In this document: piece after piece, positions 1-64,000 of the stretch | Numbering within the stretch: position 1 is the stretch's first letter | Layout of the letters: each line of letters opens with the position of its first letter | Source: Rotaria socialis | Taxonomy: Eukaryota | NCBI GenBank assembly: GCA_905331295.1 | Contig: CAJNYD010000281.1 | Location: 1 to 64,000 of the forward strand | Reading direction: 5' to 3' | DNA: 64,000 bases | The notes under the pieces: generated by a model | What the model saw: only the letters and a program-made list of their open reading frames with translations | What the model was told of the DNA's origin: nothing | Databases searched by the model: none | Translations under genes and position numbers: made by a program

Positions 1-250
1 CGATTTACAATTTCAAATATTTCAAAAAGAAAATTTTGAAGAAAATCAAATAAAGATAAATTACTCTGTTATATCAGACGATATAATGGTAATTGATACC
101 AAATTCAATAAAGAATATGGGTGTGTAGAAAGCTACCACGACGCGTTTCGATCCGGCTCAATGGATCTCATCAGGTGGCTTATATCTTCAAATTCGATTT
201 ACAATTTCAAATATTTCAAAACTAATTCAAGATAATTTACTCTGTTGTAG
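1..250 (-). repeat. Tandem pLTR (~195-bp unit) at the 3' end of Athena element 1; truncated by the window edge
   Basis: cgatttacaatttcaaatatttcaaaa at 1 and ~196; ttactctgtt also repeated; contains a hammerhead and TGGGTGTG at ~118-126. Confidence 0.75.
131..180 (-). ncRNA. Type I hammerhead ribozyme (canonical core)
   Basis: Minus strand: AGCCAC-CTGATGA-GATCC(ATTGAGCC)GGATC-GAAA-CGCG-TC-GTGGT. Stems I and II pair, stem III is a minimal palindrome, GUC cleavage triplet. Confidence 0.92.
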
Positions 251-531
251 TTCATATAAAATCTAGAATGGTAAGTGAATGTTGTTGTCTTTTTCTATTT
301 ATTTCTAGAATAAAAAAAAGCGCTTTTAAATGAATTTGTGTAATCAATTGGCCTAAATTTAAGTTTTAAAGATTTTTTTACAGTTTGATCTGAAGGTTTT
401 TCTTTAAAGAGAAGTACATAGAAGGAATTTATGAAAGTCAGATGATAGAAAAAAAAAGTTTTTTGATTCTCTGAATTTAGTGTTTAGTTTTGTGCTTTTC
501 CTAATAATTTAACGATTAATGTTTGTGTAGA

Positions 532-3500
532 TCATATCAGATAATGTTTCGTTTTCAACTTTCGTTTTGTTGTATCTAAAAGGAAATTTATATTGTGTAT
601 AAGAAAATGCCAACTTTATATGAGAAAAATCATACTTGCTAGTTGTGGTGGCTTTAATAGTGACGAATGTGGCCGTTTTTGTATCAGTTCATTACCAATA
701 TTTCGATGGTTTCGATGTCCAACAATGAGACGCATTTTCATAGCTGGTGTACCTTGAAAAAGTTCTGAGTATATCTTATGTATATCACGCTTTAAATTGG
801 ATAGCCGTTTTTCATGTGTATAATGAAGAAAAATGGTATGTGTGTGTTTATTGGGTTTTGATTGTTTTGAAACTATTGTGATGTTTGTTTTTCTTTCTTC
901 TATATTATTGTAATTTATGTCTTTTTCGGTAGTAGCTTTATCAATTCTGTCTTGCGTTTGTCGTTCTTTAACTGATGGTTGAGCTAATAATTTCCTTTTC
1001 ATCGTCAAAAATTGATCTTCATTATTCATAAATGGTATCATTGATATTTGTGATATTGATATAGTGAAGAATTTTCGAAAATTTTTATCAATATACCTAG
1101 ATGGATATCTAAAAGAAAAAGGTATCTTAAAGAAAATTAATGTTTTTTAAACAAAAAGGCTTACCCATTATAGAGTAACATCAATCGTATAGTTCGACGT
1201 TCTTTTTCAAAAATATCCAATGTAGATGAATAACGTACAGCTCGAAGAAGACTTGCTTTAATAATATTGGAAAACACATGACGAGCATGATCAGAAATGA
1301 ATGGTACAACACATGGTTCTGCTGCTGGTTTATGATAGAGAGATGTGAATAAGACACCATTTCTATTTTCGATGAGAAGATCAAGAACTGACACACAACT
1401 ACCAATATTAGCTTCTAATTTAATATTTGGATGAAACTCATTTGCTTTCTCGATGATTCTTTGTATTTTTGGCTTTGGTCCATTGAAAGTAAAGAAGATA
1501 TCATCAATATATCTAGAATGATGAAAGAAAGAAAGAAAAAATAATCAAAATCATTGAATAGAACAAGAAAATAAATAAAGATTAACATACCGGCCATATA
1601 TTTCATGAGATTCCAATGCACTGCAGATGGCATTTTTTTCCCATTTCCACATGAAAATATTGGCTAACGTTAAAGTAAACGGTGATCCCATAGCACCACC
1701 AATAATTTGTCGATAGAATTTATTACCATCGACAAATGCAGTTTCTTTGAGAACAAGATGAGCTAACTGACGAATAACTCCAATTGAAATACCTTGTATT
1801 TGTTCATAATTATGTTCACGAAGAAATTCTTCAAGAATATCAAGTGATTCGTCTTGTGGTAACATTGTATATAAGTTCGTAATATCAGCTGTACAAAATA
1901 GAGTCGTTGGTTTCAAATGACCATCATGAACATATTGTTCTAGTTGACGAAGAAGATGACCACCATCAATGATTGGTCTTGGTTGAGCATGCATATCAAA
2001 CAAAGGTCGAATAGATTGATCTAAAAATCGAGATATACCAGTAGTAGCAGCATGAATTGTATTCATAATAGGTCGAAGTGTGATTGGATTCTAATTAGAA
2101 GAAGATGAAATCAAATAAGAATTACATTAGAAAAAATGAGTAAAAATGAATAAGCAATATTACCTTATGTGTTTTAGGATTGTAATACATATAGGCCAAT
2201 TCAACAGTCAATCGGTTCGGTATCATTTTTTTGTATTGCTGAAGTGAAAGTTGCTTGGTTTTAACATGAAGATCGTTTAATAAACGAGTAACTTTACTTA
2301 AAATATCTTCAATAGGACTCGATGATAATTCTTCGTAGGCACCTGTTTTCTTTCGATATTCCGCTGATTTTTCGTCAAATTCGTTTATATGACCTACATA
2401 CAAATTACCACCTTTATCTGTTTCTCGAAGAAGTAGTTGATTTTTCTTAAGTTTACGTCGAATAGACTTCATCGTCTTTAAATCACGTTGAGCACAAACA
2501 TGTTCAATAAATGGAAGTGGATTCATATAGTGAAACATGAGACAAGCAAGAAGACGTTCAGAGAATTGTTTAAAAATGATTGATTTAGCATGTATATGAC
2601 ATTTTTGTGAAAGTTGTAATTTCGTTCGATTTACCATAATTTCATGTTGCTGTTGAATTATTTTTGTTCGTTCTTTATATGAACGAAGAGCAGTACGATT
2701 AGGTCGAATATAATTTCCATCTAAAATAGACAAAAGAAAGAAATCCATTCAAATTCTTTTCGAATTATATACGTATATCGTACTTCGCGAAAGATATTCA
2801 TGTTCAATCATAGCCAAAGAGTGATCATTCACATTGAATATTACTTCTGGAGATACACCAATTGTTTCCTTTACTTTTTTACAACGTTGACGATGTCGAG
2901 TCAATTTTCCATGAAAAGTATTCATTTGTTCGAATATATCTTTCTTCATTTGCATAGTTCGATGTTTTATATAAGCTTGAACAGTACGAAATAAAACACG
3001 TACATCATGTTGATGAGTTGAAATGTCGTATTCTAATTGTTTTAATTCTTCTTGATATTGTCGATTACATTCTTTCATTTTAACTTCATAAGATTCCATG
3101 ATTATGTTGAGACACGTTCGTTTCATTTCTTGTAAGATTTTTGAACGTTTTAATTTATAATTGAATGAATGATGATCGTCAAGAGTTGGTGTATAGAAAT
3201 CTGAACCAATCAAAGGATCAAATCGATCAAATGTTACAGGTAATAGTTTTGATAGAATTCGTTCTTCGAACATTAACAATTCTTTTCGTATTTGTAATTC
3301 TGTTTCTCGTATATGTATAATACGATGGATTGCTTCTTTTTGATCACTTGTCAGATTATTGCCAAATAAAATATGATGAAGTCTCTTTTCATGTATTGTA
3401 TCTTTGAATTGTTTTAATTGATGATGAATTTTACGAATGAATCGTTTTTGTTGTGAACAAATGTATTCTTTTAAATATTGATCGAGAAGTGTCATATTCA

Positions 3501-4425
3501 AAGTTTCAGGACATGTTAATACTTGTAAATGTAAGTTGGTACTACATTGTTCTAGTTGATTTTGTATATGAGTCAAATATTCTTGTACGAATTGTTGACA
3601 TAACTGAGGATCATGAGTTTTTGCAATTTTATAGAAATCATCCTTTGAATAAAAGAAAAGAAAAGAAAACAGAAACGAAACAAAACATGACACAACTTAT
3701 TCATAATCTAATCAAAGATATACACTTACTGGCCATTGTTGTTGTTCACAGCCAAGATCAAAATAAGAATGCCAAAGAGATTCATGTATATTCAAACAAT
3801 ATTGTAAATCTAATAGTTTCAATCGTGAATAAATAAATCTATGTTCTAATTTGGTCTTAAGTGGTTGATCGAGCTGTCGGCCAAGTGCTTGAATCAATAG
3901 TCTTGGTAATCGTTTCAAATAGGATGCTACTCGATACACTTTATCGGAGTTTGGTATTGTTGTTCGTATTATATTTTGTTTTTTCTTTACTTTTTTTGAA
4001 ATTGGTTGTGATATTGAAATTTGACTAAGTGATCGAACGGGTTCTCTTTTTCTTTTGTTGGAAATGTTCGACTCCTTGTTAACATGCTGCTTCAATGTCT
4101 AGCATAAATATATACGTCATGTAGGAGGTCATCATACAAATTAAAGTTAGTAAGGTCTTACTATGATAGTTTTAGGACGATTGTCTATTGAATCATTGTT
4201 ATTAACCATTGATTTCGTTTGATTTGTACGAGAATCAACAAATTTTTGTTTGATTTTCTTTTCAATGTTATGTAGTTTCATTCCTCGAGCACGACATTTC
4301 TTACGAAAACGTTGTACTTTTCGATTTCCATGACATTTTTTACGTCGTCTCTTGTTCTCTACGATATGATCTGATGAGTTATTTTCATTAATCGTCGTCA
4401 ACATTCGATCAGAGTCCGTATCCAT
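532..4425 (-). CDS. Athena-type reverse transcriptase with N-terminal basic/coiled-coil region, 8 exons, ~1137 aa, no endonuclease
   Basis: Exons 4425-4162, 4098-3730, 3642-2784, 2720-2164, 2090-1591, 1512-1165, 1108-636, 575-532 join in frame via GT-AG introns. Motifs: KRRRKKCHGNRK, ETDKGG, YYNPKTHK, LRPI, ADITNLYT, GGAMGSPFT, YGR|YIDD, YHKP, NG|YP. Confidence 0.9.
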
Positions 4426-4605
4426 GAGGATAGTTAATCCGTTTTTATCTATATCTAAAATATAGAAGATAATCTCAAATGAAAATTATAATAGAACAAA
4501 GATATAAGAAGAAGAAAACAAAAAAGTCTAATAAAATGATCCCATCGATCATCGAACAAAGTAACATTTCATTTTCAATAATATTAGATGAAAGATTCGC
4601 TATTG

Positions 4606-5929
4606 TTATAGAACATTTCCATTAAGTTGACTTAATTGAGCTTTGCATTTGTAGATATATTCGAGACGTGTATCAATATTAACTAAACGTTGTTCCATTA
4701 AATGTATCATCGTTGAAGTTAAACGTTGATCAATAGGAAGTAGTTTTTCCTTTTGCCATATTTCATTCATTTCCATATTGTATTGTTTTTGATAGTGATG
4801 CATTTGTCGTTCGGCTGTATCTCTTGCTAATATCATTATACTGACTTTAGCTTGTTCGACAACTTCGACATAGTGTTTGAATAATTTCGTTCGTATCGTT
4901 TCATCTTGAATACTATCAATGATTGAGGATTTTTCGGTGAGTTGATTTCTAATAGAATTCGAAGTAACATGTTCAGGAATCGATTGTTTCATTAAATTAA
5001 AATGATATTTCGTGATAGATTCTTCATATTTCAATTTACAGAGACGTTTGAAAATACGTATCTAAATTAAAATAAAAAAAAATGAATATCTATAATGAAA
5101 TATATTTATCTATGATGATGAGGAGGAGGATATGCTTACCTGGTATTCATTGGGATTCTCAATTAAATATTGACGTTTAAGTAGTCCATCAATGTAATGA
5201 TAGTGAACGAGTGCTATTTCACAATCATATTCGATACGTTGATACATGAACCCTTGTTGTACAAGATTTTGAATGGTTAATTCCATTGCCGATGTATAGT
5301 CTATGATATGAGTTGTTCGATATCGTAATTTATTTCTGTAGACTTCATATTGATCATTTAATTTCGTTCGACAATGATCAACAAATAGTTGACATTTTTC
5401 ATCTACACTCATGTTGACATTTACGATAGTGTTAATTCGAGAACGAATTGCACATGGCCAAATTTTCACAGAAATTTCCTTCGTTAATCTTGGCTGTTGA
5501 AGTTCACCAATGCCTGATTTTCTATATGTTGTCCAAAGAGTTTGTAGCTTTTCGAGTAATAAAATTCTATACATGAGAATAGCAACATGTCTTAATTCTT
5601 CCAAATGATTTTGACTGATTTTTGGTCGTATAGCATGAATCTTATGTTTAAATGTTTCATTTGAAGTAGACAAATACGTCGGAACTTGATTGATATCGAT
5701 TCCAATTAATTGTTTAAGCTTGAGTTCTGTATAAGAAATAATCTTTCTTGGTTTCGATGTTTTTTTCTTCGTTGGATGTTTCAATGAACAGGATAATTGA
5801 CTAAATCGTTGTGATAAATCAACTACATCGGATATCGACTAAAATAGAAAATGATAAGTTGATATATTTTTTTGTGATAAAAACAAAATAACTTCTTTCT
5901 ACTTGCGAATGTTGCATTGCTTCAGACAT
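4606..5929 (-). CDS. Terminon coiled-coil (CC) protein, 3 exons
   Basis: Exons 5929-5903, 5838-5140, 5061-4606 in frame; LSQRFSQLS, VPTYL and KIWP motifs and the NEYQ| intron shared with the gene at 31314-32765. Confidence 0.8.
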
Positions 5930-6061
5930 GGTTACAATATTCTATGGAGAATGCTTATCTATGGTAATAATTTGACAATCATTGCATCTTTCATTATGAG
6001 GGTGTAAGAATTAAATGTTAAAATTGTTTAATTGTTATTTATGTCACCTGTATCAAATAAA

Positions 6062-6083
6062 AGGGTGTGGGTGTGAGGGTGTG
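6062..6083 (+). repeat. Telomeric-type repeats (TGTGGG/TGAGGG) at an element junction
   Basis: AGGGTGTGGGTGTGAGGGTGTG directly abutting a pLTR; TGAGGGTGT also at ~5997. Confidence 0.8.
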
Positions 6084-6320
6084 TTGAATAACCACGATAA
6101 ATTGTTATTTTGTTTGATTTATTTATTTCAATTCTAAAAATTAGAATCATTATCAAGTGGCATAGATATTTATTCTGATCTTAAATAAATAAAATCATTA
6201 AAATAAAATATCCACCAGAAATTTCCAAATTAGTTTTGAAAATTTCATTACACTATGTTAGTGTGTTGAATAACCACGATAAATTGTTATTTTGTTTGAT
6301 TTATTTATTTCAATTCTATT
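6084..6320 (-). repeat. pLTR (one full and one partial copy, ~182-bp period), same family as 20.6-21.0 kb and 22.6-22.8 kb
   Basis: gtgtgttgaataaccacgataaattgttattttgtttgatttatttatttcaattcta at ~6079 and ~6261. Confidence 0.8.
6091..6161 (-). ncRNA. Variant hammerhead ribozyme (U3-A8 core, extended stem III)
   Basis: GCCAC-TTGATAA-T-GATTCTAA(TTT)TTAGAATT-GAAA-TAAAT...ATTTA-TC-GTGGT. Confidence 0.7.
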
Positions 6321-8184
6321 GATTTTCTGAAAGATACCTGGTCGAATTTTTTAAAGTTCTTTATGTGGTTTTCATAATCTCGATGAAAATCTCAAGAAAA
6401 GGTTAAGGCTTGGTTGAATTTTTATTCGCTTTTGTTGTTTATAGATTATGTTGTAGCGCGACCTCTTTCAGTATACATGTTGTGCTCAATCTTAATGGCT
6501 GATCTGTGATGAGTCAGAAATGGCGAAAAAGAAAAAGTAGAAAGTCTTATTTTATTGTTAGTAAATGAAATTCTTTCAATCTACGTTTTTTGTCGTTACA
6601 ATGTGAGGAAAATAGATGACTATGAAAGAGAAAATTTTTATGAATTGAACGAAATTTATTGGAATATTTTTTTATATACACGAAATAAATAATTTATATA
6701 TAGAGATCAATTAATGTAAAAATAAAGAATTTAGAAACGAAGCTTAATTTTGATCAATGATTCGAGCGATTTTAGAAAAGGAGTGATGATCTATTTGTTG
6801 TTTATTCAAATACTCAGTTAGAATTATTTTCAGATACTCGATGAAGCTCGATATATTATTCGAAGAAAATAAATAGAATTTAACATACCTGTTATTTATT
6901 GTAAAAGAAGTGGTCTTGGATGAAGATGGTAAGAGGAGAGACAGAAAAGTAAAGATATACTTTTCGATGTTTAGGAAATGATATATATTTGCTCGTGAAG
7001 GTCCGTCTTTTATAGTCTCGTCCGGAGAGTGAATTTAGAAAAATAGAAAATAATAGAAATTATTATTTTCGTTCGGTAGATGAACGAAATTGAGCATTTT
7101 ATTGGACGAAAAATGAATTTACTAGAGAAAAAAATCCGAAAAATTCAAGAGAGTGATTCAGAGAAAATAGGAAAAAAATAGATAATGGCTAGCGTGATAT
7201 TGATCGACTCATCAATTAAGATGAATGGTTAAGCAAATGAGATATCAGTGATTTTGACATGTTCAAACATTATCGAATTCCTTGTGTTTGTTCATAATAA
7301 TGGATACGATCTGATTAATTTCGGATATGTTAATGAATGCATTCTATAGTTCAATGCTTTTAAAATCAAGACAGCTATAAATTCAAAAGAAAGAACTTTA
7401 AGAATAAGTCACGAACTTAAATACCTTTTTATATTTTTATGTTTCATTTTATGGAATTTAATATATTTCATTTTTTAATAAATAAAGATCACCATTAAAA
7501 TAAATGACGAAAGAATAAGAAGAATAATTTGAACTTTCTCAACATTTTTCTTATAAAGAAATATTTTTTTTACAAGTACAGTTGGATGAAATATCTTTGA
7601 AAATAAGAGTAATTCTTCAACGTTTTCCAAAAAGAAATTATTTTCAAATAGAGAGGAACAAATATTTATTTTATTAATTTAAAATCCATCATTCAGATTA
7701 TAATTTTTCTAGAAGAACAGCGACTTTCAATTGAATTTTCCGTATGTTATATCCGTATAATTTATTGTTCAATTATTCAAACTTGAATCTTAAATATTTA
7801 TTCAGATATTCAAGAGAAAAACAACATAAGAATTATCTATTTTTTTCGGGAATAAATAATATTGAACTGATGCTAAGCAACATTCATATTAGGCTTGATT
7901 TTCTTTTATATTCATTTTGAAATCATATATTCATTGAAAGAACCATGTCAACAATGTAAAATAATTATTCATCAAAGAGTCATTTTAATAATGAAGAGTG
8001 AATATTTTTTTTTAATTATGTTTCTTATTTATCATGTTTGAAATTGATCAACAAAATTTCACGTCAATAAAGAACATGGAAAAACAAAGACGGTAAAGGT
8101 CAACGAAAAAATCAATAGATAAGATAGAAGACATGGATGAGTGCTATCTAAACGCTATCCTCTTGGTGACGACGATAATGACCG

Positions 8185-8320
8185 CGGACTAACATTTATA
8201 TAGATATATATACAGGAACGGATAAAAGACGAGAGGTCATCCTCCTTATATGACGGACTAACATATATATAGATATATATACAGGAACGGATAAAAGACG
8301 AGAGGTCATCCTTCTTATAT
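8185..8320. repeat. 69-bp tandem duplication (2 copies)
   Basis: cggactaacat...acaggaacggataaaagacgagaggtcatcct..ttatat at 8185 and 8254. Confidence 0.85.
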
Positions 8321-8799
8321 ATAAGTCTATATATTAAAGGTGATGTATAACAAGGAAACAAAATTATCATGTGAAGAAACGCGACAAGTCAAGATCTACC
8401 ATTCATACCAGACAAATATATTGTCCCAAGGAAAAACAAATTAACAAAAATAACGTAATTATAATGGTAACGTTCAACAATATACTCTACATAATTCAAG
8501 CAATATTAAATGACTCATTTTGACCAAACAGTCATGCATTTGTCGACTTGAATAACATTTATTTAGAAATGTAAAACAATTTAAAAAAATACTTTCAATA
8601 TGAAAACCTCATATAATCATATAAATTATTCATCACAAGAAAGAATTAACTAGTATATCAATGAAAAAATTACATTAATAACAAACCGAAATTCGAAAAT
8701 GATATAAATCGATTCATTCGAATCAATTACATCACTTCGAGTAAACAAGATAAATTCAATAAATTCATATTCACCATCAAAATTTGATTTAAAAAATAC

Positions 8800-11700
8800 T
8801 TAATCAAGAAGCTGAAACAGTACCTAAGGTGTTTTGACATACGAAAAACTAATACTTATCTATTTCAACTACAGTCCAGCTAAGAAGTATTAAAAATCGA
8901 AAATTATTTTAGATCACTTCTAGATATCAAATGGATCTCAACGGATCTAAATTCAGCATAAAAAATTGATCTAGGATGACCACCTTCGAAAATAAGAAAA
9001 CGTTTCTGAAAGGTTTTCAAATTTGAAAAACTAATTTTTTGCAAACTCACATGTAATGTAACAAAAAGTATTAAAAATCGCCAATATTTTTAGATCACTT
9101 CTAGATATCGGAATCAGCTCAACGGATCTAAATTCAGCATATAAAACTGGTATAGGATGATCTCCTTCAAAGGTATGAAGTGATACCTGAAGGTTTTTTA
9201 AATTCGAAAAACTGATTTTTCGGAAACTGATATGTGCTATACCAAAAAGTATTAAAAATCGTCAATATTTTTAGATTACTTCTAGATATCGAAATGATCT
9301 CAACGGATCTAAATTCAGCACATAAAACTGGTATAGGATGACCACCTTCAACAGTATAAAGTAGTTCCTGAAGGTATTTCAAATCCGAAAAACTGATTTT
9401 TGTATACCGACCTGCATTGGAATGAAAATTATTAAAAATTGCGAATCTTTTTCGATCGCTTCTAGATCTGGAAACGATCTCAACGGATCTAAAATCAGCA
9501 TAAAAAACTGGTATAGGATGATCACCTTCGAAAATATAGAAGAGTTTCTGAAGGTATTTTAAATTCAGAAAAGTGGGTTCCAGTAAATCTTGCTGTAGCA
9601 TGCCAACTAAATAATAAATTTGCAATTTAAATTAGGATCGCTTCTAGATACCGAGATGATCTCAATGGAACTAAATTCAGCATTAAAAAGTGATATAGGA
9701 TGACCACCTTCGAAAACAAGAAATAGTTCCTAAAGGTATTCCAAATCCGAAAAACTAATTTGCTGCATAGTCACATTGTTGCACCACAAAGTATTAAATA
9801 TTGCGAAAATTTTCTAGATTACTTCTAGATATGGAAATGATCTCAACGGATCTAAATTCATTATGTAAAACATGTATACAATGACCACCTTCGAAAATAA
9901 GAAATACTTCCTGAAGGGTTTTAAAATCCGAAAAACTAGATTTTTGTATACTCACATGTGTCGGACCAAAAAGTATTAAAAATGGCGAATGTTTCTAGAT
10001 CGCTTCTAGATATTGAAAAGATCTCAACGGATACTAACTCTCCATCAAAAATTGATACAAGATGATGACATTCAAGTATCAGAAATAGTCCCGGAAGGGA
10101 TTTTAAATCCGAAAAACTGATTTCTAGCAATTGCTGCTGTAGCATAACAACAAAATATTAAGTTAGGATTTCAAATTAGGATTGCTTCTACTTATAGAAA
10201 CGATCTCAATGGATTATAACTGAGTATAGAACGTTGATATTAAATATAGGGTCTTGATCAACTGAGAGGATTCTCATAGGGTTTTTGACAATATAAAGTG
10301 TTTGACAAGAACTACATTATACTAGTTAATATCATATTATTTCTCACACGAAAATGTGAACGGTAAGAGATATCAGAATGATCTCAACTGATCCTGATTC
10401 ACCATCAAAAACTGGTATACAATATATCAATTTCAGCATCTGAAAAGGTTTCCAACAGGTTTTCCATAGGAACAAAACTTGCTAAAATTTGCTTCAATAG
10501 AAAAAATGTCATTTTCAAATTCTAATTTCCAAAAGACAACGGTTCAAGATTTCGAAGAGATCTCAATTGTTTCTGATTTAGAATCAAAAATCGATATAAA
10601 ATACAGTGTTTCGATGATATGGAAAGGTTCTCAAAGAGGTTTCCTAAAACCTAAAATAGTTGCTATGAATTACATTATTCAGGAATATATCATATAATAT
10701 TGGGCACTAAAATATGAACGGTTTTAGATATCAAAATGCTCTCAACGGATCTTAATTCAGCATCCAAAACTTTTATAGGATATACTCTTCTACTGTAGTT
10801 AGAAGGTTTTCAAAGCGTTTTCAAAAATCTAAAATCATTTAAAAGGAGATTCCACAGCAAAAAGTCGGCTATTTATTTTCGGGCTCTAATACTTGAATGG
10901 TATGAGATATTAAAATGATCTCAACTGATTCTAACTCAGCATCGAAAATTGATATATAATATATACTTTCGAATATCCAAAGAGGGTCTCTTATGGTTTT
11001 TGGAAATCTTTAATTTTGATTTTTATTGCTGCATAACGAATTTAATGATTTTCAATATCTGGGTTCAAAAAATGAACGGTTCTAGATATCGTAATAATCT
11101 CAACGGATTAAGATTCAACATTTAAAACTCATGTAAGATATTGTATTTCGAGTCTATGAAAGGGTCTCTAGAGGGATTTTGAAAATCCAAAAAGATTCCT
11201 AAACTACACTCAATGAAAAATAAAATCACTTTCAAATTCTACATTCCAAATGAGAACGGTATGAGATATTAAAATTATCTCAACGAATCCTATTTCAACA
11301 TCAAAAACTGATCTATAATGATCACCTTCCAGATATCGGATCAATATTCTAAGATTTTTGAAAGTCTTAAATTATAAAAACAATACTTAATAACAAATTT
11401 TTATATTGAAACTTCTTGGTATAAGATGAGAACGATCTGACATATTGAAATGGTTTACATATATTCTAACTCAGCGTAAAAAGTTGATATAAGAAGAATT
11501 ACTTCAACTATCGGAAAAAGTTCTTAAAGGTTTTTTGAAAATCTAAAATATTCCTAAAATTCTTATATAAAGCAAAGACTATCAGTTTACAATTCTGAGT
11601 ATAAGTTGAGAACGGTACATGATATCAAAATGATTTCAACATATTCTGATTCACCGTTGAAAACTCATATTGGAAGAATAGATTCGAGATTTACCAAAGG

Positions 11701-13150
11701 TTGTCCAGAGGTTTTTGAAAATCTAAAATATTTGTCAAATATTGATTCATTAAAGAAAATGTTATTTTCGACATCTATATACAAAATGAGAACGATACAA
11801 GATATCGAAATGATTTTAACATATTCTAACTCAGCGTCAAAAACTCATATAGGAAGACTTGCTTCAACCACTAGAAAAGGTTTCCAAAGGATTTCTGAAA
11901 ATCTAAAATATTCTACAAATCTTCAATAAAAGCAAAGAATATCATTTTTAATATTCTCAGTTTATATTCTGAACGGTACATCATAACAAAATGATCTCAA
12001 AGGATTCTAACTCAGCATCTAAAACTGATATAGAAAGAATAGCTTTGAGTTTGACCAAAGGTTCTTTGAGGGTTTTTGAAAAACTAAAATATTCATAAAA
12101 TTCTCATTTAACACTAACAATATTATTTTCAAATTTTCCACATAAAATCTGAACGGTACATGATACTAAAATGATTTTAACACATTCTAACTCGTCATTG
12201 AAAACTCATATAGGAAGAACTGGTTCCAGTACAAGAAAAGGTTCTCAAAGGTTTTTGAAAAACTAAAATATTCCTAAATTCTCATTTAAAGCAAAAACGT
12301 CGATTTAATATTCTTAGTATAGGATGAGAACGGTATAACATATCGAAATGATCTCAACTAATCCTGATTCAGTACCTCAAATTGATCTAAAAAGAACTCT
12401 TTCGACTATCTGGAGAGGTTTTATAGGGGTTTTCGAAAATCTAAAATATTCCTCAAATATCGATTCATACTGGAAAATGTCCTTTTCAATATACACGTTG
12501 TGAAATCAGAACGATACAAGATTTCGAAATGATCTCAATGGATTCTGATCCAATGTCGAAAGGCGATAAATAATGCTCACTTTAAAGGTTCTGAAAGGGT
12601 TTTTAGTTGGTTTCTGAAAAACTAAAATTTTGCTCTATGTTGGTCTATGGAGAGAAATTTATGTTTCATGTTAGTGAGAATAAAGTTAGAACCATGTAAG
12701 ATATTGAAATAATTTAAGTGGCTCTACTTTCACCATCAAATTCTCGTATAAGATATACATTTTCCATGATCTAAACAGATTTCGGAGGGGTTTTCTCAAC
12801 TTAAAATTCTACTAGAGGTTACTTTTCAATGAGAATTTCTTTTTTCGATTTTTGAAGCTAAATAGAGAATAGTTCAAGATATTGGAATGATCTCAACGCT
12901 TAAAGGTTCAAAACTGAAAACTGTTATGAATAGATCATTTTCCAGGTTCTTAATATGCTTAAGAATGGTTTTTGAAAATCTGAAATTTTGATTGAAATGA
13001 ATATGACAAAAAATCAAAATGATTCATGTTATAGATTTTATCTCAATGGATTCTGATTCATCGTCGAAAATTTATATCGTGTGACCCGTTTTAAAGATCT
13101 AAAGATATTTCCTAAGAGTTTTTGAAAAACTAAAATTTTAACAAAAACAC
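8800..13150. repeat. Diverged tandem array of ~180-bp units (~24 copies)
   Basis: Motif atgatctcaacggatct(a/g)attcagcat..aaaactg.tata..a and ggttttt gaaaatctaaaat recur at ~8935, 9116, 9297, 9477, 9659, 9840, 10021, 10203, 10381 ... 12890. Confidence 0.9.
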
Positions 13151-14559
13151 TTATATGGAGAAAATCACGTTTTTATTTTCCATATATGTCATACTTAAAA
13201 CTTGAATTCAATTGAAGCTTCAAGTTTCATCGAATCTTAATCTCACTCAATGCGATTTTAGCCACGTTATATCTCAAGAAGCATTCATTCGATAGAATCA
13301 AAATTGTTCATGGATCTATAATCCCTTACGATCTACCTAATTAAGAAATATCAACTCGAAAGATTGAATTCTTGACCATCTATTGATCATCACGACAAAA
13401 GAAAACAATCACTTTTTCTCTTAATTCAGTCATGATACTTTAGGGAAAAGTCAATTCTTTTTAAAACCTCGACTTTAATGGATGATATTCCAGATTAGGA
13501 ACACTTGCGTTTTATATTCCTACATTCAGTTCCACTGAAACTATCACAAAGATGTCTGTAGCAACTACTTCTTAATGACAAAGCTCACACTTTGAGCCAG
13601 TCTTTTATATAAATTTCTATCCACAGGATCACCCCGAATGTTGGTACCGAGAAAGAACAAAACCCTCGTCTACACACGCACACACACAACACATCTCATA
13701 TGTGGGTGCCAAAAAGGAACGAAACTCTCGTCTATACCTACACATCTGTGATTCTTGATTGAACACGTATCGCGCCACTGATTTCGTATTTGCTTGAGGA
13801 ACTTGTCAGATTGTTGTCTCATGCAAAGAAGTATTCTTTTACTGAGACATTCGTGCAGAAGAATGCTTTTTACTAAAAAAGATGTGTCGACATGCATAGA
13901 AATGTTAAGTAGACGACCTGGTAGAGATCTGTTGAATGACTGGATCAGTTGAGATCTATATGCCTCGGGACTAATTCAACTTATTTTGATCCGATGGATT
14001 CCCATCGATCTGTTTTGAGAGTCTAAAATAAGTAAGGCCATCAATGATAGGTTCTCCGAGAGAACTTTTACGTTTTTAGGCTTTTCAATAATTAGCGTGA
14101 GTTATCGAAGATTCTGAAATTCGAATTAATAGAGCTCTTCTGGTCATAAGAAGAACAGAAAGAGAAATCTTTGAAAATATTGCTCGAATAGTTGCTTTCG
14201 TCATCATTTGAAGGTATGTTTGTATGTGAAGTTGTGATTTCACAGTAGAGAAAATTGAAAAATGTTTATCATCAATAAAGTGACGAATGAAAATGGCTTT
14301 TTCTTTTATGTGCATGTGGTTAGACGATTTCTGCCCTCCAGTATAGCTTCTAGAGCTCATTAGGTCTACTTTTATCTATAGAAGTATTTAAAATTCTTAT
14401 GAACGGTAGTGAAAGCATCGTTATTTATTCATGTATATTTTGTATCTCGAGTCTCAATTATTTTATTACACATGAAAATTACATGAATTAACAAAAACAA
14501 AGAAGTAATTTGAAATAGAACTAATAGCATGTTAGTACCTACAATAAGCATCAGATTTT

Positions 14560-16696
14560 AACACAAGCAAGTTCTTTTTTGGACAACATTTTATATCATA
14601 TACTTTACACAGACAAAATTTTATAGCAGTTTGACCATTACAATGGTATGTCTGTGCCACTGAGTATTTATTCCTACTGTAACATATTCTTTACATGCTT
14701 GTGTAAATGTAATTGTCGGTAGATTTATTGAGTTAACAATACGGATATTAGCCAGATCATAGTTTCTTTAATCTGATAGCTCTTCAGTACCGAGTAATGT
14801 TGATAATACGTCTCTCAATTTAAACAACTTTTACGTCCTAATAACATTCGAGAATAATTGAATGGATAAAAATTTAGATATTAAAATTGGCGATATTATT
14901 TTTGGGACAGTCGACGTGATCGAGTTAAAGACTAATAAAATCTTTCGATTGATATTGCTCTTGGTATGTCATGGCATTTTTATGCAGTTTTTGACGTTTA
15001 GCCACTGATTTAGAATAGTTATTTTCTTCTTGTTCTCGAAATGCTTCATATCTATGATTATGAATATCTGTATCATTGTTCTCCATAAAAAAATCTGTAA
15101 AATAAATGAAAAATCAAATGGCATACATTTTTCAGTTTATAGTATACGGTACTCTACGACAAACCTTGAGTAGTAGTATTATCATTTAAGCCTGGATAAT
15201 TACTCGGAGAATTTATAGTTGCTGTTTGATGAGTTTCAGCAAGAGTATTATGAGTAGATGCGAAGTTATTGGCAACAGAAGCTAGTATTGATGTTTGAGG
15301 TTGTAGTGTCAGATGAAATGTTTGATTACGTTCATCGAAAGTATTTAACTGAGTGTTGCTGTTTTGAAGATCATTTAAATCATCATCTATTCCAGTATTA
15401 GATATATCGAAATGTGGTACTTAAAAAAATTGAATCTAAGATAAAACTTACACCCGTTGAGTTTGCGAATAAAATTATCCGGAAGGTTTTCTTCATCTTC
15501 TATACCAGATTGATTCATAACTTTCCATAATTCAAAATTTGATCTGAGTCCTTCCCTAAAAATAACTTCATAAGGTGTTTTCTTTGTGATTTTTGCAATA
15601 CTGGTATTAATTTCATAAACAATTGGGCCTAAACCTTGACAAAAATATTTTATGAAAAAAACGAAATTTAATGAAGATTAATCTATATTTACCTTTTGAC
15701 CAGTTATCTGTATGATTATGCTGCATCCATGTCCCTACAGCCATTTCCAAAGTATGATTATCATACTCAATCAAGATTCGCGTATGTGAATGAGGCGATC
15801 TACCATTTATAATTACTAAATCTGTCCAAGTCTTTCTCATTTCCTACAAGAGAAAAACGAATAATTTATTTCATTTAAAAACCTTTTTAAGAACATACTT
15901 TTATTAGTTGAGCAACAAACTCCTTTCCATTATCGCTTTGAAGTATGCAAGGAGGACCAAAGGTATAAAACTGATTTAATAGTTTTTCCGCCACGGACTC
16001 CGCTTCTTTAGATTCGAGTGGATATGCCCATAAGAACTTTGAAAAATGATCTTTAACACGTAAAATCCATTTAAATTTGCCATCTGGATTGTTACTCATA
16101 TCAATGACGCTCATCTGAATACGTGTTAAATAACCAATTGAAACGATTGATTTAACTGTTTATCAAAAGAGGAATCAAAATCAACATTAACAGTAGCGAG
16201 TATCACTTACTCACAGGAGATTTAGTGAAGTTTTGTCGATTGCAGCACAAATCACACAACTTAATGAAAATGGTAACGACATCGTATGGAATCCAAGAAT
16301 ATTTTGCTTTAACCTAAAATTAACATAATTTTCCTAGTAGAAAAATAAGATCACAAAATTACATACTTCTTTCCATGTTTTATCTCTACCATGATGGCCC
16401 ACAAGCGTATGACATTCATATAATTTTGTATAAAATTCTTCATATGTTACGACTGGACGACTATCTGTGCCGGTACTAAATACAATATTTTCATTACTGT
16501 TTTCAACAAGCGTGAAATGCTTCTGGACCCAATGCTTGAACTGTGGATCACCCCAACCATCACGCAACACCAAAATAATGTCTTTGTACATTTCTTTTTT
16601 AATGACATATTTAGCACGAAATTTTTGATGACGATTTTGAATGTGGAAATCGAGGTTTTTATAAAATATCTCCATGTGCAATCTCGAATCATACAA
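14560..16696 (-). pseudogene. Intron-containing DDE integrase-like transposase (Ginger2/KRBA2-SCAND3-like), degenerate
   Basis: HHCC zinc finger (ECHTLVGHHGRDKT...CDLC), core (KWILRVKDHFSKFLWAYPL, FGPPCILQSDNGKEF, IINGRSPHSH), Cys-rich C-terminus near 14570-14645. First catalytic Asp position reads QMSVID; the 3' exons look disrupted. Confidence 0.7.
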
Positions 16697-17899
16697 TCAA
16701 CGAATTTACTTTTATGAACAGAGATTTCATTAAAGACATTCTCCTGTTGTAGACTTATTCGCTTAATTCCTCTTTTCGTTTATCATTTCTCTTAAACATT
16801 ATAGATGTCGATATGATGGTGTTTCTTTCACATTCATTTTCATAAGAAGTCACAGAAATATCGATACATTTATTGTTGGTAGGAAAGTTTTGAATTCTCC
16901 TGTAGGTGAAATTAAAATTTCAAGCTCCCTAGAGGAGATCAAAATTGTATATTCCCCTAGGGGAATCTAAAATGGTTATCTAAACATTCATCGAAAATAA
17001 AAGTGTCAAAGAAAAATAATAGAAACTGTTAAAGCTTTCTGAATGTGATCCTGTTAAAAAAATAAAAGGATCAGGCTGCTAAGTCGGAATCAAATTTTTT
17101 CAATGAAAATGAAAAAAGACACGAAAGACTAGAAAACCTACTTCGAAATATTACTTCATCGTGTTTAAATGATGTTTCTTATTCGGAAGTATTGATTTGT
17201 CTATTCCTTCAATTATATAAATAATCCACAATAACATATGCAATAATTTGATTATTCATCCTCACTCTGATCCCACAGAAAGTTTCGTCATTTCTACTTC
17301 CGATGAGAGTTGAATGTACTGCTATAGTTTTAAGTTCACGCAAGGAGAGATTAAAATTTCAATCTCCTCTATAGGGGAATTTTAAATTCTCTTACCATGT
17401 CTATGAGCATACTTTTTCTTATAACACAACAAAACGACAAGAAAGCAAAACTGCGTCACGCAACATAAAGAAAAAAAAACAGACACGAAAAACATTTATT
17501 CACTGTCGTCTCTCAACGTCGTGTCTATGTATGATCACGCTTGATTGGTCAAGGATGATACTTAGTGGGGAAAAACAGGTAGCTTCATTCAATATAAATA
17601 CTGAAGGTAACTTAATAGTAAAGTAAATCGAGACGAATTAAATATAGTTCAGTACTTCTTCTGATCGTGAATACGTCCAATTATCCACATATGGACAAAA
17701 TCAGGTAGAACAGAGTATATATCACTCTCTTTTGACTTCGATTTAATACTAGGATATTCCTTTTGTATAAAATTTTTGCGATAGATATATGGAAAAATAT
17801 TGGTGCTTTCAACTGACATTCAATTAAAAGTAATCAATTGACTAATGAAGAATTCTGTTCATTCGAACATTTGGACTAGCATAGGGGATGAGTGTAACA

Positions 17900-18340
17900 T
17901 GCTAAGATCCAGATTTCGTCCTTGCTTAAGGGACTGATCGGTTGGCTTTAACTCTATGGTAATCATCTTGAATGATCACATAAAAGGATCATAGATAAAT
18001 TACCATAACCTATACAGACTTAAGTAACGATTCTCAGAGAGATATCGTATTGCTCATGGTCGATAGGTATCCATATAAAGGAATAAATTTATTAAACACA
18101 AGATTATAGATCGAAAGCATCGTATAACGCGTTTCGACCTTGCTGAGGGATCCTCATCTAGCATGTTTACAATATATTATTACATATAAATTCAGAACTC
18201 TCCAATAGATAGTAGAAGTTAAGAACGAAATCGTACTATGATCTCGTATCCATAGGTAAATTTATCAAATGCATAATAATAGATGAAAGCATCACACGAG
18301 GCGTTTCGATCTTACTTAAGGGACTCATCAGGTATGTTCT
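17900..18340 (-). repeat. Decayed pLTR array with three degenerate hammerheads
   Basis: Hammerhead remnants at ~17905-17947, ~18121-18168 and ~18293-18337; the last reads CTGATGA-GTCCCTTAAGTAAGATC-GAAA-CGCC-TC. Confidence 0.7.
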
Positions 18341-20076
18341 TAATCCTTTTTTATATCGTAGTTAGGAGTGTCAAATTTTAGTTTTAAAAAATTATTAAAT
18401 CGAGAAATAAATTTTCAAAAATTAAATTGAAATTAAATTGAAATTCTGAAAATTTAACTTGATAGAATTTAATTTAAAGTTAAATTAACTTTTCCCGCAG
18501 TTACATCTGCGACATTGATGGTAATTGTCTGGTTACAAGTGATTTCTTTGTAAATTTTAGTAGATCTCATTGTAAGAGTGGTTTTGTCTATTTTAAGTTA
18601 GATTCAAATTTGAATGAATGTAAATATGAAACCGAGATAAACCTTTTTTGATAATAATTCAGAATTTAGTGCTAGTTTATGTGTAAAACAGATAAATCCA
18701 ATCATATCAGCTCGACTGTTCCTGAAAAATACATATGGTGATGTTTATATTTCATTGTAGAGGCATGGCCACTACCGGGGAAGATATTGAAGAAAAAAGT
18801 TGCATTGAAAACTATATATTTCTCTATTATGATTTTTCAAACATCATATTATTAGTGTTTGTTTTTCTCCTGTTAAGCATGTGCGCCTCGTGTGCTTATG
18901 CATTTCCTTGTAACTTTCGCCATCGCTATCAGATTGTTCCTTTTTGGAGTCGGTTACATTTTAGTTTGTTTTAATTCGAGTGAATCGACGTAATAAAAAT
19001 GTGTTTCATCAAAATAATCATTGAAAATATTCAATGATCTCATTTTTACAGTGTTTTGATTCACAAATTCTTTACAATTCTATTTTCTAGGAGAATTCCG
19101 AAATTGAAAATAAATTATTAGGAAGATAGCTTGTGTTCAGAGTTTTCAGAAATGAAAAAAATATTTACTCAGTCCTTTTTTTCCAAAAAAATTTGAATAT
19201 TTCTGTTGAAAAACAAGCTGTTTCTGGATAAAAGAAAAATTTTTATTTTGCTTATTCTCGATATGAGTTTTCTCAAACGCGGATCCAAAATTTCTTTGTA
19301 ATGGCTAGCGCTATGTACCAATATCTTTTTTTGTTGGAAAGAGAGCACCAAGGCACAGGGCGTCACGACGCCCTTTTTTTGGAAATATCCTTTTCTTTAG
19401 ACGATATAAACCAAATAATAAAATTTGATTATCATTTTTTTGATGAATTTTTCATAGTGAATAGGTAACACAGTAACGACTCAGCAACTAAATTGCCTAC
19501 GACACTCACAATTTGAACCCCACCTTCATGCCCTCATACCTCAATCCATGCCAGCTGGTACTTTCGTTCTGGTTCTTATACGTTCATATTTGTCGAAAAA
19601 GACCAGCTTGTCTGCCTCTATCGGTAGTCATTATCGATCAACACTGAAGAATATGTTCGTTTTCTGTGTATTTTTCTTTGAAATCCGTCTATTTAAACTT
19701 TTTATTTTCCGATGAATTTGGTCTAAAGGTCACTCCTTTACATATCAGTAGTTTACCTTCAACTAAACATTTTTCAATCCTTTTATGTTATAATCACGAC
19801 ACAACATCTGATAATTTATATTGATGTTAATAAATTCACTTGCTATAGAAGGATTTCTATTAAATGTTGAGACTTCAACTATGAGTTGATTGTCTGCGTT
19901 TCCTAGAAGATCGTTACGAATCTTCGATATTTGTTGATCTGTTTATGAAAATAAAACGAACAATGCGTTAGATATGATATCAGTTGCTTGGAAACACGTA
20001 CTCAGAAAAGCTACATGATTATTGTCTCATATCCACTTATTTTTCAGATTATATTTTCTTCTGCAAATTAGTCAAA

Positions 20077-20484
20077 ATGGGTCCCATTGAAGCGAAACTT
20101 ATTGATTGTGATCCTAAGCAAATTCGGTCAAAATTAAATTTAGATCTAATCGATGATGATCCAGAAATTGAAATCCAACATGGAAGTAACTGGTCAGTTA
20201 TTCGATTTAAGGGTGAGGTTAAATCAAATGATTTACATTTGTCGCTCAAAATAACGAAAGGAAAAACTCGCGGTGCTCATTTGACATGTGAAGCAATTGA
20301 ATTTTATTTGGCAAAACATCACATTAGCTTCATGCGTAGTTGGAAAGAAATTGAGCAGTGGTATGACGAGTGTTGTCGTAGCTTGAACTTAAAAAGGGAC
20401 AATAAATTTATTGATAAAGTGGAAATATGGCACCATCAGATGAAAAACTGTGTTAGTATTCATCCACAAGATACTGACCTTTGA
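20077..20484 (+). CDS. Hypothetical protein (~135 aa from ATG), unknown function
   Basis: Open frame with normal composition (MGPIEAKLIDCD...); ttttcag acceptor at ~20047. Confidence 0.5.
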   Translation: MGPIEAKLIDCDPKQIRSKLNLDLIDDDPEIEIQHGSNWSVIRFKGEVKSNDLHLSLKITKGKTRGAHLTCEAIEFYLAKHHISFMRSWKEIEQWYDECCRSLNLKRDNKFIDKVEIWHHQMKNCVSIHPQDTDL

Positions 20485-20568
20485 CCAAGAGCGTAAACAA
20501 AATTGACTCTCGTAATAAAAACATCTTTAAAAAAGTGTTATTTTTTTTTCTTATATGCAAGTGGTTTA

Positions 20569-20591
20569 TGAGGTGAAGGTGCGAGGGTGTG
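20569..20591 (+). repeat. Degenerate telomeric repeats at a pLTR junction
   Basis: TGAGGTGAAGGTGCGAGGGTGTG immediately before the pLTR. Confidence 0.65.
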
Positions 20592-21020
20592 TTCAATAAC
20601 CACAATAAATTTTCAAAAATTTTTCAATATTTATTTCGATTCTATCTATTTTAGAATCATTATCAAGTGTCAATAGATATTTATTCTGATCTTAAATAAA
20701 TAAAATAACAAAATTAAATACTATTCATAAATTTCCAAATTATTTTTGAAAATTTCTATACTCTAATCGAGTGTGTTGAATAACCACAATAAATTGTTAT
20801 TTTTCAAAATTTTTTGAATATTTATTTCAATTCTATATATAGCAGAATCATTATCAAGTGGCATATAGATATTTATCCAATTGATTACGAAAGTCAAAGA
20901 TAAATTTCTAATAAAAATTTCCAATTTAATATTGAATATTTCAATACTCTATAAGAGTGTGAATAATAACCACAAGAAATTGTTATTTTTCAAAATTTTC
21001 TCAATTTTTCCTTCGATTAA
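20592..21020 (-). repeat. pLTR array (2 full and 1 partial, ~185-bp period) with U3-A8 variant hammerheads at ~20599-20671 and ~20783-20862
   Basis: Repeated ataaccacaataaatt...ttatttc(g/a)attcta...agaatcattatcaagtg. Confidence 0.8.
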
Positions 21021-21105
21021 TTAACACTCAAGTCGCATTGAACTAACGCTCGAGTCGCTTGGCTCGGCCTTCGGCCTCGCTTAATCTTCAATCTTCCATC
21101 GTCAA

Positions 21106-21124
21106 GAGGGTGTGTGAGGGTGTG
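21106..21124 (+). repeat. Telomeric-type repeats at a truncation junction
   Basis: GAGGGTGTGTGAGGGTGTG between a truncated segment and the next pLTR. Confidence 0.8.
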
Positions 21125-21131
21125 AACAGCT

Positions 21132-21178
21132 ACCATGATCTATAGATTTCATTGGAACTACCCAAATCATCAGATGGC
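21132..21178 (-). ncRNA. Type I hammerhead ribozyme (pLTR family 2, copy 1)
   Basis: GCCAT-CTGATGA-TTTGG(GTAGTT)CCAAT-GAAA-TCTATAGA-TC-ATGGT; palindromic stem III. Confidence 0.8.
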
Positions 21179-21334
21179 AATTAATCTAAATAATTTTTAT
21201 TCAATTCAAATTAAATTAAACAAAATAAAAATCAAAAGATTAGTTCATATATCACTGACAAATATATAGAATTTTCAAAGAAAACTCAATATACATTTGT
21301 TGATAATTTCCTTTAAACAGCAGTGTGAACAGCT

Positions 21335-21381
21335 ACCATGATCTATAGATTTCATTGGAACTACCCAAATCATCAGATGGC
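21335..21381 (-). ncRNA. Type I hammerhead ribozyme (pLTR family 2, copy 2)
   Basis: Identical to 21132-21178; 203-bp period. Confidence 0.8.
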
Positions 21382-21441
21382 AATTAATCTAAATAATTTT
21401 TATTCAATTCAAATTAAATTAAATAAAATAAAGAGAAGCAT

Positions 21442-21486
21442 CCCACGACCGGTTTCGTCCTTGCTCAAGGGACTCATCAGGTGGTT
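21442..21486 (-). ncRNA. Type I hammerhead ribozyme (canonical, minimal stem III)
   Basis: CCAC-CTGATGA-GTCC(CTTGAGCAA)GGAC-GAAA-CCGG-TC-GTGG. Confidence 0.92.
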
Positions 21487-21595
21487 TACGACAACTAACT
21501 CGATTATAAAAATCAAATTAAATTATCTATCATACAAACGTTCAAGCAAAATTTTCAAAACGAAGTATAATAACTCAAAAAACTTGTGAACAGCT

Positions 21596-21640
21596 ACCAT
21601 AATCTAGATTTCATTGGAACTACCCATTTCATCAGATGGC
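21596..21640 (-). ncRNA. Type I hammerhead ribozyme (pLTR family 2, diverged copy 3)
   Basis: GCCAT-CTGATGA-AATGG(GTAGTT)CCAAT-GAAA-TCTAGA-TT-ATGGT. Confidence 0.7.
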
Positions 21641-21909
21641 TTATGAAAACTAAATGATTTTCAAATAAGAGTGTCAATTAGAAAACTGATCTATCTATCC
21701 TTGAACGAAAAGACAAAAGCCAATCTGCTACTCTCAACTCTTTCATTTTGTTAAAAAATTGAATCTTTCTCGAAATCAAAAAATTTCAATAAAAATTTAT
21801 TAAAAAACTAAATAAAGCATGACGAGACTCTATCTCTCTTAAAGGATGACAGTGGCTGGCTAGTAAGAAGAAAAGACCTAATCATTCCTCGAACAAGAAC
21901 CCTTAAGAA

Positions 21910-22051
21910 CTAACATTGAACTAAGTCTCGTCTCACTTTGAACTAAGTCTCGAGTGGCATTGAACTAACGCTAAAGTCGAATTGAACTAAGTCTCGAGTG
22001 GCTTGGCTCGGCCTTCGGCCTCGCTTAATCTTCAATCTTCCATCGTCAAGA
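21910..22051. repeat. Short ttgaactaa(g/c) tandem repeats ending in a GGCC-TTC-GGCC hairpin segment; second copy at ~21030-21107
   Basis: gcttggctcggccttcggcctcgcttaatcttcaatcttccatcgtcaaga present twice. Confidence 0.75.
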
Positions 22052-22570
22052 TGTTGATCCATCAGATGCTAGTGCATCCTTCATCCCCACACAGCTTGTG
22101 TTCGTGTCTATAATAAGAAATTTAAGGCAAAAAAAGACAGAAAGACAGACAGTCAAACAGTCAAACTGTCAAACTGTAGTAGAATACATGTTCAACCTCA
22201 ACAAATATCTACGTACCTACCCCAGCTACCTACACGAACTAACTAACTAACTAACTAACAAACTAACAAACTAACAACACAAATACACATCACAACACAT
22301 ATATCACAATGTGGGTGCTCGGAAAGACGTTTTCATTGAGAAAAATCTTCAAAATTTCTCTGAAACTTTGACTAAATTGACGAGTTCATCTTGAATAAGT
22401 TCTTCTTTCTTTTAATTTGAAGAAAATTTTGTTGAAAATCTAGTCGATGGAGATGAAAATGCTTGAAATACTGATCGATTATCTCGTCTATCTTACAACA
22501 ATACATCACATATCTCTCAATGTGGGTGCTTTGAATCAACAAAAGACAGTTTTTTCTTTAAAAATTTTCT

Positions 22571-22592
22571 TGAGGGTGAGGGTGAGGGTGAG
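22571..22592 (+). repeat. Telomeric repeats (TGAGGG)3.7 at the 3' end of the giant terminon
   Basis: TGAGGGTGAGGGTGAGGGTGAG directly followed by the pLTR. Confidence 0.88.
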
Positions 22593-22599
22593 ATAAATA

Positions 22600-22675
22600 A
22601 CCACGATAAAATTTTTAAAGATGTTATTTTGAATTTTATTTCGATTCTATTTAAAGGAATCGATTATCAAGTGGC
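22600..22675 (-). ncRNA. Variant hammerhead ribozyme (U3-A8 core) in the terminal pLTR; partial second pLTR copy at ~22775-22830
   Basis: GCCAC-TTGATAA-TC-GATTC(CTTTAAATA)GAATC-GAAA-TAAAATT...AATTTTA-TC-GTGGT. Confidence 0.68.
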
Positions 22676-22968
22676 ATAGATAATTTGTATGATTTTAAAT
22701 AAATAAGATCAAAACTAAATTATCCAAATGAAATAGAAATTTTAAACAATTTCTTTTCAAAATACTCTAATAAAGAGTGAGATAAATAACCACGATAAAA
22801 TTATTTTGATTTTTAAAGATGTTTCAATTTTTTATTTTTTATTTTTGAGAAAATGAATTTTTTTACATTCTTTTTTAACAGAAAACAGATAAGATAGATT
22901 TAGGTTTTGAAAGAAAACGAAGACGATGTGTAGTTCCGTGATATTGATAAGTGTTTGCTGATGAATAG

Positions 22969-24056
22969 TTATGGTTCATTTTTTGAGGCCATTTTCAGAA
23001 TTTGTTCAGCGCGTCGTTCGATGTTCTGTATTCTTGTTTGAATAATTTGTTTGATATTGGTTTCGTTTGTTTTTGTTGTGTTTGTTGCAAATTCTATGTT
23101 TTCGGTTATATGATCAGTTTGAATATCGTACGAAATGATATTATATTCAGATTTGATTTTAATGGTGTCCGTTTGATAGGATGGTTTTGTTTGTAGAGTT
23201 GATTGTGGTTTTTTTTCGAACGTAAAGTTTGATTGTAACCATGGTTTAAGGGTGAATGTAATCTTTCGTTTATTGTAACGGCTATGTTTGCGCCAAATCT
23301 GTTGAGCAAAACATTTCTAAAATGATAATTTTCAGGATTTATTATCGATGAAATATTTTGTATTCTTATACTTACTTGTTGTTCGTTTGGGTTCAAACTA
23401 TAAAATTGTTTGACCAGTTCAACTTCTCTTATATCGAATGGTAAAATCGACTTTTTGTTGTCGAAAAATTGTTTCGATTTCTTGAGATCATGGTCGATGA
23501 GTGTACTTATAGCAATATCCATCGTATCAACTGAGAAGTTGATAATATATTCCTTTGCTATTCCATAATAATGATTTTTTTCTTCTAAGTGCTTGTTCAA
23601 TCTATATTCTGCTTCTCGTATTTTATTATTGATCAGTTGTTGTCGATGTTGTAAATTTCGTTGACTTCGAGGATAATCCCAATTAATCGAATTATGTTTT
23701 GTTATATTTTTCGGCATCTCTGATAACCATTGTATAGCAGGTGTTACCATTTGAATAAGATGTTGCCAATAATCTTGTTCAATCTGTAATTGTGATAAAT
23801 GAAATTTCAAAATTGTATGCTCTCGTATAAAATTAAATAAAGCACGATTTGATAGCCAATGTCGAATTTTTTGATGATCACTTGGTATAGCATTCGATAA
23901 TTGACGAATGAATACATGTGCCGGTAATTTCCTATAATTTGGTAGATTTTTCGATGATGATACTTTCCATTTGTCTACAGTTAATTGATTCTTCTTTCTA
24001 ACAAGTCCATTATTTGTTTTAGCAGGTAAATTATGTTCGATCATTTTTAGTTCCAT
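22969..24056 (-). CDS. Terminon coiled-coil protein, 2 exons
   Basis: Exons 24056-23376 and 23316-22969; FYSLNPNEQQ| intron and C-terminal IQTRIQNIERR parallel the gene at 25760-27113. Confidence 0.7.
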
Positions 24057-24368
24057 TGATTTTGATTCTTGTTTATAATTTATTTCAAATTGAAAATAAT
24101 ATAAACGATAAGATTGTATTTTATATCGAAATGATTTATTTGTATATCTAAAATGGAGAATACATTGACTTTCTTTTTATTTTTATTTATAATGAAAATG
24201 AATTTAATTCTAATTTTTCTCTAATATTAACTTTCTACGTTTTTTTTTCTTTACAATACAATGCAAGATGTAAGAATGAATATAAGATAAACTACAACGA
24301 TTAACATTCTAAATAATAGTTTCAATTGTTTTTAAGACAATTACAATCATAAGAATTTTTGAAATGAA

Positions 24369-24982
24369 TCAAAATGCATTACGATAATTTTGATATGTTC
24401 TTTTATACAACTTTTCAAGTGTTTTTGTTCGATTTGTTTGTGGAATATAACGTCGTGGTCGATTTGTCATACGATCATGTACAAACACTTTGTCGAATGA
24501 TCTATTTTTGAATGCTTCGAATAGTTGCAGACCATGTTCACCGCTATGTACACATACTTCAGTAATATAATTCCAAAATGCCTGATGATCTCGTAGATAT
24601 TGAGAAATGAGTGTTGCTTCAAATGCTTTTGCTTTATCATAATTGATGGAATGAAAATCTTCACCAAGTAACCATAAAAGATTGGCTGATAATGATAATT
24701 TATACGGCCATTGATTTCTTCGTTCGGTGTTACATCTTTGACATTGACACTTATCATCGTCAATACTAGAATAAATAATAAAAAAAGTTGAAGAAGAAGA
24801 AGAAGAAGAAGAAGAAGAAGAAGAAGAAGGTGAATTAATTCAGTTAGTACAATCATTTTATTATACCTATATTTTAATTTTTGAAATGGATATCCAATTT
24901 CATTTCGTCGTTTTGAGAGCCCATTCGACGAGTCTTCTTTAATAAAACATGTATAATGTTTCACAAGAATAAGTTTAACCAT
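24369..24982 (-). CDS. Hypothetical ~170-aa protein with CxCxxC motif, 2 exons (not in the ORF track)
   Basis: Exons 24982-24867 and 24765-24369 in frame: MVKLILVKHYTC...KYS|IDDDKCQCQRCNTERRNQWPY...NYRNAF*; the intron contains a (CTT)n tract. Confidence 0.65.
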
Positions 24983-25759
24983 TTCAATAATTTCGAAATT
25001 GAAGTTGATAGAATGATCTATAGAATTGTTTGAATTTGTTACAGAATAATATCTAAAATAGAACATATCTTCATTTTTCATAATGAATACGTATACGTTT
25101 GTAGAATAAATTATGATTTAAGTAAAAGATTAATTTATAAAGTAAAAGTAAATGAAGGAAAAAAAAGTGATAGTAAATTATAGAATTAAAATAATAAAAA
25201 CATATTGAAATAGATGAATCTAAAATTGTATTTAATTCAAATACACAAAAAAAATTCATTGATTAAAAACAAATCCATGTATGATTTGAACATTCATTGC
25301 TTGAAATAGAAGAAGAAGTTGAAGAATAGAAATTCATACATTCAATTGACATAAGATATATTTGTATATGATCTATAGAAATTTGAAAGAAAAAAACAAA
25401 ACAACCCATGTTTGAAAATATTCAGAAAAAATAGTTTATAATTACTTGTATCATTTTTCAAAGAAATGTACGATGATAGTTCCATCTATCAAATTGTCAT
25501 TGTAAAGATACCAAAATAAGAAGATGTTCCATCAAAGAAATGATACTATGATCTAGAATGAACTAACAAATATCCTAATGTAGTCGTTAAGACGTAAATA
25601 ATAAATCAAGGCACAAATATATAGAAAAAGTGTCACACAAAATGAAAAATTAGTTTCAATAACAAATGGAAAACAAAAAAGAAGAAAAATTCAAAAATTC
25701 AAATGTCTATGATGTTGATGGTTCATTATATCTTCTATCCATTTTTGTTTTATTTTTCA

Positions 25760-27113
25760 TTATTCTGGAAATATTATTTTTATCGTTTGTTCTGTATGAT
25801 ATCGAATACATTCAATCATGTTTTGTTGACGATTTCCAATAGCTTCTAGAACATTTTCGACGGTTGGTAATTTCTTAAATTTATGTTTTTGATTTAAGAT
25901 TTTTGTTTTTTCGACATTGGCTGCTTCATTATAGATTTGAATGTTTTTCTCAATCAAGAGAATAGTTTCGTTCATGGATTCAGACACCAATTCTTTTAGT
26001 AACATTGTATCAATATGTGTTGTTGATAAAGTATTAAATAATACTTTATTTGTAAGAATAAGTGTAAAAAGTTCATTGATCTTAGTTAAACCTAATTTCA
26101 TCATGGTATGTAATGTCATTGATATAGTAGGTAAAGACATCCATTTTTTGAAAATAGTAAGTTCATATTGTAATGATTGTTCGTATTGAGTAGCCTTCCA
26201 GATGACTTTAGCCGACAAAATCTAGAGTAAATCAAAAGAAAACACTAGTAGTATCATATCGAATTCATAAGAAACTATTGACAGATAAACACAAACGAAC
26301 CTCAGTTTGTCTTGGATTCAATTCATAGAATGCATTCACAAATTCATGATCTTGAGCATCCATTTTTAGCATTTGACGTTGTCGTTCAAATTCTATTCGT
26401 AATCGATATTGATCTCGTTGAATAAAATTATAAATAATGTTGTCAAGCTCTTGTATATCAATGGATATGGGTGCTTGTTTTTTAAATTCTTCAAGTTGAT
26501 ATTGACAATCGAGAATTTTCTTTCGAAAATAAATTTGACGTCGTTGAATTAATGCTTTTGTACGACCATAACTAACACACATTGAATTGACTAAAGCCAT
26601 TTTCTTTGAAACACGTCCATGCCAAATACCTTCTTTCATGCCAAGTTGATGATAATACATCCATTGATCATATTGTAAATTTAAATAATTTAATTTATTG
26701 ATAGATTGAGTCAATTGTCGACTAAATATGAATATCTCATCATTATTAAATAATTCAATGTAACGTTTTCGATCATTTTCATTTGATAATGAATCCAAGA
26801 TTTTTTCTTTAAATATTTCATTGGATACATGTGAATAATCATTTATAGTTAAAGTTGGATCTTTATTTGATCGAATATGAGATTGATTGTCATTTTTCTT
26901 GAATAAACATGATTCAAACATAGAAAATGTTTGAGTGTCATTCATATGTTTCTTTAATAGTAAAGGTTGATAAAGACTATTTCCAAAAGATCTTATACGA
27001 TGATAGAATTTATGTGGTTTCTTTTTTAAATATTTTGTTCTCTTACACGGTTGATTCCCATTACAATTGTTATTCATATCAGTCGATTGTTGTTCATTAA
27101 TATTCGAATTCAT
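25760..27113 (-). CDS. Terminon coiled-coil protein, 2 exons
   Basis: Exons 27113-26301 and 26221-25760; basic N-terminus, FYELNPRQTE| intron, helical Q/E/K-rich content. Confidence 0.8.
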
Positions 27114-27348
27114 GATTATGTAGAAGATGCCTTTTTTTATCTATAATAATCTAAAACAACATAGAAGAGAAATAAGCATTAGATAAAAAAAAAGACATTG
27201 AATAATTCAATGAAATCCTAAATAGAACAATAATTGAAAAAAAGAAAAATTTAATTGTTATTGTTATTGTTAATATTTTTTGTTTTTCTTTTCATTGATT
27301 TTAAATTTTCTTTGACATTCATCAATACATTTTGTTCAATGATCATTA

Positions 27349-30300
27349 CTAGGCTGTTGTTGTGGTTGATTCAGTCAATTTTTGTTCTAAATTGTTTTTG
27401 AAAATAACAAAACAAAAATATACATTAGTCAGAAGATTTTTATTTTTTGAATACACTCACTCTTTTGAAATGGTTGATTTTTCAATAATGATGATGATGG
27501 ACGTTTTCTTGTTAATTCAAATTCAATATTTGGATTATTTCGATGACCAACAATTAATCGAATATCTTGATAAATCGTATTGTTGAAGAAACTATCATGA
27601 ATTTCATGTATTTGTCGTTGCATATTTCGAAATCGACCTTCATATAGAGAATGAATAAAGATTTTCTTGTGAAATTTATTATCTTTATCATTTGTTGTTT
27701 CTCCATCATTTTTAATACATTGATCTTTAATAATATGATCGACAGTAGCTACACTTTTATCAAATAGAATTTGTTTAAGTGAAGGTTGTGTTAATAATTT
27801 TTTTCGTAAAATAACAAATTGTTCTTCATTATCAATGAATGGTAGAATCGAAGAAAATGTCGGTAAATATTTGAGAAAAAATTGTTGAAATTGTGTATTA
27901 ATATAGACTGATGGATAACTAAAATAATTTTAAAGAAAAATAAAAAGAATATTATTACATTAAGTTCATTATAGAATTCGACCGAAATGAAATATGACTT
28001 ACTCATTATATAATAAAGTTGAACGTAATTCTACGTCGTTCAATATTAAATGCTTCAAATGTTGACGAATATCGTATTGCTCTCATGAGTGCTGTTTGAA
28101 TAACATTACGAAATACATGTCGTGGATGATCAGAAAGAAATGATAAAATAGTTGGTTCAGCCGCTGGTTTATGATACACAGATGAATACAATGTAGCATT
28201 TCGATTTTCAATGAGAACATCAAGAAAAGGTAAACATTGACCGATTGTATAAGTTAATTTAATATTTGGATGAAATTGATTTGCAAAATCTAACCATTCT
28301 TTAATTGTTGTTTCTGATTCATTGGATGTAAAAATGACATCATCAATATATCTATAAATAGAAAAATAAAATTCTTTAAAATAAAATCAAAAAAAATGAT
28401 AATACTGACCGGCCGTACAATTCATGAGAGGGTAATTTTGAAAGAATAGTTTGACGTTCCCATTTCCACATGAAAATATTTGCCAAGGTTAATGTAAAGG
28501 GTGAACCCATAGCACCACCAATAATTTGTCGATAGAATTTTCCATCATAAACAAAAACATTTTCTTTCAATACGAGACGAGCTAATTCAATGATTGTTTC
28601 AATGGATACGCCATCAATTTGCTGACAACCATGTTCACGAAGAAATTCAGCAAGAATTTCAAGTGATTCTTCTTGTGGTAACATTGTATAGAGATTAGTA
28701 ATATCAAATGTAACAAATAATGTTGACGACTTGAAATAACCATTTTTTATATAGACATCAAGTCGATGAAAAAGATCAACACCATCAACGATCGTCGTTG
28801 AACGAACATATCGATCAAATAATGGACGAAGTGATTGATCTAAAAATTTTGATATTTGTGTTGTTGCTGCATGTATTGTATTGATGATAGGTCGAAGTGG
28901 TGTTCCTTCCTTATGTGATTTAGGTAGAAAATACATATAAGCTAATTCAGTTTTATTTTGAATTGGAATTAATTTTGATTTTTGTCGTTCTCTAATTCTA
29001 TTTTGAGAACGTAATTGATTCAATAAATTCGTAACACGATGAAAGATATCATTCAATGGATTTGTTGATAGTTCTTCATAGGCACCTGTTGTTGTTCGAT
29101 ATAAATAAGCCTTCCGTTCATAATCACGCAGATGGCCAATATGAAATACACCACTTTTATCTGTTTGACGAAGAATAAGTTTATGTTTTTTTAATTTTCG
29201 TCGAATTGATTTAATCAATTTTAATTCTCGTCGAGCACGTAATTGATTCATCAATGGTAGTGGTTTCATATATTCAAGAGTAAGACATGTTCGTAGACGA
29301 TCTTCATATGATTTATACATTGTTGTAGTCTTGGGTATTGATGGATAGCCATCTCTTGTTGCATTGACTAAAGTATTTTTTATTTTATTTAACATCTCAT
29401 CGATCTCCTTTTTTATTTGTTTATCACGTTGTTTTATTGGTCGTAGTGTACTTTGATTTGGCCGTATATAACTTGGACCTAAAAATAAAACACAATCATA
29501 TAGATAAATAAATAAAATAGAGAACATTTTTTTTTCTAAAATATTCTACTAAACCTCTTGAAAGATATTTTAATTCATTTGTTGTAAATGGATGTCGTCG
29601 AAGATCAAGAATGACATGTGGAGAAACTTGAACTTGTTTAAGAAATTTTCTTTTTCGTTTCAAACGTTGTCGTTGATGTCGAAGTTTTTTTTGAAATATT
29701 GGTATTTGTTCATAATATATGATTTGTTTTAATCTATCGATTCGATAATTCATATAACGATGAAAACCTTCTAATAGAATACTTTCATTGTTAGATAGAT
29801 TATTCTTTGATACAAATTCTTTGAAAAGTTGTTGATATTCATTTTCACGTTGTTGATATTGAATTTCATAGGAATGTAAATAAATATTTAAAAAATGACG
29901 TTTTGTTTCTTGTATTAATTTAAATCGTTTTTGTTGATATTCAATAGAAAGAAAATCGCGAAGATGTGTTCGATATTGAATCGATCTAAAGATATTTTCA
30001 ATACGATTCAATTGTCTAGGTAAACATTCCATTGATACACGTGTTTCTAATCGAAGATAATTTTCAAAGATTTCCAATTGTCGTTCTCGTATAAAGATCA
30101 ATTGATCAATCGTAGATTTCTATCAATGAGAAAACAAAACAAATAAATAACAATTCATTGAATATAAAACAAAATCTAAATAGAATTTACTTGTTCATCA
30201 GTATGAATATGAGATAATAATGATTTATATAATTCATTTTCATGAATATAATTTTTATATCTAGTCAATTGAGCATTTAATTTTTCGGTAAAACGTGTTC

Positions 30301-31120
30301 GTTGTAGTCGAACGAATTCTTTGAGCTTTTGATTAAGTATATCGAAGGGTCCCAATTTAATCGGACATAATTCAGCTTGTTTCTTTAATTCATTGATACA
30401 TTCACGATATTCTTTTTCAAGTTTATTTAAACGTTGTTCAATATATTGTACACTCAATTCATTATTCGTTGATTTTATTTTCTTCTGTATACACATCTAG
30501 AAAGAAGAAAATACTATATATATATATATTGAGAATAGTATTCAACTTACAGGCCAAAACTTAGATAGAGAACCAAGAGTTAAATAAGTTTGCCATAAAA
30601 ATCGATATTGACCAAGACGATATTGTTGATCGAGTAAAGGTAGTCGTTGATAGATAAATTGTTGATGTTTCTTATTTGTTAGTTTTTGTTGTAAATGTAA
30701 ACGAACACTTTGCATAAGTATATTGGGTTCCTTTTTTAAATACATTGGAAGTCGTCTATTGAATTTCGTCGATGCCACTTTCAATTTTTTACATTTCTTT
30801 ATTTTCTTCTTCAATTTTCGTTTAGTCGTCGATGTCTTTCTTGTCACATTCTTCGATTGACGTAGTACAATATCATTTGTTTCTTTCATTTGAATATCAT
30901 TTTCTTCTCGTCGTGGTGGTTGTTGCTGTTGTTGACGATCTTGAATTAATCGTTGAATTTCTTCATCATTCATACCTCGTTGACGACATTTCTTTTTAAA
31001 GCGTCGTAATTTACGATTACCGTGACATCGTCGACGATGTAGTTTTGTTCGTTGAATTGTATTTTGTTGTTGTCGTCGTTGATTATTGATCTTGTTGATG
31101 TTAACAGTCGTGGATCCCAT
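27349..31120 (-). CDS. Athena-type RT (YIDD) with N-terminal basic/CC region, 7 exons; one +1 frameshift at ~28027
   Basis: Exons 31120-30551, 30496-30191, 30119-29555, 29478-28410, 28351-28003, 27918-27461, 27386-27349. Motifs: RRRCHGNRK, QTDKSG, FLPKSHK, FDITNLYT, GGAMGSPFT, YGR|YIDD, YHKP. Confidence 0.88.
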
Positions 31121-31313
31121 AATGGTTTTGATAGTTTGTTTATCAAAAATAAAGATTGACGTTCATCTAGAATGGATCTAAAATGAAAACATAACACGTA
31201 CGTATGCCATCTACGAAATAAATCGAATGAAAAGTTACTACAATCTAGTTTAGAAATATTCAAATAAACATGTATTTTCTAAGAGAAGAAAAAAACGAAA
31301 TATTCTATTGAAT

Positions 31314-32765
31314 TTAATGATTATTCTTTTTTTCGTTCGATTTCCAACGAAAACATTCAATCTTATATTTATAAATCGATTGAATACGTTCACCTATCAT
31401 TCGACAACGTTCAGTGATTAAATCGATCATTTTCAACGGTAATATTGTATCATCAAGTGCATTATGATGAATATCATATAGTTTCTCCTTTTGATTATCA
31501 TAGTTTAATTCAGCTCGAGTTCGTTGATCTTCAGCTGTTTTTAAAATTAATGTACAAAAATCAGCTTTGGCTTGTTGGATCAATTCTCGAGATTGTTTTT
31601 GTAACAATTGTCGTATTTCAACATTTTCAATAGAATCAATCATTGTTGAATCAATAAGTGCTAAATCTTTGAAACATTGATCAGATACATTGAAATGATG
31701 CATTCGTTCTTGAAGAAATTTCAGTTCTTGTTCAGTTGTTTCTTTTTCATCTTTTTTCAAACATAATTGTTTCATGAGTTTTTTCTAGAAACAGACAAAA
31801 AAAATATATGAATAGATAACTTCATTATTATCAAAAATACATACTTGATATTCAGTTGCATTTTGACGATCAAATTCTCGTTTAATAGCTTCGATATGAT
31901 AATCAATGGTAACTAATTCTATTTTATGTTCGATTTCTTTTTGAAATTCATATACATTTCGAAGAATATAATCTTTTAATAATTGTTCAACTTTTAAACT
32001 GTAACCAGAGATATGATTGACTTTTTTATTCCATTCAATTTCTGTTTGTCGTAATTGTTTTTGAAGTTCTTGTCGGTGAACAGAAACTATATCCATTGAA
32101 CTTTGATTCATATCTGCAGATTGTTCATCCATTGATTTTAATAATCGTTGAATTTCTTTAGGCCAAATACTAATATTCATCGCATAGATAATATAAGTTT
32201 GTCTTTCAGATGTTGGTTTAATCAATTGACCAACACCTGACTCCCAATAACTTGTCCATAATAAATGATACATGGATAGAATTTGTATTTGATAGAGAAG
32301 AATACTGACGTCTTGTAAATCATTTTGTATCTTATCATTCGTCATAGATACATTCATCATACGCAATGCTTGATCAATAATGGATTGAAATGTTTTATTT
32401 TCTTTGGTTAGATAAGTTGGAATTTTCTCTAAACGTTCTTGAATCTTTTTATCGATCAATATAGATGAATTCTGAATTCTTTTTGTTGTTGTTGGAATCA
32501 CTGATGTTGTTAATTCAGTCATTTTTTGTGATAATATTCTTTCTTGTACGTTCTAGAAAATAATAATTTTCAAAAAAGAATCATTCTTTTTCTTTTTCAT
32601 ATTTACCTCGATCATGGTTGAATATAATGGACCTTGACGAGAAGACAAGTTAGGATCATTCTAAAAGAAAGAATATGTATTCATATAAATGTATGAATAA
32701 TTTTGTTTTACTTGTCTTCCATTGACTTTATCTTGATTATTATCAATGAATAAATAGTCAGCCAT
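31314..32765 (-). CDS. Terminon coiled-coil protein (homolog of 4606-5929), 4 exons
   Basis: Exons 32765-32712, 32660-32607, 32552-31845, 31784-31314; IPTYL, SGVGQL, ISIWP motifs and TEYQ| intron. Confidence 0.8.
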
Positions 32766-33147
32766 GTTGAATAAGTTGAATTGAAATGAATTATCTAAAA
32801 CAGAAGAACAAGTCATTGAAATAACTCATTATCTAATTATGAATTGAAAACAATGACAAGTAGAGTAAACACAATGAAAAACAAAACAAGAAAGAAGAAA
32901 TTGCTAATCATAAATGAATTGTCTTCTAAAACTACTAAACATACATATATGAAAAAGAAAAGAACAGTACATATCAATCTAATCAACATCTAAATGGTTA
33001 AACAAAAATTAAAGAACAAAAAAATGAAGGTTACAAATAAATAATACTATCTCAATGATAATATTATTTTTATCGAACATTAGTTAGATGAATTTTCGTT
33101 GAAATAAGATTCTTCATGATTGAAAAAACAATTTTCAAATCGATGTT

Positions 33148-35196
33148 TCAATGATTCTGCTGTTCTTCTTCGTTGTTATCGTCGTCGTCATCATCATCAT
33201 CGTCATGTGGATGTGAGGGTGGACGTAGATTAAGTTCCTTTATTTTTTCAAGCAATGAAGTAATATAATGTGGACATGACATTGATGGATGATTTATCTG
33301 TTGATACCAATCATGAAGATAAGGTTTACCATAACGTTTCTTAGGATCTAAACCATTGGGACATATCATATTTAATCGAGGTTCACCATGAATAATGAAC
33401 AATGTTTCAATAAAATATCGTAATAGAATTGATTTATCATCAGGTACTAGAAAGAGAGAGAGAGAAAATAATAAATCAATCAATAGTAGAATTTACTTAC
33501 AAACGGCAATCATTTTCATTTTATAAAAATCAGTTTCGACATAGGGCATATGAGCAACAGAATCCAATAGAAAACGATCGAAAAATATCCGTTGTTGTTG
33601 TACTTGTATCACTGAGAAGTGACGGTCTCCTTTTTTTATTGATTTTACAAATTCTAAACGTTCTAATACTTTTCTTTGTTGATATGTACGTCTTGGAAAT
33701 GTAAACATATCTTCGGATCGAGTCATACTAACAACTTTTGAAAAGAGATCATTTTCTTGATAAGCTTTTTCTTTCGATTGTGGAATAAAACACCAATATG
33801 TTGGATTATGTTCAAGAAATAAATGAAGTGCCGTTGAACAATGAGCAAAATGTTTATAAAGACGCATCTTTCTTAAATTACGATGTCTAAATATACGTAA
33901 ATAGAAATAAGATAAAAAAAGAAAATTTAAAACAAATCCACAAATAAAAGACTATTTATATACCGAGCACGTTCCGTAGGTGTCATCATTGCATGATAGA
34001 CTGAACAACCAGTTAAAAAACTATGCATCATTTGATTTATTGCCAATCGATGATCTATAGATGAAAAAGTTTTTTTTTTGTTTTCTTCTTCTTCTTCATA
34101 ATATTTTACATACGAGCTAAAGCATCTCCCAATGTACCCGATGTTGAATCAATAAATTCATATAGACCACATGCACATGTCATCACATAAACAATATTTG
34201 ATGTTGTACATGTCTACAATAAAACATAATAATCATTTTATTTTTATTTTCATAAAATAATTCATCTACATACGGCTGGACAATTCAAATAAGTTGTATA
34301 ACCATTGGCAAAACAATGACTGGAACTATGTTCAAAATCAATCGGAGGTAACAGTGATGGTGATGATGCTTCGTTTTCATATCTGAGAGAAACACAACAT
34401 CGACAACCTATAGTATGACATGGTGTCATACTATATCTTGCTTTGGGTGATTCATCATTACAGAAAAGACCTTGTGTTGATGGATATGGTTCAGCACCAC
34501 GAAATCGACATGTTTTCATAAAGAATACATCGACTAAAAAATATAAAAAAGAAAAATTCAGATATCTATAATCATTATGATATTTACCATCTATTTGTAA
34601 GAAAAATTCTAATACTATAGACATTTGTTTTGAATTGAGTGTTGGCTCATCTAAAGCAACAGCGGGTCGTACAAGTGTTTCTCTTCGAAAATGTTCATGT
34701 AATTCAAGAAGTCGATGACAAATAGAATCTAATCGATCAGCATTGCCTCTTATAATAGATTCCTTGACTTGTAATCTTGTCGATAATTCATTTATATCAA
34801 TGGAAGATAAACCAAATGGTTCATGATAATTATCAAGATTATTCAATGTCAATATATTCGAGATGTTTGTAGCTTGTTGACGTCGTACTAGTTCATCTTG
34901 TGAAAGATAACTATCTATAATAGATATTCAATAAAAAGAAAGAAAAGGCAATGTAATAAATATTTTTATAAATATATATACGAACTTGGTACATTTGCTA
35001 ATAATAAATGATCATTGACACCCAAGGTGATTATTGATGTTTCTGGTGGAAATATTGGCAAAAAGAGTTGACTTGCCAAATTATCTGAACTTGAAATTTT
35101 TGATTGATAACCTTGTCGTTCATTATTCGATATTGTTTCTGTTGGTGTCATTGGTTCAGTTTTGATTATATTCATCATCATATTATTATTATCCAT
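33148..35196 (-). CDS. GIY-YIG-family protein with Cys-rich N-terminal region; degenerate active site; multi-exon
   Basis: PCHTIGCRCC, NGYTTYLNCPA|TCTTSNIVYVMTCACGLYEFIDSTSGTLGDAL, LYKHF.HC, LRYFIETLFI...PRLN; collinear with the gene at 40439-42023. Confidence 0.8.
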
Positions 35197-35464
35197 GTAT
35201 TTTTGCTGCTCGGTCCAAATAGTTAAATATTATCTAGAATAGTTCAAAGAGAAACAAACATGAATTAGTTGATATTTTATTTCTCAAACTAGAACAAATA
35301 AGAATAAGAAGAATAAGAAGAAGGTGAATGATGATATCAATAGAGACTAATAACAAATGAATAAAGAAAAAAACAAAAACAAAAACTCAAATGAAATGAA
35401 TGTTTTTTTTTTTTGAAAAGATCGACAAATGTTGTTGTCTTGGATGATTGAAAACAGAAAACAA

Positions 35465-35681
35465 TCAAGGAAATTGTATTGATTCACTTGAACTATTTTC
35501 CATTTTAGTGGGATATTTTGATCGTTTTGTGAATATCATAAAAATAAGATAAATCGTTAGAAGCAATATCAAAAAAGCCATACCAAAACTCAAACCATAA
35601 AGAGTAGTTCTTGATGAATATGAATCATGTTGATTTTCCATGATGTTTAATGGTGATGTTGATGGTGATGTTGATGGTGAT

Positions 35682-35714
<33 letters not shown>

Positions 35715-35920
35715 TTTGTTTCTAAAAGTGATGCATATTCCATATAATTACCAGTCGTAAGTTCTTCAACAATCGGTTTGACACGACTTAATTTTTCACG
35801 AACGATCATCGGAATGGTTGTTGCTTGATTTTTATTCATAGGCATGACACAATCTGCTCGTTGATTATTTTTCTTAAAAACCTTTTGAAAAAGTTCTATG
35901 AATCCATAAATGTTGAACAT
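35465..35920 (-). CDS. Single-pass membrane protein with Thr/Ser-rich stalk
   Basis: Poly-Thr/SPST tract, hydrophobic LYGLSFGMAFLILLLTIYLIFMIF, then TKRSK. Confidence 0.7.
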
Positions 35921-36222
35921 GATTAAGAATTATGAACTTTAAAAAGCAATCTAAAACGAGTAAAAACAAAAAAAGTTTTATAAATATGAATTCAAAGAAA
36001 ACAAAAAAAAAGAACTAGATTCTAAATGCTAGATGAAGAGAAATTTTCTCATAAACAAAAAATCAAAAAGAAAGTTATTTTGTTTTCATTGATTTCGATG
36101 TTTTCAGAACAGATATCTTTTTCTTGTTTGCACATGATTGAAGTAGTTGGACAATTTTTCTTATTTTCATTTGATTTTCTTTTATCATTTTCAATTGTAA
36201 TTGTAATGCTATGAAACGTAAA

Positions 36223-36867
36223 TCAAAGAAATGTAAAATCTTCTTTCTTTTGTTTTTTTATTCTTACTTTGTTTCCGTTGACGAATATGATAATTCGTAC
36301 TAGGTATTTTCTAAAAAAAAAAGAAATCCACATAAATAGATATATCTGTAGACATATATGAATAGGATATATATTCACTCGTTGTTTCATTTGAATTCTT
36401 TCAAGTTGTTCATATTTTTTTAATTGTTCTAAAACTAGATCATAGTCACGTTGTTGTTCATTACGTTCATATTCTTTTAATGTTTCAATATGTTGTAATT
36501 GTTTTGTTTTTATTTCGTCCATATCGAATAGAGATGGTTGATGATCATTGATTTTTAATTCTAAATCAAGTGTTTGTTCCAATCGATTATATTGTTCTTG
36601 TTCTTGTTGTTCTAATTCTTGAAGTTGTCGATCGAGATCAGCTTCCATAATTTCATCGAAATTAATCGGTTGATATTGACATTGAGATTGTTGTTGTTGT
36701 TGTCGATGTTTTTCTTTTTGTAATTGATGCCATCGTGTTAACATTGTTTCAATTTGTTCATGATATGATTTTACAGATGGTCGAGCATTTGTAGTTATCC
36801 TTGGTATATTATTATTATTATTATTATTATAACGATGATCAATCTTAAAGAAATTATTTTCTTGCAT
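36223..36867 (-). CDS. Q/E-rich coiled-coil protein; 3' exon structure uncertain
   Basis: ATG directly after a ttctag acceptor; heptad-like Q/E/L content; probable intron from ~36378. Confidence 0.6.
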   Translation of the reverse strand: MQENNFFKIDHRYNNNNNNNIPRITTNARPSVKSYHEQIETMLTRWHQLQKEKHRQQQQQSQCQYQPINFDEIMEADLDRQLQELEQQEQEQYNRLEQTLDLELKINDHQPSLFDMDEIKTKQLQHIETLKEYERNEQQRDYDLVLEQLKKYEQLERIQMKQRVNIYPIHICLQIYLFMWISFFFRKYLVRIIIFVNGNKVRIKKQKKEDFTFL

Positions 36868-36957
36868 CTAGAACAGAAAAAGAAACAAAACAAAACAATG
36901 ATGTCTATGATAAGAACTACAACTACAACTACAACTACAACTACAAATAATGAAAAG

Positions 36958-39900
36958 TTATTGTTTATTTAATATTGCATGTATTGGTCGTTGTTGACTT
37001 AGAAGTGCATTTAATGAATATTGAGATTTGGTTGTAATATCAAATTTTAATTTGGTGCTTTCGAATTTAAGATTATGTAATTGAATATTGTCCACTAATA
37101 TTTGACGTAATTTTTTATTGAATTCACCTTTTCGACTTATATTATCATAGATATAAGATAGAGGAAAACGACGATACTTCTTTAATGCATCTTGTTTTTT
37201 TTCCATGTATTGTCGTTGTTCATACATAAAATTAAATAGACGACGACGAAATTTTTCATAGCCATGTTGATCTAAATGTAATTGTTGAATTGCTTTTCCA
37301 TCAAAATATTTAAAAAAATGTTTCAAATGTTTTTCCACAAATTCCCATGAATAACCATTAGCTAAATAGGTCATTTCAAGATAGATACGTTCTTGATGGA
37401 AATCTTCAATCGTTGTACAATAACGAACAGCACGTATAAGACTTGATCGTAACCAATGACTATGTGTTCTTATTGCATTTCCATTTGATACATATGGTAA
37501 TGTATATGTTGGTTGATGTTGAATACGACTATAGAGTGAACCATGACGATTTTCTAAATAAATATCAAGATAGGTTAGTTTATCTTGAACTTGTATATGA
37601 AAATCTAAATAATCTTTGTATTTCGAAGTCATCGATTGTAAAATTTTATCTAGTTCATCCATTGAATGATTCCATGTAAAAAAGATTTGATTTTGATATC
37701 GTCCATAGAATTCATTGTGCATTGAATTTTGTTCAATTAAACATTGTTCCATTCGACTAAGATAAATATTCGATAATGTTTCAATCAGACCTGAACTTGC
37801 TGGACCACCTTTTCGATATCGATAAATTTTACCATCATAATAAAATCGATTATTATGTAGAAATAGACTTATCAATTGAATCACTTTTGTTACTTGTATA
37901 TTTTCAATACATGGTAAATGATAACATTGAAGGAAAAAATCTGTTAATGTATTCAACATATGATCATGTGAAACCATATGATAAAAATTGCCAATGGTAA
38001 TCGTGACAAATTTTGTTTTCGAAGAAAGACGATGAGTACGATCAATGTATTCATGAAATTTTCGTAAGAAATCTGAACCATTGGAAAACATTCGTCCTTG
38101 TCGATGTATATTGATGACAGTTCGTAAGATGGAATCAATAAATTGTCCTAAACGATAAGTAGCACTTTGTTTTGTGACCATCACCATAGGTTTAACATCC
38201 AATGTAGTTTGTTTCCATAGATCTGGTAGAAAATATAAATAAGGTAATTCTACTTTACCAATGAGAACAGTAATTCTATTCAATTGATCTTTATATTTTT
38301 TTGTATCCATAAATATTGTTTTAAATTCACGATTCATTGATTTAATTTTTCCTTGTAAATAATCTTGTGTTTCTTGAACATTGTCATTATTAATCTCCAT
38401 TTCTAATTCAAATCGATCTGTTTCTAACATAAATTCATTGCATAATTTTTCAAATAATATTCGATCACCTAAATAGAAAACATTTCTTCGATTAGCTGTA
38501 CGTCTTAAAATTAAATTAAATGATTTTAAATCATTTCGTATCTTGTCAATAAGTTGTTGTTCATAATATGCACGTTCCAACATGGCCTTGGATATCATTG
38601 TTGTTGTTGTTGTTTTCGAAAACATTTTCATATAAAGATCTTTGACTTGTTTTTGTAGAATGATTGTTTGAACTAAATTTACATCAGATTTTACCAATAG
38701 TTTATTTAAATCATGCTGTAATGGTTTATAATTTTTTTCTAAATTCTCTTCGATCAGTTGTTGATACGGTGATACATAAGTTGGTCCACGTGATAACAAT
38801 TGTAAATGTTCTTTATTTAAATCATGCATGGATGCATGTACAATGATCGTTGGTAAAAAACTAATTTTAGCTAAATTAAAATCATCGGATTGTTGACCAA
38901 AATGTTGTCGTAAATAATAATTTAAATGAAATTCTTGTATACCATGATATTTTTCTTCCGCTAATCTATAACGATGTTGTATAATAGTCATCAATGAATC
39001 TGATGTTAATATTGATGAAGCCAATTTTTCTTGTTCTTGATAAGAACGTTGACATTCATATAATTTTTTTTCCGCATCTACAATTGCTTTGGTCATACAT
39101 TCATTAAAATATTTTTGTAATTGTTTATTTTCGTAGTCAATATCTTGATGAAAAAATTCTGGATTTGATGTCAACGTCATCAGTAGCATTGATGAAGCTT
39201 GTGTTACACTTGTTTGTGTTGGTTGATTACATTGAACACGATGTTTCAATTCAATGAATTCATATTTTGTTTGTATGTATTCATTGTATGCTTTATATAG
39301 ATTTGTAGCCATTTCAATCTTTAAAAAAAAAAGAATATGTAGAGAACAAAAAAAGAAAAAAGAAAATATCTACTTGTTGTTCAGTTGGTTGAAGAGAAAG
39401 AAATTCACGTTCTAATAATTGATCTTGATAATCATATTCAAATTGTGCCAAATAATAATCGGATTTCATTCTTGATGGCAGTAGACGATATGTTTCAATA
39501 AATTCATTAAGTTTATCTTCAATGATATCTGTCATCCATTGACGACCATCTTCTTTCAATGTATTCTTTTGTTGTTGTAATTCTTCTAATTTTTGATTTA
39601 TTTTATTGATATATTTTTCAACATAGATTGCATATTGTTTTTCATTGATTTCTTTCATAGTAAATAGTTTCTTTACTTCATTCGACCAGATCTGTTGTTG
39701 AACACCTGCTTCACGATATCGTGTCCAACGTTTTAAATGAAGTTGAGCTACACCAATGCCATGTTGACAATGAATAAAATTTTTTAAATTATTGGGTAGT
39801 GGTCTTCCATTATCATGAAACATTGTACGATGAAACATGTCATCCATTGTTTCTAAATAACTTGTAATTTGATTTGTTTGTTCTGGATGTTGTACATCTA

Positions 39901-40315
39901 TATCTGTTGGTGGTAAACAAATCTTTTTCTTGGGATTTTCTTCTTGACTCGTTGATGGTGTACTCAATGGACGTTTATGACCTTCTGTTGATAATTGACT
40001 TAATTTTTGTGATAACATTTGTTCTTGATCCTGTTGTTGTTGTTGATCACCATGCATTTTATCTAGAATTATAGATGGTTGTTGTTCTTCTTCTTCTTCT
40101 TCTGTGTCTTCTTGATCAGAATAAAAATCTAAATCTTCATAATAATCTTCCATGATCATACGTTCAATTTCTTGTCGATCATCATCCATATCATCATCGA
40201 TGGTAACAATATCAAAGATATCATCAAACCAATCGATATTGTTAAACTTAAATAAAAAGAATATTAAATTAGAAAAAACAAAGTTATTTTAACATACTCT
40301 TGGTAAATTTTCCAT
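36958..40315 (-). CDS. Catalytically inactive Athena RT paralog with N-terminal CC region, 3 exons, ~1083 aa
   Basis: Exons 40315-40298, 40246-39374, 39318-36958. LLSRGPTYV, LRRTAN, LYFLP, VKPMV, NGYS retained; motif A reads VTITIGNFY and motif C YGRYQNQIFF (no Asp). Confidence 0.85.
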
Positions 40316-40438
40316 AATTATAATTGAATGAAATATCTACAATAGAAGAAAAAAAAAACAAGAAAGAATGACTAACAACAATTAATAATGAACGTTTTCT
40401 AAAGAAAGATAGATAGATCAACATAGTTTTTGTTTTAT

Positions 40439-42023
40439 TTAAATCATGGGACGAACTAAATTTTCATAACATAATTCTTCATTGTCTGATATTGGCATTG
40501 TTGAATATTCAATATCTAAATGACCAAATGTATTTAATTTTGTTTGAGCTTGTGTGATAAAAAGAGCTTCAATCACTCGTCGTAATGTACTTGATGTATG
40601 TTTTGGTACTAAATAAAATGAAATAAAATAAAATGAGAGATGGTTAAAATAAACAATAAATACACATTGTCTACTTACATACGGCAATGATTTTAGCTTC
40701 ATATAAATCTAAATGAAAGTTAGGTGTATGAAGATATTTTTTTTCTTGAAAAAATTTTTCAATATCAAGTTTTTGTTCAACAGTAAGATGATAATTCATA
40801 TTGGTTGGTAGTGGTACATCATTAGCAAATTGATATTGATTTGTATCGACAACTGGTAATTCTCGTTCTTGTTGTTGTTCGTCAGAGTCTGTCATTCGTT
40901 GAGGAATAAATGGCCAATATTCAGGATTTTCATCCAAGAAATATTGCATTGCTACTGAACAATGACATGAATGTTGATATAATTGCATACCATCTTTAAC
41001 CAATGTCCTACACATGAATAAACATAGAAATAGAGATAGACAATATTCTTTATTTTTAAGAATAACAACTTACTCAAATGATTTTATTTCACCATGATTG
41101 ATATAATTTGTTAATTTTTTTCCTAAAAGAAATTCTTTGATGATACGATTTCCATGTTTTCGATGATCTAAATATCAACAAACAAAAAATAGATATATAG
41201 AAAAAAGTGAAATTTATCTTAGAAAATTACAAGTAAGACGATGTGGTAATGATAAACTTGTTTCACCAATATAATCAAATTGCTGACATGGACATGTTAA
41301 AACATAGATCGTATTTTGTGTTGTACATGCTGCTGGACAATTTAAAATTGAACGAAAACCATTGACAAAAATATGTTGAATGGTCGATTGAGATTCTCTA
41401 TGTCGTTGTAATAATGATGGTGGTTTTTGTTTTAATCGATGAAACGGATAACATAAACAACAAGATTGTTGTTGACATGCATCCATTGTATAATGGCCAT
41501 AGGGTGGTCGTTCATTTGTTAAAAATATATTTTTGGGTTCATTTTCAATTGATTGACTATCTTGATAGGAACATGTTTTCATATAGAATAGTTCATGATC
41601 CATTTGTAGATAGAATTCCAATGCCACTTTATATTCTTCTAGAGATAGATATTCATGTTGTGCATTTGTTGAAAAATGATACATTCGTCGATGTGCCAAT
41701 CGATCGACTAATGTTAATAGTTTTCTAAAATTAAATTCTAATACATCTCGATGAATATTCCAAGATTGACTAAGAGTTGTCATCCATTGATGATGATCAT
41801 GTTGAGATGTCGTTATCATCGTCGTCTTATAATAACCATAACGTTGACGTTGTTCTAATTGTTTTTCATTGAGTTCCCTTGCTAGAGAAAAAAAAAAGAA
41901 AGGTATCATTATCGATAGAAATCATTTTTTTATTCTCTTACTTGGTACATTGGTTAATAATAGATCATTCGATGATGGATAACATGGTAGAATTGAATCC
42001 ATTGAATCTTGTTCATCTATCAT
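40439..42023 (-). CDS. Stand-alone GIY-YIG endonuclease with Cys-rich N-terminal region, multi-exon, apparently intact
   Basis: CTTQNTIYVLTCPCQQFDYIGETSLSLPHRLT|YHRKHG, LYQH, TLRRVIEALFITQAQTKLNT: Tyr, YIG, Arg, Glu and Asn of Penelope-type GIY-YIG present. Confidence 0.87.
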
Positions 42024-42068
42024 TCTATATATATAATCTACAATAGAAATAGAAATTTAAGATAATAT

Positions 42069-44984
42069 TTATCGAGTTAAAAGATGATTTAATGAAAATA
42101 AATGTTTAACAGTCAGATTTATTTTTGTTTGTTTCGATGATAATTGTGTATGTGAATTTGTATAGGTTGACCAAATACCAAAGAATTTCTTTTTAAATTC
42201 ATGATAAGGTCCATAATCATAGAAATAAAAAAATTCTATGACGGTAGAATTTTGACATCGTTGAAATTTGAAGAGTCGTGAACGAAGTTGTTTATACATG
42301 AATTCGTTTGTTTGAAGTTCATAGATATTGACATTGAAATAACTATTAAATTTTTCTAATTCATTTTCAATAAATTCATTGGAATAACCTGATATTAAAT
42401 AAATTATTTCCATATTGATTCGTTCACGAGTAAAATCTTGATAATTGGAACATACATGTATGAGGCGTATTAATGTTGAACGAAACCATTGTTGATATTG
42501 AACTTTTGGATAATTTGTTACATAGGGTAATATTAATGATGATGTATTCATTTTTGTATGCAATTGTCCATGACGATTTTCTATATGAATATGCTTAATA
42601 TTGATCTTCATACCAAATTCAATATTCATTTCAATCGTATCACCATAGAATTCTTTCAAGTTCTTAAGAAATACATGAAGATGTTCTTTGGATTGATTCC
42701 ATGTAAATAATAGTTCATCTGTATATTGAAGAAGAAATTCATTTTGAAATTGTTGATTATCATTGAACATTTTTTTTCGCCAATAATATAAACATAAAGT
42801 AGATAATAAACGATTGAGATGTGTATGATTAGGCATACCACGATTGAAACTATAAATATGATCTTGATAAATAAATAATGTATGTTGTAAATATAATTCA
42901 ATTAAACTTTCAATAACATTCACCGATAAACCATTGATCAACTGACTTTGACAATGATTTGCCAAAACATGAACGATTCGATTGACATTCGATTGATATG
43001 AAAACATGTTAAAAAAATTTTGAATTTTAATTCTTACTAATAATGTTGTTGATTTCAATTTTGAAGAAGAAGAAGAACAACATTGAATAAAATTAAAATC
43101 ATCATTGACAATAGATTGTTGTTTGAATAGATCTTCAATAGTGGATCGAAGTAAATCATCAAGATAGATAGATAATTTCCATGTTAAATTAGATTTCATT
43201 GAAACCATTGGTTTAATCAATGTTCCATCGAATAGAAACTGAATAGGTTTCAATTGAATATCATCATAGTGAAGAAAAAGTTGTTGATGAATATCTTTAG
43301 TAATAGAATGGCCATGTTCTAAACAATTGAATATTTTATTCATCTTTGATATTCGTTGTTTAGTTTCAATATCCATTTTTGTTCGATGACATAAGCGTTC
43401 ATAATCTTCTTCATGTTCATTCATATAATGTTGACATTGTTCATCATAATGTTTTTCATCAGTAAGACAGAATTGATTTCTATCATCGATTGTTCTTCTT
43501 AAAATAAGTTTATTTTTATGAAGACATTTTCTTATAGTTCCAATAATTTTTTGTTCATGAAATGATCGTTCTAATATTGTTGATGATATAGTTCGATTCG
43601 ATGTAGAAAATAATCGATTGAATTCTTCTTTTGTTTTTTGTTCAATGATATTGAATAATTTTTTATCTTTGGGATATTTTTCAACAAGATCTACTAATAA
43701 TTGTTGTCGTAATGGTTGATATTGTTGTTCATGAAGAAGTTGATCTGATAATTTCAATTGTAATTGACAGGGTGCTACATAACATGGACCACGACGTAAT
43801 AATTGTAATTGTTTTCTTGAAAAATAATTTTTTTTCATACTATTTTTATCTATTTGTAAATTATTGATAAAACCAATATGAGTTCGATCATGACATTGAT
43901 TACATAGATAATACTTGGTATGAAAATCTAATTTTAATTTCATTTCTTCATGTATTAATTCAATACGTTGATGAATTATAGACAATAATGGTTCGTCAAC
44001 TTTTATTTCATTTGTTTGAGATTTTAATTTTGTTTCATATTGAAAGATATTTATTTGTAAACATAGCAGACGTACGGCCATTAATTTTGTTTTTGTTTGT
44101 TGTAATAATTTTTCAAATACATCCATGGGTAGTAAATTATAATCTAATGTATCATAAGATATGGGTGGACGATCATAAAGTATTTGTAATCGATGATAGA
44201 TCAATTCATATTTCATTGTTAATAATTTAAAATTTGTTTCAAAGAATTGTTTTCCAATATCAATCTATGTTCAATGTAACAATTCAAATTATTTTATTTA
44301 GAATTCTCAATTTTAACTTACTTGATATTGTGTTGAAGTTTTTCTCTCATATTGAACTTGTAGTTGATGATCATGATATTTATTATATAATAATGCAATT
44401 TTATATTCAGATTCCATATGAATTTCAATTAAACCATAGTCATTGACTAATTTTTCAATTTGATTTTGTGTATTGGTATCTAATTTATATGAAGCATATT
44501 CTTGTTGATAATGATCCAATTTAATTTTATAATCATGAAGTTGTTGACGAATGCAAGTTTCATTGTAAAACCAAAATGGTTCTTCTTGTTGAAGAGAAAT
44601 TAATTGACCCTGACCCGCTTGTAAATAAAGTGACCATAAATGATAATAATGTTGATAACGTCCAATTTCATAAAGAACTTGAGCTACATGTCGACGATCT
44701 TGTTCATTCATTGAACAATGTAATTTTAATAATTCCATTTGTAAATAGGTTGGTATTGAATCATCATCATCATTATTCAAATGGGTCATTGACAATTGAC
44801 TTAATTGTTGTGATACATCTTCTTGTTCTTCTTCTCCTTGAATTTGAAAATCTTTTACTTCGTCATCGATCACATTGATATATGGACTAAAATAATCATG
44901 TTCTAATTCAATAGGATTCATTATTTCACCAAAGGAATCACCATCGATGACATCGAATGTTGAATTGACTAAATATTTCTCCAT
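42069..44984 (-). CDS. Second catalytically inactive Athena RT paralog, 2 exons, ~952 aa
   Basis: Exons 44984-44322 and 44264-42069. LLRRGPCYV, LILRRT, IKPMV, RGMP, LPYV, SGYS; motif A VRIKIQNFF, motif C LQYTDELLFTW. Confidence 0.85.
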
Positions 44985-45049
44985 ATAATCTAGAATGAAA
45001 TAACTATCCTAAGAGAAATATAACAACAACAAAAAGAAAAAAAAAGAAT

Positions 45050-46080
45050 TTATTTTTCATAATAATAACAATAAATAGCATGTACTTTAAGTATCATCAT
45101 ACAAAAACGATGATCAATTAAATTTAATGTCGCAACAGACAATTGTTCATTTGCAGGTAATGAATGTTGATGTTTCCAAAATAAAGCCATATCAGAATTA
45201 AATAAATTTTCTAAATTTGAACAAATGTCTTCTGACATAACAATCAATAATTGAAGTAGTCGATGTTTATAATCATGAAGTATTTCACAATGTTGATCCA
45301 TCAATTGTTGTCGAATACGATGTTCAGTCATCGTTTGAATAAATGATGGTATATCAACATGTAAATAACGAAATGAAGATGGCCATCGATTTTCTTTTTG
45401 ATAGTTATACAATTGTTGAATTTCTTCTTTCCATAATTGTAATTCATATTTTCGTTGTACAAGTCGTTCAATCATTTCTATCTATAATAAAGCAAACACG
45501 AAAAGATATACTATAGATGATAAAAACAAAATATTACTTGATTTGAATTATCAGTTTGTTGTTGTCGAATTTCATTTGCTAATCGTTCATCATTGTCATC
45601 ATAATCATAATCAAACAAACGGAAATGATCTTCAATATATTTTTCTAACATATTTTCAATGATTGTTTCATGTGATAAGATTTGTTCAATTACAGGTTTA
45701 TGTAAATATATTCGAACCACATCGGAATACATTTCATCTGTTAAATATTCAATGGATTGATGACGAACAACATTCATTGAGAGAATCACTTGTTTTAACA
45801 AGGTGGGCCATCGATGGAAACCATGTTCGATTGTTTTCAATAATGTTGACCAAAGTTGTTTTTCATGTAGACGTTTTCGTTCTTCATACATCGTCATTGC
45901 TAATTGTTGTAATTCTTCAATGGATATAGTTGTTGTTGAAACTGAAGAAAAAATTTTATGAAATAATTCTTGAAATTGTTCATTTGTCAACTGTAACCAT
46001 ATTGGAATATCCTTCTGTACTTTTTCGTTGTCCCTAGATGATCGATTCATTGTCAACAATGATATGTTTTCATAGTTCAT
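45050..46080 (-). CDS. Terminon coiled-coil protein, 2 exons
   Basis: Exons 46080-45538 and 45481-45050; IPIWL, RWP and C-terminal LPANEQLS..TLNLIDHR match the other CC genes. Confidence 0.78.
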
Positions 46081-46181
46081 CTTAATCTAGAAAACAAAAA
46101 AAAAACAAATAATAGAACAAGCAACTAAGATAGAAGAAAAACAAAAAACAAAAACGAAAAGACGAGAAGAATTCAATTAAT

Positions 46182-46433
46182 CTAAACAAAATCTGAACTA
46201 TGTTTTTTTGAATAAAACATAGTATAATCCTGTTCGTTGGCCAAAGGTCCACGTGAATTTTCTTGATTCGTCGCCGTTGATGGATAATGTTTTCGAGCAG
46301 AACAGAATATTCTTTTTATAATAACAAATACTATCACCATGAATAGAATAACGAAGAATAGACATATCATGAGAGTTGATTCATTTTGTTGTTGTAATAA
46401 TGGTTGAACATTTTCACCGATCGATGGTTCCAT
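46182..46433 (-). CDS. Small single-pass TM protein (83 aa), copy A1
   Basis: Short N-terminus, TM LMICLFFVILFMVIVFVII, then KRIFCSARKH; paralog at 46798-47049. Confidence 0.75.
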   Translation of the reverse strand: MEPSIGENVQPLLQQQNESTLMICLFFVILFMVIVFVIIKRIFCSARKHYPSTATNQENSRGPLANEQDYTMFYSKKHSSDFV

Positions 46434-46510
46434 GATTATCTGAAACTAGACAAATGGAAACTATACTAAGGGAAACAAAAACAAAAACAAAAAAAAAACA
46501 ACGGAAGATT

Positions 46511-46726
46511 TTATTTTGATTTATTTTGATGCATATTAGAGATTTGAATACTACAATGATGACAAGGAAGAGAATAACGAAGACGTAGAGTTTGTTCGTT
46601 GACTTCAAATACGTCCACGATGATCGACAGTGTAAGTTTCATCAACGCCATCAAACATAAACAAGCCAAAATAATGATCACACCTGTAGATGTATTCATA
46701 TTGAGATCGATCGTCGGAAACACCAT
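46511..46726 (-). CDS. Small TM protein with CxxC (71 aa), copy B1
   Basis: TM VIIILACLCLMALMKLTLSII, PCHHC; paralog at 47120-47338. Confidence 0.7.
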   Translation of the reverse strand: MVFPTIDLNMNTSTGVIIILACLCLMALMKLTLSIIVDVFEVNEQTLRLRYSLPCHHCSIQISNMHQNKSK

Positions 46727-46797
46727 TATGATTATCTAAAAAACAAAAGAGACAATCCATGAAACAAAAACGAAAAGAAGAGAAAAATTCAATGAAT

Positions 46798-47049
46798 CTA
46801 AATAAAATCTGAAATATGTTTTTTTAAATAAAACATCGTATGATCCTTTTCGTTGGCCAAAGGTCCAAGTGAATTTTCTTGATTTGTCGTCGATGATGGA
46901 TGTTGTTTTCGAGCAGAACAGAATACTTTTTTCATTATAACGAATAATATCACCATGAATAAAATAATGAAGAATATATATATCATGAGTGTTGATTCTT
47001 GTTGTTGTTGTAAAAATGGTTGAACATATTCAGTCATCCATGGTTCCAT
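46798..47049 (-). CDS. Small single-pass TM protein (83 aa), copy A2
   Basis: Same length and frame as A1, with substitutions. Confidence 0.75.
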   Translation of the reverse strand: MEPWMTEYVQPFLQQQQESTLMIYIFFIILFMVILFVIMKKVFCSARKQHPSSTTNQENSLGPLANEKDHTMFYLKKHISDFI

Positions 47050-47119
47050 GATTATCTGAAACGAGACAAATGGAAACTATACTAAGGGAAACAAAAACAA
47101 AAAAGAAAAACAGAAGATT

Positions 47120-47338
47120 TTATTTTGGTTTATTTTTATTCATATTATACATTTCAAGAATACAATGAGGACAAGGAACAGAAGTACGAAGACGTTGCGT
47201 TTTTTCATTGATTTTAAAGAGATCCACGAAGATCGACAGTGTAAGTTTCATTAAGGCCATCAAACATAAACAAGCCATAACAATGATCACAACTGTAGCT
47301 GTATTCATATTGAGATCGATCATCGGAAACCACATCAT
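47120..47338 (-). CDS. Small TM protein with CxxC (72 aa), copy B2
   Basis: Paralog of B1; PCPHC. Confidence 0.7.
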   Translation of the reverse strand: MMWFPMIDLNMNTATVVIIVMACLCLMALMKLTLSIFVDLFKINEKTQRLRTSVPCPHCILEMYNMNKNKPK

Positions 47339-47391
47339 GATTATCTAAAACAAAACAAAAAAAAAAGAGAAAGATAATGAAGATGAACAAA

Positions 47392-47739
47392 TCATATAAA
47401 ATTTTCATTGAAGAAGAAAGTTGATTTCTTATATCGTCGATAGTAGACTGAAATGCATATCAAACAAAATGAAATAATTATAAATAAAATAAAAAGTAAA
47501 ATAAAATCTTGAACGATTGAAGGTGATTTGAGAAAAAGAAGAAAAGGTCGTTCAATCATATTTGTAATGTTGAGATGAGAAATTTTCGATTGATTGGTAA
47601 ATAGAGGAGAATCTCGTACCGATATCAATGGATTATTGTAATGAGTTTGATGATGATTTTGTGTGAAATCATTGTTGACTCGAACCGATGAAAATGGAGC
47701 ACTGAGAATCCGTTCGTTGGTTCGCATTTCTGCATTCAT
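47392..47739 (-). CDS. Small membrane protein with C-terminal TM and basic tail (115 aa)
   Basis: FILLFILFIIISFCLICISVYY followed by RRYKK. Confidence 0.65.
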   Translation of the reverse strand: MNAEMRTNERILSAPFSSVRVNNDFTQNHHQTHYNNPLISVRDSPLFTNQSKISHLNITNMIERPFLLFLKSPSIVQDFILLFILFIIISFCLICISVYYRRYKKSTFFFNENFI

Positions 47740-47890
47740 GATTGATGAAGAAGATGAAAAAATAAAATCTACAATGAAAAGACAAAAACAAACAAAGATT
47801 GGAAAACAACTACGAATTCAACTAAAGGGTAAAATGAAAAGGATAATGTTTATTTTATTTTTTTTAAATGAACTTCACTCATCGATATCA

Positions 47891-48401
47891 TCAACGTGGT
47901 TTCGGCATGAGTAATTTAGTAGTACCAGCTTGACATGAACAATAAAGAAAAGCAATCAAAGACATAATGATAGTTATACAAATGAGATAGAGCGGCCTAG
48001 AAATAAACAAAAGAAAACAAAAACAATAGTATGAAAATGAAAGAAATTATTTTTTTTTCTTCAACATACCAATTATTCACGATATTGGTTAACCAATTGA
48101 CTGGCAACAATGCAAGATCAGTACCACCTTGCATAAGACGACTACCTTGACTTTTAGCCATGGACAACCATGCATATTTTGCTTTATTGCTTTCAGCATC
48201 GTTTACATTATCATTAACAATAACTGAACTTCCAATGTTTCCTGACGCATCATGTTTCTTGATATCACTAAAGAAATTGAATATACCTCGACGAAATCTA
48301 TGTCGTTGCGGTTGTTGATCATCCACTGGAATTGTTTGAATGAGTGGTAGGATGATGAGAATAAAAGTAAATAAAAATGAAGAGTTGAACAAGAACATCA
48401 T
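47891..48401 (-). CDS. Type I membrane protein: signal peptide, furin-type site, C-terminal TM; 2 exons, ~145 aa
   Basis: Exons 48401-48070 and 47996-47891; MMFLFNSSFLFTFILIILPLIQT signal, RHRFRR/GIFNFF, W|PLYLICITIIMSLIAFLYCSC. Confidence 0.75.
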
Positions 48402-48439
48402 GTTGAACTAAAATGTAAAAAGATAAAAATGATGAATTT

Positions 48440-48530
48440 TGCTAGGGAGTATTGCCTTTTTATAGTACACATCGGAGGGTGATACATAGAAATAGTTTTG
48501 CTAATAGAATCAAATTGCCTATTGGTTGAA
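48440..48530 (-). promoter_or_regulatory. Putative Pol II promoter at the 5' end of the terminon gene array
   Basis: Minus-strand TATAAAA at ~48458-48464 and CCAAT at ~48521-48525, upstream of the first co-oriented ORF. Confidence 0.45.
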
Positions 48531-48956
48531 TTAAGGATTTACCCAAACTAAAGAGAGTGATTTATAGAAAACATTCCATTGAAATCATATTAATTGATCG
48601 CATTTGTAAAGATGAATAGAATCATTCATATCAACAATGGCAATCATGTTTATCTAGATTGCACCAAAGTATTTTTTTAATCGAAGATAATTATCAAAAA
48701 TTGTGCATTACTGATAGTGTTTTGTTTTTATTCATAATAAAGAATTTCGATTGCATGCTGGTATGTGTCACAAAGACGAATGTGATCAGATAGAAGGATA
48801 TAGGTGTCATCAAATTAGCAAACAGGAATAACAGACAGACAGACAGACAGACAGAGGGAGAGAGAGAGAGAGAAAAAAAGATAAACAATGCAAGTGAGAA
48901 ACAATTTAAACAATTACCATCTGACGTCATTCAAAAAGAAAACAGACGAAGAAAAG

Positions 48957-49515
48957 ATGGCTGCAAATGATATTGACGATGATAATGAACCGTTCGAAGC
49001 TCAATTTTCCATTTACTACGATGAAGTAAATAGAATTAAATTTCTTCTTTTTCTTTTTTCAAAATAGTTTTATTCATTTTCATTTATTTAGGAAAAAGCA
49101 ATAAAACGTGCCAAGAAAAACGATAGTACGTAGAATCAATCGAAAACAAAAAAAAAGATATAATAGATAGAATTTGTTTTTTCTTTTTTCTATTTTACAG
49201 TCAAAAACATGGTCTTTATCACTGTATCAGCCATGGTGATCTATTATTCACATAGACGTGTTAGTCAATATCCAATGTATCATGTTGGTTATTTGGGTCG
49301 TGATTTACTGTTCGTCGTATCATCTACTTGTGCTTCGCGTATGTCTATTGAATATAGTTAGACTTGTTTTTATTTCTTTTGTTTGTTTTTGTTTTGTTTT
49401 AGATGGACAAGGCCCTGATAAAGGTGATTTCATTATTCGTGCAGCTGTATCAGAGGTACATCATAATCGAAATCATGAACAACTTGGTCAATTCTACGTC
49501 ACCATTCGACAATAG
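48957..49515 (+). CDS. Hypothetical ~117-aa protein, 4 exons, divergent from the terminon array
   Basis: Exons 48957-49025, 49092-49125, 49201-49338, 49403-49515 join in frame via GT-AG introns. Confidence 0.7.
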
Positions 49516-49875
49516 CGACAACGGATATTTTCTTTTTCTTTTTTGTTTATTTCTTTCTTTGTTTGTTTATTACTTATCTTGTATAATTTTCAATAAAAGA
49601 CAACATTCATTATCTCCAATTTATGTAAAATAGAAAAGGAAACCATTAGATTATAATCATACGATTTTCGATCAAGAATGTTAACATAAATTATCGAAGA
49701 AATCATCACTAGATTGATTTTGTTTTGACTAATGTATGCTCACATTGTTTTTTTTTAATCCAAAAAATACATTCCAATGAATTGAAATTTCATTCTAGTG
49801 AAATGATTTATTTCTAATTCAACAACAACAAAACAGAATTAACAACAAAACAAAAAAAAAAGAAATAATGTCATT

Positions 49876-50184
49876 TTAAGCAGCAGGACATTTATTTACA
49901 TCCATTGTTTGAAGTTGTTGAATCATTTCATTGTCATCTTCATAGTCATCATCATAGTCGTCGTCGTCATATTCTTCATCTTCATCAGGATAGTCATCAT
50001 CGAAATCGGGACCTAATTCAATATCTAATTCATCTTCTTCGATCTGGACTATTTGAATATTTGCCATATCATGGATTTGACTTTCAATCGATTTCTCTTG
50101 AATAAAAAATACTCGATTGTTTTCAAGATCAGGAATTATATCAAGAGCGATGATAGACGATGATGTTGTTGTTGTTTTATTCAT
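49876..50184 (-). CDS. Small highly acidic protein (102 aa)
   Basis: ATG-started ORF with DFDDDYPDEDEEYDDDDYDDDYEDD tract. Confidence 0.55.
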   Translation of the reverse strand: MNKTTTTSSSIIALDIIPDLENNRVFFIQEKSIESQIHDMANIQIVQIEEDELDIELGPDFDDDYPDEDEEYDDDDYDDDYEDDNEMIQQLQTMDVNKCPAA

Positions 50185-53100
50185 TTTTTTTTAACAATGA
50201 TATAACATTCCACAGAATGTTCATCAGTATATATATATATATATATGTATTATCATGTCATTTTTTCTATTTCTCTCTCTCTCTCTGTGTCTATTTTTTA
50301 GCCAATGAATTAAATATTTTTAAATACTTGATTCAAACCTATTGAGAAAATGACATTAAATCAGCCATTTTCTACTTTCATTATTCTATTTCCATATTGT
50401 ATGTCCCTCAATGTAAATAAAGTCATTTGTCACTAGTCTTCCAACAATATGATTCATTCTGTTTTTCTCGTTGTTCAAATGAAATATTAGTTCAAAAAAA
50501 AAATAATAATAATCTTCATTGTATTCCATACATTTTACAATGATAAAGTTTATATACCACCTATGAGAAAAATCTCAATGTTAAATAAATCATGTCTGAA
50601 TTGAAAATGGAAAGGTTTATTTATTTATTATCACAATATTCATTTAAAATATGTTAGAATAAAATCGAGGTTTTTCTTTTTTTCTACATATCTAGATGAA
50701 TATGAAATGTTAACTGAATACAATGGATGATTTTCAATAATTTCATTCGAATTTAATGATTTTGAAAATATAAATTGTGATAATAGTGCTTTTTTAGTAT
50801 TATTTAAATAAATATTCATTAAAATATAACTTTTCTATTTTCTTCATATGTTTTTGTTTATATCAAATTATATATTTTTACAATCATCTCTCGAATAAAC
50901 ATTTTTAATTTCAGGTTTCAATAAATAATTTCGAATTGATAGTTGGTATGATTTTCATATGCATAATTTTAAATACAAGTAACACCGAATTGATAGTCAA
51001 AAATCAATGATACAATAGGGACCTATTTCGAATTCACTAATCATGTATTGAAAAATGAATTATTTAACATTTTGCAATTGAATTAGTTCTATCTTCATCT
51101 TAATAAATAAGAAACAAACGGAAATAAACACTTGCATTAGTTAATAAATTATTTGAATCTTAAAATATATGACCTGTTGAACCATTTGAATAGCATCAAA
51201 AGATAAATGATCCATCATTCATTCAAATTGTTTATTTATTTTATTTTTTGTTATTGACATATAAAAAGTTACCGTTCATCATATATATATATATATCTAT
51301 ATAATAATATCCACTGATGTATAACTGGTAAAATTAATCAAATGATAATATAGCTTCTTTATTTATTAAATAAAATATCTATGATTCATGATGGAAGTAA
51401 AATAGTATATAAAAACACATAAGATAACAAATATTACAATGAATGTTTTCCATTACTTACTAACTTAAATTTACTAAATAAGAATATATATATATATACA
51501 TATATAGAAACGAAAATGGATCTTTTAATAAAAAAAAAAGAAAGAAAATCACCGATCTCAGGATGAAACATAAGAATATATGTTTCTTGTGGTTAACATC
51601 ATTACATTGCTAGAAGGTATTATTCGAAATATAACCATCTCTATTCAGACAATAACAGTTTATATAAAACAAATGTTTTTTTCTTTGATTCTCATAGAAG
51701 AACATAATCATTCGAAACTTTTTCGAATTATATGATGATGACTTTGTACAATCGGTATATGATTTCGCTTATCTCATGAAACATGCTCATATTATGATCA
51801 AGTCTATAGATTTTTGAATTTACTGTCATTTACGTATTTAATTGTTTTTTATTTATCGACACCGAATAAAAAACAAACATGTCTACAAGTAACAATCTAG
51901 TTTTTTTTTTCATTCATGTCAATATGCAAAAGATATATTTTCAAAGGTATTACTTAATTTAAACAACAATGATGTATCTTGTTTAACATATAAATTCGAA
52001 ATCATTTTTGTACAATATGTTGTTTTCTCTTTAAAATTTATGTTTCATTATATATCTTTGTTATGACTACATTGACACTTAACATAAAGAAAAATTATTT
52101 AATCATTATGAAGAATTATATCATTCAACGAGAAACAATCAGATTAAGCAAATCATATTTTACTTCTAGTTGATTTTAATATGGATGATAAATAGTCACC
52201 ACTACTAATATCTTCATCAACATCATTTAGAATTTAGCAACATCTGATTCGAAACAAACATTCTCTCATGATCGACAATCATTAACTTTGTATATCTGAT
52301 AGATTGATGAAAAATTCGTATAACTTAAACTTGTTTCTCGTCGAGTAAGAATGAAACTAATGTTTTTGTTTTTCTTTAAAACATTTGTTTTTAACAATAT
52401 TCACTTGAAGAAATACAACAATCACATGAAATATTATTAAATTTAATGAAAAAGTAAAATCAATGTGTGTTTCATTTAACATAACGAATTAGGATTCTAA
52501 TCACATCAAACAAAGCAAAAAGAAAATGAATTTAACATAGGTACATTGTCAAAAATATACAACAAGTTTGTGCAACTCTATCAAATAAAGACTTTATAAA
52601 TATAATGAAAGACGTTTTTCTGAACATGTGATGATATTGTTAAGGTAAAATATATATTTTTTCTTTTAACATTATTTTTTTTTGTTTTTTTAGAACACAT
52701 GATTATGAAGCATTACAATCATTCAAAGAAAAACGAAATGATTAAGTCACATGACTATTTTCATTAATCTTATAAGTTGTTCGATAAATGCTCACATTTA
52801 ACATTTAAAATCAATATAAAATAAACAATAATCCATTGTGATTGTTGTACATTTTCTTTTTAGATCATGTGAACAAACCTTTTTTATTTTATTAATCATC
52901 CAAATGATCCAATAGATCGTCTTTTGATGACTTCTTCATTTGTTGTTGTTTTTTTGTTTATCTTTAACTACAAAAAAATAATTAAATTCTTTTCTTTTCA
53001 CATTCTAGTATCTTTTTTGTTTGCTTCCTTGAATTAGTTTTAAACATTAAATAAATAAACAAACAATTTCATGATATAAAAACGAGAGTACTTTTCTACT

Positions 53101-53979
53101 TTACATTGTATGATTATGCATCAACGCTGAACATAATACAATCAATAGAACTGACTTTTATTCAATGTTCAATCAACTATATTGAAAATGGTATCCACAT
53201 GTCATCATCGAAATCATGACCAATCTATGACTATAGTCATATCAACAACTAAATAATTATCTTCAAAAAAAATAAAAAATACATATGAATTATCGTATTT
53301 TCAAATTCAACTAAATCAAATCATCCCTTTTTATTATGTGCATTATTTTCTTTCGCTGAATCTATGAAACTACATCAAAACAAAACGAAATCATTGATCC
53401 TATTTCATATCCACCATTTTCTATTGATTTACCAATCATGTCCTGGATTTTACTACGATTATTTTTTAGGGTCCATTATTTAGCAAATTATTAAAGATCA
53501 CTGAATTTCAACTAATATGGACAAAAATAGTTTCTTTCGATTAAAAAACATCAAAAAAATATTTTAACAGTGGCGCTCTCTTTTTGATGAATCATTTTAT
53601 CCATAGATTACTGTATAACATTTCCACTGATATGGACAAATTCAATCCTCAGAGCACAGAGTTTCCTAACTAACTCGAATATAATTGAACATCTATAATA
53701 AGATGGAATACCAAAATACATTTTTTGTCAAACAATCAAAGATTTTTAACAGTTTCATACTTGAAATTAGCACTCATCCTATTCAAAACATACAAAAATC
53801 TAAAAAAAGACATAACCAAAACATGAATTTATTTCACCATTCATTCCTAAACGATACCAACATGATCAACAACACTTGATTTTCATATCCCTTAATCAAC
53901 ATAGTTCCAAGGCTCAATCGATTTTTAGAAATAAAGGAAAAATTTCATCGAAACAGAGTTTGAAAAATCCGCAATGACA

Positions 53980-54370
53980 AAACTGTTTCAAAACTGGTGA
54001 ATTATATATCAGTCGACGTCATTTTTCATGCTGATCACGAATCTCTCATTGGTTTTTCAATAGCATGTAGTGTCGAAGAGAAATCATCGATTCTCGAGTG
54101 AAAGCTTCGGAAAAAAATGTCGAAAAGAAAATGTGCTCGAATCCTATTGAATTATATATGAGAAGACGTCGTTTCTCATGCTGATCACGAATCTGTCGTT
54201 GGTTTTTCAATTCAATGCAGCATCATACACAAATCATCGATTTTTCAATGAAGATCGCTGAAAAAATTCATCCATCGAAATTCAAGTCCAACCATCATGA
54301 ATACTACATCAGAAGAATCGCTTTTTCGAGCTGATCACGAATCTGTCATTGGTTTTTATGCATCATTAAA
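53980..54370. repeat. 150-bp tandem repeat (3 copies)
   Basis: gctgatcacgaatct.tc.ttggttttt at ~54030, ~54180, ~54330. Confidence 0.8.
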
Positions 54371-55979
54371 TTTGAGAAAAATCATACGTCAATCAGGGTC
54401 CCAATTAGCCGATTTCCATGCCGTAATATCTCCATAACGGCTGTATGGAATCGCGTCATACTTTGGCATCAGGTTCGCAGGTCAGTAAGTGGTCGAAACG
54501 ATCGAAAAACATAAATAAAAGTATTTGGGAAGCTACTTAGTCATGAAATGTGCTACAAGGTGCAAGGTGGCCCATGGTCTGATGGCGTCCGATAGGAATT
54601 TATGAAATAGAAAATGGGTTTTTTTTGTGGATGACAATCGCGGAATCGATTCATTATACTGTTATAAGGTATCTTTGAATAATTTTATTATATATAAATC
54701 AAAACTCATGGAAATAGCTTTGAAATAGTTTAAATTAGTTCGTCATAACAAAAAAGTGGTTGCAACAAGTGAATGTGTTATATCGAAAGCTTCAGAAATA
54801 AATAAGAAACTATCTCATTGAGTTTTTTTCAACAGTTGAAATGCGCAAAGCTATATAATGTCAGAAGTTCAACTTAAGAATAAATTTTGAATTTTCCTAA
54901 TATGTTTATACGTGAATTGGAGATTATTGCGTTATAATTCGGAGAATTATTTAGAGGTTAAAAACGTTGAGATTAAAATGAATAATTAAAGTTCTCGGTT
55001 GTAGAATGCACTATCAAACATGTTGTATGCAAATTCTAAGAGTTTTCAGTTCCTCTAAAATTTCTTAAGTAAGAAATATTAAGTCAAACATCAATCTGAA
55101 GCATGAATTTTACGGTTAGAAAAAGCAATTATACCCGGGACAATTTTTCATGAAGCTCTTTTGAAGATCTCCAAACCCTAAAAACCGTTATGTATTTAAG
55201 TGGCATCTTTAAAACTGATCCTGATTTTAGTCCGCGATTTTTCGATTTCGGAGACGAAGGAAACCATTTAGGTTTCCGAAAAAAAGAACTCGAAAATCGA
55301 AAATAGTATTCTCGGATACCACCTAGGGATTCCACCCATTTGGGAATGGATTCGATTTCTTATTACGTCTGTCAGATACCAACACGGTATCCTCGGATAC
55401 CTTTTCTAATACTCAAGTTTATGTTTCAAGGGCATAGGTTTCCTAGAATATCGTGTGGGTTTCCGAACACAGTACTCAGGTATTCGAGGATACCTTACAC
55501 GCATTGAATTCGGTACTCTTGAAAACCGAGAGGTTCCCAACACGTCGGAAACGATTTAGGTACTGTTGAAAATATTTCAGTATTCCGGAAACCCTTTCGA
55601 AAACCAAAAACGTTTCCGATAGGGTTCGTGAACTGATATCCATTTTTCAGGATACGGAAACTTTTTAGAGTGTATCCAACATCAATTCTTCAACCCAGAA
55701 TCCCAAAGGACTGCATCGGATAATAGGATTTAATCAGGTTCCCATCGAATTCGTTGTCGGATTAATCGAAGTGGGTATGCCTGATCATAACAACTTCAGC
55801 GACTTTGAAAACGCATCGGGCAACGCTTTGAATGCAGACTATACATTTATTTCTTTGAATAGGTTCAACCTTGGGTAATAGACGAAAGTGCTTTTAGTTG
55901 TACGTTTAAAAAATTCGTACAAATGTCAATTAAAAATGTAAAAAAAATAATCGTTTTCACAATGGAACAAAAACATCTG

Positions 55980-56489
55980 TTATTCGTATATCAGTTGCGG
56001 TGCCACATTTTTCGGCAGCATGGCTTGTAAGCTTTCACAAGATTTTGCTCGTAGCCAATCAAGGAAAATATCAGCTGCATACTGTGTATATACTCTGTGT
56101 TCCTCTTCCAATATCATTTCCTTTAAGAAATGATAAGAATAACACACAGTTACCTTACCATTGGCCGCGGTGTTTGTGGCCGCAAGAAGATAAGTCGCAG
56201 TTCCTTCTGTACCAAATGCTTTAAACTCGATTTGTTTGAATTCAGACGCACCGGCTCCGCTAAATTGAATATTCAAGCAAAGCGTTTCAATGAATTCGTC
56301 GATGCCTTCGATTTCCGTTATCTTCAGTACTTTCGGTAATGCCCTTATGTATTTGTCACCATCCGCAGCAGACAGTAAAACTCTTATATTATTTACACTG
56401 CTGTGACTTTTCTGGAGTGACCTTTTTGCCAAATGTTCTTCTACTTTGTTTATATTCACACGCTTCACACGCAGTTGCACGTCACTCAT
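55980..56489 (-). CDS. Hypothetical protein (domain A), 169 aa, intronless
   Basis: Open ORF; similar to the N-terminal half of 57349-58218 (IFLDWLRAKSCESLQAMLP vs SALQWLKERAYEEIHQRLP). Confidence 0.75.
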   Translation of the reverse strand: MSDVQLRVKRVNINKVEEHLAKRSLQKSHSSVNNIRVLLSAADGDKYIRALPKVLKITEIEGIDEFIETLCLNIQFSGAGASEFKQIEFKAFGTEGTATYLLAATNTAANGKVTVCYSYHFLKEMILEEEHRVYTQYAADIFLDWLRAKSCESLQAMLPKNVAPQLIYE

Positions 56490-56713
56490 CTAGAACTAAA
56501 CGAAACGATATTTATTTTAAAATGTCCTCCCTTCAAATGCTAATATGGTGTGCTACTGGAAAAGAAATATTATAAAGCATCTATTCTAGGAATAAAAGGA
56601 ATGAATTTAGAAACAAAATATTAATATTGTCGGCTGTTATATTAATATAACGAAACTAGTTTGAAAAATCTTTACAGACGAGAGAATGCTTTCGTATAAG
56701 TTACTATACTGAG

Positions 56714-57109
56714 TCACTTCATATGTGAACACAGATTGACTTGAAGTGCGGTGATGTACACATGTAACAGTTGGTTTTCCGGTATAAGAATCATTGTTAA
56801 CGTATAGTATGGTCCATCATTAAATACTGCTGTAGCGGTGATTTCTCTCGCACTTCCATCGTGTAGTAAAAAATCTTTTATTTGTTGTAATGCTTCTTCT
56901 GAATTAGTAGCATGCTTACAAAATTTATTGATTTCTCTGATACGACGTAAGAACTCTATCCCATGTACTTTTCTGTTCATAATATGGTAGCGCTCGTCCG
57001 ACAGCTCAGGTAACGATAGTATATTTTTCATCAGTTCTTCAATGTTGTCATCGTTTAAATTATTTTCTACGAATGTTATTGGCTTTCCTGGTTTCTTCGT
57101 GTCACTCAT
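56714..57109 (-). CDS. Hypothetical protein (domain B), ~131 aa from ATG, intronless
   Basis: ATG directly after a tttcag acceptor; similar to the C-terminal half of 57349-58218 (IREINKFCKHATNSEEALQQIK vs IRDIAEFCKHTNDTEGALEQIR). Confidence 0.75.
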   Translation of the reverse strand: MSDTKKPGKPITFVENNLNDDNIEELMKNILSLPELSDERYHIMNRKVHGIEFLRRIREINKFCKHATNSEEALQQIKDFLLHDGSAREITATAVFNDGPYYTLTMILIPENQLLHVYITALQVNLCSHMK

Positions 57110-57348
57110 CTGAAAGAATTCACATAAGACAGTTTTATAAAGAAAATGTTTATATTCTGTTATATATGACTGAAGCAAGTGTCAAAAATGGGAAAGCGTT
57201 TCATGGAAATCATTATAAAGAGTACAATGAAGTATTTTGAAATTGTTACTTTTATTTGCTTCTTACTTCGGTTCGAACATTTAATAGGGATGTTGAAGAA
57301 GTATTTTATCAATGAGTATCGTTTTTTTTCTGGAGCAACTTCTGATAT

Positions 57349-58218
57349 TTACTTTCGCATAGGTGTTAATCGAACATGAATACCGTTGCTACACACATGA
57401 ATCAGATCGTCCTGGGGTATAGCAACTATTGTTAGTGAATACGATGCACCACCTTGATAGAAAATCCAAGCAATGATTTCCACGGGAACTTTAGTTGCCA
57501 TTATATGTTGTCGTATTTGTTCCAATGCGCCTTCTGTGTCGTTCGTGTGCTTGCAAAATTCGGCGATATCTCTTATATCATATAGCGTGAGTCCATTTTT
57601 TGTCATGTTTTTCTGTAAAACACAGTAACGCTCGTTGGCCAGTGTTGGTGATGATTTTATAACACCCATTATTATCGTGACATCTTCCTGTTGCAAACGA
57701 TTATCTTGAAAATCTATGCGATTAGGCTTCCTTTCGACCATGCAATCATCTATTGGCATATTATTATCAACCTCAGGCAACCGCTGGTGTATTTCTTCAT
57801 AAGCTCGCTCCTTTAACCATTGTAAAGCAGACCGTTCATCGGCTGGCTGTATATCTGCCTGCCTCGTGCGTACAGCTGTTCGTGTCAATTTATGATTAGT
57901 ATTCGTGATTTGTATTGATTTTCTGTCCGTTCCGAACTGGATTAAAACTAAGATGCAACAAAGATCTCCTTTTTCATCGATAAATTCGAAGCTGTTTGTT
58001 ATGCTATCATGTAGATTGTCAATTGCTTTGATGTTTTCTTTACTAAATTTAGCACCATCATGAAACGATTCGAGTTTCCAAATTTTACACATGCCACTTA
58101 TGTAAGTTTTAGCTTCGTCTCGTGATTTTAACACCTTGATATTGTTGGTTGTTGTATATTTCCAATTGTCTACCCCTTTAAGATCATTATTAGTATTGTA
58201 CCGTGCAATAGTAGCCAT
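57349..58218 (-). CDS. Hypothetical two-domain (A-B) protein, 289 aa, intronless
   Basis: Long ORF; each half aligns by eye with one of the two downstream genes. Confidence 0.8.
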   Translation of the reverse strand: MATIARYNTNNDLKGVDNWKYTTTNNIKVLKSRDEAKTYISGMCKIWKLESFHDGAKFSKENIKAIDNLHDSITNSFEFIDEKGDLCCILVLIQFGTDRKSIQITNTNHKLTRTAVRTRQADIQPADERSALQWLKERAYEEIHQRLPEVDNNMPIDDCMVERKPNRIDFQDNRLQQEDVTIIMGVIKSSPTLANERYCVLQKNMTKNGLTLYDIRDIAEFCKHTNDTEGALEQIRQHIMATKVPVEIIAWIFYQGGASYSLTIVAIPQDDLIHVCSNGIHVRLTPMRK

Positions 58219-60084
58219 TGGCGATTCACCGTTTGATCTAAAACAGCAATATAATTCTGAGAATCCTGCTTTTTTCCTTCCTGGATTTATTCATCGTCAA
58301 TGATGTTACACATTCAGAGTTTCAGTAATACCCCTATATATATATATATATATATGCAATAATCAATGATGACATCTCCGAAGCGCAAGTGTCATGCCTT
58401 CTGTCGAATATGTGTCGTCATCTCCGAAATCTTGATTATTGGGACATCATTTGATGTCAAGCATACTTTAAAACTTCCAAAGATAAAACATCTGCTACGT
58501 CAATATGTTCAACATCATACTATGTCTGTGGTCCTTTCAATAATATATCCGTAGCGTCACAGCACGCGTATTTTGTTTTTCAACGTTGAGACCACAATAC
58601 AGTTTATTAGAACTGTGCAGTTTCTGGGCAAGGGCCTTTTAAATCTAAAAAATGCAACAATGTAAATGGTGCTTCAAGTCTGAAACGTTGAGATTTAGCT
58701 TATGTGGATGATTTATGACCATGGCTAGAATACATAGCATTATTAAGCGAAGAAATTCAAATAGTTTTGTAAAACAAATCTCTACATTAGTCACCGGTTC
58801 ATTGCCATGAATTTCATGAACAATTAGCGTAAGTGTTTGAAGGAGGGTTTGTTAGAAAAATTCGTTCGTAAGATACCGATAAATGTTTGAGGAAAGAGCC
58901 TGACTGATTAAAAGTTTTTGTTCGAAAATGCATCCACATTACTGGCGTCATCATTGTCTCTCAATTTCACAATATTTCTTTTTCCCTATGCTCGACCGAC
59001 ATTGACTGCTTTCTTTTGATACATCTGTTTTCAGTTACAACTAAACTACGACTCGTTTAAATATATACAAACTTGAAAATAAATTTATTCATAGATGCTT
59101 AACTACCGACCGTGAGGTGGTTCAAGATTATCGAAAGGCAACAGGTGTATAGTACACTTTTATGCAATATATGAGATGAAATCTAAATTTAATGAAAAAA
59201 ACTCTTGCAGTAAACAAACAAACTTAAACGGAGTGGAGAAGGAAAAGGTAGCGTTGATAGTAATACACAAAAGAAGCACAGATTCATATAGAGAATAAGT
59301 AAAAGTATGCCTAACTGCTGACAACAAAAATGATGCGTACGGATGAGTCGTCAGCAACCATAAAAACCGTGGAGGAATACTCCGAGGCTACATCTATCGT
59401 TTAAAACTATCGGCGTCCTGTAGACAGGCAATCTTATTTATTAAAAATGCAGGCAAGCTCACTTGAATAAAGTTAAGAAAGAAAAGTGACTGTTGTCCAG
59501 GAGAATGGCTCCAGTCGCCTGAAACGGCTATAAAACGGTGTATTACGGATCCTCCTTTTACTATAGAAAACGACCATGGTTTCTGTATAGTTTTTAACTC
59601 TGTAATCTCGTATCACGGATAACGGCGCCGTTTTACAATGTTTTTCACCATTAAGGGGATCTTTAAAACCTTTTACGGCGCCGTTGGTGTTGACCTGGGT
59701 GTCTATGATTATGCTACATTGTACTGTGAACGTATTAAATGGGAAAGCGTACGTCTGGGTGAAATTGTGTGATGTTTTCATTGTGACAGTAATAGTAATA
59801 AGCTGGTGATGTCATATGTTAGCGGAGTACAATTCTTTCTGAAATTTGTTTACGAAAGAGACGAATCGTTTCGTTGCAACTAAGATAAATTAATATACAT
59901 TCGGCTATGAGAGTTATCGTACCAAAATAGATAGTCGAGAGACATAGTGGCGTTTTACTAGGTGTCTGTGGACATTTTTTCTTCGTTTGGAAAATTCGAA
60001 TATTTGTCCGACTTGTATGAAGGATCGCTTGAAAACATATTAAAAATAAGCATAGCAGAGTCTATAACATTTTCTTTCTCTAAC

Positions 60085-60310
60085 TAGGGGTGGCACATTA
60101 ACTTTACTTTAACTGTGAAGTTTAAAGTTGTTTAAAGTCGCCTTTTAACGCTATTTTTTAATACTTTTTACTAAACTAAGGTATTTAGTCATGCTTTTTT
60201 GTGAGTATCTGTAACAAATAAGACGTATAAAAGAAGCATTTAAGCGCGACTTCAGAAAAACTTTAAACTCTACACTTTACGATCAATATAAAGTTAAAGT
60301 GCCGCGTCTA
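60085..60310. mobile_element. hAT-type MITE (226 bp)
   Basis: Imperfect TIRs TAGGGGTGGCACATTAACTTTA / TAGACGCGGCACTTTAACTTTA; flanking 8-bp TSD tctctaac / tctcaaac. Confidence 0.75.
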
Positions 60311-61179
60311 TCTCAAACAGAAGGTGTATATTTTAGAAGTATCTATGGAGTGTTCAACGATACCTTAGCAATAAGATTCTATTCTACGTGCTTTATAGTC
60401 TTACCTATTCAACTCGTGTGATCCAGTATTGCCCATTAAAGTGTTGAGGATTCACGTCTAAAAAGAGTTAGTTCGTAGTTCTTTTATTGCATTTCAAATA
60501 CTGTTTTAGTATCGTCTTGGAAGACAAATTAAAGAAACTGCTCAAGATACCAGCAGTGGCACAGTTCCGAGAAAACATCACTTTTCCTACCCAAAGTCCC
60601 GTGAACAAGTGCCGCCCCCAGTAAATTCATATGGTGGAACCTTAGGTAGAGGATGAAGGACTTTTCACAGGAATTTGGGTAAAGTGGACTTTATCTGAAT
60701 CTTTGCCACCCCTCAACATTTCTCCGTTCAATTCAATGTCTCGATGCTTCTCGAAAAAATTATTCGGCAATGATTAGCGATTATATTTATTTGGATAAGA
60801 TAATTATTTTTATGTCCTAATATTTATGATGGAAGGCTCAGTTCATCGCGGTAAAGAGAAAAGCTTAGCGAAAACCACTAGCGAAACTATGCATATGACT
60901 CTGGACGACAACAGATTTGTCAATACAGACGTTTTCTCCTGAAATTATCACAGACATCAGCACAAAAATGCTTCCATCCCGACATACAGATTCTTACATC
61001 TGAACAACGTCTGCTATATTACACTCCTATAGAAAACGCATTATGAAAATTCATAGAGACATACTCACGAACAGCTTTTCAGTGAATTGTAGAAAAAACT
61101 TCAAAAACAAAATCATACTATGCAATCAGAATTGTTTTTATAAAGAACAAAATAAGCATCTTCAGATATATGACGTAAG

Positions 61180-64000
61180 TTTTTCTACTTGTACTTTTCA
61201 TACTTTTCTTCTCACCAAGTACAAGTATGAGTATTGACAGTTGTACGTACTACTTGAACTTGTACTTTGAGGTATATACTTTCAATCCTTGAATTTATTC
61301 ACAAAATAGACTCGAGTATGTTCTTCCTCAGCTTTGCAAATTTAACAGAAATCTTGCTCTTGAGCTTTGCTATTCATTTAGGAGTTAATAATCACATTTG
61401 AGGAATTTCGATGTCTTTCTCCCTTTCTTTCTTTCTTTCTGAATATTCTTATTAATTGATCAAGTGTGAGTTTTTTTTATCTAAATTTTAAAATAAATTT
61501 CATGATCGTCTTTCGTAATACTACTCTACATTTTTTCGTAACCATTCTACAACAGAACATATTATAAAGAGCAATATATAAAAAATTCATCAAATTTGTA
61601 AAAACGAACTATGGAAACATAAAACTGAACAGTCATTTGATTATCAATTGAGCCACTGAATTCATTGCTAAATCAAGCTTTCATTCATTCGCAAGAATAC
61701 CAAATTTCGAAATACTTCTTCACGCATTGATGTTCGTCTTGGTGACATGATGATGCCTGCTCGACTAAAAACTCGCTCAATTGGCGCTGAGGTTGCTTGT
61801 ATCGAGTATACGCGTTTGACTACATTCTTTAAAGTGTGTAGTTGCGAATTTTTCCAATATAGAGAAAAATTGCAACGTAAAGGGTCATTCAAATACGCGT
61901 TTATCTCATTCATGGGACTTTTAAGTGAATTAGGTGATACATTACAACCATTGCTGTCATCATCATATTGGAAAAGTTTACGTTTTTTATCAGTTGTAGT
62001 TCTAGTCGACTGAACCACCGAATCATTCATATCAATAGACCTTGACGAAAATGATGATAATGTCTCTCGAAGATTATTCGATGATCGATTTTGTCCATAG
62101 TCGCATTCATCTAACACCATCTGAATGAGTGATTCCTTCATCTTTGATTCACAAGCTGGACTGTACTTCATCTGACGGAGCCAATACAGTTTGAATTCAG
62201 GATCTAGGAATGTGCAAACGAAATAGATATGGTCTGAGAATCGATCATTTGCATTAACACTCTGCTGATGTAAACGTTTGACGATTCCAGCAAATCGTCT
62301 ATGGATAGATTGTTCCAGTTGTATACACATTGATTTCAATATTCTCAAATTTGTCTTCATCACATTCACATGATCAAGTAAATGTACCACCGACGGAACG
62401 ACAAGACTGGCAGTTACGACTGATTGGGATTGTACACGAACAGTAATTTCAGCAAATGGTTCCAATAGTTCAACAGCCTCTTGCAATACAATAAAATCAT
62501 TATTATTAAACTTCACTTCATTGTCTTCGAGTATTTCTGTAATATCATCGACATTGGCCTTCTCGAGACTAAGTATTGACTTCATTAGAAGATATTCTGA
62601 ACTCCATCGTGTCACCGTACGTTGACTTATTGATTTACCAATATCATCAAGAAGATCAGCTATCTTCGTGGACTTGTGAGACCATTCGGCTAACTTGATA
62701 CATTTGAGTAAACATTTAGATAAACACGGGACATTTGCTACTCCATCGCGTACAGTCAATTGAAGACTATGTGCAAAGCAGGATAATCGGCTTGCAATGT
62801 TGCCATCAACATCATTCGAATCGTGCTCGTTTTCATGCCAATCGGTTAGAGTCCAACGACGTAAAAAGTCAGAAGCGTCATCACTAGATTCAACTGATTC
62901 GTAATGTTCTTCTTCATCATTATCATGGTTGATAAGAATGTCATGAGAATTACTAACTATTAAACCAAATTTGTACGCTTTTATCATAGACGCCGCATTG
63001 TCCGTAATAATTCTGTACACTTTGTGCGTTATCTACGATCAGGAAAGAGAAAGAATAACTTATCACATGCGATCCAACTAATTCGTTTCTGTTTCTATTT
63101 ATTATTCTCCTGAAAATGTGTACTCTGACTAACCTGTAGCCCTTCTAGTATTTTTTCCGTCATATTCCGAACATTGTCTCCAGTATGTGATCCTTTTAGA
63201 CGGCAAAAATCCAAAAGGAAAGCTTGTGGAATGTAATTGGAATCTATAAAATGACCTGTTAAGCCAAGAAACGATTTGGCACGTCGATCAGTCCAAATAT
63301 CTACAGTGATACTTAAATGAGTAACATCATCCAGGAGACATTTCATTTTATTTTGAGCCTTATCGAATAACAATGGCAACAGCTTATTTGTAAAATATCG
63401 TGAAGATGTTGACTTCCACTTCGGAGCTAATGTTTTCAAAAAGTTTCTAAAATTCGCATGCTCAATGATTGAGAGTGGCAAGTTACATTTGATGATCAGC
63501 TGTTCTAAAATAGCTTCATTGATTTTCTTCATATAATTCGTGGTATTTTCCAGGTCGTCATCCTCGTCATTTGCCAATGAAGTAATGCTTTTTGAATATC
63601 TGAATTTTTCATATTGAATATTATGTTTCCGTTTGAGGTGCTTATGAAAGTTGCCTGTTGATCCAATCTTGTCCAAGTAATGTTTTTCACATATCGTGCA
63701 TTGAGCAGAGACAGTGTTGTTGTTTGGACATGCGAAGATGAAAAACTCTTTTATTACGTTCATATAAAACAGCAAAAAATGGAATTCAAATAAGATTTTG
63801 GAAAATTTTCACGAATGTATACAAAACTTACGTTGAACATACGAAAGCTCATTTTCGTACATCCAGACGTAGAATGGTTTTACTGGTGTATTGGTAAAAG
63901 TATGCTAAACGTACTGTTTTCTTTTCGATCTATCCCTGGATTGACTTTTTACAAACCGTATTTTTTTAAAAGAATAAGTATAAGTACAAAGTATATTGTT
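61180..64000 (-). mobile_element. hAT DNA transposon, ends unresolved; runs off the window
   Basis: Transposase flanked by inverted tacttgtact/aagtaca motif clusters at ~61185-61270 and ~63975-63995. Confidence 0.6.
61668..63862 (-). CDS. hAT-superfamily transposase with BED zinc finger, 3 exons
   Basis: BED CTIC...STGNFHKHLKRKH; D (TVDIWTD), D (ITDNAASM), CFAH, TRWSS, FLDP, E (SAPIERVFS); intron 63133-63033 in frame; first exon (63862-63832) tentative. Confidence 0.9.

Follow-up and report, generated by a model that had tools for sequence, protein, structure and literature searches.

We found that a single 64,000-nt stretch of Rotaria socialis DNA, called the window below, carries four full copies of a type I hammerhead motif, all on the minus strand, in which the Watson-Crick 3-8 pair is U3-A8 in all four copies instead of the consensus C3-G8. 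The hammerhead-type fold is real and, as sequence conservation suggests, probably under selection. The motifs likely form the 3ʹ modules of Athena/Terminon retroelements from a bdelloid rotifer, with the Athena assignment inferred from the host group and the architecture. We favor, at somewhat better than even odds, the explanation that they belong to a 3ʹ-end RNA module of telomere-attaching Penelope-like elements (PLEs), with a hammerhead that is slow or protein-assisted and an uncut or re-ligated form that primes on the telomere.

The copies have the consensus CAC-UUGAUAA-U or UC-stem II-GAAA-stem III-UH-GUGG on the minus strand.

6091..6161, minus strand: U3-A8 type I hammerhead, terminal copy; U3 at 6156, predicted cut after C17 at 6096 (AUC)
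20599..20671, minus strand: U3-A8 hammerhead, terminal copy; U3 at 20666, predicted cut after U17 at 20604 (AUU)
20783..20862, minus strand: U3-A8 hammerhead, internal tandem copy; U3 at 20857, predicted cut at 20788 (AUU)
22600..22675, minus strand: U3-A8 hammerhead, two bases (UC) inserted, stem III of 7 A-U pairs; U3 at 22670, predicted cut at 22605 (AUC)

The sequence-only reading had placed four minus-strand copies with this core string at these coordinates, and this was confirmed. The sequence pattern matched four times in the window and never in 100 whole-window shuffles; a pairing descriptor, whose thresholds were chosen after the copies had been seen, gave four matches against none in 40 shuffles of 500-nt blocks. 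A covariance model built from three copies recovered the held-out 22600 copy with 53.5 bits (E 2.6e-7). The family was also overlooked by CUGANGA searches, as had been predicted: CUGANGA patterns missed all four copies, and so did the Rfam hammerhead models at E up to 1. The one Rfam match in the window was a canonical hammerhead at 21441-21486, under the gathering score. A relaxed scan detected nine hammerheads in the window, all on the minus strand, and because Rfam also missed four of the five canonical motifs among them, the misses reflect the reach of the models. CUGANGA and Rfam screens undercount rotifer retroelement ends. A candidate fifth full copy at 20962-21038 was rejected, as its 5ʹ part came from an unrelated 22-nt repeat and it was without A8/A9 and stem II.

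Pair tables showed three helices around the core with an open stem I, which defines type I. Across the four copies, pairing was found in 19 of 20 cells of stem I, in 20 of 20 cells of the first five pairs of stem II, and in 24 of 24 cells of the first six pairs of stem III. The single exception was an A·G mismatch in stem I of the 20599 copy, which is probably decaying. U4 G5 A6 N7, A9, G12 A13 A14, A15.1-U16.1 and H17 were invariant in all copies, one or two extra bases preceded stem II, and the partner of G10.1 was U in two of the four. We consider selection on the fold probable because 13 of 13 core positions were invariant in units that are only 67–81% identical; in the spacer, 31 of 65 ungapped columns were invariant (rough p of 7e-5 against the core, relatedness ignored). 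Covariation among the four copies was absent from stem I, limited to one-sided changes in stem II, and represented by one two-sided change in stem III. The earlier observation that stems II and III keep pairing while the loops vary thus stood as to pairing, but it reflects mostly sequence conservation rather than covariation. U3-A8 is common to the copies by descent, so it counts as one event, not four. Loop II varied among the four copies, each with a length and sequence of its own, and therefore no conserved loop I-loop II contact was visible.

Each odd feature of the motif has already been published for related elements. A 2014 paper described Schistosoma PLE hammerheads with U3-A8 and with an unpaired base ahead of stem II, included this extra base in the PLE hammerhead consensus, and reported a long helix III for fungal and protist telomeric elements (PMC4209133). 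The non-canonical core is thus not novel, and the picture of hammerhead chemistry is unchanged, since both U3-A8 and the extra base were known. The statement that a U3-A8 swap can preserve cleavage agrees with natural U3-A8 pairs, which were reported to be compatible with activity in vitro (PMC3088659). The rotifer motifs share with those of Schistosoma the U3-A8 pair, the unpaired base between A9 and 10.1, a long helix II, a short helix I and the location in PLE repeats. The Schistosoma hammerheads, however, are without helix III and are obligate dimers, with about 1,300 matches in the genome, whereas the rotifer family has a 5–7 bp A-U helix III, a long loop and a telomere-pairing tail.

Each motif ends a unit of 182–189 nt (182, 184, 186 and 189 nt) on the same strand as the reverse transcriptase (RT) ORFs.

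6096..6277, minus strand: 182-nt unit, predicted cut to predicted cut
6157-6277, minus strand: spacer of the 182-nt unit, predicted stem I plus three hairpins, z -5.8
6261..6318, minus strand: upstream 3ʹ-half hammerhead copy, 58 nt identical to the terminal copy
6062..6084, minus strand: reverse-complement telomere-like tract of ACACCC/TCACCC type, joined at CACAC, 17 nt past the predicted cut
20604..20973, minus strand: tandem pair of units, 184 and 186 nt long and 79% identical; spacers structured, z -2.7 and -2.3
20957..21014, minus strand: degenerate 3ʹ-half copy, stem III broken
20569..20592, minus strand: degenerate telomere-like tract ending the array
22605..22793, minus strand: 189-nt unit, spacer z -4.9; degenerate 3ʹ-half copy ahead, ~22777-22825
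22571..22591, minus strand: (TCACCC)n tract with its junction at CTCAC, 17 nt past the predicted cut

The arrays hold 1.3–2.3 units each, and the G+C content of the units is 18–21%. Telomere repeats are directly joined to the three terminal copies; the internal copy at 20783 has CACAC and then a small hairpin in their place. In all four copies, exactly 17 nt separate the predicted cut from the end of the telomere-pairing C(A/T)CAC, and the same spacing was found in two neighboring C3-G8 copies. The spacer of about 120 nt is predicted to form a conserved three-hairpin domain, which appears to be new here. When run on the four units, RNAalifold found stem I, stem II and two of the spacer hairpins but neither stem III nor the third hairpin; of 26 pairs, one had changed on both sides. 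Because the MAFFT alignment was partly out of structural register, the spacer pairs were registered by hand. Spacer folding favored the minus strand in three of the four units.

The 22600 copy is the 3ʹ end of a long ORF chain, and canonical hammerheads also lie in the window.

23106..46086, minus strand: co-oriented, intron-split ORF chain of Terminon type, upstream of the 22600 copy
27429-29545, minus strand: RT ORF with intact motifs
36958-39369 and 42069-44264, minus strand: RT-like ORFs with degenerate motifs
34262-34927 and 41214-41921, minus strand: two related GIY-YIG-like ORFs, labeled from a motif read by eye
21130..21640, minus strand: neighboring minimal hammerheads of the canonical C3-G8 type, helix III palindromic; C3 at 21173, 21376, 21480 and 21635
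120..5838, minus strand: second RT element of Athena type, with a canonical minimal hammerhead (C3 at 174) at its end

The RT motifs in the chain at 23106-46086 read DKSG, DITNLY, GGAMGS and YIDD, and the chain also holds Pfam-negative ORFs. The 22600 copy therefore has upstream of it a co-oriented PLE-type RT without fused GIY-YIG, plus accessory ORFs, as in Athena/Terminon elements. Homologs of the RT were bdelloid proteins wherever they were named, the best at 65–68% identity, and two tested homologs carried RVT_1; PDB searches with the RT gave no useful match. The terminal canonical hammerhead of the 21130..21640 set is also joined to telomere repeats, with the identical 17-nt spacing, and the one with C3 at 174 has the GCCAC/GUGGU stem I of the U3-A8 copies. 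The other two U3-A8 arrays have no long ORF directly upstream.

This arrangement matches the Athena/Terminon module as described in PMC6431247 and PMC8557442: multi-ORF RT elements of one orientation are chained head to tail, and the type I hammerhead at their 3ʹ end precedes (ACACCC)n or (TCACCC)n. PMC6431247 gives the ACACCC/TCACCC repeat type and defines Terminon 3ʹ ends by the hammerhead and the repeats after it. Reviews describe the Athena/Terminon hammerheads as minimal variants without helix III or loop-loop contacts (PMC7761336), and in the 2014 supplement (PMC4209133) all three rotifer rows show CUGAUGA together with a tiny helix III. The core UUGAUAA and the long helix III set the present motifs apart from these, as far as these descriptions go. 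According to a later paper, Arkhipova et al. 2017 used relaxed descriptors that allowed core mismatches and longer loops.

The sequence-only reading had also held that a stable stem III could allow monomeric cleavage. Closure within one copy is sterically possible, unlike in the minimal neighbors; stability was not borne out. Stem III consists of 5–7 consecutive pairs, all A-U with no G-C, under loops of 18–25 nt, and the isolated hairpin is at +0.3 to +2.2 kcal/mol as drawn. The distance from GAAA to UH (27–35 nt) separates the motif from minimal PLE hammerheads, in which helix III is absent or a short palindrome. Because the stem is all A-U and not predicted to be stable, fast monomeric cleavage is doubtful. 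In short constructs, the probability of stem III was 0.97 and 0.67 in two copies but 0.05 and 0.10 in the other two, and the copy with 0.97 is the one with the broken stem I. The 22600 copy (0.65–0.67) may cut well alone, on these models. The minimum-energy folds of the 6091 and 20783 copies pair the catalytic core with the 3ʹ strand of stem III, and that of the 22600 copy captures G12 and A13. U3-A8 was rejected as the cause of the competing fold, since an in silico core swap to C3-G8 did not abolish that fold. The stem III segment formed self-duplexes of -13.2 and -9.9 kcal/mol in two copies, as strong as the palindromes of the minimal neighbors (-7.5 to -9.8 kcal/mol), so dimers may form as well. 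Energy models ignore tertiary contacts and score the canonical neighbors low as well (strict-fold probabilities 0.001 and 0.004), so "slow" is a soft reading of these values.

In the favored explanation, the unit is predicted to fold into the hammerhead plus the three-hairpin spacer, and the weak A-U stem III and the competing folds would keep cleavage slow. The uncut or re-ligated form would then offer its C(A/T)CAC tract to the telomere overhang for priming. From the geometry, cutting would part the element body from the priming tract, and since the genomic copies extend across the predicted cut site, reverse transcription would have had to use uncut, re-ligated or circular RNA. Occasional cleavage might cut transcripts that read through the head-to-tail chain down to units. 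There is precedent in metazoan PLE hammerheads, whose activity in vitro is low (PMC4209133), and in the Anolis PLE, whose hammerhead cuts only with its protein. Insertion of the Anolis element proceeds mainly from uncut RNA and starts at an internal AC-rich stem-loop, and cleavage is dispensable for it in vitro (PMC11167929).

A second explanation is that closure of stem III inside a single copy makes the motifs efficient monomeric ribozymes, like the hammerheads of fungal telomeric PLEs. The fungal and protist motifs share with ours the association with telomeric, endonuclease-deficient PLEs and the large helix III; they have no recognizable loop I-loop II contact (PMC4209133), and no conserved one was visible in our copies. 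The Serpula motif was shown to cleave in monomeric form, with a rate of 0.16 per min at 1 mM Mg2+ (PMC4209133), and the consecutive stem III pairs with A15.1-U16.1 in all four copies, the one compensatory change, the loop lengths and the two high stem III probabilities agree with this. The rotifer motif, however, is known from sequence, has U3-A8, and has no G-C pair in stem III; two copies are predicted to form the stem rarely, G10.1 faces U in two, the self-duplexes suggest that dimers may form, and efficient cutting would strip off the priming tract. We regard this explanation as unlikely.

At a similarly low probability, the fold may no longer cut and may persist as the platform on which the Athena RT binds and primes, U3-A8 having arisen from relaxed catalysis under A+T pressure. 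The low G+C content of the units and the two core changes, both transitions towards A/U, fit such a history, as do the genomic copies that run across the cut site, the structure that spans the whole unit beyond the hammerhead, and the Anolis element, which inserts in vitro without cleavage. Relaxed catalysis accounts poorly for a 3-8 pair maintained through a double change and for catalytic-core positions that are all intact in the four copies, including the cleavable AUC/AUU triplet, and the natural U3-A8 variants reported as compatible with activity (PMC3088659) also weigh against it.

We also give a minor chance to a telomere-targeted retrozyme, in which the ~185-nt unit would be cut twice and ligated into a circle, folded as the hammerhead plus the three-hairpin domain. 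The circle, just as improbably, would be primed directly on the telomere overhang, the Athena RT starting 17 nt past the junction and going round the circle more than once; the identical overlap of 58 nt at 6261-6318 would have arisen in this way. Like metazoan non-LTR retrozymes, which are tandem units of 170–400 nt with one type I hammerhead each (PMC7229834; bioRxiv 10.64898/2026.07.22.740005), the rotifer units have this form at 182–189 nt, are related to PLE pLTRs, and in two of three arrays lie without a long ORF directly upstream. Metazoan retrozymes, which were shown to exist as circular RNAs, have canonical cores and loop-loop contacts, whereas the rotifer units have the U3-A8 core, end on telomere repeats, and are known here from DNA. 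If the retrozyme proposal holds, a non-canonical ribozyme would have supplied a small template resembling telomerase RNA.

Chance complementarity in A+T-rich repeats, or decay of a canonical hammerhead, is very improbable and already largely refuted, as the low complexity and the modest folding z-scores of the isolated motifs (-0.4 to -1.9) are outweighed by the absence of matches in both sets of shuffles (100 and 40), by the rarity of stems II and III among pattern-only matches elsewhere (1 of 23), and by the exact position relative to the telomere junction.

A review still calls it a mystery what role hammerheads play in Penelope-like elements and Terminons (PMC7761336). The U3-A8 family is a compact test case for whether cleavage or the fold is the selected trait: every catalytic position was retained through a double core change, the motif could in principle fold alone, and canonical dimer-type neighbors lie alongside with the same 17-nt distance from cut to priming.

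Relatives were sought elsewhere by the same pattern. The metagenome scan gave 21 loci, none of them of the U3-A8 rotifer family, the GTDB scan gave two loci, neither with both stems, and viral contigs gave none by pattern and none confirmed by RT. Outside the window, the one locus with both stems II and III (L005) was rejected as a family member, being an unrelated, phage-like U3-A8 hammerhead. It lies behind a phage capsid gene and, in contrast to the rotifer copies with competing folds, its minimum fold is the hammerhead, with an ensemble frequency of 0.39.

Four hammerheads with a U3-A8 core were found at the positions claimed by the sequence-only reading, all on the minus strand (4/4). Each copy, named here by its start, runs in the order stem I, UUGAUAA, inserted base(s), stem II, GAAA, stem III, AUC/AUU and GUGGU. 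Positions follow the usual hammerhead numbering, and the 3-8 pair is given its usual role, both consistent with the papers cited below.

6091 (minus strand): terminal copy; stem I 5ʹ strand GCCAC; single U inserted before stem II; cut-site triplet AUC at 6096
20599 (minus strand): terminal copy; stem I 5ʹ strand GACAC; single U inserted; AUU at 20604
20783 (minus strand): internal tandem copy; stem I 5ʹ strand GCCAC; single U inserted; AUU at 20788
22600 (minus strand): terminal copy; stem I 5ʹ strand GCCAC; UC inserted; AUC at 22605

A covariance model, the check proposed along with the motifs, was trained on three copies and recovered the remaining one, 22600, with a score of 53.5 bits and an E-value of 2.6e-7. 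Its search of 144,548 bases gave 11 matches overall, among them two 3ʹ-half copies (45.1 and 43.2 bits) and five that were weak, scoring 20-25 bits. Rfam over the window matched none of the four U3-A8 copies, and its sole match was a canonical hammerhead. A relaxed scan of the window found nine hammerheads, all on the minus strand: the four U3-A8 copies and five canonical minimal ones with a palindromic helix III.

Pair tables were registered by hand for the four copies. Paired cells numbered 19 of 20 in stem I, 20 of 20 over pairs one to five of stem II and 24 of 24 over pairs one to six of stem III. Variation within the stems was thin. Stem I did not vary apart from its single mismatch, the changes in stem II were all one-sided (10.1-11.1 is G-C in two copies and G-U in two, and one A-U became G-U), and stem III had one two-sided change, U-A to A-U, in the 22600 copy, where the stem is longer. 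Conservation was a better sign of selection than covariation: 13/13 core positions were invariant in units 67-81% identical, against 31 of 65 ungapped spacer columns (rough p 7e-5, relatedness ignored). Because U3-A8 is common to all four copies, it counts as one ancestral event. We concluded from the sequences that the motifs are a real, well-formed variant of a known module and predicted ribozymes.

The U3-A8 pair, the extra base and the long helix III have each been published for hammerheads of Penelope-like elements (PLEs). Natural U3-A8 is described in several hammerheads with in vitro activity cited (PMC3088659), and in PLEs with about 1,300 Schistosoma matches; a base between 9 and 10.1 is a conserved PLE hammerhead trait, and long helix III occurs in fungal and protist telomeric PLEs (PMC4209133). 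The supplement of that paper has rows UUGAUAAA and UUGAAAAA for Schistosoma, while the rows for its three rotifer examples are all CUGAUGA. A bdelloid Terminon hammerhead that has both U3-A8 and a long helix III was not found in the literature searched, whose coverage excludes the original Terminon paper. That paper may already show this form, since its descriptors, according to PMC8557442, allowed core mismatches and longer loops.

The sequence-only reading had called stem III stable, which prediction did not support. The stem is without a G-C pair, its loops have 18-25 nt, and its isolated energy as drawn was positive: +1.8, +1.8, +2.2 and +0.3 kcal/mol in the 6091, 20599, 20783 and 22600 copies. 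In the same order, the probability of stem III was 0.05, 0.97, 0.10 and 0.67 in 108-nt constructs and 0.03, 0.32, 0.03 and 0.65 in circles. The minimum-energy fold paired the core with the stem III 3ʹ strand in two copies and captured G12 and A13 in one further copy. The energy models ignore tertiary contacts, and with them strict-fold probabilities were low for the canonical neighbours too. A monomer is sterically possible in the U3-A8 copies and is not in those neighbours. The stem III self-duplex of two copies was computed at -13.2 and -9.9 kcal/mol, compared with -7.5 to -9.8 for the neighbours, and modelled dimerisation through stem III could occur in these two. In contrast, a type I hammerhead found by pattern scan on contig Ga0315277_10472762 (L005:1194-1254, plus strand), well formed but unrelated to these copies, folded as the hammerhead itself with a frequency of 0.39. 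Its core is also U3-A8, and its stem III contains G-C. A phage capsid gene (PF25209) reaches its stop codon 3 nt before this hammerhead begins, and Rfam missed the motif.

The most useful additions are a structured spacer and a fixed distance of 17 nt from cut to priming. Seven UH-GUGGUUA sites in the window set unit lengths of 182, 184, 186 and 189 nt. Telomere-like repeats directly follow the three terminal copies, whereas at the internal junctions (4/4) a small hairpin follows C(A/T)CAC in their place; the template would therefore supply just a 5-6 nt telomere match. (TCACCC)n adjoins the unit that ends in CTCAC. The distance from the predicted cut to the end of the C(A/T)CAC tract is 17 nt in all four U3-A8 copies and also in two of their C3-G8 neighbours; it is 19 nt in the family at 174, the canonical hammerhead ending the second RT element. 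The spacer of about 120 nt folded better than shuffles in every unit (z -5.8, -2.7, -2.3 and -4.9 for 6091, 20599, 20783 and 22600), while 3 of 60 background windows reached z -2 or beyond. Three hairpins closed by stem I were predicted in three of the four units; the fourth kept the hairpins with stem I broken. Every spacer hairpin had two-sided changes by hand registration, in numbers too small for testing. A neighbouring canonical unit was also structured (z -4.8), so spacer structure goes with these pLTRs rather than with U3-A8. In the array at 6060-6320 there are 1.3 units, overlapping by 58 identical nt; the corresponding overlap in the canonical family is 101 nt. These sequences are compatible with, and no proof of, a circular or tandem template copied over more than one unit length. 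Tandem small units with hammerheads are described in PMC7229834 and bioRxiv 10.64898/2026.07.22.740005.

Reverse transcription would begin where the element meets the telomere repeats, 17 nt 3ʹ of the predicted cut site. In a cut linear RNA the priming tract would be lost, or would lie at the 5ʹ end with nothing to copy. Both sides of the predicted cut are present in the genomic copies; since these copies span the cut and priming would lie beyond it, we infer a template that is uncut, re-ligated or circular. A slow or protein-gated ribozyme is compatible with such a template, and we lean slightly towards cleavage that is slow or assisted, as the folding models would also allow. For metazoan PLE hammerheads, low activity was reported and circular templates were proposed (PMC4209133). 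In the Anolis element, the hammerhead cleaved only with its protein, the main template in vitro was uncut RNA, and initiation was internal, at an AC-rich stem-loop (PMC11167929). An efficient monomeric ribozyme, for which there is steric room, has against it the poor predicted stem III and the position of priming, and we regard it as unlikely. It is similarly doubtful that the motif is a non-catalytic scaffold, a role that an uncut template would permit and that stands against the invariant core. A chance match is highly improbable, with 4 matches to the sequence pattern in the window against 0 in 100 shuffles, and 4 against 0 in 40 block shuffles for a pairing descriptor whose thresholds were chosen after the copies were seen.

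The long ORFs at 23106-46086 and 616-5838 lie almost all on the minus strand and are intron-split. The RT exon at 28376-29545 had 336 homologues, the best 65-68% identical among the 120 listed, where the named ones were from Adineta, Rotaria and Didymodactylos; two of three tested homologues matched RVT_1. Judged by these homologues, the host is probably a bdelloid rotifer. The chain also carries a pair of ORFs that resemble each other, of which one has a GIY-YIG-like motif, and two RT-like ORFs with degenerate motifs. The latter (36958-39369, 803 aa, and 42069-44264, 731 aa, minus strand, stop to stop) remain open, with YIDD replaced by YQNQ and YTDE. By sequence, the chain with its hammerhead appears to agree with the Terminon description in PMC6431247, and the chain with that of Athena in PMC8557442. 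No hammerhead was found between 22675 and 46086, and thus the 22600 copy is likely the 3ʹ end of the long chain. Directly upstream of the chain is a tandem duplication (46146-47364) of a unit of about 610 bp with 84-89% identity.

Other features were seen in the window. Three decayed canonical hammerhead-like motifs at 17890-18340 (minus strand), spaced by about 171 and 218 nt, resemble the canonical hammerhead at 21441-21486 (minus strand), which itself lies nested between two members of a different hammerhead family, within their spacer (21340-21601). A G+C-richer stretch of about 85 nt with a 22-nt tandem repeat, seen at 21020-21112 and 21960-22060 (minus strand), is common to two segments, one with canonical hammerheads and one with U3-A8, and lies in the 5ʹ part of each; this suggests a shared 5ʹ module or template switching. 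A broken coding sequence with intron(s), read by eye at about 15000-16700 (minus strand), is putatively integrase-like. A diverged satellite array of about 22 copies of about 180 bp occupies 8800-13150, and pieces of a hAT transposase (zf-BED, Dimer_Tnp_hAT) lie at 61668-63808 (minus strand).

What the first reader, a model, noticed from the sequence alone, without database searches (positions are those of the whole stretch)
22571..48470. Giant telomere-attached multi-gene retroelement (terminon) with a near-complete gene set
Seen: about 18 co-oriented genes over ~26 kb, bounded by a TATA box at the 5' end and a hammerhead pLTR fused to (TGAGGG)n at the 3' end. Order 5'->3': six TM ORFs, CC, dead RT, GIY-YIG, dead RT, CC, TM, degenerate GIY-YIG, CC, YIDD RT, CC, Cys ORF, CC. 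Known: this matches the Athena-containing terminons of bdelloids. Inference: it moves as one unit, and this family or gene combination may be undescribed.
Basis: partly seen in the sequence, partly recalled or inferred. Interest (0 to 1): 0.85.

Follow-up and report, generated by a model that had tools for sequence, protein, structure and literature searches.

The report
Giant rotifer terminon, broken reverse transcriptase
This is a 26-kb, 18-gene copy of a known kind of giant rotifer retroelement (a terminon) that likely copies itself onto chromosome ends; its only catalytic reverse transcriptase gene is frameshifted, it keeps two conserved catalytically dead ones, and nearly every gene starts behind a splice signal, which suggests the array is read as one long RNA that is cut into single messages.

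Summary
Observation confirmed gene for gene: 18 co-oriented spliced genes on the minus strand (48401-22969), a TATA box at 48464, and a hammerhead (U3-A8 core variant) followed by three C-rich telomere repeats. The YIDD RT exon is identical to a Rotaria socialis protein, and its orthologue folds closest to telomerase RT; the GIY-YIG genes have the published Terminon motifs. It is a terminon in a head-to-tail chain. Parts of the gene order recur in other Rotaria species, but no second whole copy was seen. Added here: the dead RTs are old conserved lineages (35 of 36 homologues lack the catalytic triad); seven genes share one ~350-aa domain; 15 of 18 start codons follow an unpaired polypyrimidine-YAG|AT acceptor (background 8 of 220), pointing to operon-like expression by trans-splicing. 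The founding 2017 paper was not readable, so these additions may be in print. The scan noted terminon tails before on other DNA. Verdict: new member of a known kind.

The parts
22571..22591 (-). 3' end: (TCACCC)3 reverse-complement telomere repeats, (TGAGGG)3 on +
22600..22675 (-). type I hammerhead motif, U3-A8 core, 2-nt insertion before helix II, predicted cleavage after AUC at 22605
   Evidence: variant described in PMC4209133
22592..22968 (-). 3' untranslated region / pLTR with one and a half hammerhead-bearing repeats; 71-72% to pLTRs at 20572-21009 and 6062-6326
22969..24056 (-). g18 CC gene, 342 aa, 2 exons; shared ~350-aa domain
24369..25081 (-). g17 Cys ORF, 203 aa, 2 exons; no family match
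25760..27113 (-). g16 CC gene, 424 aa, 2 exons; shared domain
27336..31120 (-). g15 Athena-type RT, 7 exons, N-terminal shared domain, D-DD triad intact, frameshift in the thumb near 28030
31314..32765 (-). g14 CC gene (ORF1-like), 428 aa, 4 exons
33148..35196 (-). g13 second stand-alone GIY-YIG-like gene, 557 aa, 7 exons, YIG motif altered
35465..35920 (-). g12 single-pass TM ORF, 151 aa
36223..36867 (-). g11 Gln/Glu-rich ORF, 214 aa as a single exon (3' end uncertain); lacks the shared domain
36958..40315 (-). g10 dead RT 2, 1083 aa, triad reads T-N-Q
40439..42023 (-). g09 stand-alone GIY-YIG, 441 aa, 5 exons, CX4CxxC and CCHH motifs
42069..44984 (-). g08 dead RT 1, 952 aa, triad reads K-D-E
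45050..46080 (-). g07 CC gene, 324 aa; shared domain
46182..47739 (-). g02-g06 five small TM ORFs (115, 72, 83, 71, 83 aa); g03-g04 and g05-g06 are a tandem duplication
47891..48401 (-). g01, 145 aa: N-terminal hydrophobic segment, RxRR site, C-terminal TM
48458..48464 (-). TATA box
48475..48482 (-). single TCACCCTC telomere-type remnant, likely 5' junction

Best explanation
This is a probably full-length terminon copy of a bdelloid rotifer (Rotaria socialis or a very close relative) with 18 co-oriented genes, whose RNA likely paired through its 3' (UCACCC)3 tail with a G-rich telomere overhang and was likely reverse-transcribed there by an Athena RT, and which would now need RT from another copy because its own is frameshifted. 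Steps: (1) one promoter at the TATA box likely yields a ~26-kb RNA (inferred); (2) genes 2-18 are likely released as separate mRNAs by spliced-leader trans-splicing at the unpaired YAG|AT acceptors (signal shown, splicing inferred); (3) an unspliced full-length RNA is the template, since all 27 introns are retained in the DNA copy (retention shown, route inferred); (4) the 3' hammerhead fold presents or trims the C-rich tail for priming at a chromosome end (published model, not tested); (5) telomerase caps the distal end, leaving the TCACCCTC remnant, and later additions bury the unit in a chain (inferred); (6) the CC proteins and the two dead RTs, all carrying the same helical domain as the active RT, likely act as non-catalytic RNA-binding or scaffold partners in the particle (inferred, weakest step, about 0.4).
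For: Gene models and order. RT exon 100% to a protein named R. socialis; all named hits among the 120 listed are bdelloid. Orthologue P0057 model pLDDT 85; top 15 Foldseek hits are telomerase RTs, best Z 19.2, rmsd 5.0 over 331 residues. Hammerhead directly followed by C-rich repeats, as defined in PMC6431247. [quoted passage not shown] GIY-YIG motifs match the Terminon rows of Fig. S2 of PMC8557442 by eye. Neighbour conservation: fused public models GIY1-dRT2 (R. magnacalcarata), CC-RT (four proteins, four species labels), RT-CC (R. sordida, two); 6 of 13 listed ENA dRT1 contig lengths equal a dRT2 contig length; 5 of 12 R. sp. Silwood2 RT accessions lie 52-103 numbers from a dRT2 accession; L072 has GIY-CC-RT-3 hammerheads-(TCACCC)4. 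Dead RTs: 35 of 36 homologues covering the triad lack D-D-D and are split from all DD RTs by a branch of SH-aLRT 100. Acceptors: 15 of 18 vs 8 of 220 flank windows and shuffle mean 1.1, max 7 of 2000; 4 of 4 independent RT starts in other families show YAG|ATA.
Against: No second whole copy or empty site seen; no genome held. None of the 29 metagenome loci of 3.8 kb or more carried a dead RT, and none matched this family closely. Linkage across species rests on contig lengths, accession spacing and fused gene models, not on DNA I read. The locus looks fixed and identical among isolates, so there is no sign of recent movement. Three ORFs outside the element (55983-58218) also have YAG|AT before their first ATG, so the acceptor may be a general feature of bdelloid genes or mark 5' UTR introns; cis-splicing is not excluded. 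The duplicated TM pairs show dN/dS about 1, no sign of purifying selection. The focal hammerhead has a 2-nt insertion where its three relatives have one. The tree is the quick one, with a long-branch warning and no named Athena references.
Confidence: 0.82

Rival explanations
1. The 26 kb is a mosaic of two or three separate, 5'-truncated terminon families joined head to tail (for example one ending after dead RT 2), not one unit.
For: Terminons form chains; this window holds at least five other 3' ends or fragments; three RT-like and two GIY-YIG genes look like repeated modules.
Against: No hammerhead core with flanking helix or telomere-type motif between 22675 and 48475 (one loose-pattern hit at 37409 lies inside coding sequence); gaps between genes are 45-678 nt, median 123; dRT1-dRT2, GIY1-dRT2, dRT2-RT and RT-CC neighbours recur in other species.
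Confidence: 0.08
2. A terminon-derived array that has been domesticated: fixed at one subtelomeric site, no longer mobile, with the accessory genes kept for a host function such as end protection.
For: 17 of 18 genes open while only the catalytic RT is broken; the same broken RT model stands on 11 public contigs; dead RTs conserved across genera.
Against: A 93%-identical sister with an open thumb exists in the same species (P0177) and a ~97% version of CC-dRT1; one recent frameshift in a young copy explains the pattern; orthologues in R. sp. Silwood2 are open.
Confidence: 0.07
3. An ordinary host gene cluster, each gene with its own promoter, lying by chance next to a pLTR fragment.
For: All genes carry normal spliceosomal introns; TM and Cys ORFs have no family match.
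Against: Strict co-orientation, RT and GIY-YIG genes of Terminon type, seven paralogues of one element domain, gaps too short for promoters, one TATA-type match (a narrow pattern chosen after seeing the site). PLEs are known to retain introns.
Confidence: 0.03

Closest known systems
Terminons (Athena-RT giant retroelements of bdelloid rotifers; Arkhipova, Yushenova, Rodriguez 2017, known here through PMC6431247, PMC5408684, PMC5718144, PMC8557442)
   Same: Size within the 40-kb range; co-oriented CC, TM and GIY-YIG ORFs; EN-free RT; 3' hammerhead followed by (TCACCC)n; short telomere stretch at the 5' side; head-to-tail chain.
   Different: From Rotaria rather than Adineta vaga; no DEDDy, GDSL or Rep gene (no Pfam match); two dead RTs and two GIY-YIG genes in one unit, which the reviews I read do not describe (I recall, unverified, that the 2017 paper mentions inactive RT-like ORFs); catalytic RT frameshifted in this copy.
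Terminon GIY-YIG endonucleases labelled V, VT, W2 and X in Fig. S2 of PMC8557442
   Same: CX2-5CxxC linker, CCHH finger and large insertions; by eye g09 is nearest the W2 row, and my hit P0316 is nearly the X row.
   Different: Compared by eye only; family assignment of this element was not computed.
Canonical EN+ Penelope/Neptune elements
   Same: PLE-type RT, hammerhead in pLTR, retained introns, related GIY-YIG.
   Different: There RT and EN are one ORF in a 4-6 kb element; here EN is stand-alone and the 3' end is telomere-complementary.
SL trans-spliced operons of nematodes, tunicates and chaetognaths
   Same: Close-packed co-oriented genes, each behind an unpaired acceptor.
   Different: Here the array is a retroelement; SL addition was not observed. 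PMC7986045 (2021) says operons were not reported in rotifers, whereas PMC12460157 lists rotifers loosely among lineages with trans-splicing and operonic transcription.

Membership tests
Terminon | PLE-type RT related to telomerase RT, without a fused endonuclease | tested here: met
   D-DD triad, DKSG motif; orthologue folds closest to TERT; no EN in the ORF
Terminon | RT falls in the named Athena clade / a named family | tested here: inconclusive
   All named relatives are unnamed bdelloid proteins; no labelled Athena sequence came up, so the tree has no references
Terminon | 3' hammerhead immediately followed by reverse-complement telomere repeats | tested here: met
   22675-22600 then (TCACCC)3
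Terminon | Many co-oriented accessory ORFs (CC, TM, GIY-YIG; DEDDy, GDSL, Rep optional) | tested here: met
   18 genes on one strand
Terminon | Stand-alone GIY-YIG with CX2-5CxxC, CCHH and large insertions | tested here: met
   (weak Pfam GIY-YIG on two of four homologues scanned, below cut-off)
Terminon | Head-to-tail chains with short telomere stretches at junctions | tested here: met
   pLTR ends at 22591, 21123, 20590, 6082, a cap at 6005, all same strand
Terminon | 5' end capped by telomere repeats | tested here: inconclusive
   One TCACCCTC 11 nt before the TATA box; 0.23 expected by chance per strand in the whole window
Terminon | Position at or near a chromosome end | not testable with these tools
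   No genome held; surroundings are TE-rich and gene-poor
Terminon | Mobility as one unit (further copies, empty sites) | tested here: inconclusive
   Sister RT and CC-dRT1 versions exist; neighbours conserved; no whole second copy; one search gave no junction for this end
Terminon | Ribozyme cleavage and telomere-primed reverse transcription | not testable with these tools
   Needs biochemistry
EN+ Penelope/Neptune/Naiad | RT and GIY-YIG in one ORF | tested here: not met
   Separate genes 2-9 kb apart
SL trans-spliced operon | Unpaired acceptor before each downstream gene, short spacers | tested here: met
   g02-g16 within 60 nt, g17 and g18 at 138 and 91 nt; best upstream donors mostly score below real donors
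SL trans-spliced operon | Spliced leader found on the mRNAs; polycistronic precursor | not testable with these tools

The most novel reading that the evidence does not exclude
This terminon family is a retroelement organised as an 18-gene eukaryotic operon: one promoter, host spliced-leader trans-splicing to release each mRNA, and a transposition particle built from seven paralogues of one helical domain, among them two ancient pseudo-reverse transcriptases that serve as structural partners of the single active enzyme; true and not yet described in print.
Probability: 0.2. Interest if true: 0.7.

Novelty: new member of a known kind. Interest (0 to 1): 0.42.

Why it matters
Terminons are the largest known retroelements and their mechanism is a model without biochemistry. 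A probably complete unit with both ends, 17 open genes and an open sister RT is a usable reference for Rotaria. Two open questions become directly testable: how one retroelement expresses 18 genes (17 predicted spliced-leader sites with coordinates), and why RT paralogues without catalytic aspartates have been kept across bdelloid genera. As a discovery it is modest: the class, its 3' module and its accessory gene types are published.

Tried and rejected
No whole genome held. The 2017 Terminon paper, the 2007 Athena paper and the 2016 piRNA paper are not held; their text and supplements may already describe dead RTs, this gene combination or trans-splicing. Seven paper searches listed nothing that describes them; several returned mostly irrelevant papers. 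Pfam gave no match above cut-off for any of the 33 element exons scanned; PDB sequence searches gave 0. Dead-RT scans of metagenome and viral contigs and RT scans of viral and prokaryote contigs found no relatives. The pLTR core pattern was in 0 of 80 loci. Dead RT 2 model was too poor to use (pLDDT 46). ESM Atlas gave only weak hits for the CC exon (recognition 1196). Sequencing runs: no RNA holder listed. Tree: label 'DD' on P0022 is a pattern artefact (its triad reads K-N-Q); no rows were dropped. AG|AT bias with the first PWM test was not significant (10 of 15 vs 9 of 26, p 0.06); the direct motif count was chosen afterwards, and two of the 15 genes are duplicates.
Full report
What is there. 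Between 48401 and 22969 the minus strand carries 18 genes. Exons joined at GT-AG introns of 51-101 nt give open frames for 17 of them. Gaps are 45-678 nt, median 123. The models are mine, from sequence and homology; public models agree where I could compare them.

Ends. A TATA box sits at 48464, and 11 nt before it a single TCACCCTC. At the 3' end a type I hammerhead (22675-22600) is followed by (TCACCC)3. Its core reads UUGAUAA, the U3-A8 covariant that Cervera and De la Pena report for PLE hammerheads (PMC4209133, passages); it folds into three helices with z -2.2. Three related cores lie at 20857, 20666 and 6156. All ten telomere-type C-strand matches in the window are on the minus strand. 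The unit is the distal member of a chain of pLTR fragments and a second, 5'-truncated element at 146-6005. The window does not reach a chromosome end.

Identity. The main RT exon is 100% identical to P0056, labelled Rotaria socialis; 244 relatives passed E 1e-20, and the named ones among the 120 listed are all bdelloid. The open orthologue P0057 (70%) gave a confident model whose best matches are telomerase RTs, as expected for a Penelope-like RT. The GIY-YIG exon has 134 relatives, with conserved CX2-5CxxC and CCHH motifs; these match the Terminon rows of Fig. S2 of PMC8557442 by eye (sections 3 and 12 read). The definition of terminons used is section 8 of PMC6431247 (read whole) plus passages of PMC5408684, PMC5718144, PMC5537684, PMC3846280, PMC7943196 and PMC13564844. 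The 2017 founding paper was not held; anything I say of it beyond these reviews is recall.

The catalytic RT is broken in this copy. Read straight, the frame closes shortly after a one-base shift near 28030 in the thumb. Public models P0056 (9 contigs) and P0176 (2 contigs) skip seven residues at this spot, so the shift is probably real and shared among isolates, while P0177, a 93%-identical R. socialis copy with the same CC gene upstream, is open there. A cryptic splice that drops those seven conserved residues is possible but unlikely to give a working enzyme (inference).

The dead RTs are not decay products. Dead RT 2 has 55 hits; 36 cover the three catalytic positions and 35 of them lack D-D-D, mostly with the same replacements. 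Dead RT 1 has 9 hits at 59-91%. In a quick tree of 66 rows the DD-less proteins form several lineages, separated from all DD RTs by a branch of SH-aLRT 100, with a long-branch warning. A profile seeded only with relatives of the CC gene g14 finds g07, g08 and g10 (E 4e-12 or better) and g18 weakly; a second round adds g15, g16 and g18; reversed controls reach E 0.33 at best. So seven of 18 genes share one ~350-residue helical domain, and the element looks built by repeated duplication of a domain-plus-RT module.

Does it move as one unit? Direct proof was out of reach. Indirect support: fused public gene models join GIY1 to dead RT 2, CC to RT and RT to the next CC in other Rotaria species; 6 of 13 listed ENA contigs with dead RT 1 have the same length as one with dead RT 2; GIY1 and dead RT 2 relatives share two more contig lengths; five R. 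sp. Silwood2 RT accessions lie close to dead RT 2 accessions. Of 80 metagenome loci, 29 of 3.8 kb or more were examined: 12 have a CC gene directly before the RT, L072 runs GIY-CC-RT-three hammerheads-(TCACCC)4, none has a dead RT and none is this family. The six TM genes, g11, g12 and the Cys gene were not shown to be conserved elsewhere, and the duplicated TM pairs have dN/dS near 1.

How 18 genes are expressed. Fifteen consecutive genes, g02-g16, have a pyrimidine tract and YAG|AT within 60 nt of the start codon; g01, right behind the TATA box, has none; g17 and g18 have the motif at 138 and 91 nt. Flank windows show it in 8 of 220, shuffles in 1.1 of 18 on average; internal acceptors are followed by AT in 9 of 27. 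Candidate donors upstream mostly score below real donors, and the leader before g01 has no donor. Four independent RT starts in other families show the same YAG|ATA. Rotifers have spliced-leader trans-splicing (PMC7986045, passage; PMC12460157, passages). The simplest reading is an operon-like transcript resolved by trans-splicing, with an unspliced copy as template. Against specificity, three ORFs outside the element show the motif too. No RNA was seen.

Verdict. A real, probably complete terminon copy, non-autonomous as it stands. Class, 3' module and gene types are published, so it is a new member of a known kind. The conserved pseudo-RTs, the seven-fold shared domain and the acceptor pattern raise it above routine, but may be in the paper I could not read. 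Two earlier scan notes on terminon tails agree with the reading and were not used as support. Interest 0.42.

Noticed in passing
window 146-6005 (-): Second terminon, CC plus RT with intact triad (38% to the focal RT), 5'-truncated at an ACACCCTC remnant, with a canonical CUGAUGA hammerhead at 146-174 and a short C-rich tail.
   Followed up: partly
window 6062-7030, 20572-21009, 21019-22570 (-): Further pLTR fragments with U3-A8 or canonical hammerheads and ACACCC/TCACCC tails; a TATA-like box near 7010 upstream of the first.
   Followed up: partly
window 17900-18345 (-): One hammerhead-like core at 18304-18331 and two decayed repeats below it, without a telomere tail.
   Followed up: no
window 48957-49515 (+) and 49876-50184 (-): A divergent four-exon gene of 123 aa with a hydrophobic stretch, and a converging acidic ORF, just outside the 5' remnant; host or element origin unknown.
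   Followed up: partly
window 47891-48401 (-): g01 has an N-terminal hydrophobic segment, an RxRR site followed by a short hydrophobic run, and a C-terminal TM, loosely like the small TM ORF3s of bdelloid LTR elements.
   Followed up: no
window 8885-12635: Diverged ~181-bp tandem satellite in two blocks.
   Followed up: no
window 15890-16700 (-); 61668-63763 (-): Integrase-like remnants (Pfam rve) and a hAT transposase with BED finger.
   Followed up: no
window 55980-58218 (-): Three ORFs without family match, the latter two similar to each other by eye, in a higher-GC block.
   Followed up: no
P0079, P0204: R. magnacalcarata models in which an RT end is followed by the latter part of dead RT 1, probably a 5'-truncated copy of this family stacked behind another element.
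   Followed up: no
L074, L075, L072: Other Athena families where the CC gene before the RT is of the g16 type; L074/L075 appear to have CC and RT in overlapping frames.
   Followed up: no

Follow-up and report, generated by a model that had tools for sequence, protein, structure and literature searches.

Unpaired acceptor-like sites precede the downstream genes of a Rotaria socialis Terminon, an array that host spliced-leader trans-splicing may resolve

The minus strand of the 64,000-nucleotide stretch of Rotaria socialis DNA analysed in this study (the window) carries an element spanning positions 48401-22574, about 26 kb, for which sequence models predict 18 genes (G1 to G18) with 29 cis-introns (Table 1). 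All 18 genes are co-oriented, with 80% coding sequence over 25.4 kb, and the accessory ORFs include coiled-coil, transmembrane (TM), and GIY-YIG-like products, the last (G9) recognised by motif inspection only. Nothing useful was found in comparisons of the accessory ORFs with Pfam and PDB, and the main exon of G9 matched neither. A plus-strand gene lies near 48888. Judged by its sequence, the element is a bdelloid Terminon with an Athena-type reverse transcriptase (RT). The RT encoded by G15 has at least 280 matches at E<=1e-10 (best identity 69%), its relatives carry RT Pfam domains, and all the species-named ones among the matches listed (120 of 280) are bdelloid proteins, the label Athena resting on the host, the architecture, and the absence of a fused endonuclease. 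A search of viral contigs gave no RT relative. A hammerhead-like fold and telomeric repeats mark the 3' end of the element. The Rfam search gave no match to the fold at 22600-22675, and the sole hammerhead that it returned is that of the neighbouring unit (21441-21486, E 0.027, below the gathering score). Similar termini are found near 22590, 21120, 20590, and 6080, in a head-to-tail chain with telomeric-repeat junctions.

These characteristics are shared with Terminons and Athena endonuclease-deficient Penelope-like elements (PLEs) as described in the accessible parts of the literature (PMC6431247, PMC5408684, PMC5537684, PMC8557442), including a size of tens of kb, an Athena RT, introns, many co-oriented ORFs with coiled-coil, TM, and GIY-YIG-like members, a 3' hammerhead with (TCACCC)n, and a head-to-tail chain. 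DEDDy, GDSL, and Rep ORFs, a point of difference from described Terminons, were not recognised in this element. No mechanism for the expression of the many ORFs was found in the accessible parts of the same sources.

Table 1. Features of the Terminon and of a neighbouring element. Positions are those of the window; for G10, G14, G17, and G18, the start given is that of the gene models made in this analysis. A slash in a motif marks the splice junction.
Feature	Positions	Strand	ATG	Acceptor ends at	Description
TATAAAA box	48458-48464	-			Predicted promoter of the array, about 60 nt above the G1 ATG; flank GC 0.39
G1	47891-48401	-	48401	no YAG/AT upstream	145 aa, 1 intron; N-terminus resembling a signal peptide, RFRR motif, TM at the C-terminus; P0121, a Rotaria socialis record, is identical to the spliced model
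G2	47392-47770	-	47739	47769 (unpaired)	115 aa, TM
G3-G6	46182-47346	-	47338, 47049, 46726, 46433	47345, 47056, 46736, 46440	Four small TM ORFs
G7	45050-46088	-	46080	46087	324 aa, 1 intron
G8	42069-44991	-	44984	44990	952 aa, coiled-coil and degenerate RT-like domain; blastp 1e-71 to G10, 6e-25 to G15
G9	40439-42039	-	42023	42038	441 aa, 4 introns
G10	36958-40338	-	40315	40337	1083 aa, coiled-coil and degenerate RT-like domain; first exon of 6 codons
G11	36075-36869	-	36867 (ag/ATG)	36868	About 221 aa, coiled-coil-like
G12	35465-35952	-	35920	35951	151 aa, TM
G13	33148-35235	-	35196	35234	557 aa, 6 introns; paralog of G9 (E 5e-48)
G14	31314-32796	-	32765	32795 (weak)	428 aa, coiled-coil-like, 3 introns
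G15	27349-31168	-	31120	31167, then a 7-codon uORF	Athena-type RT, YIDD motif, 6 introns; frameshifted in this copy near 28030
G16	25760-27152	-	27113	27151	424 aa, 1 intron
G17	24369-25054	-	24982 (uncertain)	25053 (acceptor-like YAG/AT)	170 aa, 1 intron
G18	22969-24149	-	24056	24148, 91 nt above ATG	342 aa; paralog of G16
Hammerhead-like three-way fold, variant core	22600-22675	-			3'-terminal; three stems, z -2.16, core read by eye
(TCACCC)3	22574-22591	-			Reverse-complement telomeric repeats at the element 3' end; fits the description in the accessible part of PMC6431247
Second element, RT gene start	4425-4456	-			5'-truncated element; YAG/AT acceptor 29 nt above ATG, no donor

An earlier note on this DNA had listed 16 gene starts, each with a 3' splice acceptor a short distance upstream. 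Direct inspection of the sequence confirmed all 16 as minus-strand ATGs with an AG upstream, and with a matrix trained on the 38 cis-intron acceptors of the same window (threshold score >=3) an acceptor-like site was found within 46 nt of the ATG in 15 of the 16 genes, the exception being 32765 (G14; best score 0.2). When the same 75 nt were dinucleotide-shuffled, the mean was 5.9/16, and none of 1000 shuffles reached 15 (p<0.001), while the control ATGs passed in 3/509 cases within exons, 16/657 on the opposite strand, and 28/224 in four non-coding stretches. Some particulars of the list had to be revised. The motif ag/ATAATCATG does recur, but owing to the tandem duplication of a two-gene unit of ~610 bp (G3/G4 = G5/G6), so that it represents two independent sites and not four; dN/dS is about 1 between these duplicates, small ORFs that show no sign of purifying selection. 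The start at 48401 (G1) has a strong AG upstream (score 9.2), but this site is not of the AG/AT form and sits below the TATA box, only about 26 nt below the presumed transcription start. The tracts preceding the acceptors are U-rich, although no more so than those of ordinary introns (0.60 vs 0.58, p=0.23), and the idea that spacer acceptors have a longer U-tract was rejected.

Three further genes absent from the list were also found to have YAG/AT upstream, at 46 nt from the ATG for 31120, 35 and 70 nt for 24982, and 91 nt for 24056. The form thus occurs within 100 nt of the ATG in 17/17 downstream genes and in 0/1 for G1. True cis-introns have it in 14/38 cases, and the top-scoring site is AG/AT in 14/17 downstream genes compared with 14/38 cis acceptors (Fisher p=0.003), or in 13/15 once the duplicated pair is left out. 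In relatives, indels alter the stretch between AG and ATG, including a 2-nt insertion at G9 and a 30-nt deletion at G13 that leaves 7 nt; because its length changes in this way, the stretch behaves as UTR. Three host-like genes in the window (58218, 57109, and 56489) have AG/AT at 19, 0, and 0 nt, with scores of -4.8, -4.4, and 2.9 and possible donors.

An acceptor scoring >=3 was found in all 17 intergenic spacers and a donor in only 2, so that the spacer acceptors are considered unpaired, a status that describes sequence scores and not use in RNA. Only 2 of the 44 donor-like sites scoring >=2 fall in spacers, and within 45-110 nt above the 17 acceptors the best donor score was <=0.6, compared with 1-7.6 for most true introns. 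The use of these AGs by ordinary 5'-UTR cis-introns, the outcome that the earlier note had set against its own proposal, fails because no donors are present at the acceptors. An intron joining G7 to G8 from a possible donor in the 3' end of G7 was judged unlikely: the best donor within 110 nt scores 0.5, and the N-terminal region of G8 itself resembles G10 and G14.

TATA-like matches are common in this AT-rich DNA. Nevertheless, apart from the box at the head of the array, a TATA motif above the acceptor is absent from 16 of the 17 spacers, a TATA-like motif lying just above the G18 acceptor. Many spacers had been described as only ~50-150 bp long, and 11/17 are indeed at most 155 nt (median of all, 123 nt), but the full range is 45-777 nt, with 45-101 nt before eight genes (G3-G9 and G11) and 193-777 nt in the six before G13-G18. 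These six could have room for promoters, and internal promoters are possible there. AATAAA was found near 7/17 stops, a modest enrichment over the 2.6-2.7 expected (p=0.003 and 0.011); either hexamer (AATAAA or ATTAAA) is present at 9/17 stops, and neither at 8/17 junctions. The median distance from stop to acceptor is 102 nt, the gap in C. elegans operons being c. 100 bp in the accessible part of PMC7986045.

G14 is transcribed and spliced: an RNA-derived contig (run X7, records 21 and 22) has lost its intron at 31844-31785. The RNA comparison covered the element up to its 3' third (G16-G18), and among the eight matches listed, the RNA-like run X7 contained genuine pieces for G14 only. For 39000-48900 no RNA match was listed; neither this nor the missing coverage elsewhere bears on expression. 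None of its six listed loose ends matches the spliced leader (SL), and the RNA contigs found stop short of the 5' end. Bdelloids trans-splice over 50% of transcripts (PMC1925144). Two of five SL matches examined (L003 and L005) were discarded as bacterial chance matches, given their internal position and bacterial ORFs, although both are also followed by AT; the remaining three, SL-capped eukaryotic mRNA contigs from bdelloid-like sources, all start with AT (3/3), a sample that differs from the cis rate of 14/38 only at p=0.05. Chance SL matches in viral contigs are followed by AT in 1/22 cases, with an unbiased H position. None of the five corresponds to a Terminon gene. No match to the SL was found in the window at up to 3 mismatches; therefore, the RT template seems not to be trans-spliced.

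The reading that we favour, with moderate confidence, is that the 17 downstream genes, each behind an unpaired YAG/AT, form one or a few operons that the host SL would resolve into single-gene mRNAs. Transcription by RNA polymerase II would start below the TATA box (48464) and continue through the array, and we infer that each acceptor would receive the 23-nt capped exon of the host SL RNA. Where a poly(A) signal is present about 60-100 nt ahead of the acceptor, the upstream cistron would be cut there, and cis-introns would be removed last. A separate, unprocessed RNA, starting further upstream and ending in the hammerhead and a C-rich tail, would serve as the RT template. The SL trans-splicing already suggested in the earlier note agrees with the unpaired acceptors, the AT start common to SL-capped host mRNAs, the operon-sized spacers, the poly(A) signals, and the presence of a TATA box at the head only, but no read or contig was seen that joins the SL to a Terminon gene or that spans two genes as RNA. 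SL-resolved operons, both those of nematodes (SL2) and those of Ciona and Oikopleura (with a single SL), as presented in the accessible part of PMC7986045, likewise have co-oriented genes ~100 nt apart, a donorless acceptor before each downstream gene, and, matched here in part, poly(A) signals in the gap. However, those operons consist of host genes, usually few per operon, whereas 18 genes of a mobile element with putative SL use are found here, and a Terminon must also keep full-length unprocessed RNA. In the spliced ORF3/env messages of LTR retrotransposons (accessible part of PMC5408684), an unprocessed template is similarly balanced against spliced downstream-ORF messages, but through a cis donor in their own leader, and none was found for the Terminon array.

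It is unlikely that each gene or small group has instead its own TATA-less promoter, located in the upstream gene or the spacer, with the SL added to a short outron and no long operon. This would explain the same unpaired YAG/AT acceptors, SL addition is the majority state in bdelloids (PMC1925144, PMC4824033), and both the 193-777 nt spacers before G13-G18 and the TATA-like motif above the G18 acceptor fit it. However, the 45-101 nt before G3-G9 and G11 offer no room for a promoter plus outron outside coding DNA, and the other 16 spacers lack a TATA motif above the acceptor. A hybrid arrangement with a few internal promoters agrees with both the operon and the own-promoter readings.

A common leader exon encoded by the element and cis-spliced to alternative acceptors, which the earlier note had entertained, is quite improbable. 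Precedents exist in the adenovirus late unit and in retroviral subgenomic RNAs, which have a cis donor in their own leader. Surplus acceptors and interspersed poly(A) sites would be expected from such a leader too; moreover, a TATA box, a short exon, and a strong donor (7.4 at 6888) are found above the second element, a G1-G2 fusion protein is annotated in other bdelloids (P0122 cluster), and the terminal repeat of Penelope contains a 5'-UTR intron (accessible part of PMC8557442). Nevertheless, the stretch from the TATA box to the G1 ATG has no good donor, the only upstream donors scoring >=4 are about 5 kb off, and G1 exon 1, whose 5' donor is the sole strong one close to the head, gives in-frame products at 0/17 acceptors. 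The AT start common to SL mRNAs is not predicted either, and P0122, which extends beyond the G1 donor position, looks like a gene-prediction fusion. Finally, that the sites are by-products of U-rich 3' UTRs and an AT-rich translation-start context, or belong to ordinary 5'-UTR cis-introns, is very hard to credit, for although the spacers are U-rich and 28/224 non-coding ATGs also pass the score, composition-keeping shuffles give 5.9/16 and not 15, and the donors are missing.

Operon processing had also been put forward to explain intron retention, for which it does not suffice alone. Retention is general to PLEs, Drosophila's included, according to the accessible part of PMC8557442, and insects are reported to be without SL trans-splicing (PMC4824033); thus, SL processing is no general explanation. 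If the TATA region at 48464 is part of the mobile unit, the template would start upstream of the TATA box, and it would therefore be distinct from the mRNA precursor. As a tentative extension of the SL-resolved operon, Terminons might be mobile operons, in which a single promoter serves ~18 genes across 25 kb and the RNA is cut into mRNAs by the host SL, which would explain both the growth of retroelements to 40 kb by added ORFs in bdelloids and the survival of their introns. Any transcript entering splicing would be chopped at 17 acceptors and lose its hammerhead-telomere tail, so that only untouched RNA could be copied.

The unpaired-acceptor pattern appears to be a new point for Terminons; no description was found in the searchable literature, the two founding Athena/Terminon papers aside. 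Since scanning ribosomes read only the first ORF, the expression of well over a dozen co-oriented ORFs in a eukaryotic retroelement is an open problem, to which this locus offers a concrete and cheaply testable answer, since 17 junction coordinates are predicted and the 23-nt leader, being known, can serve as a PCR primer. The unpaired YAG/AT provides a sequence signature by which bdelloid gene starts and operons could be annotated. If the proposal is true, the size limit of mobile elements would be tied to a host RNA-processing system, and new ORFs could be added as cassettes of an acceptor plus an ORF; the mobile-operon reading, if true, would in addition be evidence for operons in rotifers.

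The array is an AT-rich Terminon (80% coding) of 18 co-oriented genes interrupted by 29 GT-AG introns of 51-101 nt. The spliced model of its first gene, G1, exactly matched a protein recorded from Rotaria socialis, and the reverse transcriptase (RT) gene, G15, had 280 relatives at E≤1e-10, every species-named one among the 120 listed being a bdelloid protein. The 3' end contains a hammerhead-like three-way junction fold followed by (TCACCC)3, and the available text of PMC6431247 (section 8) describes Terminons in terms that fit both this end and the array architecture. Degenerate RT-like domains were found in G8 and G10, G9/G13 and G16/G18 are paralog pairs, and G3-G6 represent a duplication. 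Because G15 is frameshifted near 28030 (-) relative to the RT of the second, 5'-truncated element, this copy may have lost its activity or have been wrongly assembled.

Coordinates of the element's features and of its surroundings
Feature	Position	Strand	Remarks
Terminon array	48401-22574	-	
TATAAAA box	48464	-	upstream of G1
G1	47891-48401	-	signal-peptide-like start, RFRR furin-type motif then hydrophobic stretch, C-terminal TM; presumably resembles a miniature envelope-type precursor; homologs in three bdelloid species, G1-G2 order preserved
RT-like paralogs	42069-44984, 36958-40315	-	YxDD catalytic pair absent (YTDE and YQNQ instead; main RT, YIDD)
Upstream ORF, 7 codons	31146-31166	-	directly after the RT gene's acceptor; could damp RT translation
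Termini resembling the element's 3' end	near 21120, 20590, 6080		
Hammerhead-like cores	17900-18340, 100-180	-	CTGATGA...GAAA type, by eye; Rfam reports neither
Tandem array	8800-13100		diverged ~180-bp repeat, >20 copies
TATA-exon-donor unit	7014-6080	-	short non-coding exon between a TATA box and a strong donor (6888), possible acceptor around 6503, hammerhead-like repeats next; possibly a terminal promoter for the following, 5'-truncated unit of the chain
Divergent gene	48888-49515	+	intron-containing, ~420 nt from TATA box; suggests a bidirectional promoter
Acidic 102-aa ORF	50184-49876	-	converges on the divergent gene; in public annotations
Three co-oriented genes	55980-58218	-	outside the element; gaps 225-240 nt; two begin ag/ATG; possibly a host operon
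hAT transposase gene	61668-63763	-	Pfam PF05699, E 2e-6

The earlier note had proposed that a splice acceptor precedes nearly every gene start, and this was borne out. Indeed, all 16 ATGs it named were present, and 15 had a site scoring at least 3 within 46 nt, using an acceptor matrix trained on 38 cis acceptors, of which this element contributed 29 and the second element 9. Composition-preserving shuffles gave a mean of 5.9 of 16, none of 1000 reaching 15, and such acceptors preceded 3 of 509 exonic and 28 of 224 non-coding control ATGs. An ATG-blind scan detected 65 sites scoring at least 3 in the array: 25 intron acceptors, 30 distributed over all 17 spacers, 6 in exons (20.4 kb), 3 internal to introns and 1 above G1.

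Adding to that observation, a YAG/AT signature lies within 100 nt of the ATG in all 17 downstream genes (within 46 nt in 16), and G1 has none. At 14 of these 17 genes the top-scoring site reads AG/AT, a form that 14 of the 38 cis acceptors share (p=0.003 for the difference); the count is 13 of 15 genes when one duplicated pair of G3-G6 is left out. Scanning metagenome contigs with the rotifer spliced leader (SL; Table 1 in the available part of PMC3795323) returned five matches. Three were eukaryotic mRNA-like contigs that carry the SL at their extreme 5' end and read AT directly after it, p=0.05 against the cis acceptor rate in this small sample (n=3); judged from sequence, two of them encode Rab GTPases, and the third is unnamed. 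The other two were bacterial chance matches, also followed by AT, and chance matches in viral contigs were followed by AT in 1 of 22 cases. Small as the sample is, it points to AG/AT as a bdelloid trans-splice acceptor preference.

In the range expected of an intron, 45-110 nt above each of the 17 acceptors, the best donor score was at most 0.6, most true introns scoring 1-7.6 (a list that is not leave-one-out), and spacers hold 2 of the 44 donor-like sites scoring at least 2, both in long spacers. Thus, the acceptors lack partner donors, and ordinary 5'-UTR introns do not explain them. Among 40 of 1132 difference rows, relatives about 95% alike carried a 2-nt insertion (sequence set X1) and a 30-nt deletion (X1 and X3) between AG and ATG of G9 and G13, respectively; these stretches thus behave as UTR.

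We consider it probable that the array forms a single operon or a few, which the host SL resolves. According to the available text of PMC1925144 and PMC4824033, bdelloids place their SL on >50% and 60% of transcripts, respectively. Spacers have a median length of 123 nt, and from stop to acceptor the median is 102 nt, which resembles the c. 100 bp given for C. elegans operons in the available part of PMC7986045. AATAAA occurred within -25/+40 of the stop at 7 of 17 junctions (2.6-2.7 expected), and 8 of 17 had neither common poly(A) hexamer. G14 is transcribed and spliced, since a contig of the RNA-like set X7 matched it with one difference and exactly lacked the predicted intron 31844-31785; X7 pieces of this gene stop at 32461, short of its 5' end. 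That separate promoters produce outrons to which the SL is added is unlikely; a TATA-like motif above the acceptor occurred only in the G18 spacer among 17. Taking these two readings together, SL use at the 17 acceptors is likely. Alternative splicing from a shared cis leader, also raised earlier, is improbable: a TATA-exon-donor unit exists above the second element, but here the donor is absent and in-frame fusions from G1 exon 1 numbered 0 of 17.

The element itself adds a new member to a known kind; what is novel is its expression architecture. Our literature search found no paper describing trans-splicing or polycistronic expression of Athena, Penelope-like or Terminon elements (the founding papers and supplements, outside its scope, may already mention SL addition), nor any retrotransposon with SL trans-spliced subgenomic RNAs. 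The available text of PMC8557442 does not address polycistronic Terminon expression, and "trans-splic" had no match in PMC5408684, PMC6431247 or PMC7943196.

Messenger RNAs cleaved at poly(A) sites would lose the 3' hammerhead tail and would not be copyable, and if the region of the TATA box is mobile with the element, whose 5' boundary was not found, the template would have to start upstream of the box. Unspliced or antisense templates are already discussed in the available part of PMC3846280. An unprocessed template beside trans-spliced mRNAs had been offered as the explanation of intron retention. Trans-splicing is not required for retention, which is general to Penelope-like elements and called unexplained in the available text of PMC8557442. 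Trans-splicing may, nevertheless, reinforce intron retention in this element.

Follow-up and report, generated by a model that had tools for sequence, protein, structure and literature searches.

A small, predicted furin-processed membrane protein encoded by a Terminon-like retroelement of the bdelloid rotifer Rotaria socialis

Introduction

Open reading frames (ORFs) with transmembrane (TM) domains have already been reported in general terms in Terminons, the Athena Penelope-like retroelements of bdelloid rotifers. Bdelloid long terminal repeat (LTR) elements carry small TM ORF3s, which have been proposed to be fusogenic or to substitute for an envelope (PMC5408684, in the part of the text available). 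The FAST-like protein sORF2 of insect LTR elements is found at invasive protrusions between soma and oocyte and has been connected with transfer from the one to the other; in standard culture assays sORF2 was negative (PMC11952523). For the persistence of retroelements in bdelloids, which have long been asexual, one explanation put forward is horizontal transfer that extends even to non-LTR elements (PMC7943196); this bears on proteins such as the one described here. In the literature on Terminons, furin and Penelope-like fusogens we found no description of a family that combines a signal peptide, a furin site and an amphipathic ectodomain; the primary Terminon description from 2017 may already show the ORF.

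Here we describe a gene for a 145-aa protein in a 64,000-nt window, i.e. the whole stretch of R. socialis DNA that was analysed (contig CAJNYD010000281.1). An initial annotation of the window had read the product as a miniature envelope-like protein with features of class I viral fusion proteins. We have compared the protein with its relatives, with known fusogens and with the surrounding element.

Results

The gene and its transcript signals

The gene encoding the 145-aa protein is real and conserved. On the minus strand, the ORF 48401–47997 is broken by a single plausible GT–AG intron (48069–47997), and exons 48401–48070 and 47996–47891 together give a product of 145 aa with the stop at 47891. 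An annotated R. socialis protein (P0002) has the identical sequence; its UniRef label, 'ATP synthase F0 subunit 8', is unsupported in Pfam or NCBIfam. In two related metagenome loci, L001 and L002, the intron has the same position and phase and a length of 68 nt. Many other homolog calls in our protein alignment (A4) end at or just past the equivalent of Trp111, which is expected of unspliced gene calls. Contigs with related DNA cover 47.2 to 54.9 kb piecewise and gave no splice evidence. The features of the gene are as follows:

48455–48464, minus strand: TATA box upstream of the gene; a matching motif is present in L001 and L002
48070–48401, minus strand: exon 1 (residues 1–111), with the predicted signal peptide, pro-region, furin-type site and ectodomain; identical to P0002
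47997–48069, minus strand: intron of 73 nt, GT–AG, phase 2 inside Trp111; same position in L001 and L002
47891–47996, minus strand: exon 2, with the TM helix, Cys130 and Cys132, a 15-residue tail and the stop
47854–47859, minus strand: AATAAA, a candidate polyadenylation signal 3' of the gene

Family-wide, the intron separates the membrane-proximal Trp exactly from the TM exon. Intron retention in many homologs would place a stop right behind this Trp and give a secreted form; in the window's gene it would yield a different hydrophobic tail.

Predicted layout of the protein

The sequence supports a type I membrane protein of the secretory pathway that is predicted to reach the cell surface and to be cut by furin. 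Hydropathy peaks lie at about residues 3–21 and 113–131, and two Cys residues are found where the TM helix exits. The basic stretch RHRFRR, with residues 35–38 as furin-type positions P4–P1, directly abuts GIFNFFSDI. Predicted cleavage leaves 107 aa of the precursor. In an AlphaFold2 model built from 23 sequences (mean pLDDT 65.9, pTM 0.35) helices are found at residues 2–23, 73–109 and 111–140, and the parts between them are unstructured. The layout can be described as follows:

48330–48401, minus strand: predicted signal peptide, about residues 1–24, with a presumed cleavage point; KD hydropathy peak 3–21, model helix 2–23
48288–48299, minus strand: furin-type site RFRR, residues 35–38; motif kept in 20 of 23 homologs and present in 1.9% of shuffles
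48264–48287, minus strand: post-cleavage N-terminal peptide, residues 39–46, a short amphipathic helix that ends in a near-invariant Ser-Asp
48174–48263, minus strand: polar, near-neutral linker, residues 47–76; dN/dS 0.88, pLDDT below 50 at 48–69
48070–48173, minus strand: amphipathic membrane-proximal helices, residues 77–111, with invariant G92, D95, P100, W103 and W111
47939–47995, minus strand: TM helix, residues 112–130

Family-averaged hydrophobic periodicity is 95–105 degrees, i.e. helical, for residues 39–47, 77–91, 86–99 and 100–111. Residues 52–63 of the linker form a weakly conserved patch with beta-like periodicity. The initial annotation had named a signal peptide, a short pro-region, a basic site followed directly by a hydrophobic peptide, an amphipathic pre-TM segment, a TM helix and juxtamembrane Cys, and all of these are confirmed.

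Conservation in the family

Protein searches gave 3, 18 and 17 proteins, from which P0032 (944 aa) was removed as a compositional match. All family members with a named source are bdelloid (Rotaria or Adineta), the remainder being metagenome proteins; no paralog was found within the window. Alignment A4 contains 23 rows with 24–54% identity. In 20 of them R-X-[K/R]-R stands before the conserved peptide; of the other three, one has R-X-X-R, one represents the lineage in which only one Arg is left, and one is truncated or degenerate. When residues 24–111 were shuffled 20,000 times, the motif appeared in 1.9% of the products, so its conservation in the family is not due to chance. The retrieved family proteins that cover the motif region number 70, and 8 of them lack the motif (a ninth, P0037, was flagged as well but carries it). 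Five of the 8 come from a single lineage, otherwise intact, that occurs in three Rotaria species (P0003/P0008/P0012). The initial annotation had made its reading depend on homologs keeping the furin site: most do, but this intact lineage does not. A single Arg replaces the motif there, and 135 of 136 residues are identical between two Rotaria species. The lineage is thus a natural control for the need of furin priming.

After the site, positions +2, +3, +5 and +6 are hydrophobic and +4 is Asn, followed by Ser and Asp; in A4, N42 is conserved in 16/23, S45 in 22/23 and D46 in 21/23 rows. The pro-region varies (P4 lies at residue 24–59 in signal-bearing members; the pro-piece has about 10–35 aa), while the post-cleavage ectodomain, measured from the site to Trp111, is 71–75 residues long in 20/20. 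Five residues of the membrane-proximal helices (G92, D95, P100, W103 and W111) do not vary across A4, and mean identity is 0.59 in these helices versus 0.49 in the peptide. Sequons (N-X-S/T) occur in 17 of 20 post-cleavage ectodomains, which fits a luminal topology; the window's protein has none. All eight TM-bearing rows have Tyr-Cys where the TM helix exits. A signal-like segment is seen in 15 of the 23 rows, and the TM helix is visible in 7 plus L001/L002.

The gene is under purifying selection, strongest on the cleavage site and peptide. Specifically, in comparison with L001, residues 35–46 (12 codons) have a dN/dS of 0.08, the linker 0.88, the helices 0.36, the TM helix 0.42 and the tail 1.35, and the whole gene about 0.52–0.53; these values come from one effective pair with small counts.

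The host element

The surroundings of the gene fit a bdelloid Terminon-type (Athena/Penelope-like) retroelement. Co-oriented ORFs, a reverse transcriptase (RT) and telomeric repeats agree with the Terminon description (PMC6431247); hammerhead cores at 21.2–21.6 kb may fit it as well. Features outside the gene are:

22571–48401, minus strand: Terminon-type element body, with co-oriented ORFs, RT motifs, GIY-YIG-like ORFs and TGAGGG x3
47392–47739, minus strand: next gene, a 115-aa single-pass membrane protein, adjacent in relatives too
46182–47049, minus strand: tandem duplicate pair of 83-aa single-pass proteins, each with an N-terminal part of about 20 aa, a TM helix, a basic patch and Cys
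48957–49515, plus strand: divergent spliced gene with a common upstream region; exon ends partly uncertain, 67–70% aa identity to L001/L002

Between 22.6 and 48.5 kb, 30 of the 32 ORFs of at least 100 aa are on the minus strand. The element body contains an RT with GGAMG and YIDD motifs (28519, 28350) and a pair of longer ORFs derived from RT. Two GIY-YIG-like ORFs, related to each other, are also present; the copy at 41.2 kb shows the Cys motifs given for Terminon endonucleases (bioRxiv 2021.04.23.441226). The intron-split RT ORF had no RT match in Pfam or PDB, so the RT label rests on motifs and self-similarity. Telomeric TGAGGG x3 at 22571 ends the run of co-oriented ORFs. No hammerhead core lies directly upstream of these repeats; cores at 21635, 21480, 21376 and 21173 adjoin a second telomeric junction at about 21106 (minus strand), and further ones are found at 18331 and 174. 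None of the element's genes was identified as a capsid gene.

Together with the three genes that follow it, the 145-aa gene forms a cassette of four genes for small single-pass membrane proteins, of which it is the first. The 83-aa proteins (46182–46433 and 46798–47049, minus strand) lie inside a duplication of about 610 nt; in topology they are nearer to sORF2/FAST proteins than the 145-aa protein is, and they have no myristoylation motif. The divergent gene has four exons coding for about 120–150 aa, and the exon tested gave no Pfam match. The genomic context of relatives comes from two loci, L001 and L002, and suggests a conserved bidirectional promoter at the element head. The 145-aa gene had initially been called the first gene of the element. 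It is the first behind the TATA box at 48464, and 'first gene of the transcription unit' is a fair description, but genes lie upstream of it (the divergent gene from 48957 and a minus-strand ORF at 50184–49876), no telomeric repeat pair was found above 22.6 kb, and no telomeric cap marks a 5' end. Its place as the first gene of the whole element is therefore supported only in part.

Several other parts of the window are worth recording. A single-pass ORF with a Thr/Ser/Pro-rich N-terminal part (35465–35929, minus strand) lies between two RT-derived/GIY-YIG modules. The stretches 36958–44216 and 33493–41909 (minus strand) form an ancient internal duplication; it takes in the long RT-derived ORFs (30% identical to each other), the GIY-YIG-like ORFs (25%) and the ORFs beside them. 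A second, shorter Athena-type unit (616–6100, minus strand) runs from telomeric repeats near 6063, and its RT is 67% identical to the one at 28–29.5 kb. Diverged tandem arrays with units of about 180 nt and 150 nt are present at 8800–13150 and 53979–54430, respectively. Three unexplained ORFs, two of them paralogous (34%), and a hAT transposase are found at 55980–58218 and 61668–63763 (minus strand).

Comparison with class I fusion proteins and database searches

The 145-aa protein is not a class I fusion protein. What it has in common with that class is type I topology (a signal-like N-terminus and a C-terminal TM anchor) and a predicted priming protease site. The fusion peptide of class I proteins is long, apolar and Gly/Ala-rich, with about 20 residues. 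Here the apolar stretch is about 7 residues long, and the P1' residue is Gly in 4 of 20 sequences and Asp, Ala, Ser, Phe, Tyr or Asn elsewhere. On interfacial hydrophobicity scales, the first 20 residues after the site are unfavourable (positive sum) in 20/20, and the first 8 are mildly interface-seeking (negative sum) in 19/20. No heptad repeat follows the peptide: residues 24–72 are largely unstructured in the AlphaFold2 model, and the best heptad windows are confined to the pre-TM helices. Cys is absent from the post-cleavage ectodomain in all 20 sequences, and there is no receptor-binding (SU) subunit; the pro-piece has about 10–35 aa. For the F peptide of errantiviruses and baculoviruses, the consensus after RxxR is G1, G7, K11, G15, D18 and D21 (PMC6085415, partial text). 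At most two of these six positions are matched in any of the 20 sequences, with G7 and G15 in 0/20 each. A search for longer relatives scored 7991 candidates and, with E values up to 10 allowed, found none, which is weak evidence.

Searches of Pfam, NCBIfam, PDB sequences, viral contigs, viral and PDB folds and the ESM Atlas gave no similarity to a known fusogen. More specifically, Pfam returned no family for exon 1 or for P0002. When 16 rows were searched, seven weak single-member matches appeared (e.g. Orthoreo_P10, E 0.084, in one row), which we read as TM composition. NCBIfam and phages gave no match. The sole PDB sequence match was phage RpbA (E 0.03–0.04), a chance hit, as RpbA is a cytoplasmic RNA-polymerase binder. 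Viral contigs gave 31 and 22 pattern matches, none of which was confirmed. The best viral Foldseek match had E 2.6 and PDB folds gave none; with a model pTM of 0.35 these blanks mean little. The best ESM Atlas score, 0.79, is in the chance range.

Near-identical copies in two genera

Three proteins, from A. ricciae (P0085), A. steineri (P0020) and R. socialis (P0041), are identical across 103 residues. A R. magnacalcarata protein (P0026) matches A. steineri partial sequences at 117/119 and 116/119 positions and an A. ricciae partial sequence at 82/82. As the linker is near-neutral, such identity requires very recent sharing. All near-identical Adineta copies are, however, on contigs of at most 2.8 kb, while many Rotaria copies are on contigs of 17–67 kb; given these short Adineta contigs, library carry-over explains the data equally well. 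Horizontal spread between Rotaria and Adineta is therefore weakly hinted at and should be taken as a lead only.

Discussion

The best explanation of our results is that the 145-aa protein is a minimal protease-primed protein that merges or remodels membranes and helps the retroelement to move between cells. We favour this reading tentatively. According to it, the protein would enter the ER by its signal peptide and become N-glycosylated, and Golgi furin would strip the pro-piece of 10–35 residues, unmasking a short amphipathic N-terminal helix. The membrane-proximal helices would rest in the outer leaflet of the element-bearing cell itself, with the juxtamembrane Cys probably palmitoylated. 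The unmasked peptide could then reach a neighbouring membrane over the flexible linker of fixed length, and local merging or protrusion would let an RNA–protein complex of the element cross to the adjacent cell, from soma to germline or between animals. The mode would be that proposed for FAST and sORF2 proteins and not the trimer-of-hairpins refolding of class I proteins. A transmission role is assumed here since transmission is the simplest use that a selfish element could have for a surface protein maintained by selection. Thus, element movement, proposed initially for a minimal env-like protein, is probably still the likeliest purpose, even though the class I envelope reading fails.

Several lines of evidence argue for membrane merging. 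The furin-type site is kept in 20 of 23 homologs at 24–54% identity, directly before the conserved amphipathic peptide; a variable pro-region is combined with an ectodomain of constant length; site and peptide are the most constrained part of the gene (dN/dS 0.08 versus 0.88 in the linker). The frequent sequons, the invariant Tyr-Cys at the TM exit and the place of the gene at the head of a cassette of small membrane genes point in the same direction, sORF2 (PMC11952523) and the bdelloid ORF3s (PMC5408684) offer precedents, and the near-identical Rotaria and Adineta copies add a weak hint of horizontal spread. Against it stand the lack of similarity to any known fusogen in sequence and fold searches, the intact Rotaria lineage and the single variants without R-X-[K/R]-R (8/70), weak or absent FAST hallmarks (no myristoylation motif, 0–4 basic residues after the TM helix, a missing amphipathic tail) and the lack of an identified capsid gene that would point to a cargo. 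Moreover, the short apolar stretch ending in Ser-Asp could equally be a protein-binding motif. A more far-reaching form of the proposal is that the signal peptide, the 8-residue amphipathic N-terminus unmasked by furin, the flexible ectodomain of fixed length and the membrane-proximal helices make up a minimal fusogen of a new design. Through it, Penelope-class Terminons, which have no capsid, could travel from cell to cell and from one rotifer species to another much as if they had an envelope, and the protein would be the first infectivity factor of a non-LTR retroelement; we consider this rather doubtful.

The near-invariant Ser-Asp and the furin-less lineage keep two other roles alive. Cleavage by furin may expose a short N-terminal motif through which the protein attaches to a receptor of the host or to a second copy of itself, as in a tethered ligand or adhesion protein, with no merging of membranes; this could serve to make contact between cells, to keep out related elements or to manipulate signalling in the host. 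The conserved Asn, Ser and Asp (N42, S45, D46) look like specific recognition, and both the unfavourable interfacial score over 20 residues and the tolerance of Asp at P1' agree with this. We know of no host receptor, and such binding does not alone account for the conservation of the membrane-proximal helices, which matches that of the peptide (0.59 vs 0.49); ligand or adhesion use is thus fairly unlikely, though to be taken seriously. The other role is that of a scaffold similar to flavivirus M, which would shape or coat element-carrying vesicles together with the three downstream small TM proteins and would itself be no fusogen. A pro-piece, flexible linker, amphipathic helix and TM anchor do resemble prM/M (PMC7902656, partial text), invariant Gly92, Asp95 and Pro100 suggest helix packing, and the gene sits in a suitable cassette. 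However, the element yielded no fusogen that could act as its partner, the present protein has one TM helix against two in M and a pro-piece of 10–35 aa in place of the folded pr domain, and neither sequence nor fold gave a match, so that we judge this scaffold role unlikely.

The remaining explanations are much weaker. Many peptide precursors consist of a signal peptide, a pro-piece, a basic site and an amphipathic peptide. The matching layout, together with the divergent gene conserved alongside in L001 and L002, which could be an antidote, would allow a membrane-active toxin or antimicrobial-type propeptide that keeps the element in the lineage or benefits the host. This is improbable: the peptide remains tethered to the TM anchor with no second cleavage site, its mature N-terminus is not cationic, and Pfam gave no match. 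A true class I envelope of reduced size, whether F-type or retroviral TM, that was taken over from an LTR element or a virus is very improbable. The order of furin-type site, apolar N-terminus, Trp-rich pre-TM segment, TM helix and Cys would suit it, as would the F-type env, the short gp41-like ORF3 and the ORF types common with Terminons in bdelloid LTR elements (PMC5408684, partial text), but it is contradicted by the missing heptad repeat, an ectodomain of just 71–75 aa with no Cys (0/20), at most two of six F consensus positions and, as weak evidence, no longer relative among the 7991 candidates. That the ORF is non-functional or a chance product is scarcely credible. No RNA run is listed with the gene, which is uninformative, and the conserved intron, the region-specific constraint at an overall dN/dS of about 0.52–0.53 and more than 20 divergent members largely refute it.

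Regarding the persistence of retroelements in asexual bdelloids, a conserved, predicted protease-primed surface protein of Terminons is a concrete single-gene candidate for transfer. If it fused membranes, it would be a new small fusogen architecture beside FAST and sORF2, and envelope-like function would no longer be confined to other kinds of element but include non-LTR ones. Otherwise, the family is still an unannotated, retroelement-borne group of secretory proteins under selection.

Comparison with known systems

The class I Env proteins of the errantivirus/baculovirus F/TelKA group likewise have a furin-type site, an apolar N-terminal peptide directly after it and a C-terminal TM anchor. 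F-type Env has about 600 aa, a coiled coil and disulfides (as far as the sources consulted describe it), none of which is found in the 145-aa protein. Flavivirus prM/M is, like it, a small furin-matured membrane protein with a linker, an amphipathic helix and a TM anchor (PMC7902656, partial text). It differs in having two TM helices, a folded pr domain and the E partner, where the 145-aa protein has one TM helix and none of the rest, and the two have no detectable homology.

The ORF3s of the bdelloid elements Vesta4 and Vesta6c are short TM proteins of the same animals, compared here by description, with 210–230 aa against 145 aa; RXXR is present in Vesta4 (PMC5408684, partial text). Vesta4 ORF3 has two TM regions with cysteines between them, then RXXR and a coiled coil, whereas the 145-aa protein has neither ectodomain Cys nor a coiled coil.

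Similarly to sORF2 of MDG1-group LTR elements and to reovirus FAST proteins, the 145-aa protein is a small single-pass mobile-element protein without canonical Env, with an amphipathic ectodomain motif, juxtamembrane Cys and a constant ectodomain length (PMC11952523, PMC12945298, both in part). The precursor is within the size range of that class (about 60–200 aa, single-pass, N-out), and tails contain Cys in 8/8 with 0–4 Lys/Arg in their first 15 residues, a weak polybasic patch; a C-terminal amphipathic tail occurs in homologs and is absent from the window's protein. The ectodomain is different: it has 71–75 aa instead of about 30 (20–40), no MGxxxS/T and no Cys, thus no cystine loop, and the N-terminus is signal-peptide-like; a signal peptide predicted to be cleavable and a furin site stand where N-myristoylation would be expected. 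The host, too, is a non-LTR element with no identified capsid. Since the protein falls outside the FAST/sORF2 class by ectodomain size, myristoylation and processing, our claim is that it may work like these proteins. By element type and by host group alike, its counterparts are the TM-domain accessory ORFs of bdelloid Terminons.
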